Shown here in pieces: positions 1 to 64,000 of a stretch of 64,000 nt of DNA (the first letter of the stretch is position 1; every line of letters begins with the position of its first letter). Where the stretch lies: contig CAVSOU010000011.1 in assembly GCA_963729625.1 (NCBI GenBank), forward strand, positions 878,534 to 942,533, given 5' to 3'. Both the position numbers and the translations under genes were made by a program. The notes under the pieces were generated by a model. The model saw only the letters and a list, made by a program, of their open reading frames with translations, was not told the origin of the DNA and did no database searches. This DNA is from an uncultured bacterium (GTDB lineage Bacteria; Chloroflexota; UBA5177; JANWHV01).

Positions 1-1
1 T

Positions 2-2297
2 AACGGCGCCGCCACGACCACGACCTATACCGCGTCATCGCGCACCATCGCCATTTCGACGGCAGCAGGGCGCAGTTCGACCAGCGTGCTCGATAGCCTT
101 GGACGGGTGGTCTCCTGGCAGGCGGCGCCCGGCGTAATCCCGATCACCTACACGTACGATGCGCTGGACCGGCTGATCAAAGCGCAGGAAGGAGGCCAAT
201 TCGAGACCTACACCTACGATGCCGCGAAGAATCTCGCCACCCGTACCAACGCGACGGGTCAGGCATGGACGTACGGGTATGATGCCGATGGCAACGTCAC
301 GACGCTCACGCTGCCAAAGGGCGAGATCTACAGGCTGGGCTACGACGCGGACGGGAACCAGACAAGCATTACCATGCCGAACGGCTCCATCCATAGCCTG
401 CAGTACACTGCGCTTGACGACCCCGCCCGGCAGCGCGGCCGGATTCGCGCACACCTATGATGCGGAGCTGCGGCTGGCCATGTCCACACTGCCGGATGGC
501 CGTGTCAGCACTCGAAGCTACAATGCCGCAGACCGGCCAAGCACGCTCCAGTACCCTGAGGCGACGATCAGCTACGGCTACGCGGCGAACAACACCACCG
601 ACCCATTGAGCACACTGTTGCGCACGCCGACCTCGATCGGGGCGGCAGAGACGGTGGGCTTCACCTACGATGGGTCGCTGGTGACGGGCAGTGCCCTCAG
701 CGGCGCCGCGGCCGGCCAGTTCAGCTACGGCTATGACACGAGCCTCTTGCTCAACGGCATCTCCCTGCAGAGTGGCAGCGATTCGGTCAGCATCCCGGTG
801 GGCCGCGACGCGGACGGCCTGGTGACCACGTTCGGGCCGCTGAGCCTGGCGCGGAATGGCCCGCTGGGTCAGCAAAGCAGCGTCAGCGACGGCACCGCGA
901 TGCGCATAAGCGAGACGTACGACGGGCTGGGCGAGGTGGCGAGCCGGGCGCAAAGTGTGCAGGGCACGGCCGTCCTGACCGATGCCTACAGCTACGATGC
1001 CGTGGGCCGCATCGGCCAGGTCGCGGATCAGGCAGGCGGTGTCTCCCATACCTACACCTACGCGTACGACGCGGACGGGCAATTGATAACAGTCAACGAG
1101 GATGGCGCCACGATCGAACAGTACAGCTACGATGCGAATGGCAACCGCATGAGCAAGACGCTGGGCGGCGCGGCGCCTGAGACGGCGACGTATGACGCGC
1201 GCGACCGATTGCAGATGCGTGGCAGCACGGCCTACGCCTTCGACGCCTCCGGCTTCATGACCGGACGTGGGGCTGACACGTTTGACTACAGTGCCCGTGG
1301 CGAGTTGCTGCAAGCGACCGTGGGCGGCAATACGGTGACGTACAGCTACGACGGGCTGGGTCGTCGGGTGAGCCGCACCGACAGCGGCGGCACGACCCAG
1401 TGCCTCTATGGAGATCCAGGGAATCCCCTCCAGGTGAGCGCGGTACGCGACCCAGCGGGTGCCCTCACTGTCCTCTACTACGACGCGGCCGGGGCACTGA
1501 CGGCGTTCGACAGCGGCGGCAGCCGGTATTACGTGGCAACGGATGCCGTGGGTACGCCACGGGTGGTGACCGACGCCACGGGGACGGTGGTGAAGGCGCT
1601 CACGTACAGCAGCTATGGCGAGGTGCTGAGCGACAGCGCGCCGAGCTTTGCCCTCCCAATCGGCTTCGGGGGTGGGCTTACGGACCCGGTGACCGGGCTG
1701 GTGCATTTCGGGGCCAGGGACTACGATCCGGCGGCGGGACGCTGGACGGCGATCGACCCCGCGCTCTATGACGGCGCGCAGGGGAACCTCTACGCCTATG
1801 CCACCAGCGACCCGGTCGATTTCCGCGACCCCACCGGCCTGTTCTGCGTGGGCGCCTCCGCCTACGACGGGATCGGCGGTGGCGCACAGTTCTGCGTCGA
1901 CGACAAAGGCTTCTCCATCTGCGCCGAGGCCGGCTTTGGCTTCGGGGAATCGTTCGAGGCCAATCCCCTTGGTGGCATGGCCGACAACGGAGTCTCGGCG
2001 ATAGGGGAGCTGCAATTCAACTACGGTCTGGGCAGCGTCAGCACTGCAGTGACGCTTACACCCTGTGGAGATGGGCCTGTAGGGCCACAGCAGTTCAAGT
2101 TACAGGGAGATTCGAAGGTCACTGCGCTCGGCCTGGGACCTGAGGGCTCAGTTAACCTTGATGGCAACGGGAACGTGCAAAGCAGCGGCGACTTCTCGCC
2201 GAATAAGTTTGACTTAGGCTCCGTGGGGGAGATGGGATTCGAGGGGAAGATTGCCGCCCAGGCCTGCAGCAATCTGCCCTGGGGCTATCTCAACTAG
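2..2297 (+). CDS. RHS/YD-repeat protein with RHS-associated core and about 150-aa C-terminal extension (5'-partial; frameshift near 421-445)
   Basis: Frame is open from base 2. Many YD repeats (YTYDALDRL, YGYDADGN, YSYDANGNR). Core motifs FGGGLTDPVTGLVHFGARDYDP..GRWTAIDP and NLYAYATSDPVDFRDPTGL. ORFs 86..460 and 219..2297 are consecutive pieces. Confidence 0.9.
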
Positions 2298-2373
2298 CGT
2301 GCCCGCATGTACCGGCCTGCTGGCCCGCAGGCGCCGGTTTCACCGGCGCATGGCGAGTCGAAGGGAGCATGGC

Positions 2374-2862
2374 GTGCCCGAGTACGACTCCTTCTTGCTA
2401 CGTGTGTGGCGCAGCAGGCGACGCGATGGCTGGGAGTGGGTACTGAGATTGGAGCACCTACAGGGAGAGGAACGGCAAGAGTTTGATAACCCGGAAGCGC
2501 TGGTAGAGGCGCTTTGGGCGCTGGTGGAGGCGCAGTCCGCCTCGAAGGCCGAGCCGTCGCACATCGGCAGTGCCGGCGAGGTCAGCGTAGCGGAGTCCGC
2601 TGAATCTGAGATGCAGAGGGGCCAGTCAACCGGACCCCAGGTCATCTGGTCCGCCAGGGTGCTGTGCGCGACTTGCTCAGCGGTCAGACGTGTTCTCCAC
2701 TGTGCTCCGCTGAAGGGCCGCGCTAGAAGTCGCCGACTACCACCCGGGCGGACGACATGCTGCGTGTCCGCCGCGGCAAAGGGACCAAGACGCGATCCGG
2801 GCGGCTGTCTTCGGCGCGGTGCTCGACGTCCTGTACCAGTTGGAGCCTACAGCATTTCGTGA
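2374..2862 (+). CDS. Small hypothetical protein (SFLLRVW...W..RLEH...ER..F..EAL type)
   Basis: GGGAG RBS before GTG 2374. The first ~55 aa look like a compact small protein; the rest of the ORF looks non-coding, so the true end is uncertain. Confidence 0.5.
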   Translation: MPEYDSFLLRVWRSRRRDGWEWVLRLEHLQGEERQEFDNPEALVEALWALVEAQSASKAEPSHIGSAGEVSVAESAESEMQRGQSTGPQVIWSARVLCATCSAVRRVLHCAPLKGRARSRRLPPGRTTCCVSAAAKGPRRDPGGCLRRGARRPVPVGAYSIS

Positions 2863-3096
2863 CTCTCCACTGACCCGGCGTAACTCCCTACTCGCCGCGC
2901 ACGTCAACGCGGAACAACGCAGTCTTCACGACCGAGTCGCCTTGGTTGATTCCGCGTACCCTTACAGTTGTGCGGCTGGGGACGTTCAGGCTCTGCAACC
3001 GGAAGGTGCGCCGGTCAGGCCCGCACTCTCGAGCCAGGTCCTTGCCATTTGGCGCGCGTGGTCGCGTTTATCGGCGTGCGATACGGAGGGCGGACA

Positions 3097-4064
3097 ATGC
3101 GTCTCGGACGTCATGCGACACGCGTCTCGCGTCTGGTTCTTGCTGCCTGCGTCATCTCCACAGGAGGGGCGGTTCTGGGCGCTGGCGCCGGTGCGCGCGT
3201 CAGCGCGGCGAAGGACTCAGGCTCGAATGTGCAGATCGAGTACAAAGGGAACTTCGTCAGTACCGGAATCTCACAAGTCAATCAGGGACAGGTGATCAAG
3301 AGGGTCAGCGCGGTTCAGTGGGACTTTGTCTGGTCAGGTACGGTCGACCAGCTGTTCTATCCGATCAAGTATGGCTTGCCTTCGGGGAACGTGCTTGTGC
3401 CGCGCTTGCTGACGGGTTCGACCATCGTCGCCTATCCCCCGAATGAGCCTGGAAGCTGCACGGGCGCACTGTCGCTGCGCAAGTTCGCACAGGCATCGAA
3501 CGGTGCGGCGAGCATACCTACCGCGCTTGCTCTGAACGGCGTCCCGGATGTCGACCGATCCAAGATTGACCTGGGGTTCGTCATCCCGGAATCGGGTCTT
3601 ATCCTGCAATCCAGCGGCACAGGGGATTGCTCAGCCGGTTCCTACAGCTCCGGCGCAGCGGACAGCCTGAACATCAAACGGCCACAACCGGTGTTCAGCC
3701 TGACGAACCTCGGGGTCACGCAGACTAAGAGCTACAACGGCACCGAAAGGACCGCGACCTCCGGCGAGGTCGACACGACCACCATACGATCGACCGTTAT
3801 GTTTGGCGGCGCGGCCTGCACCGGCTCGTCGTCTGCCGGAGGCTCGAGTGGGCTGGCCGCGCTCTTCGGCTGCTATGTGGCACTTGGCGATTCCTACTCG
3901 GCAGGTCAGACCCCATCTTCGCCGGGCACGACGTCTGCTCTGCCTCGAGCTACTTCTTCCCGCTGGATGCTGTGACCTACGCCGAGACGCTTCACCCGAA
4001 CGCCGAAGGGCACGCACAGCTGGCGTCGCTCCTGCGGCGTGCTGCCGGCCCACCTCCCGACTGA
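3097..4064 (+). pseudogene. Secreted protein fused to an internally deleted SGNH/GDSL hydrolase domain
   Basis: GGAGG RBS and signal peptide at 3097. Block I YVALGDSYSAG ends near 3906. Another frame from 3909 reads DPIFAGHDVC...ETLHPNAEGHAQLA (block V) to TGA 4064. The middle of the domain is missing. Confidence 0.75.
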
Positions 4065-4983
4065 CACATGTCTCTGTCGGCGCGTGTTTCACGGCAAGCA
4101 AAGCATGTTCTCGTCTCAAGGCTGGCCGCGGGGTCGACAGAAGACTTGAGCGCCCGATCCTCAATTATCGAGAGCCGTAATCGCCACCGCCTTTACAGAC
4201 GCGACTCATGGATCTCGGAAGCCCACGGACTGCACGGAATTGCAGTACCAGGCTCAGTGAGGTGCAGCGGCAGCGCAGTCATGCCGTATGGCCGTTTCGT
4301 CCGTCTGCTCGCCGCTGCAGCGTCCGCAAGAAGCGCGGCACTGGTCACTTGTCTGGGAGCGGGACCCACTCCTTCTGCTCGGTGTGTGCTTACCGGCATG
4401 GGCCCTACACTGGTACTTACCATGGGCCCAATTGCGGCGTGAGGAGTCAGGAGCGCCCGGAAGCATCACCGCTCGCCGTAGCGGGGCGGGCAGGGCAGAG
4501 CGATATGACGGGCCAATGTCGAAGACCGCGGCGAATTGAGGCGCAGACGACGAGGACGGCGGATGCTGCTGCCTCGACACCGCTCAGGCGACCTGGCGAA
4601 GCCTTCGTGCGCGGCACCAATCAAGTGATAAACCAACCGGAAAGTGGCGCACAAACGCGAAGGAACCCCGAACTGTTACGTTATGCGGCAACGTGCTAGC
4701 GTAGAGTCTGGTCGTGCAGCGTGTATGACTGCCGGAAGCGCTCAATCAGCGGGGCGGCAGCCACCGCGTCACCAACATCTACCGCCGTGAGGGTGGGGAG
4801 TGGAAGATTGTTCATCACCACGCCGATGCCTCGGCGGACGAGGAGTTGGCAGCGGTCCAGCTGCGCCCCCATGTCTTCCATGGTGAGTGGAACTACACCA
4901 TCAGTCCTGCTGCAAGCGTGGCATGATTGTCCACTTTATCCTTTGACAGATCATAAGTCCCCAAGACAACTCGTGAACGGGGT

Positions 4984-7900
4984 GTGTGTGTGCGCAAAGC
5001 GTGCCGACTAATCTCTGCTTGCGCGCTGCTCGTGGCCTGGGTGATGCGGCTCCTGGCCGTGCCCGCCGTCGCGAGTCCCGTGCAGCTCTCGCCCTTCCAC
5101 AGTCAGATCGCACACCATGCGGTAATGCAGGTGGCCGTGCTGCCCTCGAGCATCGACGTCGGCCGTGATGTTGTGCTTCGCGTCGTGGTGCGTGGCGCTT
5201 CCGGCACGCCCCTCAGTGACGCCGTGCTCAATGTGAGCGGCGCCGGCCTGCCTGTGCTGGCTTCTACGAAAGACGGACAGGCGCAATTGCGTATTCACGC
5301 AGCGGTGTTGGGTGTCGCGACGCTTGCGGTCAGCCACAGTGGCTATGCCCCCGCAGTGCTCAGGCTTCCCATTATTGCAGGTCCACCGGCGGTCGTGGTG
5401 GCGCTCAAACGAGGTTTGAGCGTGCGTGCGCCGGGCGCGCCTGCCCAGCCGGGCCGGGTCGGACTTGATCTCTTGGAGCGCTACCACGCTGCCACGGCAG
5501 CTCGCCAGTTTGCCTCGCTGGGCCTCCGCGACGGGACACTGGTGGATCTGAACAGTCAGACCGACGTAATGATTCGGGACCCGCTGCACATGACCCTGAG
5601 CAAGGGAGAGTTGTTCCTCGAAATCGTGCACGGAGATGTTCAGCCGCATGTGATTCAGGTGGGAAGTGCGGTGGCCGCGACGCACGGCACACGTCTCGAC
5701 GTTCGCCTTGACCGAGCGACCCGGGTCACGGTAGTGACCGTGTTCGATGGGCTGGTGCGCGTCAGCAATAAGGGCGCAACGGTGTCCGTGGGCGCCGGTC
5801 AACAATCTACCATTCCGGCCAATGCATCCCCAGGTGCGCCTGCACCTGCGAATCTCAGCACTATTGCTGCCTGGCTCAGCAACCTTCCCAATACCACGCC
5901 AGCAGTGGTACCAGCTTTCGCGACCACGGTGTTGCCGCCTGCTCCACGGATAGGATTTCCTCCTGTCGCGCCTACGGCCACGCTGACTATCACCGCAAAT
6001 CTTGAGCGCACGAACTGGTCCGGCGTGGTGCGTCTTGAAGGTGCGGTCACCATACCGGCGACCAGCACTGTGACCGTTCAGCTGGGTACTGTCATGCTGA
6101 CAGACGGCTCCAACTTGACTGTGGAAGGCACGCTACTTGCCCAAGGTACCGCCAACGCCCCGATCATTGTCACCAGCTCGTTGCCGAGTCCCCATGCCGG
6201 AGTCGGCGGCGCGATATTCATCGACGGACCGCGGGCGGGTGGCACACGTCTGGACTACGTCCACGATTTCTATAGCCTTGGGTCCGGTGTGTCGGTCACG
6301 GGTGGGGCGCAGCCGGTGATCAGCAACAGTGCGTTCATCGCGAGCACCGAGCAGGGGATATATATCGACGACACAAGTGCACCCACTATCGCGAATTGTG
6401 TGTTCGCGAGCAACGGGGAATATGCAGTCTCCAGCCCGGTGAGTGCATCGGGATTAATTACCGGAACAGCCCTCGGTGCAGGTCAACTTGGCATATTGGT
6501 GCGCGACGGCACCACGAGCCATGCGACGACCTGGCACAGTCAGAACGCTCCGTTTATCCTTTCCTTCGTGACGGTGGCGGCAGGCACAACGCTGAGCGTC
6601 GAGCCGGGAGTGGTGGTCGAGATGGTCAAGCGGGAGTCCTCGGACTCAACCTTGACTATCCGGGGAGTGCTCATTGCCCGTGGCACTGCCGCGGCGCCGA
6701 TCATCTTTACCAGCGCGGCTCCGCAGCCTCAGCCGGGCGACTGGCGCTCCATCGCGTTCACGGGTACCGGCACTGCCGGGAGCGTCCTCGAGCATGCGCT
6801 TGTGTTTTATGGGGGATCCGGGCTTCTCAGTCCGGGCTCAGTGGTCGCGACAGCTGGCGCGTCGCCCAGCATTCTTCGGAGTACAATCGCCCAATCGGGA
6901 CAGAATGGTATCTACTCCGACGATGTGAGCCGCCCAGACGTCTTGAACTGCACCTTCGCCGGGAACTTGCTGTTTGCAGCATCTGTCCCGGCTGAGGGCG
7001 CGGCCCTGGTTTCGAACGCGGCCTTTGCGACCGGCCAGGCGGGCATCGAGATCCGCGGCAACAGCTTCGGCCACGTCCTGTCGATCACCCGTCCGACCAT
7101 CTGGCCGTATGAATCGGTGCCGTATGTGCTCGACAACGGCGCGGTAACCGTAACAGCCTCGCTCGTGATTGAGCCCGGCACCGTGATTGAGCTTGGCGAG
7201 CTGAATAGGTTCGTGATTACCGGCACCTTGCTGGCGGTCGGGCAGCCAGACAATCCGATTATCTTCACGGACATTCCGAGCTCGGGTCCGAGCGCTATCG
7301 GCGGCAGTATTGTGCTGAGCGGCCAATCGGCCAGTCACAGCGCTTTCCAATACGTGGGCTTCTTCCACGGCTACGATCAGCTCGTATCCGTAGACGGCGG
7401 CGCCGCTCCCACCATCGCCGACAGCTTGTTTGCGCAGGCGGCTGGAACCGGTATCTATGTGGACGCAACAAGTCATCCGTCGATCACTGATTGTGTTTTC
7501 GCGGGCCTCACCCGCGATGCCATCGAAGTGCCCGGCGACGCCGCGGATGGGGTTCGCGGCACGCTGCTGGGACTCGGGCAGGCAGGCATTGCTATCACGG
7601 GCTCGGTAATCACACACAGCACCACGTGGCATCGGCAGGACGCGCCGTTTACTATCGCTGGCAGCGAGACTGTCGTAGCTGGCGCGACGCTGACCATCGA
7701 GCAAGGGACGGTGGTGGCCATGGAACACCACCAGTCGTCTGGCGGCTTACTTTGGATTCGAGGTACGCTGCTGGCACGCGGGACAGCAAACGAGCCAATC
7801 ACGTTCACCACCGATGCACCAGTGCCCCAACCTGGCTCCTGGGAAGGTCTGTTTTTCGATGGGAAACGCGCCAGCGACAGCAGAATGGACCACACGATCA

Positions 7901-8160
7901 TCGAGTATGGGGGCTCGGTCGACTATGTCGCGGGCATGGTCTACATTGGAGACGGTGCCAGTCCGGCCATTACCAATTCAAGCATCCTCAATTCATCCAG
8001 TGGGGGAATAGTGGTGAGTAGCACCAGCACCCCCACGATCCGCGGCTGCTTCTTCCGTGGTCTGCGCGGATACGCCATTACCATTCCGGCTGCAGACCGT
8101 GCGAATGTTGGCGGCAACACCTTCGCTCCGGGTCAGCTGGGCATCGAGACCAGCAGTTGA
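4984..8160 (+). CDS. Secreted protein with a FecR-like domain followed by right-handed parallel beta-helix repeats
   Basis: N-terminal hydrophobic signal. FecR-like segment LRDGTLVDLNSQTD...LSKGELF...AATHGTRLDV...VFDGLVRV. About four repeats of L.IEPG...I.GTL.A.GT..PI.FT with PbH1-like strands. Confidence 0.8.
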   Translation: MCVRKACRLISACALLVAWVMRLLAVPAVASPVQLSPFHSQIAHHAVMQVAVLPSSIDVGRDVVLRVVVRGASGTPLSDAVLNVSGAGLPVLASTKDGQAQLRIHAAVLGVATLAVSHSGYAPAVLRLPIIAGPPAVVVALKRGLSVRAPGAPAQPGRVGLDLLERYHAATAARQFASLGLRDGTLVDLNSQTDVMIRDPLHMTLSKGELFLEIVHGDVQPHVIQVGSAVAATHGTRLDVRLDRATRVTVVTVFDGLVRVSNKGATVSVGAGQQSTIPANASPGAPAPANLSTIAAWLSNLPNTTPAVVPAFATTVLPPAPRIGFPPVAPTATLTITANLERTNWSGVVRLEGAVTIPATSTVTVQLGTVMLTDGSNLTVEGTLLAQGTANAPIIVTSSLPSPHAGVGGAIFIDGPRAGGTRLDYVHDFYSLGSGVSVTGGAQPVISNSAFIASTEQGIYIDDTSAPTIANCVFASNGEYAVSSPVSASGLITGTALGAGQLGILVRDGTTSHATTWHSQNAPFILSFVTVAAGTTLSVEPGVVVEMVKRESSDSTLTIRGVLIARGTAAAPIIFTSAAPQPQPGDWRSIAFTGTGTAGSVLEHALVFYGGSGLLSPGSVVATAGASPSILRSTIAQSGQNGIYSDDVSRPDVLNCTFAGNLLFAASVPAEGAALVSNAAFATGQAGIEIRGNSFGHVLSITRPTIWPYESVPYVLDNGAVTVTASLVIEPGTVIELGELNRFVITGTLLAVGQPDNPIIFTDIPSSGPSAIGGSIVLSGQSASHSAFQYVGFFHGYDQLVSVDGGAAPTIADSLFAQAAGTGIYVDATSHPSITDCVFAGLTRDAIEVPGDAADGVRGTLLGLGQAGIAITGSVITHSTTWHRQDAPFTIAGSETVVAGATLTIEQGTVVAMEHHQSSGGLLWIRGTLLARGTANEPITFTTDAPVPQPGSWEGLFFDGKRASDSRMDHTIIEYGGSVDYVAGMVYIGDGASPAITNSSILNSSSGGIVVSSTSTPTIRGCFFRGLRGYAITIPAADRANVGGNTFAPGQLGIETSS

Positions 8161-8361
8161 GGCCGGTACAACGCGGCGATGAGCGGCCCCCACGGAATAG
8201 CGCGTCGGTTGGCACACGGCGCATGTTTCGTGCGCCACCGCCTGCTCCGTGCTCAAGAGCGGCGTCGTCTCGCGCCTTCACCGCCCCGCCCGCCGTGATC
8301 GTCAGGGCTATCGCCGCCGCACTCACTCACGTTGTCCGGCGCCGCCACGATGAGCACCACG

Positions 8362-9243
8362 TCATACCACCTCTTCCAGCTCGTCGGGTGCGGGCGTGGA
8401 AGCGGCGCTGACCGTCTCTTCCACGCGGTCCAGCCACTCGCTCACGAGGGCGTCCGTCACCGCCGGCTGGTTCCCAAAGAGGGTGTGACCGGCGCGATCG
8501 AGCACGGCGTAGGTGGCTCGCGGGTATAGCTCCAGCAGCCGCCATGCGTCCTGATAGCCAACAATCGCGTCCTGTCGCCCGGTCAGGATGAGGGTGGGAC
8601 CGGCGAACGGCTCCGCCAGGTCGTCCGCGTCGAAGGAGAAGTCCAGGGCGCCGTCATTGGCCTGCCGCAAGCGCGCCAGGAACGCGCCATTGGCGGCCAT
8701 GGCCGCGCGCAGAGCGCCTTGGTACCAACCGACGAGGTGCGGACTTTGCACCGGTTCCCCGGCGATGAGTGCGGCGATATCGACGGTGCCTTGGGGGTCG
8801 ATGGCCTGCATCGCGGCCACGAACGCCGGGTCACGCACCAGCGTCTGCCTGGGCGGCTTGCTGGCTCGGCTGCCCATAGCGGGCACGAGGAAGCAGACGC
8901 CGTCGATCCTGGCCTGCCGCCGCAGCACCAGCCCGCGCGCCAGCAGGCCACCGTACGACCCTCCCACGACCGCGAAGCGCCGGCCGGGCAGCACCGCGTC
9001 GATGAACGCCAGCAGTACCTCGAGCACCTGATCGTGGGTGGTCAGCCAGTCGGGTCCTGCCGTCTGCCCCGTACCAGGCAGATCCGGATAGATACGCCGC
9101 CAACCGGATCGCGCGGTGAAGTACGGCTCTATGACGTCTGCCGCAAAGCGGCTATCGTGTGCCCAGCCGGGCAAGACCAGCAGCGGTTGCCCCTCGCCGA
9201 GCTCCTCATAGTAGACCGAGATGTTCGGCAATTCGCAGCGCAT
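8362..9243 (-). CDS. Alpha/beta fold hydrolase
   Basis: GGSYGG nucleophile elbow, PDLPGTG, GRQD acid, AGH histidine. GGAGG RBS upstream of ATG 9243. Confidence 0.9.
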   Translation of the reverse strand: MRCELPNISVYYEELGEGQPLLVLPGWAHDSRFAADVIEPYFTARSGWRRIYPDLPGTGQTAGPDWLTTHDQVLEVLLAFIDAVLPGRRFAVVGGSYGGLLARGLVLRRQARIDGVCFLVPAMGSRASKPPRQTLVRDPAFVAAMQAIDPQGTVDIAALIAGEPVQSPHLVGWYQGALRAAMAANGAFLARLRQANDGALDFSFDADDLAEPFAGPTLILTGRQDAIVGYQDAWRLLELYPRATYAVLDRAGHTLFGNQPAVTDALVSEWLDRVEETVSAASTPAPDELEEVV

Positions 9244-9730
9244 GGGCACGTACCTCCAGCCTCCTGCATCGGACGATCTGCGCGCATACGGCCCAATCTC
9301 TCGCGCAGCCCGCAACGTATCCCACACAACCCAGCTCGACTGTAACGTGCAACGCCGGGGCGACTGGAAGGGCCGAGAGCGCCATCCGTAGCGGCTGAGC
9401 AGCCGTCGGAGGCGCTGTCCATTCGAGCACTTGCGCCCGGATCACTGGGCATGCGAGTGGCACACTGGTCGACAATCATGCCTTTTTCGGCACCTGCGCG
9501 CGACGCCCGCCAACGCATAATATGCGCGACATCAGCGTGTTCTGGGAGCGAGACGAAGCGTCCGGCACGAGCTGGACGCTCAGGACGGTACTGCCAACAC
9601 ATCTCTCAGCCAACACTTAGCACGCCGTCACGCATCGATCATCATGCGGCGGTACGCTGCAATAGGTCGAGCGATGGGTAAAGGCGTGTCCACGGCCCGC
9701 GTGCGCGGCCCTCAGATTGGGGAACGAACC

Positions 9731-10576
9731 ATGCTACCTGTGATAGCGGCGGTACGCCGGCGCCAGTTCTTGCTGGCGATGCTTGGCGGAGCGCTGGCCG
9801 TCCCGGCCCTTGCGCGCAACGCGCTTGCCGCATCCGACATGCCCGCTGCGGCGAGCCTCGGACCATTGGTAAACATCCCGCAGACATACAACAATTGCGG
9901 TCCGGCCACGGTCGCCGAGGTGCTTGCCTACTGGGGCATCGCGCGCACGCAAGGCCAGGTGCAGGCCGCATTGCGCGTGGATGGATCGATTGTCGGCATG
10001 ACACCCTACGGCGTACCCTCATATGCTCGTGACCTCGGCTTGCGCACGCTGATTGGTGTCGGCGGCAATGCCGCGCTGATCAAGCATTTCGTCCAGAATC
10101 GGCTTCCGGTGATCGTTCATCAGGTCGTCAGCCTGAACGACTCCACCGGGCACTGGCGGCCGGTCGAAGCGTACGACGACACCCAGGGCGTGTTCGTGAC
10201 CAGCGACACGTACCTTGGAGCCGGCTACCGGCTCGCCTACGACACGTTCGCGCGGCTCTGGGCGCAGCGTGGATATGCGTTCACCGTGCTCTACCCAGCC
10301 GCGCGCCAGGTGGCCGTCTCGGCCTCCCTGAGCGCTGCCGGCTGGCAGAAGGCGGCAGCCTACCGGCATGACCTGGTTCTGCTCGAAGCCAATCGGCTGG
10401 ACGCCAGCCCTGCATCCGCGCCGGCGAGCGCGGCCGCTGCCTACCGTTATCTCGCCATGGCCTGGGACGCGTCGCAACTTGCACGCGCGTCGGATGCGCG
10501 TGCGTTCCTGCGGCAGGCGACGCGTGCCGGTGCAAGTCCAATCGAAGTGCGCTGGATCAGCGCCGAGATCGCCTAG
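9731..10576 (+). CDS. Tat-exported C39-like cysteine peptidase
   Basis: RRRQFLL twin-arginine signal; QTYNNCGPAT catalytic Cys, GHW His, downstream SD. Confidence 0.8.
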   Translation: MLPVIAAVRRRQFLLAMLGGALAVPALARNALAASDMPAAASLGPLVNIPQTYNNCGPATVAEVLAYWGIARTQGQVQAALRVDGSIVGMTPYGVPSYARDLGLRTLIGVGGNAALIKHFVQNRLPVIVHQVVSLNDSTGHWRPVEAYDDTQGVFVTSDTYLGAGYRLAYDTFARLWAQRGYAFTVLYPAARQVAVSASLSAAGWQKAAAYRHDLVLLEANRLDASPASAPASAAAAYRYLAMAWDASQLARASDARAFLRQATRAGASPIEVRWISAEIA

Positions 10577-10650
10577 ATTTCCGGCCGCCCGAGCCTATCG
10601 CTGAGGGCGCAGCCCTGACCGGCACATCAAGCTCAGGAGGGAGACTCCTC

Positions 10651-11811
10651 GTGATCCACTGGCGAAAACCGGCACTCATCTGTGTACTGCTTTCGATGCT
10701 CACGCTCCCACTCGCCGGCGCCCACGCGCCCGTCGCGCGCGCCGCGACCGGTATCTCGACGATCGTGTTGCCCGACGGAAGTCGACATACGCTGCAAACA
10801 CCATCCGACCTGCAGGTTTCGGTCTACGCCACCGGGCTGCCCAACGCCAGGTTTATGGCTCTGGGACCGCGGGGCGACGTCTTCGTGGGAAGCTGGTATG
10901 CCGGCACGGTTAGCGTGTTGCTCAACCGGAGCGGGGCGACGAGGGCGACCGGCGCCGTTACGCTGCTCAGCGGCCTCACCGTGCCCCATAGCGTAGCCTT
11001 TCGGAATGGACTGCTGTACGTTGCCGAGGAGGGGCAGGTCACCAGCTGGAGTTACGATCCGTCGGCCGTGCGCGCCGGTAACGAGCGCGTGGTCGTCGCG
11101 AGCCTGCCGACCGGAGGGCGGCATGTCACGCGTACCCTCAGCTTTGGGCCGGATGGATCGATCTATGTCTCGGTCGGCTCGTCCTGCAATGAGTGCATCG
11201 ACTACTCGAATCGAGCCGTGATCATGCGCTATCGCGCCGACGGCTCCGGCGGGACCGTCTATGCGAGCGGCCTGCGCAACTCGGTCGGGCTGGCCTGGCA
11301 GCCGGGAACAAGCAGGCTGTGGTCGATCGACAACGGCGAAGATCTGCTGGGCGACAATATTCCTCCCGATGAGATTGACATAATCAAGCAAGGCGCCAAC
11401 TATGGCTGGCCGTATTGTTGGGGCAATGGGCAGAAGGATCCGTCCGTCTACTCCGCCCCGGGCTACTGCGCGCGCACCGTCGGCCCCACCGTATCGCTGC
11501 AGGCGCACTCGGCCCCTCTGGGCCTGACCTTCTACAACGGCACCCGACTACCGGCGCGCTACCGTGGCGGCATCTTCGTGGCTTACCACGGATCGGCCTA
11601 CCGGTCGCAGCTGACCGGCTACAAGGTTGTCTTCATACCGGTGCATGGGACATACGCCGGGCAGCCGCAGGACATCGTTTCGGGCTGGCTTCCATCGGAC
11701 GGGAGCAGCGTCTGGGGCCGGCCGGTTGGACTGCTGGTCGCTGCCGACGGCAGCCTGCTCATCTCCGATGATATGGGTGGCGTCATCTACCGTCTGTCGA
11801 CGGCAGGGTGA
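10651..11811 (+). CDS. PQQ-dependent sugar/L-sorbosone dehydrogenase family beta-propeller
   Basis: AGGAGG RBS and signal peptide; H.TRTL.FGPDG, VSVGSSCN, GLRNSVGL, PPDE, NYGWPYC, AHSAPLGL, HGS, GRPVG, SDD motifs. Confidence 0.9.
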   Translation: MIHWRKPALICVLLSMLTLPLAGAHAPVARAATGISTIVLPDGSRHTLQTPSDLQVSVYATGLPNARFMALGPRGDVFVGSWYAGTVSVLLNRSGATRATGAVTLLSGLTVPHSVAFRNGLLYVAEEGQVTSWSYDPSAVRAGNERVVVASLPTGGRHVTRTLSFGPDGSIYVSVGSSCNECIDYSNRAVIMRYRADGSGGTVYASGLRNSVGLAWQPGTSRLWSIDNGEDLLGDNIPPDEIDIIKQGANYGWPYCWGNGQKDPSVYSAPGYCARTVGPTVSLQAHSAPLGLTFYNGTRLPARYRGGIFVAYHGSAYRSQLTGYKVVFIPVHGTYAGQPQDIVSGWLPSDGSSVWGRPVGLLVAADGSLLISDDMGGVIYRLSTAG

Positions 11812-12092
11812 TGATCCCATACCAATGGCCGCCGGCCTCTCTACGGCTGCTGAGCATCGTACGCCGGCCGCTTGCGCGTCCAGGTTAGGTTGTGTGCACA
11901 GCCCCATGTGCCAAAGGGCGGGCCGCCTCGATAAAGTTTGATCCGGGGTCAGCGGGTTTCGGCGGTGGCGAACCGCTGTACCCCTCGGTCGAGAACCTCG
12001 AGTGCATTCTCCGCGATCTGCACAAGTGACGTCCTGCTGGCTAAAGATCCGTCTGCTTCTGCCGAATACGGTAGCGAGCGGAAAGGTCTGAC

Positions 12093-12374
12093 ATGCCTGT
12101 AGCGGTGGCGGAGCAGAGAGAGTTCATCGACCTGTTCCTCGATGCACTCGACGAGCAGGAGGCCGTCCAGGCAGCAGCCCCAACGGTACTCTGGCAGCCT
12201 ACGTGCGCTGAGATGGCCAGCGTGCGGCACGCCAGCATGAACCGCGTTGTGCAGTCCGCCGCGGCGCGTCATACCGCCTCGCGGCAGCAGATGGCGACCT
12301 TGAGGCAGGGCCAGGAAACCGTCAGCTTCTACTATGGCCGCGGCGTAGTGCTCGAGCAGATGTGGCTCGCCTAG
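12093..12374 (+). CDS. Hypothetical protein (93 aa)
   Basis: GAAAGG RBS, coding-like composition, no family recognised. Confidence 0.5.
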   Translation: MPVAVAEQREFIDLFLDALDEQEAVQAAAPTVLWQPTCAEMASVRHASMNRVVQSAAARHTASRQQMATLRQGQETVSFYYGRGVVLEQMWLA

Positions 12375-12560
12375 TGTATTCCCACGCGTGTGGGTACCCG
12401 ACCACCTCCCAGCAGTAGGGAGAGAAGCGCGAACCGGTTCGGATTACGCCCCCCTATGCTACGTTTTCGAACGCAACGTGCCCGTCCAGTGCTAGTATGG
12501 AACCCAACAGGTGTACAAATGCGCATGCGATCGGGTCGCGTGTTTCGAAAGGCGAATCCA

Positions 12561-13592
12561 ATGGATAGCCCACGGGCGACCATCAAGGCTGTAGGCGTTG
12601 GCGGCGGCGGGTGCAATGCGATTAACTGGGCGGTCAATCAACGCGTCCAGGGGCTGGAGTCGATCGCCGTCAATACGGATAACCAGGCTCTGCTTAATGC
12701 GCAGGCCGCGATCAAGATTCGCATCGGCGACAAGGTGACCAAGGGCCTTGGATGTGGCGGCGATCCGGAGGTGGGCCAGCGCGCCGCCGAGGAATCGCAC
12801 GACGATCTGCAAGCCGTCCTGGAGGGCGCGGACATCGTTTTCATCGCCGCGGGTATGGGTGGCGGTACCGGCACCGGCGCGGCGCCCGTGATCGCGCAGA
12901 TCGCGCGGGATACCGGCGCCCTCACCATCAGCATCGTCACGAAGCCGTTCGTCTTTGAAGGCACCAGGCGGCGGCAGATCGCGGAAACCGGCGTCGTCGC
13001 GCTCAAGGCGTGCTCGGACACACTGATCACTATTCCGAACGATCGGCTCCTCGGGCTCACCGACAAGAAGATGACCATGCGTATGGCCTTTGCCCTGGCA
13101 GACGACGTCTTGCGCGCCGGCATCCAGGGGATTTCGGACACGATCACCCTGCCGGGCCTGATCAATCTTGATCTGGCCGATATCAGGAGCGTCATGGCCA
13201 ACGCGGGCACCGCTTTCATGGCCGTCGGTCGCGCCGCCGGTGACGAGCGGGCCACAAACGCGGCGCGCCAGGCCATCAGAAGCCCCCTCCTGGAAGTCTC
13301 GCTCGAGGGCGCCCGCTCCATACTGCTGAATATCACCGGGAGTGACTACACGCTCTTCGAGGTGAACGAAGTAGCCGACATCATTCAGAAGACCGCCGAC
13401 CCCGAAGCCGATGTCGTGTTCGGCGCCGTCCTCGACGAGGCTATGAAGGGCGAACTCCAGGTGACCCTGATCGCTACGTACCTCCAGGATCCAACGCTCC
13501 GGCTAGATGGCGGAGCCGATGCCGGGACGCCGGGCCTTCGCGCCGGCCAGCTACGATCTTCCGGCTACGCTGGACCCCCTCGTATGCCGTAG
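12561..13592 (+). CDS. ftsZ: Cell division GTPase FtsZ (stand-alone copy)
   Basis: IKAVGVGGGGCNA, AVNTD, AGMGGGTGTGAAP tubulin signature, TKPF.FEG, PND, GLINLDLADI T7 loop. GAAAGG RBS before ATG 12561. Confidence 0.95.
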   Translation: MDSPRATIKAVGVGGGGCNAINWAVNQRVQGLESIAVNTDNQALLNAQAAIKIRIGDKVTKGLGCGGDPEVGQRAAEESHDDLQAVLEGADIVFIAAGMGGGTGTGAAPVIAQIARDTGALTISIVTKPFVFEGTRRRQIAETGVVALKACSDTLITIPNDRLLGLTDKKMTMRMAFALADDVLRAGIQGISDTITLPGLINLDLADIRSVMANAGTAFMAVGRAAGDERATNAARQAIRSPLLEVSLEGARSILLNITGSDYTLFEVNEVADIIQKTADPEADVVFGAVLDEAMKGELQVTLIATYLQDPTLRLDGGADAGTPGLRAGQLRSSGYAGPPRMP

Positions 13593-13700
13593 CCGCCGGC
13601 AGACCCGGCCTTGGAGTAACAGGCAGGTGGAGCCTAAACCGCGCCGCGGGTACGATCGACGTTGTATGCACTGGTGGCAAGCGCGGAAGGAGTCGGCGAA

Positions 13701-14468
13701 GTGAGCCTGCACGGCAAAGTGGCGATTGTAACGGGCGGTAATAGCGGCATCGGTGCGGCGATCGTGTTGGCGCTGGCGAAGCGGGGCGCCAACCTCGTCA
13801 TAGACTATGTCTCGCACCCGGAGGCCGAGGCGGAGCTGGAGCGGCAGGTGGCGGCGCTCGGAGATAAGGTGACCGGGGTCGAAGCCGACGTGAGCAAGGT
13901 CGCCGATCTGCAGAGACTCGTCGACACGGCGGTCGAGCACTGTGGCCGCCTCGACATCATGGTCAATAACGCCGGAATAGAGACGCGCACCTCCGTGCTC
14001 GACACGACCGAGGCGCAATACGAGCTCGTGCTGTCCGTCAACCTGAAGAGTGCGTTCTTCGGCACGCAGCTGGCTGCCAAACAGATGATCAAGCAGGGAA
14101 GCGGCGGCCGTATCGTCAACATCTCATCGGTCCACGAGGACTGGCCCATGCCTGGCAACGCGCCGTACTGTCTCTCAAAAGGCGGCATGCGCATGCTGAC
14201 GCGCACGGCGGGCGACGAGCTTGCCAGGCATGGTATCCAGGTCATCGGCGTTGGCCCCGGCGCCGTGGCGACCCCGATCAACAGCCAGACGCTCCAAGAC
14301 CCTTCCGCCCTCAGCAAACTCAACGCCGCTATTCCGTTGGGTCGTATGGCGCGTCCGGAAGAAATCGCCGACGTCGTCGCCTATCTGTGCGACGAGGGTG
14401 CGAGCTACATAACCGCCACGACATTGTTCGTGGATGGCGGCCTGATGCAGAGCAGTCCCGGTCTGTAG
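13701..14468 (+). CDS. SDR family oxidoreductase (glucose 1-dehydrogenase-like)
   Basis: TGGNSGIG, NNAG, NISSVHE, YCLSK, GPGAVATPIN, VDGG. AAGGAG RBS. Confidence 0.92.
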   Translation: MSLHGKVAIVTGGNSGIGAAIVLALAKRGANLVIDYVSHPEAEAELERQVAALGDKVTGVEADVSKVADLQRLVDTAVEHCGRLDIMVNNAGIETRTSVLDTTEAQYELVLSVNLKSAFFGTQLAAKQMIKQGSGGRIVNISSVHEDWPMPGNAPYCLSKGGMRMLTRTAGDELARHGIQVIGVGPGAVATPINSQTLQDPSALSKLNAAIPLGRMARPEEIADVVAYLCDEGASYITATTLFVDGGLMQSSPGL

Positions 14469-14505
14469 CCCGCTGCTCGCGTTCCAGCAACGCGCCGCAA
14501 TGAAA

Positions 14506-14530
14506 AGCCCGGAAGCAGTGCTTCCGGGCT
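14506..14530. terminator. Stem-loop between convergent SDR and nitroreductase genes
   Basis: AGCCCGGAAGC-agt-GCTTCCGGGCT perfect 11-bp stem with an A-run on the left (U-tract on the minus strand). Confidence 0.65.
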
Positions 14531-14741
14531 ACGTATTGTCTGCATCGACGGCTGTGATGATACAAGAATGAAAATGTATGATAGTGTCGCCGCGATGCGC
14601 CAATGGCGAGGCGCGTACTCTGCGCCAGCCCCATGAGTGTAGTCCCTGCGAGATGAACGCGACATGACGCTCGGGGCGGCGCCAGTGGCCGTTGCCTGAT
14701 GGAGGGCCGCAGGCGCGAGCGGAAGAGCCGCGCGCGGCATT

Positions 14742-15248
14742 CTATACGAAGGGCTGCCCGAGCCGCTCCCTGAAAGCTACTTCCGCCAATGGCTTCCGAT
14801 TCTTCTTGCCCCGTCCAATTGCATCGAGCGGGTAGCCAAACGGGACGATCGCCAGGATCTCCAGGTCGTCTGGAATGCCAAGCAGCGAGTTGACACGCTC
14901 GAGCCCGGAGAAGCCGACCCAATTTGAGCCAACCCCTTCGGACCACGCGGTGAGCATCATGGATTGGATAGCCCGGCTGGCATCGGATACGGCGTACGGC
15001 GTCTTCTCGATTGCCACGGCGATGGCGAGCGCCGCCTGCGCGATATATGGACCTGTCTTTGCCAGGCCTCCAAGCTGACGCAGCGTATCGCGGTCCTGTA
15101 CCACGATGAAACGCCACGGCTGCTGGTTCATCGAGCTTGCCGACACGTGAGCGGCTTCGACGATCTTCATCACCACCTCTTCGGGCACGGGCTTGTCAAG
15201 GTAGCGCCGCACAGCCAGCATGGTTCGAACAGCATCAAAGGTATCCAT
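14742..15248 (-). CDS. Nitroreductase family protein
   Basis: AVRRYLDKPVP, ASSMNQQPWRFIVV, MMLTAWSEGVGSNW, PFGYP, RKPL. AAAGGA RBS. Confidence 0.92.
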   Translation of the reverse strand: MDTFDAVRTMLAVRRYLDKPVPEEVVMKIVEAAHVSASSMNQQPWRFIVVQDRDTLRQLGGLAKTGPYIAQAALAIAVAIEKTPYAVSDASRAIQSMMLTAWSEGVGSNWVGFSGLERVNSLLGIPDDLEILAIVPFGYPLDAIGRGKKNRKPLAEVAFRERLGQPFV

Positions 15249-15414
15249 TTCACGAGTTTCCTTTCTCCAAATACTGCTGCATTTTCTCGCCGAGCCCGCT
15301 GCTTCGCACTGGTGGCGCCCCGGCTCGGGTACCATACTTAATACTACATTCGTGCCGCGGCGATCGACTCATCCGGCCGGCCGCGTGCCTTGAGACATAA
15401 TGAGGGTAGGCGCA

Positions 15415-15678
15415 ATGCAAAAGTGGGAGTACTGTCACATCGACACCTTCCGGAGTCCAAAAGTGGCCCGGTTCGCGGACGCGACAGGCGTGCGCGAGGA
15501 GACCTTCGCGCCGGGCATCGAGGGCACCCTCGCGTACTTCGCAAATCTCGGTCTTCAGGGCTGGGAGTTGGTAGGCGTGGAAGTGCGCGTCGAATCGCGT
15601 CAGGCCGAGGCGGGGTCTCTTGATCCAAACAACGTTCGCAGCCAGCCGGTCTATTGGTTCAAGCGGCCACTGGACTGA
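15415..15678 (+). CDS. DUF4177-like small protein
   Basis: MQKWEY...LGLQGWELV...YWFKRP signature. Confidence 0.75.
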   Translation: MQKWEYCHIDTFRSPKVARFADATGVREETFAPGIEGTLAYFANLGLQGWELVGVEVRVESRQAEAGSLDPNNVRSQPVYWFKRPLD

Positions 15679-15762
15679 GTCTCGAACAGGGATTCCGTTC
15701 GCTTACCCCGTCGGGTCCTTCCAAGCTTCCAAGCCCAAGCTCTAACCGTCGATGCCGCGATG

Positions 15763-15771
15763 TGCTATAGT
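15763..15771 (+). promoter_or_regulatory. Extended -10 promoter element (TGcTATAGT) of the cold-shock gene
   Basis: TGnTATAGT about 90 nt upstream of the start codon, giving a long 5' UTR as is usual for csp genes. Confidence 0.6.
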
Positions 15772-15858
15772 TAGTTGTCAGCACAGGAGCCTCTAGATCG
15801 AGTTGGCGTTCAACCAATCCTCTCACCGATCCTCCTCACATGGCAGAAAGAGAACACA

Positions 15859-16071
15859 GTGGCACAGGGAACTATTGCACGCGTTACCGACCGGGGTTTT
15901 GGCTTTATCCAGCAGGAACAGGGCGGAGAAGACCTCTTCTTCCACTCGTCAGCTCTGGTAGGCGTCACGTTCGACGAATTGCAGCGCAATGACGTTGTTC
16001 AGTATGACACGGAGCCGGATACGCGAGGTCGTGGAAGTCGCGCTGTGAACGTTCAGAAGGTTCGTCGCTAA
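15859..16071 (+). CDS. Cold-shock domain protein
   Basis: RNP1 RGFGFI, RNP2 LFFHSS, C-terminal RAVNV. Confidence 0.93.
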   Translation: MAQGTIARVTDRGFGFIQQEQGGEDLFFHSSALVGVTFDELQRNDVVQYDTEPDTRGRGSRAVNVQKVRR

Positions 16072-16117
16072 CCCGCGCCGCGTTCCTCTTGGGCATGACA
16101 AAGCGCGCGTAGACCCA

Positions 16118-16152
16118 GAGAGAAGGTAGTTCACAGATAGCTACCTTCTCTC
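16118..16152 (+). terminator. Hairpin downstream of the cold-shock gene
   Basis: GAGAGAAGGTAG...CTACCTTCTCTC 12-bp stem. Confidence 0.55.
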
Positions 16153-16312
16153 GCTGATCCGGTTGACCACAGATTGCTCGTGCAGCAGAGAAGCTGATGG
16201 CGCAGTGGTGAACATGGGCATATCGAGCTAGCCTCACTCCGTGCACGAGGTGTCTGAACGGGCCCAACGGCAGTCGTGCAGGGGGCCAGGGACGCACGGG
16301 AGGAGAGCCACC

Positions 16313-16726
16313 ATGTCCCGCGATCAAGAGCCACTGGAACGCGACGCGCGGCTCACGGAGAACAGCATGATGGATTCTATCCTCTATGATGGTGTGGATC
16401 CAATGGCCACGCGGCGAGCGCACATGAGAGACGTGACGATGGCGCGCCAGGCGGCTGAGCGTCGCTTTGCACAGCGTGGGCCCGCCGAGAAACAAGACAG
16501 ACCAGCACGGCTCACCGCCGCGAAGGAGCGCGCGGCAGCGCTCAGGCTAGAGCTGGAACGTATCAACGTTGCCAACCGGCAGTGGCAGATCGAGCATGGC
16601 GAGGCTGTCCTCGATCTCCCCGATCGAGGACATCGGAAGATCTCAGTCGAGGAACAGCGCCACGCACCGACCGGCGAGTTTACGCTTGATCAGATGAGCG
16701 AGTCTCCTGCATCTGTCGATCCATAA
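16313..16726 (+). CDS. Hypothetical protein with a coiled-coil-like segment
   Basis: GGGAGGAG RBS before ATG 16313; charged helical composition. Confidence 0.55.
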   Translation: MSRDQEPLERDARLTENSMMDSILYDGVDPMATRRAHMRDVTMARQAAERRFAQRGPAEKQDRPARLTAAKERAAALRLELERINVANRQWQIEHGEAVLDLPDRGHRKISVEEQRHAPTGEFTLDQMSESPASVDP

Positions 16727-17813
16727 AGATCTTGACTCCGCGCAGCACGCTGAGATCCTCTCGGGACCGCACGACCGCCACCTGAACCGTGGCGCCCTGA
16801 TCGCCGATTGCGCGGTCCCCTGCGCCATGCAGGTTGGCATTCTCGTCCAGGGAAACGCCGAGGTAGCTGAGCCCATCCGCGATATCCCGGCGAACGAGCG
16901 CCTGATGCTCGCCGACACCACCCGTGAATGTCAGGGCGTCAATGCCCTCCAGCGCGGCGACCAAGCCGCCGGTCACACGCGTTACGCTGTGGATGAACAT
17001 CTCGTAGGCGAGCCGCGCGTGAGCATTGCCGCGCGCAGCCTGGTCCATCACGTCGCGAATGTCGCTAGACACCCCTGAAACGCCGAGTATGCCCGATCGG
17101 TGCTCGAGCGTGTCGTAGAAATACTCGACCTCGATTCCGTGGCGCACGAGAAACAGAAGCGTGCCGGGGTCAATGGCGCCCGATCGCGTGGCCATGATCA
17201 CTCCGTCGAGCGGCGTGAAGCCCATGCTCGTATCGATCGACTCGCCGTCGAGCACGGCAGTAGCGGAACAGCCGACGCCGAGGTGACACACGATGTGGCG
17301 GTGGGGAACGATGCCGAGCAACGCGGCGGTCCGCCGTACCGCATGCTCCACGCTCAGACCATGAAAGCCGAGCCGGCGTATGCCCCAGCGCTCGGTCCAC
17401 TCGCGCGGAATGGCATAGACAGCGGCTCGATCAGGAATGGTGCGATGGAATGTGCTGTCGAAGGCAGCCACGTGAAGCGCGCCGGGCAGTGCCTCCAGAG
17501 CAGCGCGCATGCAGGTCACAGTGACGGGATTGTGCAGCGGTGCAAGCTCGTTGAAGCCCGCGATCCGCTCGATCGTGGCGCGGTCGACACGGACAGGCTC
17601 GTGGAAGACGCCGCCGCCGTGCACGACGCGGTACCCCACCGCGCTCACATCACCGGCTGCCGCAAGCATGCTCTTCACGGCCCCGCCCAGGTCGTCCGCG
17701 GCTATGGCCGAGTATGGAAGGTCGGCCTCGGCAAACAGGGCGTCCGTATCGGCATCCAGCAAGGACCATTTCAGGCTGCCCGAGCTGGCGTTGAATACCA
17801 TGACCTTGACCAC
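16680..17813 (-). CDS. ackA: Acetate/propionate kinase
   Basis: NASSGSLKW, RVVHGG, LAPLHNP, FDSTFH, GFHGLS, CHLGVGCS, DTSMGFTPLDG, TRSGAIDP, FTGGVGE. Confidence 0.93.
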   Translation of the reverse strand: MVKVMVFNASSGSLKWSLLDADTDALFAEADLPYSAIAADDLGGAVKSMLAAAGDVSAVGYRVVHGGGVFHEPVRVDRATIERIAGFNELAPLHNPVTVTCMRAALEALPGALHVAAFDSTFHRTIPDRAAVYAIPREWTERWGIRRLGFHGLSVEHAVRRTAALLGIVPHRHIVCHLGVGCSATAVLDGESIDTSMGFTPLDGVIMATRSGAIDPGTLLFLVRHGIEVEYFYDTLEHRSGILGVSGVSSDIRDVMDQAARGNAHARLAYEMFIHSVTRVTGGLVAALEGIDALTFTGGVGEHQALVRRDIADGLSYLGVSLDENANLHGAGDRAIGDQGATVQVAVVRSREDLSVLRGVKIFMDRQMQETRSSDQA

Positions 17814-17964
17814 GACTGCACTCCCAGACCCGATAGGTCTCGCCGCCTACCTGAATACTACCAAGTACCGGAGGCGTGGTACGTCCGATACGCACGGAGC
17901 ACAGGAAAGGCTCTGCCAAGTCCTGTTCGCGGCTCGGCGGACAAGGCTCAGCAGGCCGCGGGCT

Positions 17965-18765
17965 CTATGGTTCCAAGTGATCGGTGAGGAGGAATCGCGT
18001 CACTATGCCGGCAAGTAAAGCGGGCGCGGAGTACATCGCGACGTGCTCCTGCCCAGGCAGCAGCGCGATGCTGCCGTGCGGCAGTGCCCTGGCCACGGCT
18101 TCCACTGCGGCGCGCATCCGCGGTGGGCTGTTCTCGCCAAGCAGCAAAAGGCTGGGCGCCCGTACGACCGCCAAGCGCCGCGGATCGAGCACGTAGTCGC
18201 TGACGATCTGAGCGTCGTAGGGAGTAGTATGCGCCAGGGCAACAGTGGCCGGCCAGCGTGTGGAGTGCTGCATCCAATCAATCTCTGTGGCTTTCAGCCT
18301 CGGCCCCTCACGCAGGAACGTGCGCATGGTCTCCGTCTGGTCACCGCGAGCGAGCAGGGCGCGCAGTCTCTGGGCAAGGTCCGCCGGGAACCGGTCCGGA
18401 CCCGTAAACAGCGGTGGTTCGTAGAGCACCGTCCGCATCAGGCGCTCGCTCGCCCGCTCTGCTGCCGCCATGGCGCAGATCGCGCCTGAGGAATGGCCGA
18501 ACAGGAAGGCCGGCGCACCAATCTGGTCAAGCACGGCGATGATATCCTCCGCCTCTCGCTCAGGCGCGTAGTCAGCGGCATCACCGCTCCCGGCACGGCC
18601 GCGCCGGTCCATTGCGTGGACCGTGAAATGGGCGCGAAGCAGGGGCAGCACTGCCTTCCAGCAGCTCGAATCGACCGTAGCCCCATGCACGAGAAGAAGC
18701 TGCGGCCCTGTACCTACCGTGTCGAAGGCGATCCTCGTACCGTCCGCGGAGCAGGCTAATCCCAT
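17965..18765 (-). CDS. Alpha/beta fold hydrolase
   Basis: SADGTRIA, LVHG, DRRGRAGSGD, GHSSG elbow, LYEPP, GQEH. Confidence 0.9.
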   Translation of the reverse strand: MGLACSADGTRIAFDTVGTGPQLLLVHGATVDSSCWKAVLPLLRAHFTVHAMDRRGRAGSGDAADYAPEREAEDIIAVLDQIGAPAFLFGHSSGAICAMAAAERASERLMRTVLYEPPLFTGPDRFPADLAQRLRALLARGDQTETMRTFLREGPRLKATEIDWMQHSTRWPATVALAHTTPYDAQIVSDYVLDPRRLAVVRAPSLLLLGENSPPRMRAAVEAVARALPHGSIALLPGQEHVAMYSAPALLAGIVTRFLLTDHLEP

Positions 18766-18804
18766 GCTGTTCTCCAATCTCGCTGCCCGGCACGATCCTA
18801 GCAC

Positions 18805-19040
18805 AGTCTGACTTCCGGGTTCCTGGAGGAGTCTTGACGGTTACGTTCGGCGGCGGCATGCTCGGCTCGGCGATCTTGGCGGTGCGTCGCCACCCATACG
18901 CGTACAAGGCTGCGGCAGCCGCGGGATCGGCACTGGCGATCTTCGAGATCGTTCAGGCCGCTATGATCGGCTTCAACCCTCAGCAGCCGGTCTTCCGGTG
19001 CGCCGGCTATGCACTGTCGAGCTTAGCCTGGGAACGACGC
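18805..19040 (+). pseudogene. Remnant of a small membrane protein gene
   Basis: Reads SDFRVPGGVLTVTFGGGMLGSAILAVRRHPYAYKAAAAAGSALAIFEIVQAAMIGFNPQQP, two TM-like helices with no convincing start. Confidence 0.4.
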
Positions 19041-19139
19041 AGCAGCGCCCCAAGGCGCTGGGGGTCCGCGGCGCTCCACGCGCTGCCAGGGCGACCCACT
19101 ACGGCGGGTACCCAGGCTGCTTCCCGTGCCACGACCGTT

Positions 19140-19556
19140 TTACTTGTGGCTCGCCAGCCAGCCAGCCGCCTCGTCGAACGAGGTGAAGGATCGCGCCTCG
19201 CGCTTGAGGCCCCGCTTCGTGCCACTGCTTACCATGTTGGCAACGGACATCGCACCGACGGCCGACTCCGATATCAACACGGCCGAACGCTTCAAGCCCG
19301 CGGCCACGAAGCGCGGCATAAAGTCGGACGCAAACCACGCTTGGTCGATCGCCTGCAAGACCTTGACAGCCCGCGTGTCGAAGAGTATCTGGGCGCCCTT
19401 GTTCCGCCGGAGCACGTCGATCGCCGCCTCGTTGCCGGAGTGGTAGTACTCGGAGGTCGGCGCGCCGCGCCACTCCATATGCAGGTACTGGCCCTCCTCG
19501 ATCCAACGCAACGTGCAGTATGGGTTCTCGTATGCCACGATATCCGTAGGAAGCAT
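19140..19556 (-). CDS. SpoIIAA-like (STAS/SEC14-type) protein
   Basis: EWRG...ILFDTR...DQAWF..DFMPR...GLKRSAV...F..FDEA..WL pattern. GAGGAG RBS. Confidence 0.75.
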   Translation of the reverse strand: MLPTDIVAYENPYCTLRWIEEGQYLHMEWRGAPTSEYYHSGNEAAIDVLRRNKGAQILFDTRAVKVLQAIDQAWFASDFMPRFVAAGLKRSAVLISESAVGAMSVANMVSSGTKRGLKREARSFTSFDEAAGWLASHK

Positions 19557-19861
19557 TGCTTATGGTCTCTCCTCGCTCATCTCTGAAACCGGCGGCACAC
19601 CGCGTCGAATGCGCTGCCGTACCCGCCAGCGCTTGCGGCAATCTTCTCTCAGGGTCAACGCGACACCTGCCAACACGCGCGGCAATGGTAGTGCGCTGCA
19701 CCTCACCGAACATTCTACCGCTTGTGACGGACAACCGGGGCGTGACGCACGGTCAGCCAGGGGTAGCCGTTACTGGCAAATTCATCGCCGCGGCGGGCGC
19801 CAGCGGGCAGCGCCATCCACGACCAAGAAACACGATATGGCCGAATGACATCGATCGCGAG

Positions 19862-21292
19862 TCAGCCGCGATCGCCGTACAGCGCGTTGCGGATGGCCGC
19901 GATGTCCTTCCGCACCTGGATATTCTCGTTCTTGACCTCGGCCGCGATGCGGTCGCAACCATGTGTTACCGTGCTGTGGTCGCGATTACCAAGGTACTCG
20001 CCGATCCGCGGCAGGGAGCAGCGTGCCTCCTCGCGCATCAGGTACATCGCCACCTGTCGCGGCAGGGAGATGCTCCGCTCGCGTGAAGGCCCAAGCAGGT
20101 TATCGCGTGTCACCATGTAGTGCTTCAGCACCGCGTCGACGACGTCATCGACCGACGGAGCGGCCCGGCGAGCGCCCACGGCGTTGGCTTCCAGCTCGGC
20201 GACTGCCAGTTCCATGGTTACGGCTTTGTTCTGCACTCTTGCCGTCATGATCAGGCGCTTGAGCGCGCCTTCGAGCTCGCGCACATTGGTATCGACACGC
20301 CTGGCAACGTACGAGATGACCTCGCGCGGCACCGGAACGGGCTGTAATTGTGCCTTGGCGCGCAGAATGGCGATGCGGTGCTCGAGATCCGGCGCCTGGA
20401 TATCGGCGATCAGGCCCCATTCAAAGCGAGATCGCAGCCGATCCTCGAGCGTCGTCATGGCCTTGGGGTGTCTGTCGCTCGTCATCACGATCTGCTTCTG
20501 CGTGTCGTGCAGCGCGTTGAACGTGTGGAAGAACTCCTCCTGCGTGCTTTCCTTCCCGGCGATAAAGTGAATATCGTCGATCAGCAGGATGTCCACGCGC
20601 CGGTAGTAATCGCGAAACTCCTCGGTTCGCGTTCTCCGGATGGCGCCGATCATATCGTTCATGAAGTTTTCCGACGAAGTCAGCAGCACGCGGCTACCGG
20701 GACGCTGGCGCAGCGCCTCATGCCCGATAGCGTGCAGCAGGTGCGTCTTCCCAAGGCCGACGCTTCCCCAGATGAACAGCGGATTGCAGTCGGCGGCCGG
20801 GTTATCGGCAACGCTTCGGCACGCGGCATGTGCAAGTTGGTTCCCGCTCCCCGCGATGAAGGTGTCGAACACGTAGCGCGAATTCAGGGGCAGCCCCGCG
20901 TTCACCGGATCCGGCGAGGCCGGCTCCTGTGCCCAGCGCGCCGTGCGGCGGTCGGAAGTAGCTGCTCGCGATGGGCCGCGTCCAGTTGCTCGCAACCGGT
21001 ACCCGCTACTCTCGGATGTGTCGGCTGGTAGCGACGCAACCGCGTACCGCACCCGAATATGGTCGCAGCCAAGCGTGTGTAGAGCCGTGCCGATCAGGGC
21101 TGGAACCTTCTTCTCCAGGTACTCCTGGTGGAACGGGTCGGGAACGCCGATGGTCAGCACCGAGCCGTCGAAGTCCAGGCAGTGTGTGTCGCGCAGCCAC
21201 GTCGAGTAGCTTGGCTGGGGCATGGTGCTTTGCAGCTCGGCCAGGGTCCGTTGCCAGATGCGTGTGCCATCCTGTACAGGGAGGTCTCTCAT
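19862..21292 (-). CDS. dnaA: Chromosomal replication initiator DnaA
   Basis: Domain I W...L...YSTWL, Walker A GSVGLGKTH, Walker B LLIDDI, QEEFFHTFN, RLRSRF, NVRELEGA, domain IV RQVAMYL and RDHSTV. Confidence 0.96.
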   Translation of the reverse strand: MRDLPVQDGTRIWQRTLAELQSTMPQPSYSTWLRDTHCLDFDGSVLTIGVPDPFHQEYLEKKVPALIGTALHTLGCDHIRVRYAVASLPADTSESSGYRLRATGRGPSRAATSDRRTARWAQEPASPDPVNAGLPLNSRYVFDTFIAGSGNQLAHAACRSVADNPAADCNPLFIWGSVGLGKTHLLHAIGHEALRQRPGSRVLLTSSENFMNDMIGAIRRTRTEEFRDYYRRVDILLIDDIHFIAGKESTQEEFFHTFNALHDTQKQIVMTSDRHPKAMTTLEDRLRSRFEWGLIADIQAPDLEHRIAILRAKAQLQPVPVPREVISYVARRVDTNVRELEGALKRLIMTARVQNKAVTMELAVAELEANAVGARRAAPSVDDVVDAVLKHYMVTRDNLLGPSRERSISLPRQVAMYLMREEARCSLPRIGEYLGNRDHSTVTHGCDRIAAEVKNENIQVRKDIAAIRNALYGDRG

Positions 21293-21769
21293 GACCCTGC
21301 GCTCGGGGACTGCCGGAGCGTGAGCGCACGGATGCTCGCCGGCGGCGAGCCGGTCGGTCTTGTCGTTTCCATGCGTGTATTTTGTCATGGCCTGTGGATG
21401 TGCGCAACAGCCAATGTTCAGTCAACCGCTGTTTCTCATCGATACAGGTCGTCACACATGGCGGATATGGCAGGGAGTTTGCACAGGCAGTGACTGCCGC
21501 GGCGACGACATCGAGCGGACACTGACACGCAGTGGCAGGACCAGCTTTCCTGGCGGGGATATGACGACGTTAGCTCGATCTTTCGGCAAGGCCACGCCTG
21601 CCTCCACGCAGATCACTGATGTGGACTCACTGAACGTTCGGTCAACAGTCCCTCTTACGTGGCGCGATGGTGTGGTCGAGCTTCACTGGTCCAATTCGCA
21701 CGTAAAGGCTTGAACCAACCGGGTGGCGTGTTCCTTAGCAGCCGGCCTCCAATATGCTAGGGTGGCGTA

Positions 21770-21976
21770 GTGAAGGAAATCACCAAGGCTGAGTTGATCA
21801 AAATCCTCCGGCAGCACGGAGCTGTGAAAGTGCGGGAATCCGGCAACCACGAAATCTGGCGTGTGGGCGCGTGCCAGACCGCGATACCGAAACATCGCAC
21901 AATCGCGCCAGACACCGTTCGCAGCATCCGTGATCACCTGGCACCTTGCCTGGGAGAGAGGTGGCTGGACGTATGA
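21770..21976 (+). CDS. hicA: HicA family toxin (mRNA interferase)
   Basis: 68 aa; LIKIL..HG....RESGNHEIW.....IPKH..I...TVRSI with the catalytic His. Confidence 0.85.
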   Translation: MKEITKAELIKILRQHGAVKVRESGNHEIWRVGACQTAIPKHRTIAPDTVRSIRDHLAPCLGERWLDV

Positions 21977-22255
21977 GCGAGCACGTGGTGTATCGGGCGA
22001 CGGTTGCTCGAGAGCCCGGCTGGTGGATAATCACCGTTCCGGAACTGAATCACGTGACGCAGGCACGGCGGCTGCGCGAACTTCAGCGCATGGCTACAGA
22101 TGCCGTAGCAGTGTGGCTCGGACGTCGTTCCTGCGACAACAAGCGTGCAAGTTGAAGATGTCGCGGCTCCAGCGGCGAAAGTCCAGCAGACGGCACATGC
22201 AAAGCAGTGGCCGTATCTCAAGCCAGCGAGGGACAGGCACATGCTAATCGTCTAG
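21973..22255 (+). CDS. hicB: HicB-like antitoxin (apparent frameshift near 22120)
   Basis: ATGA overlap with hicA. YRATVAREPGWWIITVPEL..VTQARRL.E...MATDAVAVWL, continuing in a shifted frame as DVVPATTSVQVE to TAG 22255. Confidence 0.75.
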
Positions 22256-22468
22256 CACGGTACGACGGCGCAACGGCCCACGCCGGACTGAAGATGGTGC
22301 GGAACTGCCCACCTGGCCGGCAGCTCGCGGGGGCGCGCAGCGCAGCTATATAGGCAGAAGCGGGTCGCCGCATGCCAATGGGCTGAATGAAAATGAGCCC
22401 ACTGCCGGCTGCCGAAGTCGATTACTCCGATTCCAGAGGTCGTGAGCGTCGGCGTCGGCGCCGTGGTA

Positions 22469-23413
22469 TCACGTCCACGAGAGGTCGCGGGCCGCGAGCA
22501 CGCCGAGGAGGGACGTGGCTTCGCATACCGCGCGACGAATGGCTTGCGCGACGACCTCGACCGCGATCACCGCCAGCGCGTCGAGATGAGCCGAGACTTC
22601 CCCGGTCGACAGCGCGAAGACCACGTCGCCGTCGTAGCTGGTGTGCACTGGACTGATTGCCAGTGCCAATCCGTCGTGCGACTGTTGCGCGAGGCGGGTG
22701 AGCGCCAGCTTGTCGAGCCGGGCGTTGGTGACGACGGCGACCAGGGTCGTGTTCCCAGGCGCCGGCGCGATGCCGGCTGCGGCGCGCAGCAGAAGGCGGC
22801 TGTTGGCGAATCCGGTATCCGCGCGCGTGCCGGCGATGATCGTGCCGTCGCGCTCAACCACGTCTCCCAGGGCGTTGACGACGGCCAGCGCACCGACGCT
22901 CACGCCGGAGATGGGATCCGAGACCGCAAGCCCTAGCCCACCCTTCGTGCGAGCCGTGGGACCCCCCATGCGACCAACCGTGGCGCCACAACCGGCCCCA
23001 ACAGATCCTTCGCTGCACTCATGCTCGGTCGCGGCGAGGCATGCCGCGTACCCGGACTCAGCGCCGGGGAATACATCCGGCGATCCGAGATCGAGGTCAA
23101 ATAGCACGGCGGCGGGCACTATCGGCACCCGCGCGACAGGCGTGGCGAAACCAATGCCGCGCTCGCGCAGATAGCGCATCACGCCGCCGGCCGCATCGAG
23201 TCCAAATGCGCTCCCACCCGTGAGCAGTAGCGCGTGGATCGCCTGCACTGTCGCCGACGGCGCCAACAGGTCGGTCTCGCGCGTGCCGGGTGCGCCACCC
23301 CCGACATGGACGCCCGCACACATCTCGCCGGCCAGGGGAAGCAGCACTGTGCAGCCGGTGCCGGTCTCCAGATCGTGCCAGTGACCGATGCGAATCCCTG
23401 GTAGCGTGCTCAT
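22469..23413 (-). CDS. Peptidase S58 (DmpA/P1 family)
   Basis: GIRIGH, TGCTV, GGAPGTRETDLL, GGSAFGL, GSVGAGCGA, VNALGD, NTT autoproteolysis site, DGD. Translationally coupled to panC. Confidence 0.92.
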   Translation of the reverse strand: MSTLPGIRIGHWHDLETGTGCTVLLPLAGEMCAGVHVGGGAPGTRETDLLAPSATVQAIHALLLTGGSAFGLDAAGGVMRYLRERGIGFATPVARVPIVPAAVLFDLDLGSPDVFPGAESGYAACLAATEHECSEGSVGAGCGATVGRMGGPTARTKGGLGLAVSDPISGVSVGALAVVNALGDVVERDGTIIAGTRADTGFANSRLLLRAAAGIAPAPGNTTLVAVVTNARLDKLALTRLAQQSHDGLALAISPVHTSYDGDVVFALSTGEVSAHLDALAVIAVEVVAQAIRRAVCEATSLLGVLAARDLSWT

Positions 23414-24270
23414 GGCTCGATGCTCCCGTCCAGGGAAAGGTTGTCTATCAACCGCGTGCGTCCCAGGTGCGCCGCGATGACAAGCAACGAGTCCGGTCGC
23501 GCTACAGCAGGCGTTTCCCACGATGTGCCGTCCACAACCTCCGCGTAGTCGAGCCGGGCCAGCGGCTCGGCATCGACGACCTGCCGCATCACCCTGCACA
23601 AGAGACCAACGTCGAGGGTGCCGGAGTGGAAGGCTGTGCGAGCGGAAGTCAACGCCCGATAGAGCACCGGAGCAGCGCGCCGTTCAGGGGAAGAAAGGTA
23701 GCGATTCCGCGAGCTCATTGCCAGACCATCGCCCTCTCGCACGGTTTCACCCGCCACCACTTCCACTCCCAGGTTGAGATCGACGACGAGCTGCCGAATC
23801 ACGGCCACCTGTTGCGCGTCTTTCTGTCCGAAATAGGCGCGGGTCGGGCGCGCGAGATTGAGCAGCTTGGTCACGACCGTCGCCACTCCGGAGAAATGCC
23901 CGGGACGCTGCGCGCCTTCGAGGATCGTGGCTAACCGCCCGACGTCGATGCGGGTAGCGAACCCCGCGGGGTAAACTTCCTCCACGGCAGGCATGAACAC
24001 CACATCCACACCTGCGGATCCGAGTACGTCGAGGTCCTGCGCCGGACTGCGTGGATAGCGCCCGAAATCTTCTGACGGACCAAACTGTGTGGGGTTCACG
24101 AAGATGCTGGTCACAACCAGGTGATTCTCCCGGCGGGCCCGCCGCACGTGCGAGAGATGTCCGTCGTGCAGCGCTCCCATGGTAGGAACCAGCCCGATAG
24201 TCGACTGTGCTTTCCAGTACGGGGCTAGCGTCTGCTGGAGATCGGCGACGGTCGTGCGGGTCTGCGTCAT
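23410..24270 (-). CDS. panC: Pantoate--beta-alanine ligase
   Basis: VPTMGALHDGH, SIFVNPTQFG, RPGHFSGV, FGQKDAQQ, DGLAMSSRN, TRLIDN. Confidence 0.97.
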   Translation of the reverse strand: MTQTRTTVADLQQTLAPYWKAQSTIGLVPTMGALHDGHLSHVRRARRENHLVVTSIFVNPTQFGPSEDFGRYPRSPAQDLDVLGSAGVDVVFMPAVEEVYPAGFATRIDVGRLATILEGAQRPGHFSGVATVVTKLLNLARPTRAYFGQKDAQQVAVIRQLVVDLNLGVEVVAGETVREGDGLAMSSRNRYLSSPERRAAPVLYRALTSARTAFHSGTLDVGLLCRVMRQVVDAEPLARLDYAEVVDGTSWETPAVARPDSLLVIAAHLGRTRLIDNLSLDGSIEP

Positions 24271-24527
24271 GTGTAGTGCCTCCAATCACATATCAATCAT
24301 AGGACCCGCGGCGCTGTCCCGGTGATGGTCAGCCCATCGTGGAGATGTTCCAGCTTCGCGCGCGCCCGCCACGCCCTGATGTCCTCGTCTAGCTCCGCAC
24401 TTGACCGGCGATCGCTGCGGGACGTACTATCGGGCGCAATGGCGATGCGCGAGCGTCGGGCTTCGACCGCACAAAACAAGCCCGCTCATGAAAGCGCCGG
24501 CGGGCAAGCTGCTAAGGAAGCGGGACC

Positions 24528-25379
24528 TTGAAGGAGAAACTTACTGCAGTCGGCATGCGTGCTGCCAAAGAACGTGGGCGCAAATTGACCATGGTGACGG
24601 CCTACGATCAGCCGTCAGCCGTGCTCGTCGACCGATCCCCGATCGACATACTCCTGGTCGGCGACTCGTTGGCCAACAACGTCCTCGGCTACGAGGGGAC
24701 TGCACCGGTCACCATGGAGGAAATGCTCCACCACCTGCGCGCGGTCGTACGTGGGGTCTCGCACACCATGGTGGTGGGCGACATGCCGTTCGGCAGCTAC
24801 CACGTGTCGCCTCAGAAAGCCATCGCCAATGCGATCCGCTTCATGAAGGCGGGTGCGGATTGCGTGAAGCTCGAAGGTGGCGCAGCCTTATCCGAAACCG
24901 TCCGCGGCCTGGTGCATGCGGGCATCCCAGTGATGGGCCATGTCGGGTTAACTCCCCAGACGCTGCCGCCGAGCGCCTGGCGCGTGCAGGGGAAGGACGT
25001 CGAGTCGGCGCGCCAGATTCTCGATGACGCTCGGGCGCTGGAACGGGCAGGTGTCTGCTCCATGGTGGTCGAAGCCGTGCCGGCGGCACTTGCCGCGCAC
25101 ATGACCAGGAATCTCTCGGTGCCCACGATCGGTATCGGCGCAGGGCCGCACTGCGACGGCCAGGTGCTTATCTGGCACGATCTGCTTGGCCTGCACGAGT
25201 TCTCCCCACGACACAACAAGCAGTACGCCAATCTTTTCGTCACGATCGGCGATGCGCTCGACACCTACCATCGCGAGGTGAGCAGTGGCATGTTCCCTGC
25301 CGCCGAGCACAGCTACACCATGAAGGATTCCATCCTGGAAGCAGCTATCCGTCAGGAGGACGAGAGGCTACAGGAGTAG
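24528..25379 (+). CDS. panB: 3-methyl-2-oxobutanoate hydroxymethyltransferase
   Basis: TAYD, LVGDS, DMPFGSY, VKLEGG, GHVGLTPQ, IGIGAG, DGQVL. Confidence 0.97.
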   Translation: MKEKLTAVGMRAAKERGRKLTMVTAYDQPSAVLVDRSPIDILLVGDSLANNVLGYEGTAPVTMEEMLHHLRAVVRGVSHTMVVGDMPFGSYHVSPQKAIANAIRFMKAGADCVKLEGGAALSETVRGLVHAGIPVMGHVGLTPQTLPPSAWRVQGKDVESARQILDDARALERAGVCSMVVEAVPAALAAHMTRNLSVPTIGIGAGPHCDGQVLIWHDLLGLHEFSPRHNKQYANLFVTIGDALDTYHREVSSGMFPAAEHSYTMKDSILEAAIRQEDERLQE

Positions 25380-25382
25380 TAG

Positions 25383-26087
25383 TCACGCCATCACGGAGGC
25401 GTGATTGATCGCGTCGGCCAGGACCGAATAGGGTACTTCACCCGAGCTGGCATAGCGAATGACACCTTCCACGTCCACGACATAGATCGTGGGGTAACTG
25501 AAGGCGGCCATGGCGTTCGTGTTCGAGAACGACGGATCGATAAGGATCGGGTTCTTGACATTGAACTGTGCTGCAAACGCCGTAACATCCGCCGCCCCTG
25601 CCGGCGCTGTATCGCCAGTGCTTTCGTAGTTCTGCCGGTAAGGATTTGCCAGCACCATGGCGAACTTCACGCCTTTTGGCGCGAAGTCGGCGTACAGCTG
25701 AGCGATCGTCGACGCCTCATTCTGGCAGTGCGGACACCAGAGCGCGAAGTACTCGAGCAGCACGACTGACCCCCGCATCCCCGAAAGGGTATAGTGCTTC
25801 CCATCAACCGTCGCGAGATTGAAGTCCGGTGCTTTGGTGCCGACCGCCAGCAGCGGCGCCTGTGAGGATCGCAATGCGCTTGGGGTAGTGATTCCCGGCG
25901 TGCCGCCCTTTGTGTTCGTGCTTGTACTGCCGCCCTGAACGATCAGAACGACCATCGCGACGATTGCCACCACCACGACGCCGATAGCGCCGAGCAAGAC
26001 CCGCAATCGCAATTGCTGCTGTTTCGCGCGGACTGTCGCGCTCCGGCTAACGCCGGCGCGGCGTGGAGATGGTGTCTGCGGCTGCAT
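25383..26087 (-). CDS. Membrane-anchored TlpA/redoxin family thiol-disulfide oxidoreductase
   Basis: N-terminal TM helix; APDFNL, WCPHC, cis-Pro YPT, GVIR. Confidence 0.88.
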   Translation of the reverse strand: MQPQTPSPRRAGVSRSATVRAKQQQLRLRVLLGAIGVVVVAIVAMVVLIVQGGSTSTNTKGGTPGITTPSALRSSQAPLLAVGTKAPDFNLATVDGKHYTLSGMRGSVVLLEYFALWCPHCQNEASTIAQLYADFAPKGVKFAMVLANPYRQNYESTGDTAPAGAADVTAFAAQFNVKNPILIDPSFSNTNAMAAFSYPTIYVVDVEGVIRYASSGEVPYSVLADAINHASVMA

Positions 26088-26460
26088 TGTCGATCAATCC
26101 TTTTGAACGCGGTCGATGGCTGAGGCGACGGCGCGCCTTGATCGTACCACACCATTCCTGTCCCATCAGCACGCATGGCCGGGGCGGTCGGCCGTCGCTT
26201 TGATCCACCATCGGCGCCTGCTCTGGAATTTCTGTGTAACTTGTGCACCATGCCCGCTATGAGTGGCGCGAAAACGCGGCTACACTTTCCTAGAGTGAAT
26301 CAGCTCCGGCTGGACGGTCATGACCGAACAGGGTATAGACCGTGGGGACCGTGGCGCGTATGCTCGCCATGCACCATATGCACCATTCACGTCCTGCCAT
26401 CCAGGCCGCCCATGAATGCACGGGGACTCGAGAGAGCGACAGAGAATCGGGAAGACGACG

Positions 26461-29400
26461 TTGATCGAGCAGCGCGAGACCTCCTACCTGACCACTGGTG
26501 AGGCGGCGAAGTTCATTGGCGTTTCGCGTCACACGCTGCTCCGTGCGGTGCACCGCGGAGAGATCCGCCCGGCAATGAAGACGCCTGGCGGAAGACTTCG
26601 CTTCCGGATCGACGATATCGAAGCACTCGTCGATTCGTTGACTCCGACTCCGGACCTCGAGCAAATCGCGGAATCGGTGCTTCTCGATCGAACCCCGAGC
26701 CCCTACGATGCGTACGTCGAAGCGTTCTTCCAGGTACCCGCGCCAATCGCGCTGCTCGCGCAGGACGGTATGTGGCTGCTCGTCAACCCCGCATTCTGCG
26801 CCATGCTCGGCTACACCCAGGACGAGTTACTGACGATGGGACCGATCAGCGTGGCCCATCAGGAAGACTTGGGAAACTCGCTCGAAGCGCAGCAGGCTCT
26901 GCTGGCGGCCACGTGCCTCACCGCCAATTTTCAGAAGCGGTACCGGCACAGGAACGGCCACTATGTATGGTTCGACGTGACCGCGTCGCTTGTCTCCGAC
27001 GCGCAGGGCAGGCCGCTCTACTTCGTCAATCAAATGCAGGACATCACCGAGCAGAAACTGGCCGATGAAGCCCGGAGAGCCGGGGAGGAGTTGCTTCGGT
27101 CCGTCGTAACCCACGCGCCGCTCGCGCTGGTAGCCATCGATATGCTTGGCACTATCACTCTCGCCGAGGGGAATGCGCTCCAGGGCCTTGGCCTCGATCC
27201 GCTCGATCTCGTCGGCCGTTCGCTGATCGAAGCCTTTCCGGAGGAGCCCGAAATGGTCGCCCTGGCACGGCGGGCGACGGCCGGCGAAAGCGTCTCCGGC
27301 GTGCTTGCGCTCGGCGGTGCTGTTATCGACAGCCGCTGGACACCACTGTACGATGCTGAGCGCAGGATAGCCGGCGCCATCAGCATCGGCACCGACATAT
27401 CAGTGCAGAAGCTGGCCGAAAAGGAGCTCATCGAGCGAGAGGCACGCTTCCGCGCGCTCACGGAGAACGCCGGAGACCTGATCTGTGTCTGGGACATATC
27501 CGGCGCAGTGGAATACGAAAGCTCATCCTATGCACGACTGCTTGGCCGACCTCTAGCTGCGTGTGCTGGCGAAGGAGGCTTTGACGCATTCCATCCAGAT
27601 GATCGCGAGAAGGTCCGGATGGCACTCCAGCGCATGGTCGTCGATTCCGTGCAGCAGACCCGCATCGAGTTCCGGCACGCCGGGGCGGACGGCTCCTGGC
27701 ATACGCTGGACTCGGTCATCGTGAATCGTCTGGGGGACCCTGCCGTACGGGGTATCGTCGCCACGAGCCGGGACATCAGCGAGCAAAAGGCTATCATGGC
27801 CGCGCTTGCCTCGAGTGAGAACCGGGCGCGCTTGCTGATTGAAAATGCGCCGATCGGTGCATGCATCATCGACCATGCGGGCAATTTCGAGATCGTCAAT
27901 GCTGCCTATGCCGACATCTACGGATTCTTGCCCGAACAGTTGCTTGGCAGGCATGTCGAGATGGTCAAAGAGGAAGTGCTGGAGCGCCAGGTGACCAGCG
28001 TCCGCCGGGAGAGCGAGCTGGCAGCGGATGGCATCGCCACGACCGTTGAATACGAGCTCGTCGACCGGCGCCATCATTTCCGCATGGTATCTGCTACCAC
28101 CTTCAAAGTGCTCGGACGGGATGGGCGTCCGCGGCAGGTGTCATTCGTGGTCGACGTGACCGATCAGAAGAAGCACGAGCAGCGGCTGGCCTATGCGGCA
28201 AACCACGATACGCTCACCGGGCTGCCCAATCGCGCGCTCTTCGACGATCGACTTGAGCATGCTCTCCAGATGGCGGCACGCGATCGCTTGACGCTTGCCG
28301 TCTTCCAGATTGACCTCGATCGCTTCAAGCAGATCAACGATCGCCAAGGTCACCATGCGGGAGACGAGGTCCTGAAGGCCGTCGCCCAGCGTGTCAGCGG
28401 CGTGCTCCGTGTCTCGGATACTGTTGCCCGCCTGGGTGGGGATGAGTTTGCCGTTATCCTTCCGCATTCAGACGAAGCCGGCGCGCTGCAGGTGGCCCGC
28501 AAGGTTCGCAGTGCTGTCAAGATGCCTATCCAGGTCGGCGGAACGTCTGTCTCGATCGACGCCTCCATCGGCATCTCGCTCTATCCGGAACATGCCACGG
28601 ACAGCACGACGCTCATGCGCTATGCCGACCAGGCCATGTATGTAGCAAAAGCTCGAGGTGATGGCGCTGTGGTCCACAGCGCCGCCGGAAAGCGGAACGG
28701 CGGCCTTCGCTCGCTCGCCTCCGACCAGCGCGATGCAATCAAGAGCGGGCAGATGCGGCTGTGGTATCAGCCGATAGTCGACTGGCGCTCGGACAGCACC
28801 ACGCGTGTCGAGGCCCTCGTGCGCTGGCAGCATCCCACGTTGGGTATCCTGGAATCGGCCGATTTCGTGCCGGTCGCCGAACAGGTCAGAGCAATCGACG
28901 CCCTGACTGTCTGGATCCTGGAGCAGATACTCCGGCAGGTCAGCCACTGGCGCAGGACAGGGGTGAATCTCGACGTATCTGTCAATGTCTCGCTGGATGT
29001 GCTGCTCGATCCTCACTTCCCCGACCTGATTACCGCCCTGCTGCGACAGTACGCCGTTGAGCCTGGTCGCCTGATCCTTGAAGTCGACGAAGCATCGCTA
29101 CTTCGGGGAGCGAACTCCGCCATTCTGGCCATTCATCGTCTAGCCACGCTTGGCGTGCGCATTGCCCTTGACGGCGTCGGCGTGGAGCATACGTCCTTCG
29201 ACCTTGTCAGCAGGTTGCCGCTTGGCGAGATCAAGGTCGACAAATCGATCATCCGGCAGCTCTACGCAACCCATGGTCCGGCCCTTGTCGGCGCTATTCT
29301 GGGGCTGAGTAGAGGGCTCGGACTCCGGATCGTTGCCGAGGGCGTCGAGGACCGCGGACTATGGGAGCGATTGCGCTCCATGGGCTTCGATCTCATGCAG

Positions 29401-29490
29401 GGCTGTTACCTCTGCCGGCCGCTGCCGCCGGAAGAGCTTGCCGCGTGGATAGCGTCCAGCCGCCGCGACCTGGTCGAGCCGGCAAGCTAG
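26461..29490 (+). CDS. Excisionase-type HTH + four PAS + GGDEF + EAL protein
   Basis: LTTGEAAKFIGVSRHTL...TPGGRLRF HTH. Four PAS/PAC units ending in DITE/DISV/DISE/DVTD. DTLTGLPNR, DLDRFK.IND..GH..GD, RVSD I-site, RLGGDEF. EAL domain with VEALVRW and AEGVE but a degenerate loop 6 (LDGVG). Confidence 0.92.
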   Translation: MIEQRETSYLTTGEAAKFIGVSRHTLLRAVHRGEIRPAMKTPGGRLRFRIDDIEALVDSLTPTPDLEQIAESVLLDRTPSPYDAYVEAFFQVPAPIALLAQDGMWLLVNPAFCAMLGYTQDELLTMGPISVAHQEDLGNSLEAQQALLAATCLTANFQKRYRHRNGHYVWFDVTASLVSDAQGRPLYFVNQMQDITEQKLADEARRAGEELLRSVVTHAPLALVAIDMLGTITLAEGNALQGLGLDPLDLVGRSLIEAFPEEPEMVALARRATAGESVSGVLALGGAVIDSRWTPLYDAERRIAGAISIGTDISVQKLAEKELIEREARFRALTENAGDLICVWDISGAVEYESSSYARLLGRPLAACAGEGGFDAFHPDDREKVRMALQRMVVDSVQQTRIEFRHAGADGSWHTLDSVIVNRLGDPAVRGIVATSRDISEQKAIMAALASSENRARLLIENAPIGACIIDHAGNFEIVNAAYADIYGFLPEQLLGRHVEMVKEEVLERQVTSVRRESELAADGIATTVEYELVDRRHHFRMVSATTFKVLGRDGRPRQVSFVVDVTDQKKHEQRLAYAANHDTLTGLPNRALFDDRLEHALQMAARDRLTLAVFQIDLDRFKQINDRQGHHAGDEVLKAVAQRVSGVLRVSDTVARLGGDEFAVILPHSDEAGALQVARKVRSAVKMPIQVGGTSVSIDASIGISLYPEHATDSTTLMRYADQAMYVAKARGDGAVVHSAAGKRNGGLRSLASDQRDAIKSGQMRLWYQPIVDWRSDSTTRVEALVRWQHPTLGILESADFVPVAEQVRAIDALTVWILEQILRQVSHWRRTGVNLDVSVNVSLDVLLDPHFPDLITALLRQYAVEPGRLILEVDEASLLRGANSAILAIHRLATLGVRIALDGVGVEHTSFDLVSRLPLGEIKVDKSIIRQLYATHGPALVGAILGLSRGLGLRIVAEGVEDRGLWERLRSMGFDLMQGCYLCRPLPPEELAAWIASSRRDLVEPAS

Positions 29491-29602
29491 CAGCCCGTCG
29501 CAACCGCGTTCGTCACGCGCCGCGAGCATCCAGCCGTTGCCACCATGAACAGCGCGTCTCCAGCCCGCGCGTTCAGGAGTGAGATGGCAGGCCTGAGCTG
29601 TG

Positions 29603-30274
29603 TCAGCTCAGGATGTTGACCGCCCGCGCGGCCACCAGGGCAACGGTGAGCAATGAAGCCAGCGCCTGCACCATCATCAGTAGCTTGGCGGCAACGGTCA
29701 GCGGCATCGTGTCGGTCGGACTGAAAGCGGTGGCGTTCGTAAACGACACATAGAGGTAGTCGACAAAGTGAGGCCGCCAGTGTGCCGCTGTCGTTGCCAT
29801 CGTCATTTGGGGGAACAAGAGATCGGGCGCCCGCTGAGAAGGCCGGTGCCGCGCAAGGGGGCCGCCGCGATCGATCTCCCAGTACCACAGGGCGAACACG
29901 AGAATATTGGTCAGCCAGACCTGTACGGAAGCAAGGAGAAGTGTCTGCCCGGTAATCGGGGCGCCATGAAAGGCAACACCTTTATGGAGGAGCGCCGCGA
30001 TCAGCAGCACCAGCGATCCGATGTTCGCCAGATTGATAAGCGCGATCAGGGAGATCGACACGACTCGCTGGATTCGGGCCTCAGTCCTGTGGCGGACGGG
30101 AGCCAGGGCCGTCAGGAGGGCAAGGAGTATCACTTCCAGGATCGGTGGAGTCCATTTATAGCCGACCGCAAGCGTATCGGGCAATGTGATGTACAGGAAT
30201 GCGGCCAAAATGATAGCCGATCGCGCCGGCCACAAGTTCTCGTGCTGGGGCATAACAGACGAATGCACGGCCAC
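29603..30274 (-). CDS. DUF1345 family membrane protein
   Basis: WLTNILVFALWYWEIDRGGP, DLLFPQ, WRPHFVDYLYVSFTNATAFSPTDTMPLT. Confidence 0.88.
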   Translation of the reverse strand: MAVHSSVMPQHENLWPARSAIILAAFLYITLPDTLAVGYKWTPPILEVILLALLTALAPVRHRTEARIQRVVSISLIALINLANIGSLVLLIAALLHKGVAFHGAPITGQTLLLASVQVWLTNILVFALWYWEIDRGGPLARHRPSQRAPDLLFPQMTMATTAAHWRPHFVDYLYVSFTNATAFSPTDTMPLTVAAKLLMMVQALASLLTVALVAARAVNILS

Positions 30275-30447
30275 AGCTATTCCCCCACGAATTTCCTTGA
30301 ATACAGCACTAGTACTGTGAAGTAGTGGCCATGCCTCGCGGACGGCGTACACAGGGAGGATAACTCATGACGATCAAGCCTGGCTTTCGCTGTGTTAAGG
30401 CGCCTTCAGGGGCCGTTCACGCAGTGACGATCAGGGAAGGCAGATAG

Positions 30448-30494
30448 ACACAACATACGGTGGTGCTGGGCGCCGGTACCCCAACATATGGATC
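30448..30494. promoter_or_regulatory. Tandem NrdR-box-like operators
   Basis: ACACAACATACGGTGG (30448-30463) and CCCCAACATATGGATC (30479-30494), 31 bp apart, matching the NrdR 16-mer and its typical spacing. Confidence 0.5.
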
Positions 30495-30737
30495 CTAGAC
30501 TTCACAAGCACGTGCAACTGATTCGCCAAGCGCCCAGCCCAGCTGGGATCTACAGTGCAATTCCCGCTGCAGCAACAGACGCGATGATTTGAACGATATT
30601 GGCATGTGCAGCCAGGCCAAAGAACGGGAACCCTGTCCCGGAGTAATAAACATATTTATTCAATTAATAGTGTAGAATAGTCTGAAACTACTATGGGCAT
30701 TGTGGCTTACAACCAGTAGATGTTAGTGTCTCGTGCA

Positions 30738-30746
30738 TGCTATAGT
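30738..30746 (+). promoter_or_regulatory. Extended -10 promoter element downstream of an AT-rich patch
   Basis: TGCTATAGT, the same 9-mer as before the csp gene; AT-rich 30640-30730 includes the palindrome AATAAA-cata-TTTATT. Confidence 0.5.
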
Positions 30747-31377
30747 ACAACATAGCGCTTGCAGCGCGCTCGCAATCTGTGCTTGCCGTGCCTCTGAAGC
30801 TGCACCTGCGCACGCTATGCGTCAGATGGGTCATTTCCGGCAAGGCACGTGTATGCTAGGCTGCCTTTGATTGTTGTACATAGGCGTGGACCCAATAGCA
30901 CTCACAGGCCCTTCCTCAAAAGGGGAAGAAAGCTGCCGGGACTGGCGGTGAAAGGCGGTGCCGGCGCGGAAGGGATAGGCAATGCGTGCCCCACTGGCAT
31001 GCACGGTCACGTGTGCCGTCGCGAGCGCTTGCCACGAGCACGTCGGACCGGGGCATTGCCGTCTGCGCCTCGGATCTGAGCCGGCACGGCAGAACTCGAC
31101 GCCTCGCGCGGTACTTGCGCGGCAAGTATCGCGACGGCGTCGAATCAGTGGCGGCGGCGAGTTGGTCATGGAGGACTTCTCCGGCCTCTCTGGTCGTGTG
31201 CGCGAGTACACCTTAATCGAAGGTCACTCTGGAGAATCCACGACCGACCCTCCGTTCATTACCCATTTAGTGGGTGGTACCATTTTGCCATACGAATTGG
31301 CTGCCATACCGCGCTAATTGGGTCTTGTGCGGGAGACACACAAGCCGTAGAGTACTGGGTAGATGGGTGGGATGCCC

Positions 31378-31453
31378 ATTCGAGAAGAGCAAACTCGTCG
31401 TGAGGCGAGGACGCAAAGCCACGGAGCTCGATGAGCCCGCCGGGTTGCCGAAA
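31378..31453 (+). ncRNA. GEMM-I (c-di-GMP-I class) riboswitch aptamer, A20 variant
   Basis: TTCG-agaagA-GCAAACTCGTC-GTGA-GGCGAGGACGCAAAGCCACGG...GCCGGGTTGCCGAA: P1 TTCG/CGAA, GNRA-capped P2, GACGCAAAG junction. Lies about 55 nt upstream of the gene at 31508. Confidence 0.9.
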
Positions 31454-31507
31454 GCATAGCCGGCGTTCGGCTCCTCGTTCTTCCGGAGCACAAGGGGGCC
31501 GAGGGAC

Positions 31508-33673
31508 GTGATCAAACGAATACTCCAGCTGACGCCTGCGCTAACTCTTGTTGCAGCTCTAGCCTTCCAATCCGGGTTCCTGCGCGCCTCCCAGGACCTC
31601 GCTATGGCGGCCATGCCAGCGTTCTCCGTGGGCTACACTGGCGTGGACTACGTCAATCCGGCATCCGGGCTTACCGGCTGCCTGGAATGGGGCCTGGTTG
31701 CAGGGCTCGTGCTACTCCAACAGCGCGCTCACCATCTCGCACCTCTCGCCCCAGCAGCTCTTCGCCAGCGACCTCAGCTTCATCAACGCTCAGCATTTGG
31801 GCAGCTTCCAGCGCGTCTGGATTAGCCTCGACCAGCTGATGAACTGGAACGGCACCACCGGCTACGCTGGCTACAACAGCCAGGGGCTGGCCAACGTGGA
31901 TGACATGCTCCACCGCGCCGCCGCGGCTGGCCTCAAGCTTGACCTGGTCCTCTTCGTCTACACGAGCGACGTCTCCCACACCAACGAGTTCCATCCCGAG
32001 GCACTGGACGGCAACCATGCCGCGATGCGCGCCAACTACCTGCAGGCGGTACGTGACTTCGTCACGCACCTGGCCGCCGACCCCATCGATACCAGCGCAG
32101 TGGCAGTGCTGGACCTGCAGCAGGAGGGCTACTACCAGTTGGAAGTCTACTTCTACACGCCACGGCATCTGGGGCTCTGGGACTACAGCATGCCGGTCTG
32201 GCCCCAGAGCGAGCAGTGCTACGTGCTGGGCAACACCCTCTGCACGGGTGGCTCAGCCGGGCACGGGTGCGTCTCGGGCAGTGGTGCCATCGACACCACC
32301 TGCCTGGACGTGAACATCATCGAGCCTTGGTTCAAGGACCTGTACACCACGGCTAAGGCCGCCGCTCCAGCGTTTAGCTACACCGTAAGCGACACTGGAC
32401 GTCTGCTCACGACCGGCACCGGCCCATATAGCTCCCAGGCCTGGCAAGTGAGCCTGTATCCCGTAGATGCTTACGACATTCACCTCTACAGCGACGCGCC
32501 CGGGACGGAGACGGCGCGCTGGTCCTCGGGTTTGACGTTGCCCAAGCCGTGGTTTGCCGGGGAAGCAGGCTGTACATCGGGCGACACGGCGTGCACTTAC
32601 AACAGTACGACACTCTCGGTTGTCTATCAGTGGTGGCTGCAGAACATGGCCGTTTACGGGGCGCGCGCCGTCCTACTCGAGGACCGGCATACCGCGTGGA
32701 CCTACACGTACACCAACGGCGCGCAGATGCCGACTCTGAGCCCCACTGGCCAGTTTGTCGCTACCACTACTCTTGCCACGCGTGTCAACAGCTCTCCGAC
32801 GCCGACAACACCGCCGACGGCCATGCCGCTGCCCGCCAGCACCGCGACCATTCCGCCGACGGCCATGCCGCTGCCCACCAGCACCGCGACCATTCCGCCG
32901 ACGACCATGCCGCTGCCCACCAGCACCGCGACCATTCCGCCGACGACCACGCCGCTGCCCACCAGCACCGCGACCATCCCGCCGACGACCACGCCGCTGC
33001 CCACCAGCACCGCGACCGCGGCGCCAACTAGCGGGACGAGCTTCTCCACAAGCTTTGATAGCCAGGCACCAGGCGCGCTGCAGTTGGGTGTCGCCCCCGG
33101 CCGGTTCACGGGTACGCTCGGTTCCACGGCGCCGATCGTGGAAAGTGGCGTGGCCGCCAGCGCACCCTAACGCACTCATGGCCACGCTCACCGGCGGCGG
33201 CTCTAGCATGGCATTCACCCAATATCCTTCCGTCTACGCCCAGCATGACTTGCGTTTCCGCATTTTACTGGGTACCGACATGAACCTCCCTACGAGCAGT
33301 TACCTGCTGCTTGCCCGTGCCGCGCCAAGTTCAACTGCACTGGCAGGCAAGGTCGACCTAGTCATGAACGGGAGCGGCTCGCTCTTTCTCGACTACTTCA
33401 CTGGTGCAGGGGTGCGTGCGTACCTGTGGACCTCCGCAGCACCTCTCGCACACGGAGTCTGGCACACTCTGGAGCTACGCCAGAGCGTTGGTGCGAGCAC
33501 TGGCACTCTGCAGTTGCTACTGGATGGGACGACCATCGGGCAGGCTAACGGACTCAATCTGGGCACCGCCAGGGATAAGCTACTTCGCGGTGGGCGACGT
33601 GTTCACTCCGCAGAGCACCGCGACCACCGGGCACCTCTACGTTGACGACGTAACCGCCGCGACAACCGTGTAG
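31508..33673 (+). CDS. Secreted clan GH-A-like glycoside hydrolase + Pro/Thr linker + ConA/LamG-like C-terminal domain (frameshifts near 31690, 33165, 33570)
   Basis: Signal peptide in ORF 31508. TIM-barrel motifs QRVWISL, DLQQEG, YDIHLY, WFAGEAG. Continues through the frames of ORFs 31698, 32755 and 33404 (WHTLEL, LLLDG, LYVDDV). The paralogue at 33955 lacks the extra G near 31690. Confidence 0.72.
31621..32707 (+). repeat. Copy 1 of a ~1.1-kb near-identical direct duplication (copy 2 about 34119-35205)
   Basis: Sequence from GTTCTCCGTGGGCTACAC to GGACCTACAC is repeated about 2.5 kb downstream with few differences. Confidence 0.92.
32811..33018 (+). repeat. 39-bp coding tandem repeat (PLPTSTATIPPT.. 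x about 5)
   Basis: Repeated ccgctgcccaccagcaccgcgaccattccgccgacg units. Confidence 0.9.
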
Positions 33674-33689
33674 GCCGCTGCTCCTTCCA

Positions 33690-33721
33690 GGGGTGGGCGA
33701 GCACTGAGGGTCGCCCACTCC
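33690..33721 (+). terminator. Hairpin after the first glycoside hydrolase gene
   Basis: GGGGTGGGCGA...TCGCCCACTCC. Confidence 0.5.
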
Positions 33722-33954
33722 GGATTGCAGCGGTCAGCGCGTTCGTTCTCCACGATCGATTCCTTGTCCTTCATCTTCTGACCTTCCAGAGCCCGAACGG
33801 GTGACCGTTCGGGTAGTGTGCTTGGGCCCTCGCCGTGCTAAGATAGTCCACGATCGGGCTGCCGGCGTAGCGAGGCACGGCATCCTTTGTCGCGCTGGCT
33901 GGAGTGCGTCACCGACTGCCGTTAGCAGGGACCATGCTGAAAGGGGAACGACCC

Positions 33955-35334
33955 ATGTCGGGGAGGAGAAGGCTCCTGGGCGCCCGTATAGCAGCCTTGG
34001 CAACGGCCTTACTTATCTCGGTGCAGGGTGCTGTCCCGCTATGGGCTACGGCCACTAGTCTGCACGGCGCGCCGGCGAAGGGCCCGTCGCAGCAGCCGTC
34101 GCGCGCGGCGCGGGCCGAGTTCTCCGTGGGCTACACCGGCGTGGACTACATCGATCCGGCATCCGGGCTTACCGGCTGCCTGGAATGGACCTGGTTGCAG
34201 GGCTCGTGCTACTCCAACAGCGCGCTCACCATCTCGCACCTCTCGCCCCAGCAACTCTTCGCCAGCGACCTCAGCTTCATCAACGCTCAGCATTTGGGCA
34301 GCTTCCAGCGCGTCTGGATTAGCCTCGACCAGCTGATGAACTGGAACGGCACCACCGGCTACGCTGGCTACAACAGCCAGGGGCTGGCCAACGTGGATGA
34401 CATGCTCCACCGCGCCGCCGCGGCTGGCCTCAAGCTTGACCTGGTCCTCCTCGTCTACACGAGCGACGTCTCCCACACCAACGAGTTCCATCCCGAGGCA
34501 CTGGACGGCAACCATGCCGCGATGCGCGCCAACTACCTGCAGGCGGTACGTGACTTCGTCGCGCACCTGGCCGCCGACCCCATCGATACCAGCGCAGTGG
34601 CAGTGCTGGACCTGCAGCAGGAGGGCTACTACCAGTTGGAGGTCTACTTCTACACGCCCGCGCATCTGGGGCTCTGGGACTACAGCATGCCGGTCTGGCC
34701 CCAGAGCGAGCAGTGCTACGTGCTGGGCAACACCCTCTGCACGGGTGGCTCAGCCGGGCACGGGTGCGTCTCGGGCAGTGGTGCCATCGACACCACCTGC
34801 CTGGACGTGAACATCATCGAGCCTTGGTTCAAGGACCTGTACACCACGGCTAAGGCCGCCGCTCCAGCGTTTAGCTACACCGTAAGCGACACTGGACGTC
34901 TGCTCACGACCGGCACCGGCCCATATAGCTCCCAGGCCTGGCAAGTGAGCCTGTATCCCGTAGATGTCTACGACATTCACCTGTACAAGGGCACGCCTTG
35001 GACGCAGAGTGCTCGCTGGTCCTCGGGTTTGACGTTGCCCAAGCCGTGGTTTTCAGGCGAAGCGGGCTGCTCGACACTCGATTTCGCCTGCACTTACAAC
35101 AGTACGACACTCTCGGTTGTCGATCAGTGGTGGCTGCAGAACATGGCCGTTTACGGGGCGCGCGCCGTCCTACTCGAGGACCGGCATACCGCGTGGACCT
35201 ACACCTATTCCCCTAGTGGCCAGTTGCCTACCTTAAGCGCTACCGGCCAGTTCATGGCCTGCCTGGCTGCGTGTTGCCAGGGTCCTACCGGCTGTCTCAG
35301 GCGGCGGACGGCCGCCGGCCCGTATTGCCAGTAG
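33955..35334 (+). CDS. Secreted clan GH-A-like glycoside hydrolase, paralogue of 31508 without the C-terminal domains
   Basis: AAAGGGG RBS, signal peptide, catalytic domain nearly identical to 31698..32750. Confidence 0.78.
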   Translation: MSGRRRLLGARIAALATALLISVQGAVPLWATATSLHGAPAKGPSQQPSRAARAEFSVGYTGVDYIDPASGLTGCLEWTWLQGSCYSNSALTISHLSPQQLFASDLSFINAQHLGSFQRVWISLDQLMNWNGTTGYAGYNSQGLANVDDMLHRAAAAGLKLDLVLLVYTSDVSHTNEFHPEALDGNHAAMRANYLQAVRDFVAHLAADPIDTSAVAVLDLQQEGYYQLEVYFYTPAHLGLWDYSMPVWPQSEQCYVLGNTLCTGGSAGHGCVSGSGAIDTTCLDVNIIEPWFKDLYTTAKAAAPAFSYTVSDTGRLLTTGTGPYSSQAWQVSLYPVDVYDIHLYKGTPWTQSARWSSGLTLPKPWFSGEAGCSTLDFACTYNSTTLSVVDQWWLQNMAVYGARAVLLEDRHTAWTYTYSPSGQLPTLSATGQFMACLAACCQGPTGCLRRRTAAGPYCQ

Positions 35335-35358
35335 CAGAGCGTAGCGGGGTGAATAGGA

Positions 35359-36535
35359 ATGCTTGGTGAGACGCTAACTCTCGACGGTCGGACAGCGGAG
35401 ATGCGGGTTGCTAGCCAAACGCGACACAATGAGCTATGGCTGACGGAGGTCGATCCCAAAGCGGACCCGAACTGGGATAGGTTTGTCGCGACACACTCTA
35501 GCGGACTGGTCTACCACCGTTCGGCGTGGCTTCACGCGCTAGAACTAGAGTATGGTTGCAAGCCTATCGGCATTGAGTGCAAGTCTGGCGACGGCCAGAT
35601 CCGCGGGGTCCTCGCCGCTCCTTCCCACTAGGGGGCTGCCGTTCCGCATCGGGGCTCGCTGGCCGGACCTCGCCTATCGTCACTCCCGCGTACGCCGATA
35701 GCCGGTCCACTCTTTCTTGATGGTGCGGCCGCAACTGTTCTGCTCCAAGCGGCCGTGAAGCGGTATCCATGCTGAGCCGCGCTTGCGCCTCCAAATCAAG
35801 CTCTGGTCCGACGAGCTTGTAGGACTCGTGGATGGATTGGCCGCGCTCCCCTGGCGGCTGACATTCGTGTTGGATCTTCCAGCGCGGCCTGACGAACTCA
35901 CGTTCGGCGGTCCGAAGCACCGTGAGCGACTCAGATGGGCGGCCCGCAAGGCTGTTAGGCTGGGAATGGTGATTCGGCCTGCGGAGACAGAGGGCGAGCT
36001 CAGGGCCTGGTACAAGCTCTACTTAGAAACTATGCGGTGGCACATGGTACCCCCGAGATCCTACCGCTTCTTCCGGGCCTGCTGGGAGTTGCTCCGGCCG
36101 CACGGGCTGATGCGCCTGCTGCTGGCAGAACAGCATAGCGCGGCTCACTGTACAATAGTTGGCGGCTCGATTTTTCTGATGTCTGGCCAAACCGTCTTTT
36201 ACGCCTTTAACGGATGGTCCCGGAGAGGGGCTTTGTTGCACCCGAATGACGCAATTCTGTGGAAAGCGATCCACGATGCCTGTCAAGGCGGCTTCCGGCA
36301 GTTCGATTTCGGCGAAGTCAGCGCTGACAATGAAGGGCTGGCCACTTTCAAGCGCAAGTGGGGTGCAGAGGCAAGACAGATGTATCACTACTACTACCCC
36401 GCGCCGCAGGTGGCAGAATCGGACCCATACGAGTCAGTTCCCAGGGTTGCTAGCCGTCCCCTGAAAGTGGCTTGGCATGCTGTGCCGCTTCGCGTGACCG
36501 CCCCGCTAGGCAGTTGGATCTATCGGCGCCTTTGA
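35359..36535 (+). CDS. GNAT/FemAB-like (CelD/BcsL-type) acyltransferase, frameshifted at 35620-35780
   Basis: WDRFV..H....YH...W N-terminus, RLSSLPRTPIAGP in an intermediate frame, then RKA..G...R, FDFG, GLATFKRKWGA. Confidence 0.75.
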
Positions 36536-36789
36536 GTGACGCTCGCCGAGGGGCAAGAGCGCTTACGCCTCAGGTCCCAATTGGTCATGTGTCGGCGCGG
36601 GCCACGGTCTGCGGCCTGTTGAGCCACCTACTGGAGAACGATGACAAGATGCACATGGACTGGCTTGAAATGGCATATCGAATCGCTATTGCCGGCTGTG
36701 ATTGATGTACCCGTGAGCCACCGGCCATCCGGCAGACAGCAGCCGCAGCCGGCGGCGGCTTCGACCTCGATAGTTGCTGCGTGGCACAG

Positions 36790-37107
36790 CCGGGCAAGAA
36801 GGGGTTTCAGGTGGTCAGCCGCATGCGCGTGCCCTGAGTGCCAATCACGAGGGCGCGCGCCGGCTCGCTGTTGGTCACGGTTGGGAGTTACGACTACCGA
36901 TCGAAGGAAGGTGTCCGCTAGGTGGCTATGATTGAGCCGAGCGCCGTCCCGCGAGGGATGTCATGTGCAGGAGGCATGATGGAGATTCTCTTCGAACAAA
37001 GTCGGGGACTAGACGTTCACAAGAAGACGGTGGTCGCCTGCCTGGTGACACCGGCGGACGCGGGGCGCGTGCGGCAAGAGTTGCGGACGTTTGGCACGAT
37101 GACCAAC
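36790..37107 (+). mobile_element. IS110-family remnant: left non-coding end plus the first ~43 codons of the DEDD transposase
   Basis: AGGAGG RBS, ATG 36976, MEILFEQSRGLDVHKKTVVACLV...RTFGTMT (IS110 GLDVHK motif). Similarity stops near 37105. Left boundary is approximate. Confidence 0.8.
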
Positions 37108-37156
37108 CGGATGGCTTTGCGTCCCCGTCTCACGACGGGTTTGCCCTGTTTCACTG
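37107..37156 (-). ncRNA. 5' half of a GEMM-I (G20) riboswitch, truncated at the IS110 junction
   Basis: Minus strand reads acagGGCAAACCCGTC-GTGA-GACGGGGACGCAAAGCCATCCGG, then runs into the reverse complement of the transposase. Confidence 0.8.
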
Positions 37157-37854
37157 GGGAACGCCTCCGGGCAGCTGTCGGCCTGCGGTCGCAGTCCCCG
37201 TTGCACGATATCGAGATTAGCGGCGATAAACTCTGGTTACTATCGCCATGCTTCGTCCAGTCTAGGTGCCCGGCCGAATAATCACCATCGCCTATCCTGG
37301 GGAGCCTGCCTGGATGGCCCATGTTGGATGGCTGTTTCGGCCTTGCCAGCATTTATTACACGATAACACAAGAATACATAGTAAAAATTGTATGTCATGG
37401 TGTTAAGGCAGCCCCTGCCGTCGGTGCGTTGCCGGCTGCGTGAAGAACCGTGGGAGTGGACTACTCGTTGTTGGCAGTCTTGCTGGACAAGTCGGACGCA
37501 ATGAGGAGCGCCCCATCGATGTCCACGATAGCCGTCGTGCCGCGCATGCCGAGTCTGCCGTGACCGAGCACCCGAACCTGCTCGCCCATGGCAATCGAGT
37601 CCGCACTGAGACCGCCATCCAGGGCATGCGGCAGGGTTTGGCTCGAGTGGATGCGCCGTTCTGTAAGGCGGTGATAGGTGATCGCGTTACACCATCAACG
37701 TCTGACTGAGGAGGATATTCTCTTGAGCGCGTCAAACCACGTTCAGGTATGGCGTGACCATATTCAGCGTGCTGCGCTGTTAGTAGTACTTTTGGGTGCC
37801 GAATACAGCATTTTCGGGATGGCGCCGACCCTTGTCTGTTCTACTGTGAGTAGC

Positions 37855-37924
37855 GGACAGCTCATGACACGGAGATTATGCCCGGGGCACCTTGGTCTCC
37901 GCTTCGCGAGCGTTGCGGCGGGCC
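37855..37924 (+). ncRNA. Degenerate c-di-GMP-II riboswitch-like sequence (paralogue of 39388-39455)
   Basis: GGACAGCTCATGACACGGAGA...GGGCACCTTGGTCTCCGCTTCGCGAGCGTTGCGGCGGGCC aligns to the intact copy. P3 covaries but the kink-turn and GTGCAAC are mutated. Confidence 0.65.
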
Positions 37925-38105
37925 GGGTCTCTCCGCGCTGGGCTGGCCCAAGCCGCTTGTCTTGGGAGCGCGGCGCGCCAGCTCCGTTTCATAGTGGCGC
38001 TTGGTGCCAGTTGTGCGCTCAGGGCCGGCAGCATCTGATCTTTGGCCAGGCAATTCTAGCTAGTTCTTACTATATAGGGCCTGACACGAGAGAGGAGAAG
38101 CGTCG

Positions 38106-39056
38106 ATGCGTGTCCTGGTAACTGGCGGGGCAGGTTTCATCGGCTCCCACATCGTCGATGCGGCGATCGCAGCCGGTCATACGGTGGCGGTGGTAGACAA
38201 CCTCTTGCAGCACGGGGGGGGCCGGCGGGAGAACGTGCATCCTCTGGCACGTTTCTACCAGGTCGACATCAGCCACGGCTCAGCGCTGCGCGCGGTATTC
38301 ACTGAGGAGCAGCCCGAGATCGTCTACCATGAGGCAGCCCAGGCTAGCGTCACGATCTCCGTTGATGACCCAGCGCTGGACGCCCAGATCAATATCCTCG
38401 GGCTGATCAACGTTCTGCAATCCAGCGTGCACGTGGCCGCGCGCAAAGTGATATTTGCTTCGTCTGCTGCTATCTTCGGCTCAGTAGCCAGTCTTCCGGT
38501 GACGCCCGCGACGCCTACACTGCCTGAATCGCCGTACGGGATCTCCAAGATGGTGGCTGAACACTACTTGCGCTTCTGGAAGACGGCCTACGGCCTTGAG
38601 TATACGGCGTTGCGCTACGGCAATGTCTATGGGCCGCGCCAGAATCCCAACGGCGAAGCCGGCGTGATTGCCGTCTTCACGCAGCGCATTCTGGACGGGA
38701 AATCGGTGCGTATCGACGGAGACGGAGAGCAGTCTCGCGACTTCGTGTATGTGGGCGATGTAGCGCGGGCCAATATGCTCGCACTGGAGCATGGCGACGG
38801 CCAGGCGCTGCTTGTGGGCACCGGCGTCCCCACGACGATCAATGCAATCTATCGGCAGCTCACCGTGCTAACCGGGGTAGCAGCACCAATCACCTATGCT
38901 CCCACCCGACCGGGCGACATCGCCCAGGCCTATTTCGACATCACGCAAACAGTGCGGTCTCTTGGATGGCGCCCACAGTTTGACGTCGCCTCTGGCTTGC
39001 GCGGGACTGTCGACTACTTCCGCGCACGGAACGCGCAAGGTGTGACCAGCGTCTAG
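38106..39056 (+). CDS. NAD-dependent UDP-hexose/HexNAc 4-epimerase (GalE/PelX-like)
   Basis: VTGGAGFIGSH, HEAAQASV, FASSAA, SPYGISK, LRYGNVYGPRQ, GEAGVIA, RDFVYVGD, RPGDI. Confidence 0.92.
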   Translation: MRVLVTGGAGFIGSHIVDAAIAAGHTVAVVDNLLQHGGGRRENVHPLARFYQVDISHGSALRAVFTEEQPEIVYHEAAQASVTISVDDPALDAQINILGLINVLQSSVHVAARKVIFASSAAIFGSVASLPVTPATPTLPESPYGISKMVAEHYLRFWKTAYGLEYTALRYGNVYGPRQNPNGEAGVIAVFTQRILDGKSVRIDGDGEQSRDFVYVGDVARANMLALEHGDGQALLVGTGVPTTINAIYRQLTVLTGVAAPITYAPTRPGDIAQAYFDITQTVRSLGWRPQFDVASGLRGTVDYFRARNAQGVTSV

Positions 39057-39387
39057 TGCATCGCTTTCCTAGCCGTCCCCGGCCACCCCGCCGTAGGTGC
39101 GAGCCCGCAGGCGCTCACGTCCGGACCAGTCGCAAGGCGACGGGCGTACCACGTTCGTGAGCTAAAGCCTCCCTCGGATGATGCCCAGCCGGCTTTCGCT
39201 GTTGCCGGAGTTGATCGGGCCCTCTGGCAGCATCCTCACGCTGCTGCCGGAAGCGGTCCAGGCTCGATCGTGCGGGTTCGGCACAGCAAGATCTCCCAAG
39301 CGGGCTGATCTGTTAACAGTGCTCTTGGCTGGCGACTACAGCATTTGCGGGATGGCATCGAGCCTTCTCTGTTCTAATGTGAATACC

Positions 39388-39455
39388 GGATAGCTTTGAC
39401 GCGCAGATAGTACCTGGGCACCTTTGTCTGCGCTGAGCGAGTGGTGCAACCGGCC
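39388..39455 (+). ncRNA. c-di-GMP-II riboswitch
   Basis: GGATAGCTTTGACGCGCAGA-TAGTACC-TGGGCACCT-TTG-TCTGCGCTGAGCGAGTGGTGCAACCGGCC: kink-turn, GCGCAGA/TCTGCGC stem, GCACC/GGTGC pseudoknot, conserved GTGCAACC. Confidence 0.9.
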
Positions 39456-39747
39456 AGATCTCTCTGTAGTGGGGCGATCGAGGCCGTTTTTCATAGTTGA
39501 GCGCCGCGTGGTCCGGCAAGTGGTGTGGTGTGTCAATGAGTGGGCCCGGGCAGGCGCCGAGAATTGAGGTGGTTGCATATCGCCGTTCCCGCGCCTCTCA
39601 GCGACGGCGAACACCGCCGGTAGCGTGTCGGCAACAGGATCGGCGAACAGCACGGCGCTGCCCATGGGTTCCTTCATGCTTCCCAATAGCGCTCGCCGTT
39701 GACGCACGTTCGTCATCCGCGCGCACGACCGAAAGGGCTCGCCAGTG

Positions 39748-41187
39748 ATGGCTACAGAACAGCGACAGGTGGCGCAGGACGCAGTACCACGACCTGCTTT
39801 GCAGTCGGTCGGATTGCTGGAAGCGTTCGTTGGCGTAGCCCTGGTAACGACCGTCGCCATGTTCGTACCTGGGAATTGGGGACTGCTGGGGGTCCAGCCA
39901 CACCCACTGTGGCTGGTGGTGCTGGCCATCGCCATACGCTACGGCACCGCAGCTGGGTATGCCGGAGGAGCATTTGCAGCCTGCGCGTATTGGCTGATGC
40001 TTTGGCTCCAACCAGGTTCAAATGGCCAGCTTCCGGCAGCGTACGAACTCTTGCAGCCGCTACTACTGTTCGTCGGGGGCGCCATTACCAGCGAGCTTGT
40101 GCAGAGCGAGCGCGAGCGCGGCAAGCATGCGGAAGACGATCGCCGCAGGGTAACCGCCGAGCTCCAGGAAGTCACGCAGCGATGTGCGGCTTTGCAGGAG
40201 GTTCATGAGGAGCTGCAAAAGCGGATCGTCGGCCAGACAGCGTCGATCATCAGTCTCTATGAGGTGGCCAAGCAGCTAACCACGCTGGATGCCAAAGCGC
40301 TCTGCAAGTCAACAGTCAACCTCGTCGTGAACTATATCGGAGCGGACGCCGCTTCTCTCTATCTGCGGAATAGCCAGGGTGATCTGGAACTGCAGGCCCG
40401 CGTGCCTCCCGTGGACAGCTTGCGTCGCACCGTTCTCGACCCGAGAAGCGGCCTGGTGAGCCGAGCGCTGCGCGAGGCCCGGGTCGTGACGCTCCACGAG
40501 CAGCTGCCCAGCAGCATGGCGGATTTAGGCGAGGGGGTGCAAGCCGTGATGGCTGGCCCGCTGCTCGACGAGTCCGGGCGCGTGTGCGGCGTTGTTGTGG
40601 TCGAACGCATGCCATTCATGAAGTTCACACCAGCTACTGTTCAGTTATTCGACCTGCTCGTGGACTGGGCCTCGACTGCGCTGCAAAGCGCCGAGAGCCA
40701 TGCGCTGGCGCGCGCGAGAAACATCATGGATGAGGAAACAGGAGTGTACACATCGTCGCACACGCTCGCACTCCTGCGCAAAGAATTCAATCGAAGCCGT
40801 CGTTATCAGCTGCCGCTATCGCTGATCGTGATGCGCATGCGCTCGTTTTCCAATCATCGGTCTGCATCCCGGATTCAGTCGGAGCTGCTCGCGCGAGTAA
40901 AGCCGCATTTGCGGTCGGTCGACGTGTTGGGGCAGGCTGGCGAGCCCGGTACATTAGCCCTGATCCTGCCTCTCACAGAACTTGCCGGCGCACGGCGCGT
41001 CGCGCTGCGGATTCGCGACGATATTCAGGCGAACATCGCAGATGACGACCTTGGTCTTGTCACCGTGCGAACCGGGGTCGCAGCTCTCTCGAACGCGCAC
41101 TCCGAACCGGAAGTCATGCTCGCGAGCGCTCTGGCAGGTATGGACGACGCCGCGCTCGATCTCATCATTGGCGAAGCGGCTTCATGA
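39748..41187 (+). CDS. pelD: PelD-like c-di-GMP receptor (TM + coiled coil + GAF + degenerate GGDEF)
   Basis: HPLWLVVLAIAIRYG TM region, coiled coil, GAF domain, RSVD I-site with no GGDEF. First gene before pelE/F/G. Confidence 0.85.
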   Translation: MATEQRQVAQDAVPRPALQSVGLLEAFVGVALVTTVAMFVPGNWGLLGVQPHPLWLVVLAIAIRYGTAAGYAGGAFAACAYWLMLWLQPGSNGQLPAAYELLQPLLLFVGGAITSELVQSERERGKHAEDDRRRVTAELQEVTQRCAALQEVHEELQKRIVGQTASIISLYEVAKQLTTLDAKALCKSTVNLVVNYIGADAASLYLRNSQGDLELQARVPPVDSLRRTVLDPRSGLVSRALREARVVTLHEQLPSSMADLGEGVQAVMAGPLLDESGRVCGVVVVERMPFMKFTPATVQLFDLLVDWASTALQSAESHALARARNIMDEETGVYTSSHTLALLRKEFNRSRRYQLPLSLIVMRMRSFSNHRSASRIQSELLARVKPHLRSVDVLGQAGEPGTLALILPLTELAGARRVALRIRDDIQANIADDDLGLVTVRTGVAALSNAHSEPEVMLASALAGMDDAALDLIIGEAAS

Positions 41188-41212
41188 TTACACCCCGTCA
41201 AGGGGACGAACG

Positions 41213-42403
41213 ATGACTGGATGGAGCCATATGCAACGACTCCCGCGCCAACTGTGTGGTGCAGCGCTTGCGGTGTCCGGGCTTGGCGCGGATTGTGTCG
41301 CGGCAGTGTGGGTGCTGGATACCGCGGACCCGCGGAGTGCGCTGCTTCATATGGCAGCAGTGGTCGTGTGGATCGCCGGTGTGAGAATGCTCGCCGGAGA
41401 GCGCCACGATCTGGAATCACACGCGGACCGTCGCCGGCGGATAAGGTCTGCAAACGGGCGCCCCGCCGCGCGGCCTCGACGACTGTATCTACCCAGCTTC
41501 ATCTGGACGCGCTTAACAGAATCCTGGACTCCCTCTGACAATACTGCCGCGGGGCGCCTGGTAGCCGAGGACATGGACGGCTGGACTGTAGTCGCCCTGA
41601 TCGTCGGACTGGTTCCTTTTCCAGCGGTCGGACCGCTCGCGCTGAGCATCGCACGCGCCGCGGTCTGGCTGCTCCGATTGGTCCCCAACCCGCAAGACGC
41701 GCGGCGCTCCCAGACGGAGCGCGGCCTAGAGATGCCTCACGCCCGTATGGTCTCTATCCAGCGGGAACTGGAGGTGCAGCCCATCGTCGATATCCTCCAT
41801 GGGTCCGACCGCGCGCTCAAGCGCGCGGCCATACATGCTCTCGCCCGTCAACCCAGCGGTGAAGGCGTGCAATGGCTCAGGGATCTCCTCGTCGATTCAG
41901 ATGCCGACCTGCGTGACGCTGCGTCATTGGCCCTATTTCGCCTTGAGGTCGACTTTGAACGGGAATTGCGCCGGGCTGGACGACAGGAAAGCGCGACGCC
42001 ACCCGCCGCGCTGGCCAGTCTTTACATCCGCTATGCTCGCAGTGGACTGCTCGACGACATATCCGGTGCGCTCTATCTCCACAAAGCGTGCGACGCCCTG
42101 CAGCAGGCAATTGCCGCAGAGCCTGATTGCACCAGACTTCAGTTCCAGCTCGCATCACTGCAAAGCGAACTTGGCATGGAGGCAGAAGCGTGTGAGACGC
42201 TCGAGTGCGGACTCGGTTCGGGACAAGTCGACGCGCAGAGCTGCCTGGAAGGTATGGATATTGCCTTCCGCAATGGACGATGGGAGCAGCTTCTGCAGCT
42301 TGCACAGAGGGCACGGCTCGTGTTCGACGATGACCCTGAGCCCAAGGCCCTGATCCAGTGGTGGACCGAAGCGCACTGGGACGTGGTTGGGAGCGGCGCA
42401 TGA
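41213..42403 (+). CDS. pelE: PelE-like membrane protein with HEAT/TPR repeats
   Basis: TM helices with P.VGP, HEAT-like KRAAIHAL...LVDSDADLR..A, YARSGLLD, TPR-like C-terminus. Lies between pelD and pelF. Confidence 0.72.
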   Translation: MTGWSHMQRLPRQLCGAALAVSGLGADCVAAVWVLDTADPRSALLHMAAVVVWIAGVRMLAGERHDLESHADRRRRIRSANGRPAARPRRLYLPSFIWTRLTESWTPSDNTAAGRLVAEDMDGWTVVALIVGLVPFPAVGPLALSIARAAVWLLRLVPNPQDARRSQTERGLEMPHARMVSIQRELEVQPIVDILHGSDRALKRAAIHALARQPSGEGVQWLRDLLVDSDADLRDAASLALFRLEVDFERELRRAGRQESATPPAALASLYIRYARSGLLDDISGALYLHKACDALQQAIAAEPDCTRLQFQLASLQSELGMEAEACETLECGLGSGQVDAQSCLEGMDIAFRNGRWEQLLQLAQRARLVFDDDPEPKALIQWWTEAHWDVVGSGA

Positions 42404-43905
42404 TAGCCGACGTCTGCGTGCTTGTCGAAGGCACCTATCCATACGTGGCGGGGGGCGTCTCGAGCTGGATTCATACGCTGATCCGCAACCTCCCCCAGTT
42501 CACCTTCAGCGTTGTCTATCTTGGTTCTACACCCGAGCAGCGAGGAGAGCGACACTACGAGTTACCGGAAAACGTGATCGACTTTCGCGAGCTGTTTATT
42601 CATGACACGAAGTGGACGATTGCTCGGCGCGCACCACGGTATGACCCGGAGCTTTGGACAGCGCTACGCGACTTTCATCTTACCGGGGCTACTGGGAAGC
42701 CAAGCAGCTATGCGACCATGTGCCGCCTGCTTTGCGAGAATATGCCAGGCACCATCTCGGCCTTCGATCTCTTCAGTGCCAAGCAGAGCTGGGACATGAT
42801 CGTCAAGATGTATGCCCTGCGCGCAGCTGACTTCCCATTCATGGACTACTTTTGGACCTTTCGTCTCACGCATCTCCCGATTCTGTATCTGCTTGAAGCT
42901 GAGATCCCCAAAGCTCGGGTCTACCACACGCTGAGCGCCGGCTATAATGCGCTCCTTGGCGCGTTCGCCAAGATTCGTTCCGGTGCCCCCTTGCTCATGA
43001 CCGAACACGGGATTTACACGCGGGAACGCGATATTGAGATCGCGCAACTCGACTGGATCCGAAGCCCTCACCAGAGTGAGCACATCGTCTCGGCCACGCC
43101 AGGCTACTTCCAGCGTTGGTGGGGAGAGATGTTCCGCTACATCACGCATCTCTCCTACGAACTATCGGATCGGGTGATCTCGATCACCGCCGCAAACCAG
43201 CGCTTTCAGCTCCAGAACGGGGCCGAACCTGAAAAGATGCTGGTAATTCCGAACGGCATCGATGTTGAGCACTTGCGCGGTGTGCGCACGGCATCGCGTG
43301 CCGACACAGATCGCTTCACCATTGGGTTTGTCGGACGGGTCGTAGGAATAAAGGACGTCAAGACTTTCATTCGCGCGATCAAGATCGCAAGCACTGTGAT
43401 CCCGAATCTGCTGGCATGGATAGTTGGACCGGAAGGCGAGGAGCCTGACTATGCTGCGCAGTGCCATGAATTGGTCGAAACACTTGGTCTCACGGAGTTG
43501 ATCGCGTTCACCGGTCCTCAGGATGTTCGCGAGTACTACAGTCAGATGGACGTGCTAGTTCTGACTAGTCTGAGCGAGGCCCAGCCGCTCGTGATCCTGG
43601 AGGCAAATTGCGCGGGCGTGCCTGCAATCGCGCCAGACGTTGGCGCTTGCCGCGAGCTACTGTACGGGATTACCCCGGATGACCAGGCACTCGGTCCAAG
43701 TGGTGTGATCACGCCTCCCGCACACCCGCGTGCAACAGCCGACGCACTGGTCCAACTCTGGCGCGATGACGCATTGCGAGCGCGGATGTCGACGGCCGGG
43801 GCTGAACGGGTGCGACGGTACTATGGGCAGGAAAGCCTGTTCGCCGCATATGGCGATCTCTATCAGCAGTACATTGACATGTCACCAGTGGAAGCAGAAC
43901 GGTAG
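42400..43905 (+). CDS. pelF: GT4 glycosyltransferase PelF
   Basis: EGTYPYVAGGVSSW (DUF3492), TEHGIYTRER, IPNGID, GRVVGIKDVKTFI, LTSLSEAQPLVILEA, DVGACRELL. Confidence 0.95.
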   Translation: MIADVCVLVEGTYPYVAGGVSSWIHTLIRNLPQFTFSVVYLGSTPEQRGERHYELPENVIDFRELFIHDTKWTIARRAPRYDPELWTALRDFHLTGATGKPSSYATMCRLLCENMPGTISAFDLFSAKQSWDMIVKMYALRAADFPFMDYFWTFRLTHLPILYLLEAEIPKARVYHTLSAGYNALLGAFAKIRSGAPLLMTEHGIYTRERDIEIAQLDWIRSPHQSEHIVSATPGYFQRWWGEMFRYITHLSYELSDRVISITAANQRFQLQNGAEPEKMLVIPNGIDVEHLRGVRTASRADTDRFTIGFVGRVVGIKDVKTFIRAIKIASTVIPNLLAWIVGPEGEEPDYAAQCHELVETLGLTELIAFTGPQDVREYYSQMDVLVLTSLSEAQPLVILEANCAGVPAIAPDVGACRELLYGITPDDQALGPSGVITPPAHPRATADALVQLWRDDALRARMSTAGAERVRRYYGQESLFAAYGDLYQQYIDMSPVEAER

Positions 43906-43910
43906 CGCGT

Positions 43911-45287
43911 ATGGCTGGCATTGGCTTGCGATTGCATCGCTTGGTCGACCGGGGGACGTATTTCCAGGCGGCGGGCGCCTATGCGGCGTCCGCCATTATC
44001 TCCGCGGGGCCCTGGCTATCCGCGGTTTTCTGGGTCGGACTTCTCGGCAGCGTCGCCTCCACTTTCTTGAATCCGACAGATCGCGCGCTGATGCTTACGA
44101 CGATCAGCTACGTGTTCTGCGCGAGCCTGTTGGTAACCGGCGGGCCTCAATTGCTCGTGACCCGGTTCCTGTCGGATCGCCTGTATGTAGATGATGAGGA
44201 GGCATTGGCGCCAACCTGCACTGGGGTGCTACTTGCGGCGATCCCCCTGCTGGTCATTGCATTGCCGTTCCTTGCGTTCGCGCCATTCGATCTTCGCTAC
44301 CGGTTGCTTGCCACGAGCCTGTTCATCTCCGTCTCGCTGGTCTGGATGCTCGTCGTCTTCTTATCCGCAACTCGCGACTTCGTCCGCATAGTGGTGGTGT
44401 TTCTGTCTACGTATGGCCTGAGCGCGCTCGCGGCACTCGGGCTTGGACACATATTTGGCCTTCTGGGCTGCCTGTATGGCTTCACGCTCGGGCAACTCGT
44501 GTGCCTGTGTCTGCTTGTCGCGCATGTATATCTGGAGTTTCCACCGTCAAGAGGAATTCAGCTCGGCTTCCTGAGTTACGGAAGGCGGTACTGGGATCTG
44601 CTGCTGATCGGGCTCTGCCAGTCGATTGGCCTGTGGATGGATAACATACTTTTCTGGTTTTCCAAGAACGGGATCGTTATTGCGCACTTCTACCATGTTT
44701 TTCCGGCGTACGACCTGGCGAAGCTCGTCGGCTACCTGTCTACCATTCCCGCTGCCGCGGTGTTCCTCGTCCGGCTGGAGACCACTTTCTACCAGCATTA
44801 CGCGAAGTTCTACCGCCTGGTCACCGAAAAGGGTGTTTTGTCGGACATCGTCCTCGCCCGAAAGGGTATGGAGAAAGCGGCGCAATCTACGGTTCTGACC
44901 ATTGTGAAGATTCAGGTCATCGTGGATCTATTTCTGATTGTCTTCGCCAGAGATATCGTGGAGAAGCTTGGTCTGCCTGATAGCCGGATATCGATTGTGC
45001 GCATTCTAGCAATAGGGACGAGCACGCAGTTCGTGCTCATGGTCGGCCTGTTGATGCTCCTGTATCTCGACGCGCGCCGCCCCGCGCTCAAAGTCACGCT
45101 GGTATTCGCCATCAGCAGCCCCATACTCACGTTGCTCACGCTGCGCCTGGGCTCGCCATTCTACGGCTGCGGCTACCTCGTCGCGGCGCTGGTCTCCGCG
45201 ATACTGGCGCTTGTCGCCCTCCGTAATCGGCTCCACAACCTGGAGTTCGTGACGTTCATGCTGCAGCCCATGGAACCCGACGAATGA
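43911..45287 (+). CDS. pelG: Exopolysaccharide Pel transporter PelG
   Basis: MAGIGLRL, IISAGPWL, TRFLSDRLY, GLWMD...FW, YD, ETTFY..Y..FY, LLYLD, YGCGY; about 12 TM helices. Confidence 0.95.
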   Translation: MAGIGLRLHRLVDRGTYFQAAGAYAASAIISAGPWLSAVFWVGLLGSVASTFLNPTDRALMLTTISYVFCASLLVTGGPQLLVTRFLSDRLYVDDEEALAPTCTGVLLAAIPLLVIALPFLAFAPFDLRYRLLATSLFISVSLVWMLVVFLSATRDFVRIVVVFLSTYGLSALAALGLGHIFGLLGCLYGFTLGQLVCLCLLVAHVYLEFPPSRGIQLGFLSYGRRYWDLLLIGLCQSIGLWMDNILFWFSKNGIVIAHFYHVFPAYDLAKLVGYLSTIPAAAVFLVRLETTFYQHYAKFYRLVTEKGVLSDIVLARKGMEKAAQSTVLTIVKIQVIVDLFLIVFARDIVEKLGLPDSRISIVRILAIGTSTQFVLMVGLLMLLYLDARRPALKVTLVFAISSPILTLLTLRLGSPFYGCGYLVAALVSAILALVALRNRLHNLEFVTFMLQPMEPDE

Positions 45288-45321
45288 CGCGAAGGAACAT
45301 GACGGACTGGGGGGACACATA

Positions 45322-46653
45322 ATGCGCCTGCCACGTTGGCTCGTTCTCGGAATGTGCATCAAGCGCTGGATCGTGATGCTAACCCTCGGAATCGCGCTAA
45401 TCAGTCTCAGCGCTGGTTACTTCTTGCGCGCCCTGTACAGTGTCGATGTCAGGTTCCCCAGGTGGGTTTACTACCTTACCCTCCAGTTCCTCAGCCGAGA
45501 GGCCCGCGGCGTGCTGTTCCTTGCCCTGGGGGCCGCGCTCACCGTCATTGGCCTCCTGAGCCTCAGCCGCACCCTGATCATGGCGCTCCTTCCGCGTCAC
45601 GGCGCGAATGTCATAGACATCCTCCACTACCGCCTGATGCTCAAGCGCGGTCCGAGAGTGGTTGTAATCGGAGGCGGCACCGGCCTGTCCGTGGTACTCA
45701 CGGGACTCAAGGAGTACACGGGAAATCTGTCGGCCATCGTGACGGTTGCCGATGATGGGGGCAGTTCGGGCCGCCTTCGGCGAGATATGGGCATCTTGCC
45801 GCCCGGCGACTTTCGGCAGTGCCTCGCCGCGTTGGCCGACGTCGAACCCCTGATGACCAAGCTACTGCACTATCGTTTCCATGAAGGATCGGGCTTGGAG
45901 GGACACAGCCTGGGAAACCTCATCGTCGCCGCGATGACCGATATCAGCGGCAGCTTTGAGCAAGGGCTACGAGAAATGGGGCGCGTCCTCGCGATAAGAG
46001 GGCAGATCCTGCCTTCCACGCTTGAAGACATCGTGCTGGTCGCCGAACTGGGCGACAATTCATACGTCATCGGCGAGTCGAATATGCATGAGGATCACGC
46101 ATCGACATCCGGCCTGCCCGTAGATCGCGCGCCAATCGCTCGGGTATTCATCAAACCTGCTCATGCTGCCGCCTATCCAGGGGCAGTACGGGCAATTCTG
46201 GATGCCGACATTGTGGTTCTGGGGCCTGGCAGCCTCTATACAAGCATTCTGCCAAACCTGCTGGTGGAAGATATTCGCCGCGCGCTATCCGCTACCACCG
46301 CGTGTAAGGTCTTTGCATGTAATGTCGCCACGGAGCCGGGAGAGACAGATAGCTACGCGATCGAAGATTTCGCGGCGGCAATGACGCGGCATACTGGTGA
46401 GCAGATGTTCGATGCCATGATCGTCAACACGCGCGTGGACGCCAAGCGCCCACCTGACTGGCACGGTGAGATCGTGCAAAGCAGGACGGCCTGCCGAATA
46501 GGAACCCGTATTATCGCCGCCGATGTGGTGGATCAGAATAATGCAGCGCGCCACGATCCGGCGAAACTGGCGCGCGCGATCATGCGCACGTGGGCAGAAT
46601 CCACGCGCGTGAACGCTATCCTGCCCGGCAGGAATTCGGCACGCTCGCGATAG
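45322..46653 (+). CDS. yvcK: YvcK/GlmR (CofD-like, UDP-GlcNAc-binding) protein with N-terminal TM helices
   Basis: IGGGTGLS, VTVADDGGSSGRLR, PPGD, GHSLGNL, GES, LGPGSLYTSILPNL, GETD, RHD. Starts 34 bp after pelG. Confidence 0.92.
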   Translation: MRLPRWLVLGMCIKRWIVMLTLGIALISLSAGYFLRALYSVDVRFPRWVYYLTLQFLSREARGVLFLALGAALTVIGLLSLSRTLIMALLPRHGANVIDILHYRLMLKRGPRVVVIGGGTGLSVVLTGLKEYTGNLSAIVTVADDGGSSGRLRRDMGILPPGDFRQCLAALADVEPLMTKLLHYRFHEGSGLEGHSLGNLIVAAMTDISGSFEQGLREMGRVLAIRGQILPSTLEDIVLVAELGDNSYVIGESNMHEDHASTSGLPVDRAPIARVFIKPAHAAAYPGAVRAILDADIVVLGPGSLYTSILPNLLVEDIRRALSATTACKVFACNVATEPGETDSYAIEDFAAAMTRHTGEQMFDAMIVNTRVDAKRPPDWHGEIVQSRTACRIGTRIIAADVVDQNNAARHDPAKLARAIMRTWAESTRVNAILPGRNSARSR

Positions 46654-47073
46654 GGCAAAGGCTACACCTGCCACTGCACCACCTCCGCGGACCAGCTCAC
46701 ATACACGATTTGAACGGTCCGTGGACACCCTGCTGGAGCTAGAGGGACAACGATTGCGGCACGCCGCCGGTTTGCCCGCCCGGGCTGAGGCTGCCTGGAA
46801 GCTGCCCAGAGGCGGAAAATTCGTTGTTGACTATTCCGTATTGAGTGGATAGTCTGAACTAATGCGTGCTTTGCGTCGTATCGGCAGCCTAAGCCGGCGA
46901 TCGGGGAAGGGAAGAGGATTGCAGGAATCGCCGGCGCCCGCCTCAAATGAGGAGCCATGTGATGCGCCCGGAGGAGGCAAGCTGTCGGCGTGCAAGCCGC
47001 AAGTAAATGCCGGCGGTCCGAATCGCGTTGAGCAGCGGATCGCTCGTGCCCAGGATAAACCTCGGAGGATCCA

Positions 47074-48618
47074 GTGACAATTCGTAGACTTGGCGTGCCA
47101 CTTCTCACCCTCTGTCTTGCGTTGCCACTTTCGAGCATCGCGCGGCCAGAGGGCTCGGGCCAGGTCGTTTCGGCTCAGACCTCGTCGTCTGTGACCCTGT
47201 CCCCTGTCTCCATTACCAACACGGAAGGCACGACGGGCGGTCAGCCGGTCTCGGCGCTTGGCGTAGAAGATCAGTCTGGTACTGCGAACGACTGGAACAA
47301 GTACGTCGAATTCGACGGGCTTTACACCGGTTATCGAACCTATGACTTGAGCACCAGTGTTGCGCCATCCAGCGTCAGCGTCATTGCCGTAAGCGTGAAC
47401 TATCAAGGACCGGCCAAGGTAAACCAGGACTGGACATGGAGCATCTACGACTGGCTTCAATCGAAGTGGGTGGCGGTCGGAGACAATGGCGCGGCGCCCG
47501 ATTGGGGTGCGTGGACATTGCTCAGGTTCAGTGCGACAGGAGCCCTGGCCAATTACGTCAACCCAACGAGCGGCCAAATACGTGTCCAGGTGTCCTCGAA
47601 CAACGCATCCGACAATATGGACCTGGACTACGAGTCCGTATCCGTGACTTACGGCAGCCAACCACAGCCAACCTCGACGAGCACCTCGATAGCGGCCACC
47701 GCGACACGCACGCCCACGCGCGGAACATCCACCAACACGCCGGTGCCGCCAACCGCGACACGCACGCCCACGCGCGGAACATCCACCAACACGCCGGTGC
47801 TGCCAACCGCGACACGCACGCCCACGCGCGCGACATCCACGAACACGCCGGTGCCGCCAACCGCGACACAGGCCCCGGCTCCAGGCAGCAGCCTATGGCG
47901 ACCGACTCCCGGCACGACGTGGTTCTGGGAGATCGGTGCAACGCCCAACCTGAGCAGCCTCCACGCGGTCCAAGCGTATGACATCGACGGATTCGACAAC
48001 CCGGCCTCGACCGTCGCCACACTCCACAGTCACGGCATCAGAGCGATTTGCTACATGGATGGCGGGACCTACGAGAACTGGCGGCCCGACGCTGGGAGCT
48101 TCCCGTCCGGCCTGCTTGGAAGCTCGAATGGATGGCCAGGTGAGAACTGGCTGGATGTGCGCCCAAGCGGCGCCTACTACGGGACCCTGAAGTCGATCAT
48201 GCAAAGCCGGGCGCAGGACTGCAAGAGCCACGGTTTCGATGCGATCGAGTGGGACAACGTGGACGGGTATACGAATTCGACAGGATTTCCCATCACCGCG
48301 GCCGACCAGATAGCCTACAACACATTCCTCGCGGGCGCGGCGCACGCGGTCGGGCTGTCCGTGGCACTGAAGAACGATACCGATCAGGTTTCGACTCTTC
48401 AACCAAGGTTCGATTTCGGCATCGACGAGGAGTGCTTCCTGTACTCGGAGTGCAGTTCCGAGACGCCGTTCATTAACGCCAACAAGGCGGTCCTTGAGGT
48501 CGAGTACCAGGAAGACGGCATGACCACGTCCAAGTTCTGTCCGCAGGCCAATGCCATGCGCTTCAGCTCGGCGCTGGCAACCCTGAACCTGGATGGTCCC
48601 TGGACACCCTGCTGGTAG
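47074..48618 (+). CDS. Secreted endo-alpha-1,4-polygalactosaminidase (GH114) with an N-terminal Trp-rich module and Pro/Thr linker
   Basis: Signal peptide; YDIDGFD, ICYMDGGTYENWRPD, WPGENWLD, GFDAIEWDNVDGY, LKND, EEC, VEY. Confidence 0.9.
   Translation: MTIRRLGVPLLTLCLALPLSSIARPEGSGQVVSAQTSSSVTLSPVSITNTEGTTGGQPVSALGVEDQSGTANDWNKYVEFDGLYTGYRTYDLSTSVAPSSVSVIAVSVNYQGPAKVNQDWTWSIYDWLQSKWVAVGDNGAAPDWGAWTLLRFSATGALANYVNPTSGQIRVQVSSNNASDNMDLDYESVSVTYGSQPQPTSTSTSIAATATRTPTRGTSTNTPVPPTATRTPTRGTSTNTPVLPTATRTPTRATSTNTPVPPTATQAPAPGSSLWRPTPGTTWFWEIGATPNLSSLHAVQAYDIDGFDNPASTVATLHSHGIRAICYMDGGTYENWRPDAGSFPSGLLGSSNGWPGENWLDVRPSGAYYGTLKSIMQSRAQDCKSHGFDAIEWDNVDGYTNSTGFPITAADQIAYNTFLAGAAHAVGLSVALKNDTDQVSTLQPRFDFGIDEECFLYSECSSETPFINANKAVLEVEYQEDGMTTSKFCPQANAMRFSSALATLNLDGPWTPCW
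47698..47868 (+). repeat. 54-bp coding tandem repeat (TATRTPTRGTSTNTPVPP x3)
   Basis: Direct inspection. Confidence 0.88.
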
Positions 48619-48830
48619 GAGCGCGGCTCTGAGCCAGTCGAGCGGCCTCATCAGAGGCCGAAGCGCCAGGGCCGTCGCACAGCAGAGATCGGGAGCAATG
48701 CCACGCGGTATTGCTCCCGCTGTATTCGGGGCGCAAGCACGATGCGTGTGAGCTCGGACGAAAACCGCGCTTAACCCCTTGTGCGCCGCGCCGATAAGCC
48801 TGTAACTACGACTGTCGGAGGCATCCGGGT

Positions 48831-48877
48831 GCGGCGAGGCGCCCTGCCACGGGTCTCGTGGCAGGGCGCCTCGCCGC
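48831..48877. terminator. Perfect 21-bp inverted repeat between the convergent GH114 genes
   Basis: GCGGCGAGGCGCCCTGCCACG-ggtct-CGTGGCAGGGCGCCTCGCCGC. A second hairpin CGGGAGCAAT/ATTGCTCCCG lies near 48690-48719. Confidence 0.7.
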
Positions 48878-48910
48878 GTATGTAGCGTTGCGCTGCTCTG
48901 GGCTTGCCGG

Positions 48911-50396
48911 CTACCGGCAAGCCACGCGGTATGAGTTCAGACTATTCTTCTTCTTCATCGCGTAGAAGCCCATACTGTTTGCCTGCGCACAGAACTTGCT
49001 GGTACTGAGCGAGTATTCGACGTCGTATACCGGCTTACCCGCCGCGATGAACAATTGGTAGTTCGTGCACTCCTTGTACTGGAAGCACTGCTCAGCGAGC
49101 TCCCAATCGAAGATCGACACCAGATCAGGCGCCTGCTCGAAGTCGTTCTTGAGCGCGATGGACATGCCCCGCGAATGTGCCTGTCCGGCCAGCCAGGTGT
49201 TGAACGTCAGCTGGTCCTGATAGGTCAGGGTGAACCCGGTCGTATTCACGAAGCCATTCACGTTGTCGGCCTCGACCGCGTCGAAGCCTTTCTGCTTGCA
49301 CAGGTCGAACCTGGCACTGAGTATCGGTTCCAACACCGATAGCTGCCGAATGTCCAGCCACTTCTCGTCGGTGTAGGGCGGCTCGAAACTTGCGCCCTTC
49401 AGACTATCCGGGTAGCTGGAAGCGTCGGGCCGCCAGTTCTCCCACGTCCCTGCGTCGAGGTAACATGCGACCTTTCGACCCTGAGCGTGCAACGATGCAA
49501 CCACACTCGCATCATTATCAAAGAGATCGATGTCGTAGAACTGCACGTTGATCGTCTGATCGATCGGTGTTGCCAGCTGCCAGTCGAAGGTTGTGTCCAC
49601 GCCAGGTAGCCAATAACCCACAGCCGGCGTCGACGTGCTCGTCGGGCACCGTGGCCGTAGACGTCGGCGTGCTCGTCGGCACCGTGGCCGTAGACGTCGG
49701 CGTGCTCGTCGGCACCGTGGCCGTAGACGTCGGCGTGCTCGTCGGCACCGTGGCCGTAGACGTCGGCGTGCTCGTCGGCACCGTGGCCGTAGACGTCGGC
49801 GTGCTCGTCGGCACCGTGGCCGTAGACGTCGGCGTGCTCGTCGGCACCGTGGCCGTAGACGTCGGCGTGCTCGTCGGCACCGTGGCCGTAGACGTCGGCG
49901 TGCTCGTCGGGCTTGCCGTCCGCGTCACAGTTGCTGTTGCACGCGACGTGGGCGTACTTGACGCTGCCGGCGTGCGCGTCACGGTCGAGGTTAGGCGCGG
50001 CGTGAGCGTTGCCGTCGGCCCGGTGCCGCCGGTGACAGTGAAGATGGTCTGGGCCGTCACGGACCCAACTGTCACCGACACCGTATGTGGGCCATTGGCG
50101 GCCGATGGAACGGTCTGTGTGTCACTGATGGCTCCGCTGCTACTGGTATAGTCGCTGTCAAAGGAGCTGCCGTCCCAATAGACCTGAACGTCTGTAGAGG
50201 CCGGAAATCCAGAGCCAACGATCGTGAAGTCACCGCCCGGCGATCCCGAGCTGGGCTGCACGGACAGCGACGGCGCCGCCAGGGCGGTGCTGCTCGAAAG
50301 ATTGCCGCCCGGCACCCCCGGAACACCGAGCAGCAGGACAACTGACAAGCATACCGGGAGTAGTCGGCTCTGCGTCAGCTTCGCGCGGCCTGTCAT
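48911..50396 (-). CDS. Secreted GH114 polygalactosaminidase with an N-terminal Ig-like domain and Pro/Thr linker (frameshift near 49645)
   Basis: ORF 49518..50474 (signal, Ig-like, PT repeats) joins ORF 48911..49621 (WQL, YDIDLFD, CYLDAGTWENWRPD, GFDAVEADNV, LKND, EQC, VEY). The extra G lies in the last repeat unit. Confidence 0.87.
49635..49910 (-). repeat. 33-bp coding tandem repeat (PTSTATVPTST x about 8)
   Basis: gtgctcgtcggcaccgtggccgtagacgtcggc repeated head to tail without spacers. Confidence 0.93.
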
Positions 50397-50476
50397 GGTG
50401 ACCTCTGCCTTCGTTTGCCTTTCTGAGTGAAACGTTCCCACAGTCCCAAACGGGTCACGAACCGCCGCCATCAACT

Positions 50477-50511
50477 GCAGCGGGGGACGTCCGAAGTGGG
50501 TCCCCCGCTGC
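50477..50511 (-). terminator. Hairpin after the gene at 50521..50979
   Basis: GCAGCGGGGGAC...GTCCCCCGCTGC 12-bp stem. Confidence 0.6.
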
Positions 50512-50520
50512 TCGGCTGGA

Positions 50521-50979
50521 CTACTTCGCCGTAATAGTGACGCTGGCCGTGGCCACCTTGTAGAGCACGTAGTCGTTCCGGGCCAGGGCGACGATGATCT
50601 TATGCGTACCGCGCCCGCCGATGAGCGCCGGTGCGAGATTGAGTGAGACGGTCGTTGCGGTCAACGAGGCCAGCCAGCTGTGGTTGAGATCCTTCTTCGC
50701 ATAGGCATCGTTGGGGATCCTGTCCACGTAGATCTGGAAGTGGCCGTGACCGGCGATGCTGGCCTTGCCCATATTTGTGATGTCGAGCGTGATGCCCGAG
50801 GCTTGCAGGTGGAACGTGACTATCGTGTGCTTGCCGGAAATGGTGGTGGGGCTGGCCGAGACAATCTTCACGCTCATCGCCGGTTTGGTGGCGGCCAGAG
50901 CAGCGTGACCGGTGTGCGGAAACAGCGCGCCGGCCATGAGAACAGTCGACGCCAGAACCGAGGTGATGAGACGCTTCAT
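50521..50979 (-). CDS. Secreted small beta-sandwich protein (DUF4399/DUF6130-like)
   Basis: AAGGAG RBS, signal peptide, GHGHFQIYVD motif, G.HKI.V.LA.ND. Confidence 0.6.
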   Translation of the reverse strand: MKRLITSVLASTVLMAGALFPHTGHAALAATKPAMSVKIVSASPTTISGKHTIVTFHLQASGITLDITNMGKASIAGHGHFQIYVDRIPNDAYAKKDLNHSWLASLTATTVSLNLAPALIGGRGTHKIIVALARNDYVLYKVATASVTITAK

Positions 50980-51243
50980 GCTGAACTCCTTGTTCGTCTT
51001 TGCGAATCCTGCGGACAAAGGGGCGAGGCCGTCAGCTCCTGAGGCCTGCCAAATCATTCGGGCAGAGGGACCAGTCCATCACGGCCGATCTTCTGACTCG
51101 AGCCGCCGCGCCGGTGAGACACCGGCCAGTGCGCTGCGCGATCCCGAGGCACGACCGCATGGGCGGGTCCCGCCACCCCTTTCCAAGGCCTCAGTGTATA
51201 GGCTGTCTCCTTCCACTCATATAGGAAATTGTTGCAGGCTGCG

Positions 51244-54200
51244 TCACGAGGTGACGGTCAGCGTGCCGTTGACGTACTTGATGTTGTAGTTCGCGTCGAC
51301 CGCGCCACTGGGCACGATGGGATAGCTTCCCGGCTGCGTCGAGCTTCCGGCGCCCCACTGCACGGCAAACGCGGGCAGCGTGGTAAGCGACCTGGACGTA
51401 TCGCCGTTGACGAAACCGCTGAAGCTGGCGGAGAAAGCCGGCACGACACCGCCTTGGACCATGCTCTGCTATTGGCAGTGATCGTAAGGCGGGCCGGCAC
51501 AACCGTCAGCGTGGCGTTGATGTAGACGATCTTGTAGTTGTTCGTGCGAAGGTACCGCGCCGCTAAACGTGATCGGGAATGAGCCTACCGGACTTTGCGC
51601 GTGGCGCTGGTCGTGCCGGTGGGCTGTTGCCAACGAATCGCCATTGACGAGCCCGCTAACCGTGAAGGTCAGGCTCGGCATGGCGGCGCCGTACATTTTG
51701 GATTTGTTCGTGGCCGTGATGGTGATAGTGGCCGGCGTCACCGTCAGGGTGCCGCTCACATAGGTGATCGCGTAGTCGCTGCTGTCGGTGACGCCAATGT
51801 TTGACGGGGCGTGACCGAGTAATTGCCAACCGGGCAATTAGCGGTCGTCGGGTATAGCTTGCGTGCTGCACGCATCGGTGTACGTCGGACCTGTTGGTGA
51901 TGGTGTCGCCGGCCGTCAGGCCGCTGATCGTGTAGCTGAAGGCCGGGTTGCTGGTGCCGTAGACCTTGGACGTGCTGTTGGCTGTGATCTTCAGCGTTGC
52001 CTGGACGACGGCGAGCGTGCCCGTGCGATACGCGATCGTGTAGCTCGCGGCGTCGCTTCCGGATACGGATGCGCCGCTGGCCGTAACATTGTACGAACCC
52101 ACGGGACTGTTGGTTACCGCCGTTGTGCTGAAGCTGACTCCGGATATGGTGTCAGACTTGTTGGCCAGGCCGCTGGCGGTGTAGGTGAAAGTCGGATTGG
52201 CCGTCCCATACACCTTGGCCTTATTGTCGACGCTGATGACCAGTGTGGCCTTTGCAATCGAGAACGACTGCTTCACCGGCGTCGCCGCGCTGTAGTTCCC
52301 GTTGCCGGCCTGCGAAGCCGTGACCGTGCACGAGCCCGCGCCGGTGAGGTGCACCGTGCTCGTGCCCGCGGCGACCGAGCAGGCGCCTGTGGCGCTGAAG
52401 CTCACCGCGAGACCGGAGCTGGCCGTGCCGGCAATCGTGTAGTCCGCGGCGCCATAGGTCTGATTGCTCAGAGCGGGGAAGCTGATGGTCTGACTGGCTG
52501 CGGTGATGGTCAGCAAGGCCGAGCCGGCGCTGGCAACGTAGCTGGCGTCGCCGGCGAAAGTCGCGCCCACTCCGGCCGGATAGCTGCTCGCCGCAATGGT
52601 GCCGAGGCTTACGCTGGTGAGCGTCGCCATTCCGGTGGCGTTCGTCGTCGCCGGTCCGACCGACTGGCCATTCAGCGTGAAGCTGACCGACCGACCGGAC
52701 ACGCTGCCGTGCCCGCGAGCAGCGTGGCCTGCAGGGTCGCCGTGCCGCCATAGGTGCCGGAAGCAGGGGCGACAGTCAGCGTCGTAGCGCTCGCGAGGAT
52801 GTCGAACGTGTTGCTCGTCGCGCCGGCCAGCGTCCCCGAGCTCGCGGTCAGCGTGTAGCCGGTGCCCGCGGCGTCGATAGACAGATCGCTGAAGGCAGCG
52901 ATGCCGCCGGCAGCGGCCTGGGTTGCCGTGCCTCCCAGGTGACCACTGCTCGGATTGGATCCTATGGCTAAGGTCACCGGGGCGGTACTCGTGGTCGGGT
53001 TGCCGAATTGGTCAAGGATCCTGACCGTCACGCCGGGCTGGATGGTGGCGCCCACGAGGACGGACGCCGGTTGCTGTACGAATGCAAGAGCGGCGTCCAG
53101 GCCCGGCGTGATGTTGAACGCATTGCTTGTGGCGCTTGCCAGCAGTCCGGAGCTCGCGACGAGCGTGTAGCCGTTGCCCATTTTATCGATGGATACGCCG
53201 CTGAAGGTAGCGGTGCCGGCGACCGCGGCCTGACTTGCCGTGGTCAAGAGCTGGCCGTCGCCCGGATTGCTGCCGATAGCCAGGCTCACGACGGCCGAGC
53301 TGGTGGTGAGGTTGCCAAGGGCATCCTCGATCTGCACGGTGACCACCGGCGAGATGCCGACGCCCGCCTGTGCCGATGTGGGCTGCTGCCCGAACACGAG
53401 CATCGCGTCCGCGCCCGGCGTGATGTCGAACAAGGTGCTCGGCAGACTGGTGAGTGAACCGGAGCTGGCGACGAGTGTGTAGCCCCTACCCACCTTATTG
53501 ATGGACAGGTCGCCGAAGCTCACCAAGCCGTTCACGGCGGCAGCACTCAGCGTGCCGCCGAGCGTGCCGCTGCCCGCGTTGGTACCGATGGCGAGCGTGA
53601 CCGTCGCCGTGCTCGCGGTGGCATTGCCGTAGGCGTCCTCGATCTGCACGGTGACCGGCGGCGAGATGGGGGCGCCCGCGACGGCAGATGTTGGTCCTTG
53701 TACGAAGATCAGCTTGCTATCCGGGCCGGGACCGACGGTAAAGACGGCACTGGTCCCGGCCGTCAACGTGTCGCCGCTCGTGGCCGAGGCAACGAGCGAG
53801 ACACCGCTCTCGGCCTTGGTGTAGACGATCCCGGTGAGCGTGACGGAGCTGGTCCCGGCCGCAATCGTGCCGGTGACCGTTCCGGTGAGGATACCGGTGC
53901 CGCTACCGAGGCTCATCGCCACGTTGGTGGCGTTGGTCACGATCGCCCCGTTGCCGGTCGCATCCATCGCCTGCACGGTCGCCGTGAACGGCACACCGGC
54001 GGAGATGGTGCTGCTCATCGACGTGATTGCCAGGTTCGTATCCTGGCCAGCCAATGGCAGGGTGACCTGCTGTCCGGCGCCCAGCGCGACGCTGGCGATG
54101 TACTGACCGCCGTAGAACTCGGCGCCCGCCATGTCCAGTCCGGTGACCGGTATCGTGGCGCCGTTGACCGTGTTGAGAGTGATGGAGGTCCATGCGCCCG

Positions 54201-56562
54201 AGGTGCTTCGGGTGATGGTGCCGGTCGCGCCCGAGGCGTTGTACGCCATGCGCGACGCCATGTCCATGCCGAGCTGGTCCATAGTCGGGCTGACGAGGGG
54301 CAGATTGAAGTAGCTGCTGTACTTGCTGATAACGCTCCCCATGAGGTCGCTGAAGACCGAGTTGGTCCCGCTATACGCGCGCATGTTGGCGACGTGGAAC
54401 ATCAGCGGGTCCATGTCGCCCCGCAGCACGTAGCCGAGGATGGTGTTGGTTTCCCGGTTCACCAGGTCTGTGTAGCTGGTCACGTGGCCGGGGGCGCCCG
54501 ATGGGTAGATGCAGTTGTCCTCATTCAGCCACTCAGTATTGTTCGTGACGTTGTAGTAGAGGTTCACCGGATGGCGCGGGATGATCAGGATCGGGGCCAG
54601 GCCGGCAGGAACGAACGAGTCGTACTGCCCCGCGTTCGGTGTCGGGTTGTTGTAGTCGGTAGGATCGGAGTTGTACGGCACGGTGGTCGCGCCGGTGTGC
54701 GAGCTATCGCCGTCCACGTAGCGTATGCCGAAGTTGTCGGCCTGGGTCAGGAAGCCCGGGTTGGTGTGGCCGGAATACTCGGGGTTGACCATGTCGTTTG
54801 TCGTGTAGTTGGGTAGGGTCAGCGTCATAGCAACGGAGTTGTTGAGCGTCAGCTCCTGCAGGTAGTCGGCGCTCATCGCCTGCTGGCTGAGCGTGCCGGT
54901 GGGTGTGTTTGGCGTGGTGAACGTAATGTCGTTCAGCGCGTCCGAATTGGGCGGCTGGACCGTCCAGGTGCCCAGGTTCGCATGGTCGTACGTGTGGCTT
55001 ATCCAGTTGAAATACGACTTGTCATTTGCCGTGGCGGCAGCCAGGGTGTCCGGCGTCGTGCCTCGCCAGTCCGTGGGGTTCACATACCCCACCCCGTTGA
55101 AGGCCAGGCTGACGCCGAGGTTGATGGCCACGCCGGTCTTGTGGGCGTTCAGCCAGGTCACGAAGCTGTCCAGGTCGGAGCCGGTCATGCGGTAGGTTGC
55201 GCCGGTCGTCGTGTTGACAGTGCCGTCCGGGTTGAACTGGCAGCTTCCGCCCGGTAGGTTCCACTCGTCGTCGTCGATGAAGAAGTCGTCGAGCTGCGGG
55301 CTCAGGTAGACGTGGCGGTCGCCCAGGAACGTGCCCTGCGTCACCCAGTTCACCATGCCGTAGGAGAGCACGAGGTTGTGCGTGAGGAACGGGTTGCTGT
55401 TGAAGGTCAGACTCAGCGTCTGTGCCCCGGAGGCGTCGCTGCTGATGAGGGCGAGCGCGTTGCCCGAGCCGTCCACGAGCAGCGGCGTGGTGCCGGTGAG
55501 CGACTGGGCTTGAAGGATCCAGGTGCTGCCGCTTGGCTCACCGATCACCAGTTGCGAAGCAGCGTTGGCGTAGCTGAAGACCTGCTGCCCGGCGGTGGTG
55601 TAGGTGGTTGTCACCGGGGTACTGCCCGAGGCGTTGGGCACATTAAAGCCGAGCGTTGAGGACGGCCAGGTGGCGTACCAGACGACCTCGCGCAGGCCGA
55701 AGTCGTCCACGTAGGTCGTGAGATTGGCCCAGTCCAGTGCGCTCAACGCGCTAACCCAGCTGGGGTTGTAGTAGCCGAGGACGTCGGTCTCCAGGATCAC
55801 ACCGTCGTAGGGGGACTGCGTGGTGTTGGCGGCCAGGTTCGCGAGGAAGTTTGTCTCGGGCACTCCAGGGCCGAAGTCCATGTAGTTGTTGCCGGAGTTG
55901 CTGGGGTCGTAGTGCAGGCCGGCCGTTGGGCTGATGGTCGACGAGCTGTACAGAGTTTGCGCGGTGGCCACGTACAGGTCGTACGGCGTGCCGAGGTCGT
56001 CCAGCGTCTGGGCGATCGCCGGCAAGTCCGGCTGCGTGTTGTTGGCTGACAGGACCAGCAGCCTCATGCCGAGCGACTGGGGGGCGGTAAGCGTGGTGAG
56101 CGGCTTAATCAGCGCCCTGAAACCTAGCCCGGGTGGGACGGTCGGGCGCGCGAGCGGCGGGTACGGATGGTCGGGCTTGGTGCCGGGCGGCACCGGCCCC
56201 ACTTCGAGCGTATCGCCCGACAGCGCGTTCCGCGTCGCGGCGGCGGTGGCCGGCGCGGTGCTGGTAGCGGTAGGGGCCGGCGCTGTCGCGGTATCGGCGG
56301 GCACCACCGGCGTGCTGGTGGCCGAGTCAGCCGGCATGGTCGCCGTGCCGGTTGGCGCGGGCGTCGCGGTGTCGGTCGGGACATCCGTCGCTGTGCCGGT
56401 AACCTGGCCGCCGTCATCGCCGGACGTCTGGGTCGTCTGCTGGTCCTGGTTGGCCGAGGCCATGGCGCTCACAGAAGGTGTCGATGCGCGGACGAGCGCC
56501 GTCGAGAGGACCAACAGGATGAGAGCTATGAGCCTTACGCCTTGACGCGGCACTCTGTCCAT
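51244..56562 (-). CDS. Giant secreted Agd3/CE18-like polysaccharide deacetylase with Ig-like and MBG repeats (C-terminus frameshifted)
   Basis: Signal peptide. Agd3-like motifs LGTPYD, YDGVIL, R.VYLSPQLDDFF, WISHTYDH, IIPRHP.NLYYN, DPLMFHVANMR. Then LIFVQGP/FGQQP Ig-like repeats and MBG-like repeats (K.KVYG..NP.FTY, Y..GTLTV) across ORFs 52672, 51656, 51469 and 51244. Confidence 0.8.
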
Positions 56563-56600
56563 ATGTTGAACTCCTTGCTATGGCGGGTGGTCTGAAAGGT

Positions 56601-56629
56601 GGGGGGTTATCGGTTCCGGATAACCCCCC
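56601..56629 (-). terminator. Hairpin between the 56715 gene and the Agd3-like gene
   Basis: GGGGGGTTATC...GATAACCCCCC 11-bp stem. Confidence 0.55.
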
Positions 56630-56714
56630 CGAGTGAACTCCTGCGGCTACGCGCTACCTGTTGCCTCTGCCTTGGAAAACCGTGTAGCCGAAATCAATTA
56701 CCTCCCGTTAGTGG

Positions 56715-59700
56715 TCAGGAATGGGTGACCACCACCGCTTCGTAATCCAGATCAAAGTTGTCGGCGGCGTTGTTGGCGTCAACCTCGATGCGTATTTGAC
56801 CCGAGCTGTTGACGTAGTGCGACAACGTGCCGGACGCGTTGAAGGTGAGAAGGTGCCACGCCCAGTTGCCGGCACCGGTGTTGTCGCCCAGGGTGACGTA
56901 GGTGCTGGTAGTCCAGTCGTAGACGTGCCAGGTCCAGCGCTGCTCCGCCGCGGCATCACCCATGTAGTTGGCACGTATCTGCAGCGCGGTGACCGAGGAT
57001 GGCGATACGGTGCCGGGCAGGGTATAGGTGCGATACCCCTGGTAGTAGGGGGCCGCGCTGACGGTGTCGAACTCCACGTAGTCGTTCCAGGTGTCCTGCG
57101 TGCCGGACTGATCTTGCACCGCCAGGGCGCTGACCGGCTGGCCGCCACTGGTACCCGAGAGCGTGGTGTAGGAGACGGGCGCGAGCGTGACCGAGCCACC
57201 TTGGCCCGGCGTGCTCGTGGCCGTCGGCGGTACCGGCGTGTTCGTCGGCGTGTTCACCGGCGGGATGGTCGGCACCGTGGTCGGCGTATTGGTGCGTACA
57301 GGGGTTGGTCTGGTGGCCGTCGCCGTATTCACCGGCGTGTTCGTCGGCGTGTTCACCGGCGGGATGGTCGGCACCGTGGTCGGCGTATTGGTCGCCGTGT
57401 TTACCGGTGTGTTCGTCGGCGTGTTCACCGGCGGGATGGTCGGCACCGTGGTCGGCGTATTGGTCGACGACACCGGTGTGTTGGTCCTGGTCGCCGTCGC
57501 CGTGTTCACCGGCGTGTTCGTCGCCGTAGGAGCGGGGCCACCGCCGCTGTAGCCCACCACTACTGCTTCGTAGTCGAGCTCACAGTTGTCGGACGCGTTG
57601 TTTGTGCCAAGCGCGATGCGGATCTGCCCCGCGCTGTTGACGTAGTGGGCCAGCGTGCCGCTCGCGTTGAAGCTCAGCGGTGACCACACCCAGTCAGAGG
57701 CACCGGTATTGTCGCCCAGGGTGACGTAGGTGCTGGTCGTCCAGTCGTAAATCTGCCAGGTCCAGCGCTGGGCGCTCACGGCCTGCCCGATGAAGTTCGT
57801 CTGCACCTGCAGCGACGTGAGCGAGGCAGGCTGACACGGTACTCGGCAGCGTGTAGGTGCGATACCCGGAATAGTATGGAGACGCGCTGACCGTGTCGAA
57901 CTCCACGTAGTCGTTCCAGGTATCCTGCGTGCCGGACTGGTCCTTCACCCAGAGCGCGCTGACCGCCTGGCCGCCGCTGCTGCCCGAGGTCGTCGTGTAG
58001 GAGACGGGCGTCAGCGTGAGCGAGCCCGAACTACCGGGCGTGCTCGTGGCCGTCGGCGGTACCGGCGTATTCGTCGGCGTGTTCACCGGCGGGATGGTCG
58101 GCACAATGGTCGGCGTGTTCACCGGCGTGTTGGTCCTGGTCGCCGTCGGCACTACCGGGGTATTCGTCGGCGTGTTGACCGGCGGAATGGTCGGCACCGT
58201 GGTCGGCGTGTTGGTTGCCGTGTTCACCGGCGTGTTGGTCCTGGTCGCCGTCGGCGGCACCGGCGTGTTCGTCGGCGTGTTCACCGGCGGGATGGTCGGC
58301 ACCGTGGTCGGCGTGTTCGTCGCCGTGTTCACCGGCGTGTTGGTCCTGGTCGCCGTCGGCGGCACCGGCGTATTCGTCGGCGTGTTCACCGGCGGGATCG
58401 TCGGCACCGTGGTCGGCGTGTTCGTCGCCGTGTTCACCGGCGTGTTGGTCCTGGTCGCCGTCGGCGGTACCGGCGTATTCGTCGGCGTGTTCACCGGCGG
58501 GATCGTCGGCACCGTGGTCGGTGTATTGGTCGCCGTGTTTACCGGCGTGTTGGTCCTGGTCGCCGTTGGCGGCACCGGCGTGTTCGTCGCGGTGTTCACC
58601 GGTGTGTTCGTCGGTGTGTTCGTCGGTGTGTTGACCGGCGTGTTGGTCCTGGTGGCCGTCGGCGGTACCGGCGTATTCGTCGCGGTGTTCACCGGCGTGT
58701 TGGTTCTGGTCGCCGTCGCCGTGTTCACCGGCGTATTAGTCGGTGTGTTCACCGGCGTGTTGGTCCTGGTGGCCGTCGGCGGTACCGGCGTATTGGTCGG
58801 CGTGTTCACCGGCGGGATGGTCGGCACCGTGGTCGGTGTGTTGGTCGTCGTGTTCACCGGCGTGTTCGTCGCCGTGTTCACCGGCGTGTTGGTCGGTGTG
58901 TTGGTCGCCGTGTTCGTGGGTGTGTTGGTCGCCGTATTCGTCGGAGTGTTGGTCGCCGTGTCGGTGGGCGTCGACGTGTTGGTCGGCGTGTTGGTGCTCG
59001 TCGCGGTCGCGGTCGGCGTGGGCGGTATTACCGCCAGGGTCACGGCAGGCAGCGGATCGTAGCTCGCGTCTGGCGTGCCCGAGCTGGTGCCCTTGACGAG
59101 CTGGCCCGCGTCGCCGTAGCAGGTCACGCTGAAGCTTGTACCCGAGGCCGCGGCGTAGTAGGCACTCGGAGTCGAGAAGTAGGTGTCACCGGACATGTCC
59201 CAGGTGCCGTCAGATTGGATCTGGCGGTTCACGTCGCCGAAGACGGTGCTCAGCGGCAGCGACGAGGGGCTCGCGCTGCTGCCCCAGTTGCCGATGCACA
59301 GCGTCTGGTTGCTCGCCGGGACGCCGCCCGTGGAGGTCTGGACCGACCCATTGGGAAAGATCGTCGGATTGGGCGGGATGCCCAGACTTGACGCGCCACT
59401 GGGAGCGAGCTGCGTGATCTCGTCCGCCGGCAGCGCAGTGCCGCCGACGATCGGCTCGATGACGTACGTGGTGGCCGGCGCGAGGCCGCTTAGCGTCATG
59501 CTGTGCACCGTGCTGGACACCGTGGCGGACGTGTTGCCGGCAGCGACATCCCGGTCGTCGAGCGCGGGAGTCGTCAAACTGCCGTTGCTTTGCGGCCAGA
59601 ACTGGACTGATGCCGTGGTCTCGGAGTCCGTGGTGAAGACCACTGAGAATCCTACGTTGGTGTCGCTGATTGAAACCAGGTTGGTGGCCGTAAGCTGGCC

Positions 59701-59883
59701 GACGCCATCCGTCCCAGACGCCAGCGCCCGCCCCGCGGGACCCTGACCCGGTTGCCAGCCGGGGATGATTCCTGCCGGCCAGATCATTGCCGCCAGAAGT
59801 GTTGCCGACAGGGCCAGCCCCAGAGGTCGTCTCATCTGCCTTCTCCTACGCACTGCCTGCTGCCTTCTCCTACGCACTGCCAT
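56715..59883 (-). CDS. Secreted surface protein: FN3-like domain, very long Pro/Thr/Asn linker, two copies of a Trp-rich module (frameshift near 57825)
   Basis: Basic N-region plus signal; V.FTTD...[16 protein letters not shown]3-like domain; ORFs 57694..59883 and 56715..57806 join within module copy A. Confidence 0.78.
57210..59020 (-). repeat. Degenerate Pro/Thr/Asn coding repeats ([20 protein letters not shown])
   Basis: Two low-complexity blocks at about 57210-57530 and 58040-59020. Confidence 0.88.
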
Positions 59884-59896
59884 CTCCCTCCTCCCG

Positions 59897-62800
59897 CTAG
59901 AAGTGCCAGGACACCGGTTTGTCCGTGTAGACGAAGTAGCCTTGCCCGGGTTGGATCCAGAAGTGGTTACCCTTTGCCTTGCTGCCGCTGTAGATCGCCG
60001 GGAGCCAGGAGGTGCCCGTGGCGGTGACGGTGAATTCCTCCACTGCTGCGTATGTGCCGCCCGACTCGCCGATCAGGTCGTTGAGGAACGTCCAGGAGTC
60101 GACCTGGCTGCCGCCGGTGGGTGCATCGGGGAAGCCCACCAGGTTCCAGCTCGTCGTCAAGCTGAGCGCGCCGGCCGGAACAGGCGTGCCGCTCACGGTG
60201 ATCGTTCCCGCCAGGTCGGAGTACAGGAAGTAGCCCTGCCGCGGCACAATGTTGAAGCTCGTGGGGCTGATTTTGCCGCTCGAGTCGTTGGTCACCAGCC
60301 ACGAGGCCGGTGGGCCGGGGCTATATGCTTCCACGATGGCGTGCGCCCCGCCGGTCTGAGCCAGCACGCCGGCCACGAATGTCTTTGAGGTCAGTGCCGT
60401 CGCCGGTGAGAGCGGCAGGCTGATCAGATTCCAGCCGGATTGCAGCGTTATGGTCGCGCTGGCCGGGTTGACGGTAAGCGTGCCGTTCACATACGTGATG
60501 CTGTAGTTAAGGTCCGCCGCGCCCGAGCAGGTGGTGGGGAAGGTGCCTAGGGCCAGGCCCGTGGCGGTCGTCCCGCAACTCGGCGCCGTGGTCAGGGAAG
60601 TCGCGCTGTCGCCGTTCACGAAGCCGGCATAGCCGGCCGTGATCGTCGGCACCGTGCCGCCCGCGATCATGGTGGAGCTGCTCGCCGTGACCGTCAGCGG
60701 CGCCTTCCCGACGTTGATCTCCACACTCCCGCTCGCCGGGTTGTAGTCCTGCGTGTCCGTCGGCGTGAACGTCACCGCCAGCGTCTGCCCACTCCCAGCG
60801 TTCAGCACCGTCCCCGCCGCCGGGTTGTACACAAACGTCCCCGCCACGTCCTTGCCGCTAAACGTGGCCGTCGCATTCAGCTGCGTCCCGTCCAGCGCCG
60901 TCCCGTACCCGATGTCCGAAGGCGCCGTCCAGGTAATCGTCACCCCCGCCATGCTGATGGTCAGCGTGCCCTCGGTGCTCGTCACCGCGTAGTTGCTCAG
61001 CCGGCTATCCGGATCCACCAGCGTCGGCACGATCGGATAGCTGCCTGCCGCTCCCGTCGCTACACTGGCGTACTGGGCCGTGATGTTGTCCTTGTTCACT
61101 ACCCCCAGCAGCACGCCCGTGTACGCCGGCAGCGCGTCCCCATACGTGATCCCCTTGTTGTCGGCCGTGACCGTCAGCGGCGCCTTCCCGACGTTGATCT
61201 CCACACTCCCGCTCGCCGGGTTGTAGTCCTGCGTGTCCGTCGGCGTGAAGGTCACCGCCAGCGTCTGCCCACTCCCAGCGTCCAGCACCGTCCCCGCCGC
61301 CGGGTTGTACACAAACGTCCCCGCCACGTCCTTGCCGCTAAACGTGGCCGTCGCATTCAGCTGCGTCCCGTCCAGCGCCGTCCCGTACCCGATGTCCGAA
61401 GGCGCCGTCCAGGTAATCGTCACCCCCGCCATGCTGATGGTCAGCGTGCCCTCGGTGCTCGTCACCGCGTAGTTGCTCAGCCGGCTATCCGGATCCACCA
61501 GCGTCGGCACGATCGGATAGCTGCCTGCCGCTCCCGTCGCTACACTGGCGTACTGGGCCGTGATGTCGTCCTTGTTCACTACCCCCAGCAGCACGCCCGT
61601 GTACGCCGGCAGCGCGTCCCCATACGTGATCCCCTTGTTGTCGGCCGTGACCGTCAGCGGCGCCTTCCCGACGTTGATCTCCACACTCCCGCTCGCCGGG
61701 TTGTAGTCCTGCGTGTCCGTCGGCGTGAACGTCACCGCCAGCGTCTGCCCACTCCCAGCGTTCAGCACCGTCCCCGCCGCCGGGTTGTACACAAACGTCC
61801 CTGCCACGTCCTTGCCACCAAATGTGGCCGTCGCATTCAGCTGCGTCCCGTCCAGCGCCGTCCCGTACCCGATGTCCGAAGGCGCCGTCCAGGTAATCGT
61901 CACCCCCGCCATGCTGATGGTCAGCGTGCCCTCGGTGCTCGTCACCGCGTAGTTGCTCAGCCGGCTATCCGGATCCACCAGCGTCGGCACGATCGGATAG
62001 CTGCCTGCCGCTCCCGTCGCTACACTGGCGTACCTGGGCCGTGATGTCGTCCTTGTTCACTACCCCCAGCAGCACGCCCGTGTACGCCGGCAGCGCTCCC
62101 CCGGGTCATACGTGATCCCCTTGTTGTCGGCCGTGACCGTCAGCGGCGCCTTCCCACGTTGATCTCCACACTCCCGCTCGCCGGGTTGTAGTCCTGCGTG
62201 TCCGTCGGCGTGAAGGTCACCGCCAGCGTCTGCCCACTCCCAGCGTTCAGCACCGTCCCCGCCGCCGGGTTGTACACAAACGTCCCCGCCACGTCCTTGC
62301 CGCTAAACGTGGCCGTCGCATTCAGCTGCGTCCCGTCCAGCGCCGTCCCGTACCCGATGTCCGAAGGCGCCGTCCAGGTAATCGTCACCCCCGCCATGCT
62401 GATGGTCAGCGTGCCCTCGGTGCTCGTCACCGCGTAGTTGCTCAGCCGGCTATCCGGATCCACCAGGTGGCACGATCGGACAGCTGCCTGCCGGTCCCGG
62501 CGCTACACTGGCGACTGGGCAGTGACGTCGCGCTTCGCCGTTCACAACCTCCAGCAGCTCGCCCCTATACGCCGGCACGCTCCCCTCGGGTCATACGTGA
62601 TCCTCTCGTTGTCGGCCGTGATCGTCAGCGGCGCCTTCACCGTGATCTCCACACTCCCGCTCGCCGGGTTGTAGTCCTGCGTGTCCGTCGGCGTGAAGTC
62701 ACCGCCAGCGTCTGCGTCCCAGCCGCCAGCACCGTCCCCGCCGCCGGGTTGTACACCAGCCTGCCGTCGCCACATGTGGCTCGCATTCAGCTGCGTCCCG

Positions 62801-64000
62801 TCCAGCGCCGTCCCGTAGGTAATCGCCGCCGGCGCCGCCCACGTCAGCACGGAGCCGGCCGGGTTGATCAGCAGACTGCCGTCCACGTACGTGATGCTGT
62901 AGTTGGCGTCTACCGCTCCGGAACACGAGGTGGCGAAGGTGCCCGCTTCCATGCCCGGTGCGGCGGAGCTGCACGTCGGCACCGTGGTCAGAGACGTCGC
63001 GCTGTCGCCGTTCACGAACGTCGCGTAGCTCGGCACAATGGCCGGCACGCTCCCCTTCGGGTCGTAGGTGATCGTCGCGCTGCTCGCCGTGATCGCCAGC
63101 GGCGCCGGATTCCCCGTGATGCTCACGTCCATGCTCGCCGCGTTGTAGTCCTTCGTGTCCGTCGGCGTGAAGTCGACGTGCAGTTTCTGCGTCCCAGCCG
63201 CAAGCACCGTCCCCGCAGCCGGTGTGTACACCAGCTTGCCGTCGACACTGCTGCTGGCATCCAGCTGCGTCCCGTCCAGCGCCGTCCCGTAGGTAATCGC
63301 CGCCGGCGCCGCCCACGTCAGCACGGAGCCGGCCGGGTTGATCAGCAGACTGCCGTCCAGGTACGTGATGCTGTAGTTGGCGTCTACCGCTCCGGAACAC
63401 GAGGTGGCGAAGGTGCCGCTCCATGCCCGGTGCGGCGGAGCTGCACGTCGGCACCGTGGTCAGAGACGTCGCGCTGTCGCCGTTCACGAACGTCGCGTAG
63501 CTCGGCACAATGGCCGGCACGCTCCCCTTCGGGTCGTAGGTGATCGTCGCGCTGCTCGCCGTGATCGTCAGCGGCGCCGGATTCACCGTGATGCTCACGT
63601 CCATGCTCGCCGCGTTGTAGTCCTTCGTGTCCGTCGGCGTGAAGTCGACGTGCAGTTTCTGGTCCCAGCCGCAAGCACCGTCCCCGCAGCCGGTGTGTAC
63701 ACCAGCTTGCCGTCGACACTGCTGCTGGCATCCAGCTGCGTCCCGTCCAGCGCCGTCCCGTAGGTAATCGCCGCCGGCGCCGCCCACGTCAGCACGGAGC
63801 CGGCCGGGTTGATCAGCAGACTGCCGTCCACGTACGTGATGCTGTAGTTGGCGTCTACCGCTCCAGAACACGAGGTGGCGAAGGTGCCCGCTTCCATGCC
63901 CGGTGCGGCGGAGCTGCACGTCGGCCCCGTGGTCAGAGACGTCGCGCTGTCGCCGTTCACGAACGTCGCGTAGCTCGGCACAATGGCCGGCACGCTCCCC
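59897..64000 (-). CDS. Large MBG/Ig-repeat adhesin-like protein (5'-partial, frameshifted at 62030-63660) with C-terminal GWNL...PGQGY repeats
   Basis: Repeated [16 protein letters not shown] and KAPLTVTA...Y..GTL units; C-terminal [22 protein letters not shown] and PRQGYF/PGQGYF. Confidence 0.82.
60686..62470 (-). repeat. 480-bp tandem repeat (160 aa), about 3.7 copies
   Basis: Near-identical blocks at 60721, 61201 and 61681 (480-bp period), with a noisier fourth copy near 62160. Confidence 0.93.
62750..64000 (-). repeat. Second tandem repeat type of about 470-475 bp, at least 2.6 copies
   Basis: gtacgtgatgctgtagttggcgtctaccgctcc at 62887, 63361 and 63832. Confidence 0.88.

Follow-up and report, generated by a model that had tools for sequence, protein, structure and literature searches.

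The Gram-positive pelDEA(DA)FG operon of Bacillus cereus has been presented by Whitfield et al. 2020 (PMC7112168), and PelA-DA is classified as CE26/CBM114 (PMC13254593). Homologues of the deacetylase Agd3 were located by Bamford et al. 2020 (PMC7229062) in bacterial exopolysaccharide (EPS) operons together with a cytoplasmic glycosyltransferase (GT), a multispan membrane protein and a GH114 enzyme. Supplementary Data 2 of the same article (PMC7229062) lists 'GH114, B, D, E, F, G, Agd3, Agd3' for Polaromonas, 'Agd3, D, E, F, G' for Burkholderia and 'PelD, GTB, PelG, Agd3, GH135' for the actinobacterium Rubrobacter xylanophilus, and Stigmatella is also among the hosts of Agd3 homologues beside PelD/E/F/G. 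The available text of the article reports no experimental test of these operons, and its discussion raises an evolutionary link between Pel and fungal galactosaminogalactan (GAG). Most members of the GAG-active glycoside hydrolase families are bacterial, according to the accessible part of a further article (PMC12054363).

The DNA analysed here is a stretch of 64,000 nucleotides (the window) from an uncultured Chloroflexota bacterium, which probably carries on its chromosome a Pel-type exopolysaccharide locus that lacks PelA and is controlled by c-di-GMP (Table 1). Of the 120 DnaA relatives listed, 11 bear an organism name, and all 11 names belong to Chloroflexota lineages. The arrangement of the locus places it among the bacterial EPS operons with Agd3 that were described by bioinformatic means in 2020. 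It had not been recognised as a described architecture in the first-pass annotation and is in fact a new example, not a new kind, as the layout was catalogued at that time for other bacteria. The possible evolutionary link between Pel and GAG that was read from it had likewise been raised by Bamford et al. 2020. The novelty resides in Chloroflexota as the host phylum, in a c-di-GMP-II riboswitch and terminator directly 5' of pelD and in a very large multidomain deacetylase. The gene order epimerase-pelD-pelE-pelF-pelG-yvcK was recovered with Pfam and NCBIfam as initially annotated, between 38.1 and 46.7 kb on the plus strand, and so were the two GH114 genes and the giant Agd3-like gene. Between 47 and 62 kb lie the genes of a giant deacetylase related to Agd3 (CE18), of two Ega3-like hydrolases (GH114) and of secreted proteins with GH114_assoc and Ig modules; with the latter and an Ig/MBG protein, the accessory cluster extends to at least position 61990 (Pfam).

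Table 1. Features of the locus, with positions in the window, strand and supporting evidence
Feature	Position	Strand	Evidence
NAD-dependent sugar-nucleotide 4-epimerase (GalE-like), proposed UDP-GalNAc supplier	38106..39056	+	PF01370, 205 bits
c-di-GMP-II riboswitch aptamer (predicted), pelD leader	39379..39464	+	RF01786, 58.0 bits (gathering score 53.5)
Terminator-like hairpin and U5 run	39451..39492	+	Folding and sequence
PelD-like putative c-di-GMP receptor	39745..41187	+	Membrane N-terminus; GAF, 44.6 bits; degenerate GGDEF, 20.3 bits
PelE-like membrane/helical-repeat protein	41213..42403	+	HEAT_2, 28.8 bits (cut-off 27.7)
PelF, GT4 glycosyltransferase with DUF3492 N-domain	42358..43905	+	NF038011 equivalog, 500.1 bits (cut-off 100)
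PelG, polytopic membrane exporter component	43911..45287	+	PF16933, 407.5 bits, whole profile 1-452
YvcK/CofD-related UDP-GlcNAc-binding protein	45322..46653	+	TIGR01826, 331.9 bits (cut-off 196)
Secreted GH114a, Ega3-like	47074..48618	+	PF14741, 114 bits; PF03537, 246 bits
GH114b, two overlapping ORFs	48911..50474	-	PF03537, 258 bits; NF058592 Ig-like domain
Giant secreted CE18 deacetylase (predicted)	51244..56562	-	Main ORF 52672-56562, 1296 aa; Agd3_CE, 65.9 bits
Secreted non-catalytic GH114_assoc protein	56715..59883	-	PF14741 matches; two ORFs
Secreted Ig/MBG-repeat protein, system membership uncertain	59897..61990	-	MBG_2, 134 bits; Ig-like matches

PelF and PelG are assigned to their families by strong profile matches, including a DUF3492 match of 270 bits for PelF (PF11997, Pfam), and pelG starts 6 nt past the pelF stop. 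The product of yvcK, which begins 35 nt 3' of pelG, bears an N-terminal extension of about 112 aa, and a YvcK homologue also adjoins CE18 in another of the loci surveyed below (L007). The top PDB matches of PelD are to P. aeruginosa PelD (4EUV, E 6e-5), and its GGDEF match lies under the 23.8-bit Pfam cut-off, as expected of a degenerate domain. An RSVD motif is found five residues ahead of the degenerate GGDEF position; its arginine (R390) is invariant in all five aligned PelD proteins and RxxD is retained in four of them. This motif presumably corresponds to the I-site of the P. aeruginosa protein, and PelD may thereby bind c-di-GMP. The PelD of locus L039 is 39% identical. PelE is a putative component: its ORF is open from 40982, with the ATG at 41213, past the pelD stop, as the likely start, a TPR_19 match falls under its Pfam cut-off and no dedicated PelE profile matches. 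Using tblastn, weak similarity was found to the L039 gene located between pelD and pelF (99 bits, 30%) and in L048 (77 bits). The best NCBIfam match of the epimerase is GalE at 170 bits, under its cut-off of 262. This gene probably forms a separate transcript since it sits upstream of the riboswitch, and, of the 78 loci surveyed below, 9 have an epimerase of similar type in the vicinity of CE18.

The window holds no pelA, pelB or pelC, as stated initially: none was detected among the 125 ORFs scanned against Pfam (three scans of 19, 29 and 77), nor were a PelB barrel, a PF01522 deacetylase or a second Agd3_CE. No deacetylase family other than Agd3_CE was matched in these 125 ORFs either, a result to be read with the reservation that Pfam may lack a model for CE26/CE21. 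The PelB profile PF24604, without a match in the window, did find PelB in two of the surveyed loci (L009 and L054). The absence of a deacetylase gene between pelE and pelF was also confirmed, as the two ORFs overlap and leave no gene at their junction. The lack of PelB and PelC fits a single-membrane envelope, which we take to be that of the host. These results support a bona fide PelD/F/G core, with a putative PelE, joined to CE18 and GH114, with no PelA-type gene nearby.

The riboswitch aptamer, located between the epimerase gene and pelD, matches the full Rfam model (1-84, E 2.8e-10) and lies 281 nt upstream of pelD on the same strand; its outer stem is poorly paired in the alignment. The aptamer's 3' end and the 5' arm of the terminator-like hairpin overlap, an arrangement suggestive of the expression platform of an ON-switch. 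The energy of the hairpin is not exceptional when compared with shuffled sequences (z about 0). The same layout, an aptamer followed by a hairpin and a U7 run, precedes the GT gene of locus L016. A riboswitch upstream of the synthase gene is nevertheless rare, being present in only 2 of the 25 sources scanned; among the close-PelF loci, the 12 scanned besides the window have none.

The deacetylase gene comprises about 1770 codons in all and encodes, in order, a signal peptide, a PT linker, a CBM87-like domain (about aa 150-400), a CE18 domain (about aa 400-790), a beta-rich domain and finally Ig and MBG repeats. The initial designation of the domain as Agd3-like is upheld by the Agd3_CE match at aa 514-776, above the Pfam cut-off of 27.6 bits, and by the structure of Agd3 itself (6NWZ). 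For the latter comparison, a profile (A1) was built from the window protein and 16 relatives; its sole match in the PDB is 6NWZ, which it covers from residue 22 to residue 681 of the 684-residue chain with an E-value of 1.4e-70. CBM87, at 24.3 bits, remains under its cut-off of 27.6 in the single sequence (Pfam), and relatives pass with 60.9 and 64.9 bits. By these matches the protein has the three-domain CE18 architecture (CBM87, CE and beta-rich C-terminal domain). The residues D377, D378, H510, H514, R613, M666 and H668 are those of the Agd3 motifs in the available text of PMC7229062. In the window protein, the residues aligned with D377/D378/H510/H514/R613/M666/H668 (CM1-CM4) are D425, D426, H523, H527, R663, M721 and H723, all invariant columns of A1. 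The predicted catalytic residues (Asp-Asp, HxxxH, Arg and Met-x-His) are thus intact. Compared with Agd3-family eukaryote sequences, the protein is only 27% identical to P0079 in alignment A1 and 24% by BLASTP, and in the CE18 tree it groups with the pelDEFG-linked L039 protein (SH-aLRT 96). The description of such enzymes as 'fungal-type' was not sustained, CE18 relatives occurring in at least 601 bacterial stretches: of the 612 matched stretches listed from genomes of bacterial species, 601 were verified.

GH114a consists of a signal peptide, a GH114_assoc module, a PT linker and a predicted Ega3-like endo-alpha-1,4-galactosaminidase domain. It matches the Ega3 structure 6OJ1 with an E-value of 7.7e-43, and its D394 and E452 align with Ega3 D189 and E247 at an identical 58-residue spacing, which places its (beta/alpha)8 domain by sequence in the Ega3 family with an Asp nucleophile and a Glu acid/base. 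GH114b is 46% identical to GH114a and retains the Asp/Glu pair. Its ORF 49518-50474 encodes a signal peptide, an Ig-like domain and an 11-aa PT repeat, and its ORF 48911-49621 the GH114 domain. The neighbouring GH114_assoc protein contains a signal peptide, an N-domain of about 270 aa, a PT linker of about 340 aa and three GH114_assoc modules. One of these is split, and it is found unbroken at the C-terminus of homologue P0005, fused there to a CE18 enzyme.

The association of CE18 with the Pel operon was surveyed in 78 bacterial CE18 loci (numbered L), a PelF being considered close when it scored at least 300 bits and lay within 10 kb. The co-occurrence of CE18 and pelFG posed as a check on the first-pass annotation was observed: a close PelF is present in 13 of the 78 loci, and PelG too in 11 of these 13, the hosts being Chloroflexota, Myxococcota, Pseudomonadota and Eisenbacteria. 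In a Ktedonobacteraceae MAG (L048), pelD-pelE-pelF-pelG-CE18-GH114 are contiguous on one strand. The pelDEFG genes of L039 are divergent from CE18, L054 reads PelB-D-E-F-G-CE18-CE18-GH114, and L009 reads GH114-PelB-D-E-F-G with CE18 downstream (tblastn). No other deacetylase family was matched in the 62 ORFs scanned at these four loci. Polaromonas- and Burkholderia-type loci were recovered as well (L054 and L013). The synteny of CE18 and pelDEFG is conserved and therefore supports a functional link. The original reading of a Pel-type synthase served by CE18 and GH114 enzymes is partly retained on the strength of the recurring paired loci and the L048 operon, stripped of its fungal label.

CE18 is nonetheless not obligately tied to Pel: 51 of the 78 loci lack a PelF-like gene in their available flanks and, when only the 27 loci with at least 8 kb on each side are counted, 15 have none within 10 kb. 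The minus-strand CE18/GH114 genes of the window stand on the strand opposite to pelG-yvcK and 1.4-7 kb away from them, so that co-regulation with the pel genes is only putative. The CE18/GH114/GH114_assoc cluster might then be independent of pelDEFG and merely adjacent, as a secreted toolkit directed against foreign GalNAc-rich polymers (fungal GAG or the Pel of neighbours) or against another surface glycan. Its opposite strand, its own multi-domain secreted proteins with Ig/MBG modules, the 15 well-flanked loci and an L010 protein that combines a subtilase, a CAP domain and GH114 and resembles a secreted attack enzyme would all agree with this. It is rendered unlikely by the same-strand operon of L048 and the similar adjacency in L054, L009 and L039, by the linkage of close PelF to CE18 across the host groups named above and by CE18 being, among the window ORFs scanned, the only deacetylase for a kind of polymer that depends on deacetylation. 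Alternatively, the operon could be served by a PelA-DA (CE26) of the canonical monoderm kind whose gene lies in another part of the genome, CE18 being redundant or acting on another substrate. The scan covered 64 kb of the genome, and in Stigmatella, Nitrosomonas and Nitrosospira homologues of PelA and of Agd3 share a locus (PMC7229062, Supplementary Data 2). Such an arrangement is improbable here, however, as the monoderm loci described in the accessible part of PMC7112168 place PelA-DA between pelE and pelF, a junction closed in the window, and as L048 and L039 carry CE18 with no other deacetylase within 10 kb.

The reading of CE18 and GH114 as partners of the Pel core must also accommodate several frame changes. 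Both GH114 domains announced by the first-pass annotation are present, the second lying in another frame than the half that bears the signal peptide, Ig domain and PT linker (49518-50474), as the frame changes where the PT repeat ends. The giant gene is equally present, its true span being approximately that of Table 1, with at least four frame changes in the C-terminal MBG repeats, which are scattered over several frames (51244-52702). A further frame change affects the GH114_assoc gene near 57.8 kb. Were these changes genuine, the accessory set would be partly inactive, and its genes could be decaying pseudogenes in a strain that makes no polymer, leaves it unmodified or uses another deacetylase; the severing of GH114b from its signal peptide and the accumulation of changes in all three genes would be in line with such decay. 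This appears distinctly unlikely, in view of the confinement of every frame change seen to repetitive genes (PT, Ig/MBG and RHS repeats), unrelated ones included (an RHS gene at 2-2297 and an MBG gene at 62-64 kb), a distribution that errors of assembly or polishing would be expected to produce. Moreover, the catalytic parts are devoid of in-frame stops, the 1296-aa ORF retains the signal peptide, CBM87, CE18 and all catalytic residues, and pelD-G and the housekeeping genes of the window appear intact. The frame changes of the accessory genes are thus probably assembly errors in repeats.

The proposed operation of the system can be briefly outlined as follows. The epimerase would provide UDP-GalNAc. 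Rising c-di-GMP would bind the class-II riboswitch in the pelD leader and block the overlapping terminator, permitting transcription of pelD-pelE-pelF-pelG(-yvcK), and would activate the membrane complex at the RxxD site of PelD. GalNAc would be polymerised by PelF and the chain moved across the single membrane by PelD, PelE and PelG. Once outside, the chain would be partly de-N-acetylated by the giant CE18 enzyme and so become cationic and adhesive, and its deacetylated stretches would be trimmed by the two Ega3-like GH114 enzymes. The GH114_assoc, Ig and MBG modules probably serve in polymer binding or in tethering the enzymes to the cell surface. The product is presumed, from the epimerase, the GH114 homologues and CE18, to be a partly deacetylated alpha-1,4-GalNAc polymer.

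Compared with the pelDEA(DA)FG operon of B. cereus, the locus is similarly of the monoderm type, without PelB or PelC, and shares a PelD with GAF and degenerate GGDEF domains, the order PelE (here a PelE-like protein), PelF, PelG, and a three-domain deacetylase that is extracellular, with the hydrolase encoded separately. It differs in having no gene between pelE and pelF, a deacetylase of CE18 instead of CE26, GH114 (Ega3-like) instead of PelA-H-like hydrolases and a riboswitch ahead of pelD. With the galactosaminogalactan cluster of Aspergillus fumigatus (Uge3, Gtb3, Sph3, Ega3 and Agd3) it has in common the epimerase, a CE18 with all CM1-CM4 residues, the GH114 catalytic pair and a presumed partly deacetylated alpha-1,4-GalNAc-rich substrate. 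The fungal synthase is a single membrane glycosyltransferase, whereas that of the window is split into PelF and PelG, with PelD/PelE and putative c-di-GMP control; GH135 (Sph3) has no counterpart in the window, while L039 possesses a Spherulin4 gene.

A second bacterial class (L007, L010, L015, L016 and L075) combines CE18 with a fused DUF3492-GT4/membrane protein, a UDP-sugar dehydrogenase, an epimerase and GH114. It resembles the window in its CE18, epimerase and GH114 (40-48% identical to those of the window), in its occurrence in Chloroflexota and, for L016, in the c-di-GMP-II riboswitch and terminator ahead of the GT gene. Its GT, by contrast, is only 25-31% identical to the window PelF and, in the five loci scanned, is fused to a C-terminal region of 540-650 aa, which has no Pfam match in L016 and L075 and in L010 matches PelG at 21 bits, below the threshold; neither PelD nor PelE was found by tblastn in loci of this class. 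The closest relatives remain the operons of Bamford et al. 2020, in which a Pel-type synthase core likewise adjoins a three-domain CE18 and GH114 with no PelA deacetylase in the locus. The present locus is set apart from them by its Chloroflexota host, a phylum absent from their two spreadsheet supplements, by the joint presence of PelD, a PelE-like protein, PelF and PelG without PelB/PelC, by a deacetylase extended with Ig/MBG repeats, and by its GH114_assoc proteins and leader c-di-GMP-II riboswitch.

Gene identities were assigned by Pfam and NCBIfam scans, the former covering 125 ORFs of the window. The stretch is chromosomal, with dnaA and ftsZ, and has a G+C content of approximately 63%. 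The gene list of the first-pass annotation was confirmed by these scans: an epimerase gene precedes pelD, pelE, pelF, pelG and a yvcK-type gene, followed by two GH114 genes, a giant CE18 gene and accessory surface-protein genes. The same annotation was right in stating that pelB and pelC are missing from the window and that no deacetylase separates pelE from pelF, as no gene lies at the latter junction and no PelB, PelC, CE4-type protein or second CE18 domain was detected by Pfam among the 125 ORFs. Chloroflexota possess a single-membrane envelope, with which the missing PelB and PelC are consistent. The assignment of the host to this phylum agrees with DnaA, whose best 120 relatives listed reach 86% identity and include 11 organism-labelled entries, all from Chloroflexota or allied lineages (Chloroflexia, Anaerolineae, Limnocylindria, Nitrolancea). 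The YvcK-type gene starts 35 nt past pelG and encodes an N-terminal extension of about 112 aa; a homologue also adjoins CE18 in locus L007, from a Chloroflexia metagenome-assembled genome (MAG). This protein may link precursor supply and polymer synthesis.

Positions of the features in the window and in compared CE18 loci (L numbers)
Feature	Source	Position	Strand	Support
RHS/YD-shell gene, running in from window start	window	2-2297	+	
ftsZ	window	12390-13592		
dnaA	window	19862-21388		
HTH-PAS(x3)-GGDEF-EAL protein, 1024 aa	window	26416-29490	+	
c-di-GMP-I-GGC aptamer	window	31379-31453	+	61.4 bits, gathering score 59
Tandem ORF, upstream copy	window	31698-33170	+	
Tandem ORF, downstream copy	window	33904-35334	+	
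Shortened c-di-GMP-I-type aptamer match	window	37098-37155	-	38.4 bits vs 35 (RF01051); 39.4 vs 59 (GGC variant)
NAD-dependent epimerase	window	38106-39056	+	Pfam/NCBIfam
c-di-GMP-II aptamer, full-length	window	39379-39464		58.0 bits, gathering score 53.5 (Rfam)
PelD-like, membrane N-terminus, GAF, degenerate GGDEF	window	39745-41187	+	Pfam/NCBIfam
PelE-like helical-repeat protein	window	41213-42403	+	Pfam/NCBIfam
PelF	window	42358-43905	+	NF038011, 500 bits, cut-off 100
PelG	window	43911-45287	+	PF16933, 407.5 bits
YvcK-type UDP-GlcNAc-binding protein	window	45322-46653	+	TIGR01826, 332 bits
Secreted GH114_assoc + GH114 protein (GH114a)	window	47074-48618	+	Pfam/NCBIfam
Second GH114 gene (GH114b)	window	48911-50474	-	Pfam/NCBIfam
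Frame changes, C-terminal MBG part of CE18 gene	window	51244-52702		
Giant CE18 gene, main ORF 1296 aa	window	52672-56562	-	Agd3_CE 65.9 bits; CBM87 match sub-threshold
GH114_assoc-repeat protein	window	56715-59883	-	Pfam/NCBIfam
Ig/MBG protein	window	59897-61990	-	Pfam/NCBIfam
MBG-repeat gene	window	62140-64000	-	
YvcK homologue	L007	1431-2504		
PelD, 362 aa	L048	4556-5644		
Subtilase + CAP + GH114, 940 aa	L010	1865-4687		
Fused PelF-like DUF3492-GT4	L007	4996-8709		
Fused PelF-like DUF3492-GT4	L010	14976-18518		
Fused PelF-like DUF3492-GT4	L015	9936-13151		
Fused PelF-like DUF3492-GT4	L016	1850-5176		
Fused PelF-like DUF3492-GT4	L075	11822-14962		

The CE18 identity of the giant gene product, proposed in the first-pass annotation, was borne out by profile comparison as well as by Pfam. 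A profile built on the deacetylase region and 16 relatives (alignment A1) yielded a single PDB match, Agd3 (6NWZ, E 1.4e-70), aligned over chain residues 22-681 and thus over all three Agd3 domains. The profile of relatives was needed, as the whole 1296-aa protein submitted as a single sequence gave no PDB match. Invariant columns of A1 hold residues D425, D426, H523, H527, R663, M721 and H723, corresponding to Agd3 D377, D378, H510, H514, R613, M666 and H668, which are described as experimentally essential in the accessible part of PMC7229062. GH114a matched Ega3 (6OJ1, E 7.7e-43), and its D394/E452 are spaced by 58 residues, identically to D189/E247, the nucleophile/acid-base pair of Ega3 (PMC12054363, accessible part). 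GH114b shares 46% identity with GH114a and has the Asp/Glu pair as well. Three contexts were seen for the GH114_assoc module (PF14741): it precedes the GH114 domain of GH114a, is repeated three times in a secreted, non-catalytic protein of the window, and is fused to the C-terminus of CE18 in the relative P0005. It behaves like a candidate carbohydrate-binding module for this polymer. In an Anaerolineae MAG (L010), a single ORF near the CE18 genes combines subtilase, CAP and GH114 domains.

Several genes of the locus are interrupted. A frame change at about 49.6 kb disrupts GH114b, the CE18 gene has at least four in its C-terminal MBG part, and the GH114_assoc gene is broken near 57.8 kb within a module whose uninterrupted form is present in P0005. 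The RHS gene also changes between two frames around 0.4 kb, and the MBG-repeat gene that closes the window is in pieces across several frames, so the frame changes are not restricted to the polysaccharide cluster. The acetate kinase and panC/S58 junctions were checked as possible further frame changes and judged intact. Assembly or polishing error appears a more likely cause than decay, since every break falls in repetitive coding DNA, no such damage being apparent in pelD-G or the housekeeping genes. Whatever the cause, the 1296-aa ORF keeps a signal peptide and a complete catalytic module.

The distribution of CE18 was surveyed with the A1 profile in one genome per bacterial species. CE18 relatives were confirmed in at least 601 of 612 matched stretches and 78 loci were kept. 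The first-pass view of a hybrid built with fungal parts does not hold in the light of this bacterial distribution. Neighbours within 10 kb of CE18 were counted by tblastn with the window proteins, a PelF being considered close at 300 bits or more, and the 27 loci with at least 8 kb on both sides were also counted separately as flank-complete. The co-occurrence of pelFG with CE18 that had been proposed for survey was indeed observed: a close PelF was found at 13 of the 78 loci, 11 of them with PelG too (4/27 of the flank-complete loci had a close PelF), and a more distant PelF-like GT4 at 14 (8/27). Neither type was present in the available DNA of the remaining 51 loci (15/27). Four loci were examined by Pfam on 62 ORFs. 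A Ktedonobacteraceae MAG (L048) displays pelD-pelE-pelF-pelG-CE18-GH114, contiguous on one strand. The order is PelB-D-E-F-G-CE18-CE18-GH114 in Polaromonas (L054) and GH114-PelB-D-E-F-G in Massilia (L009), where the downstream CE18 was detected by tblastn only. In a Chloroflexia MAG (L039), pelD, pelE and pelF are divergent from CE18, with Spherulin4 alongside and PelG identified by tblastn only.

A quick maximum-likelihood tree was calculated from 81 CE18 regions, leaving out the partial sequences of L016 and L045. The window grouped with three relatives (SH-aLRT 100) and with L039, L001 and two actinomycete sequences (SH-aLRT 96). Pel linkage is dispersed over this tree, at least six changes being forced. 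The window's CE18 protein was itself absent from the results of the protein search, in which the closest relative is 51% identical to it, and none of the loci kept from the genome scan exceeds 41%. Two CE18 loci, L036 and L035, originate from MAGs labelled Klebsiella pneumoniae and Akkermansia muciniphila, respectively; in the tree both lie inside a Verrucomicrobiota clade, beside Limisphaerales/Verrucomicrobiales MAGs. An error of binning or labelling is suspected, above all for the Klebsiella label.

In another class of CE18 locus, examined in L007, L010, L015, L016 and L075, CE18 is accompanied by GH114, an epimerase, a UDP-sugar dehydrogenase and a protein in which DUF3492-GT4 and membrane parts are fused. 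Lengthened by a C-terminal region of 540-650 aa, this fused glycosyltransferase recalls Gtb3, the fungal synthase that likewise consists of a single protein. BLASTP revealed no likeness of the membrane domain of the fusion to PelG, and one of three proteins compared with Pfam gave a sub-threshold PelG match (L010, 21 bits).

The locus may be controlled by c-di-GMP at two levels. The best PDB matches of PelD are the P. aeruginosa PelD structures (E 6e-5). An RxxD motif (RSVD), a putative c-di-GMP I-site, immediately precedes the degenerate GGDEF position; among five aligned proteins its Arg is invariant and the whole motif is kept in four. The L048 PelD is devoid of GGDEF, the alignment stopping right past the conserved Arg, and resembles the GGDEF-less streptococcal PelD described in the accessible part of PMC7112168. 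At the RNA level, a c-di-GMP-II aptamer lies between the epimerase gene and pelD. A hairpin followed by UUUUU is located directly 3' of it, its 5' arm overlapping the conserved 3' end of the aptamer; this hairpin was seen by folding and was not listed by a simple terminator scan. Since its folding energy is ordinary in comparison with shuffled sequences, it is only the layout that suggests an ON switch in the pelD leader, in which ligand binding would block termination. The same aptamer (69.6 bits), with a hairpin and U7, precedes the fused glycosyltransferase gene of L016, a Chloroflexales MAG. The Rfam scan of 25 sources, made up of the window plus 24 loci out of the 78, gave only these two positives and none among the 12 further close-PelF loci included; the aptamer is thus no general trait of loci with CE18 or Pel. 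No description of riboswitch control of a pel operon was found in the accessible portions of the literature. The pelD riboswitch is a modest new detail, which would extend c-di-GMP control of exopolysaccharides in a small and testable way.

Additional c-di-GMP elements are present upstream. The c-di-GMP-I-GGC aptamer precedes two tandem, nearly identical ORFs; the downstream copy has a signal peptide and the upstream copy is without an in-frame N-terminal part. These ORFs were considered as a hidden deacetylase and rejected, having no Pfam, NCBIfam or PDB match; language-model neighbours provide a lead only towards a GH5-like TIM-barrel hydrolase. A third, shortened aptamer match has 3 nt in place of one stem and no obvious gene downstream on its strand. 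Roughly 10 kb before the pel genes lies the gene of the HTH-PAS-GGDEF-EAL protein, which might synthesise or degrade the c-di-GMP to which the riboswitches and PelD would respond. A joint reading, which we hold tentatively and at somewhat below even odds, would have Pel gated twice by c-di-GMP, through the class-II riboswitch as a transcriptional ON switch and through PelD at the protein level, with maturation by giant surface-tethered CE18/GH114 enzymes. GH114_assoc would then represent a binding module of a kind not yet described, directed at cationic GalN/GalNAc polymers, and the 31-40 kb region, with its three aptamer matches, would form together with the PAS-GGDEF-EAL gene a dedicated c-di-GMP biofilm regulon island.

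The first-pass annotation had also not recognised the architecture as a described one, but PMC7229062 (Bamford et al. 2020) does describe it. The accessible text of that paper reports Agd3 homologues in 45 bacterial species. Every operon containing one encodes a multispan membrane protein along with a cytoplasmic glycosyltransferase; GH114 is often present too, and the Gram-negative operons include Pel outer-membrane components. An origin of the GAG cluster in bacteria is discussed as well. Supplementary Data 2 of the paper lists 'GH114, B, D, E, F, G Agd3 Agd3' for Polaromonas, '... Agd3, D, E, F, G' for Burkholderia stagnalis and B. pyrrocinia, and an entry with A, B, D, E, F, G for Stigmatella. 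A PelA-less Pel-type synthase beside Agd3 was thus already on record, a Gram-positive-type organism (Rubrobacter) included. Chloroflexi are absent from both spreadsheet supplements of that paper, and none of the papers accessible to our literature search mentions both Agd3 and Chloroflexi. The fungal-hybrid and novelty parts of the earlier proposal are accordingly abandoned. Its functional part stands as plausible: conserved synteny suggests that a polymer made by the Pel-type synthase may be matured by the CE18 and GH114 enzymes. PelA belongs to CE21 (PMC12022489) and PelA-DA to CE26/CBM114 (PMC13254593), according to the accessible parts of these sources, which makes CE18 a third distinct deacetylase family for this kind of polymer. 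According to the accessible part of PMC12054363, no bacterial GH114 has so far been obtained as a soluble protein; GH114a, like the catalytic region of CE18, is therefore a possible candidate to express.

These results leave present ideas on Pel and GAG biology as they were. Known Gram-positive-type arrangements comprise, in the accessible parts of the respective papers, the monoderm pelDEA(DA)FG operon (PMC7112168) and loci where only pelF and pelG were detected (PMC7112194). The CE18-Pel pairing in several phyla lends weight to the opinion, already published, that enzymes of the GAG type belong mainly to bacteria. The window is a new Chloroflexota member of the class bioinformatically catalogued in 2020, and adds to the CE18 group of Pel-type systems a case from this phylum with a complete PelDEFG core.
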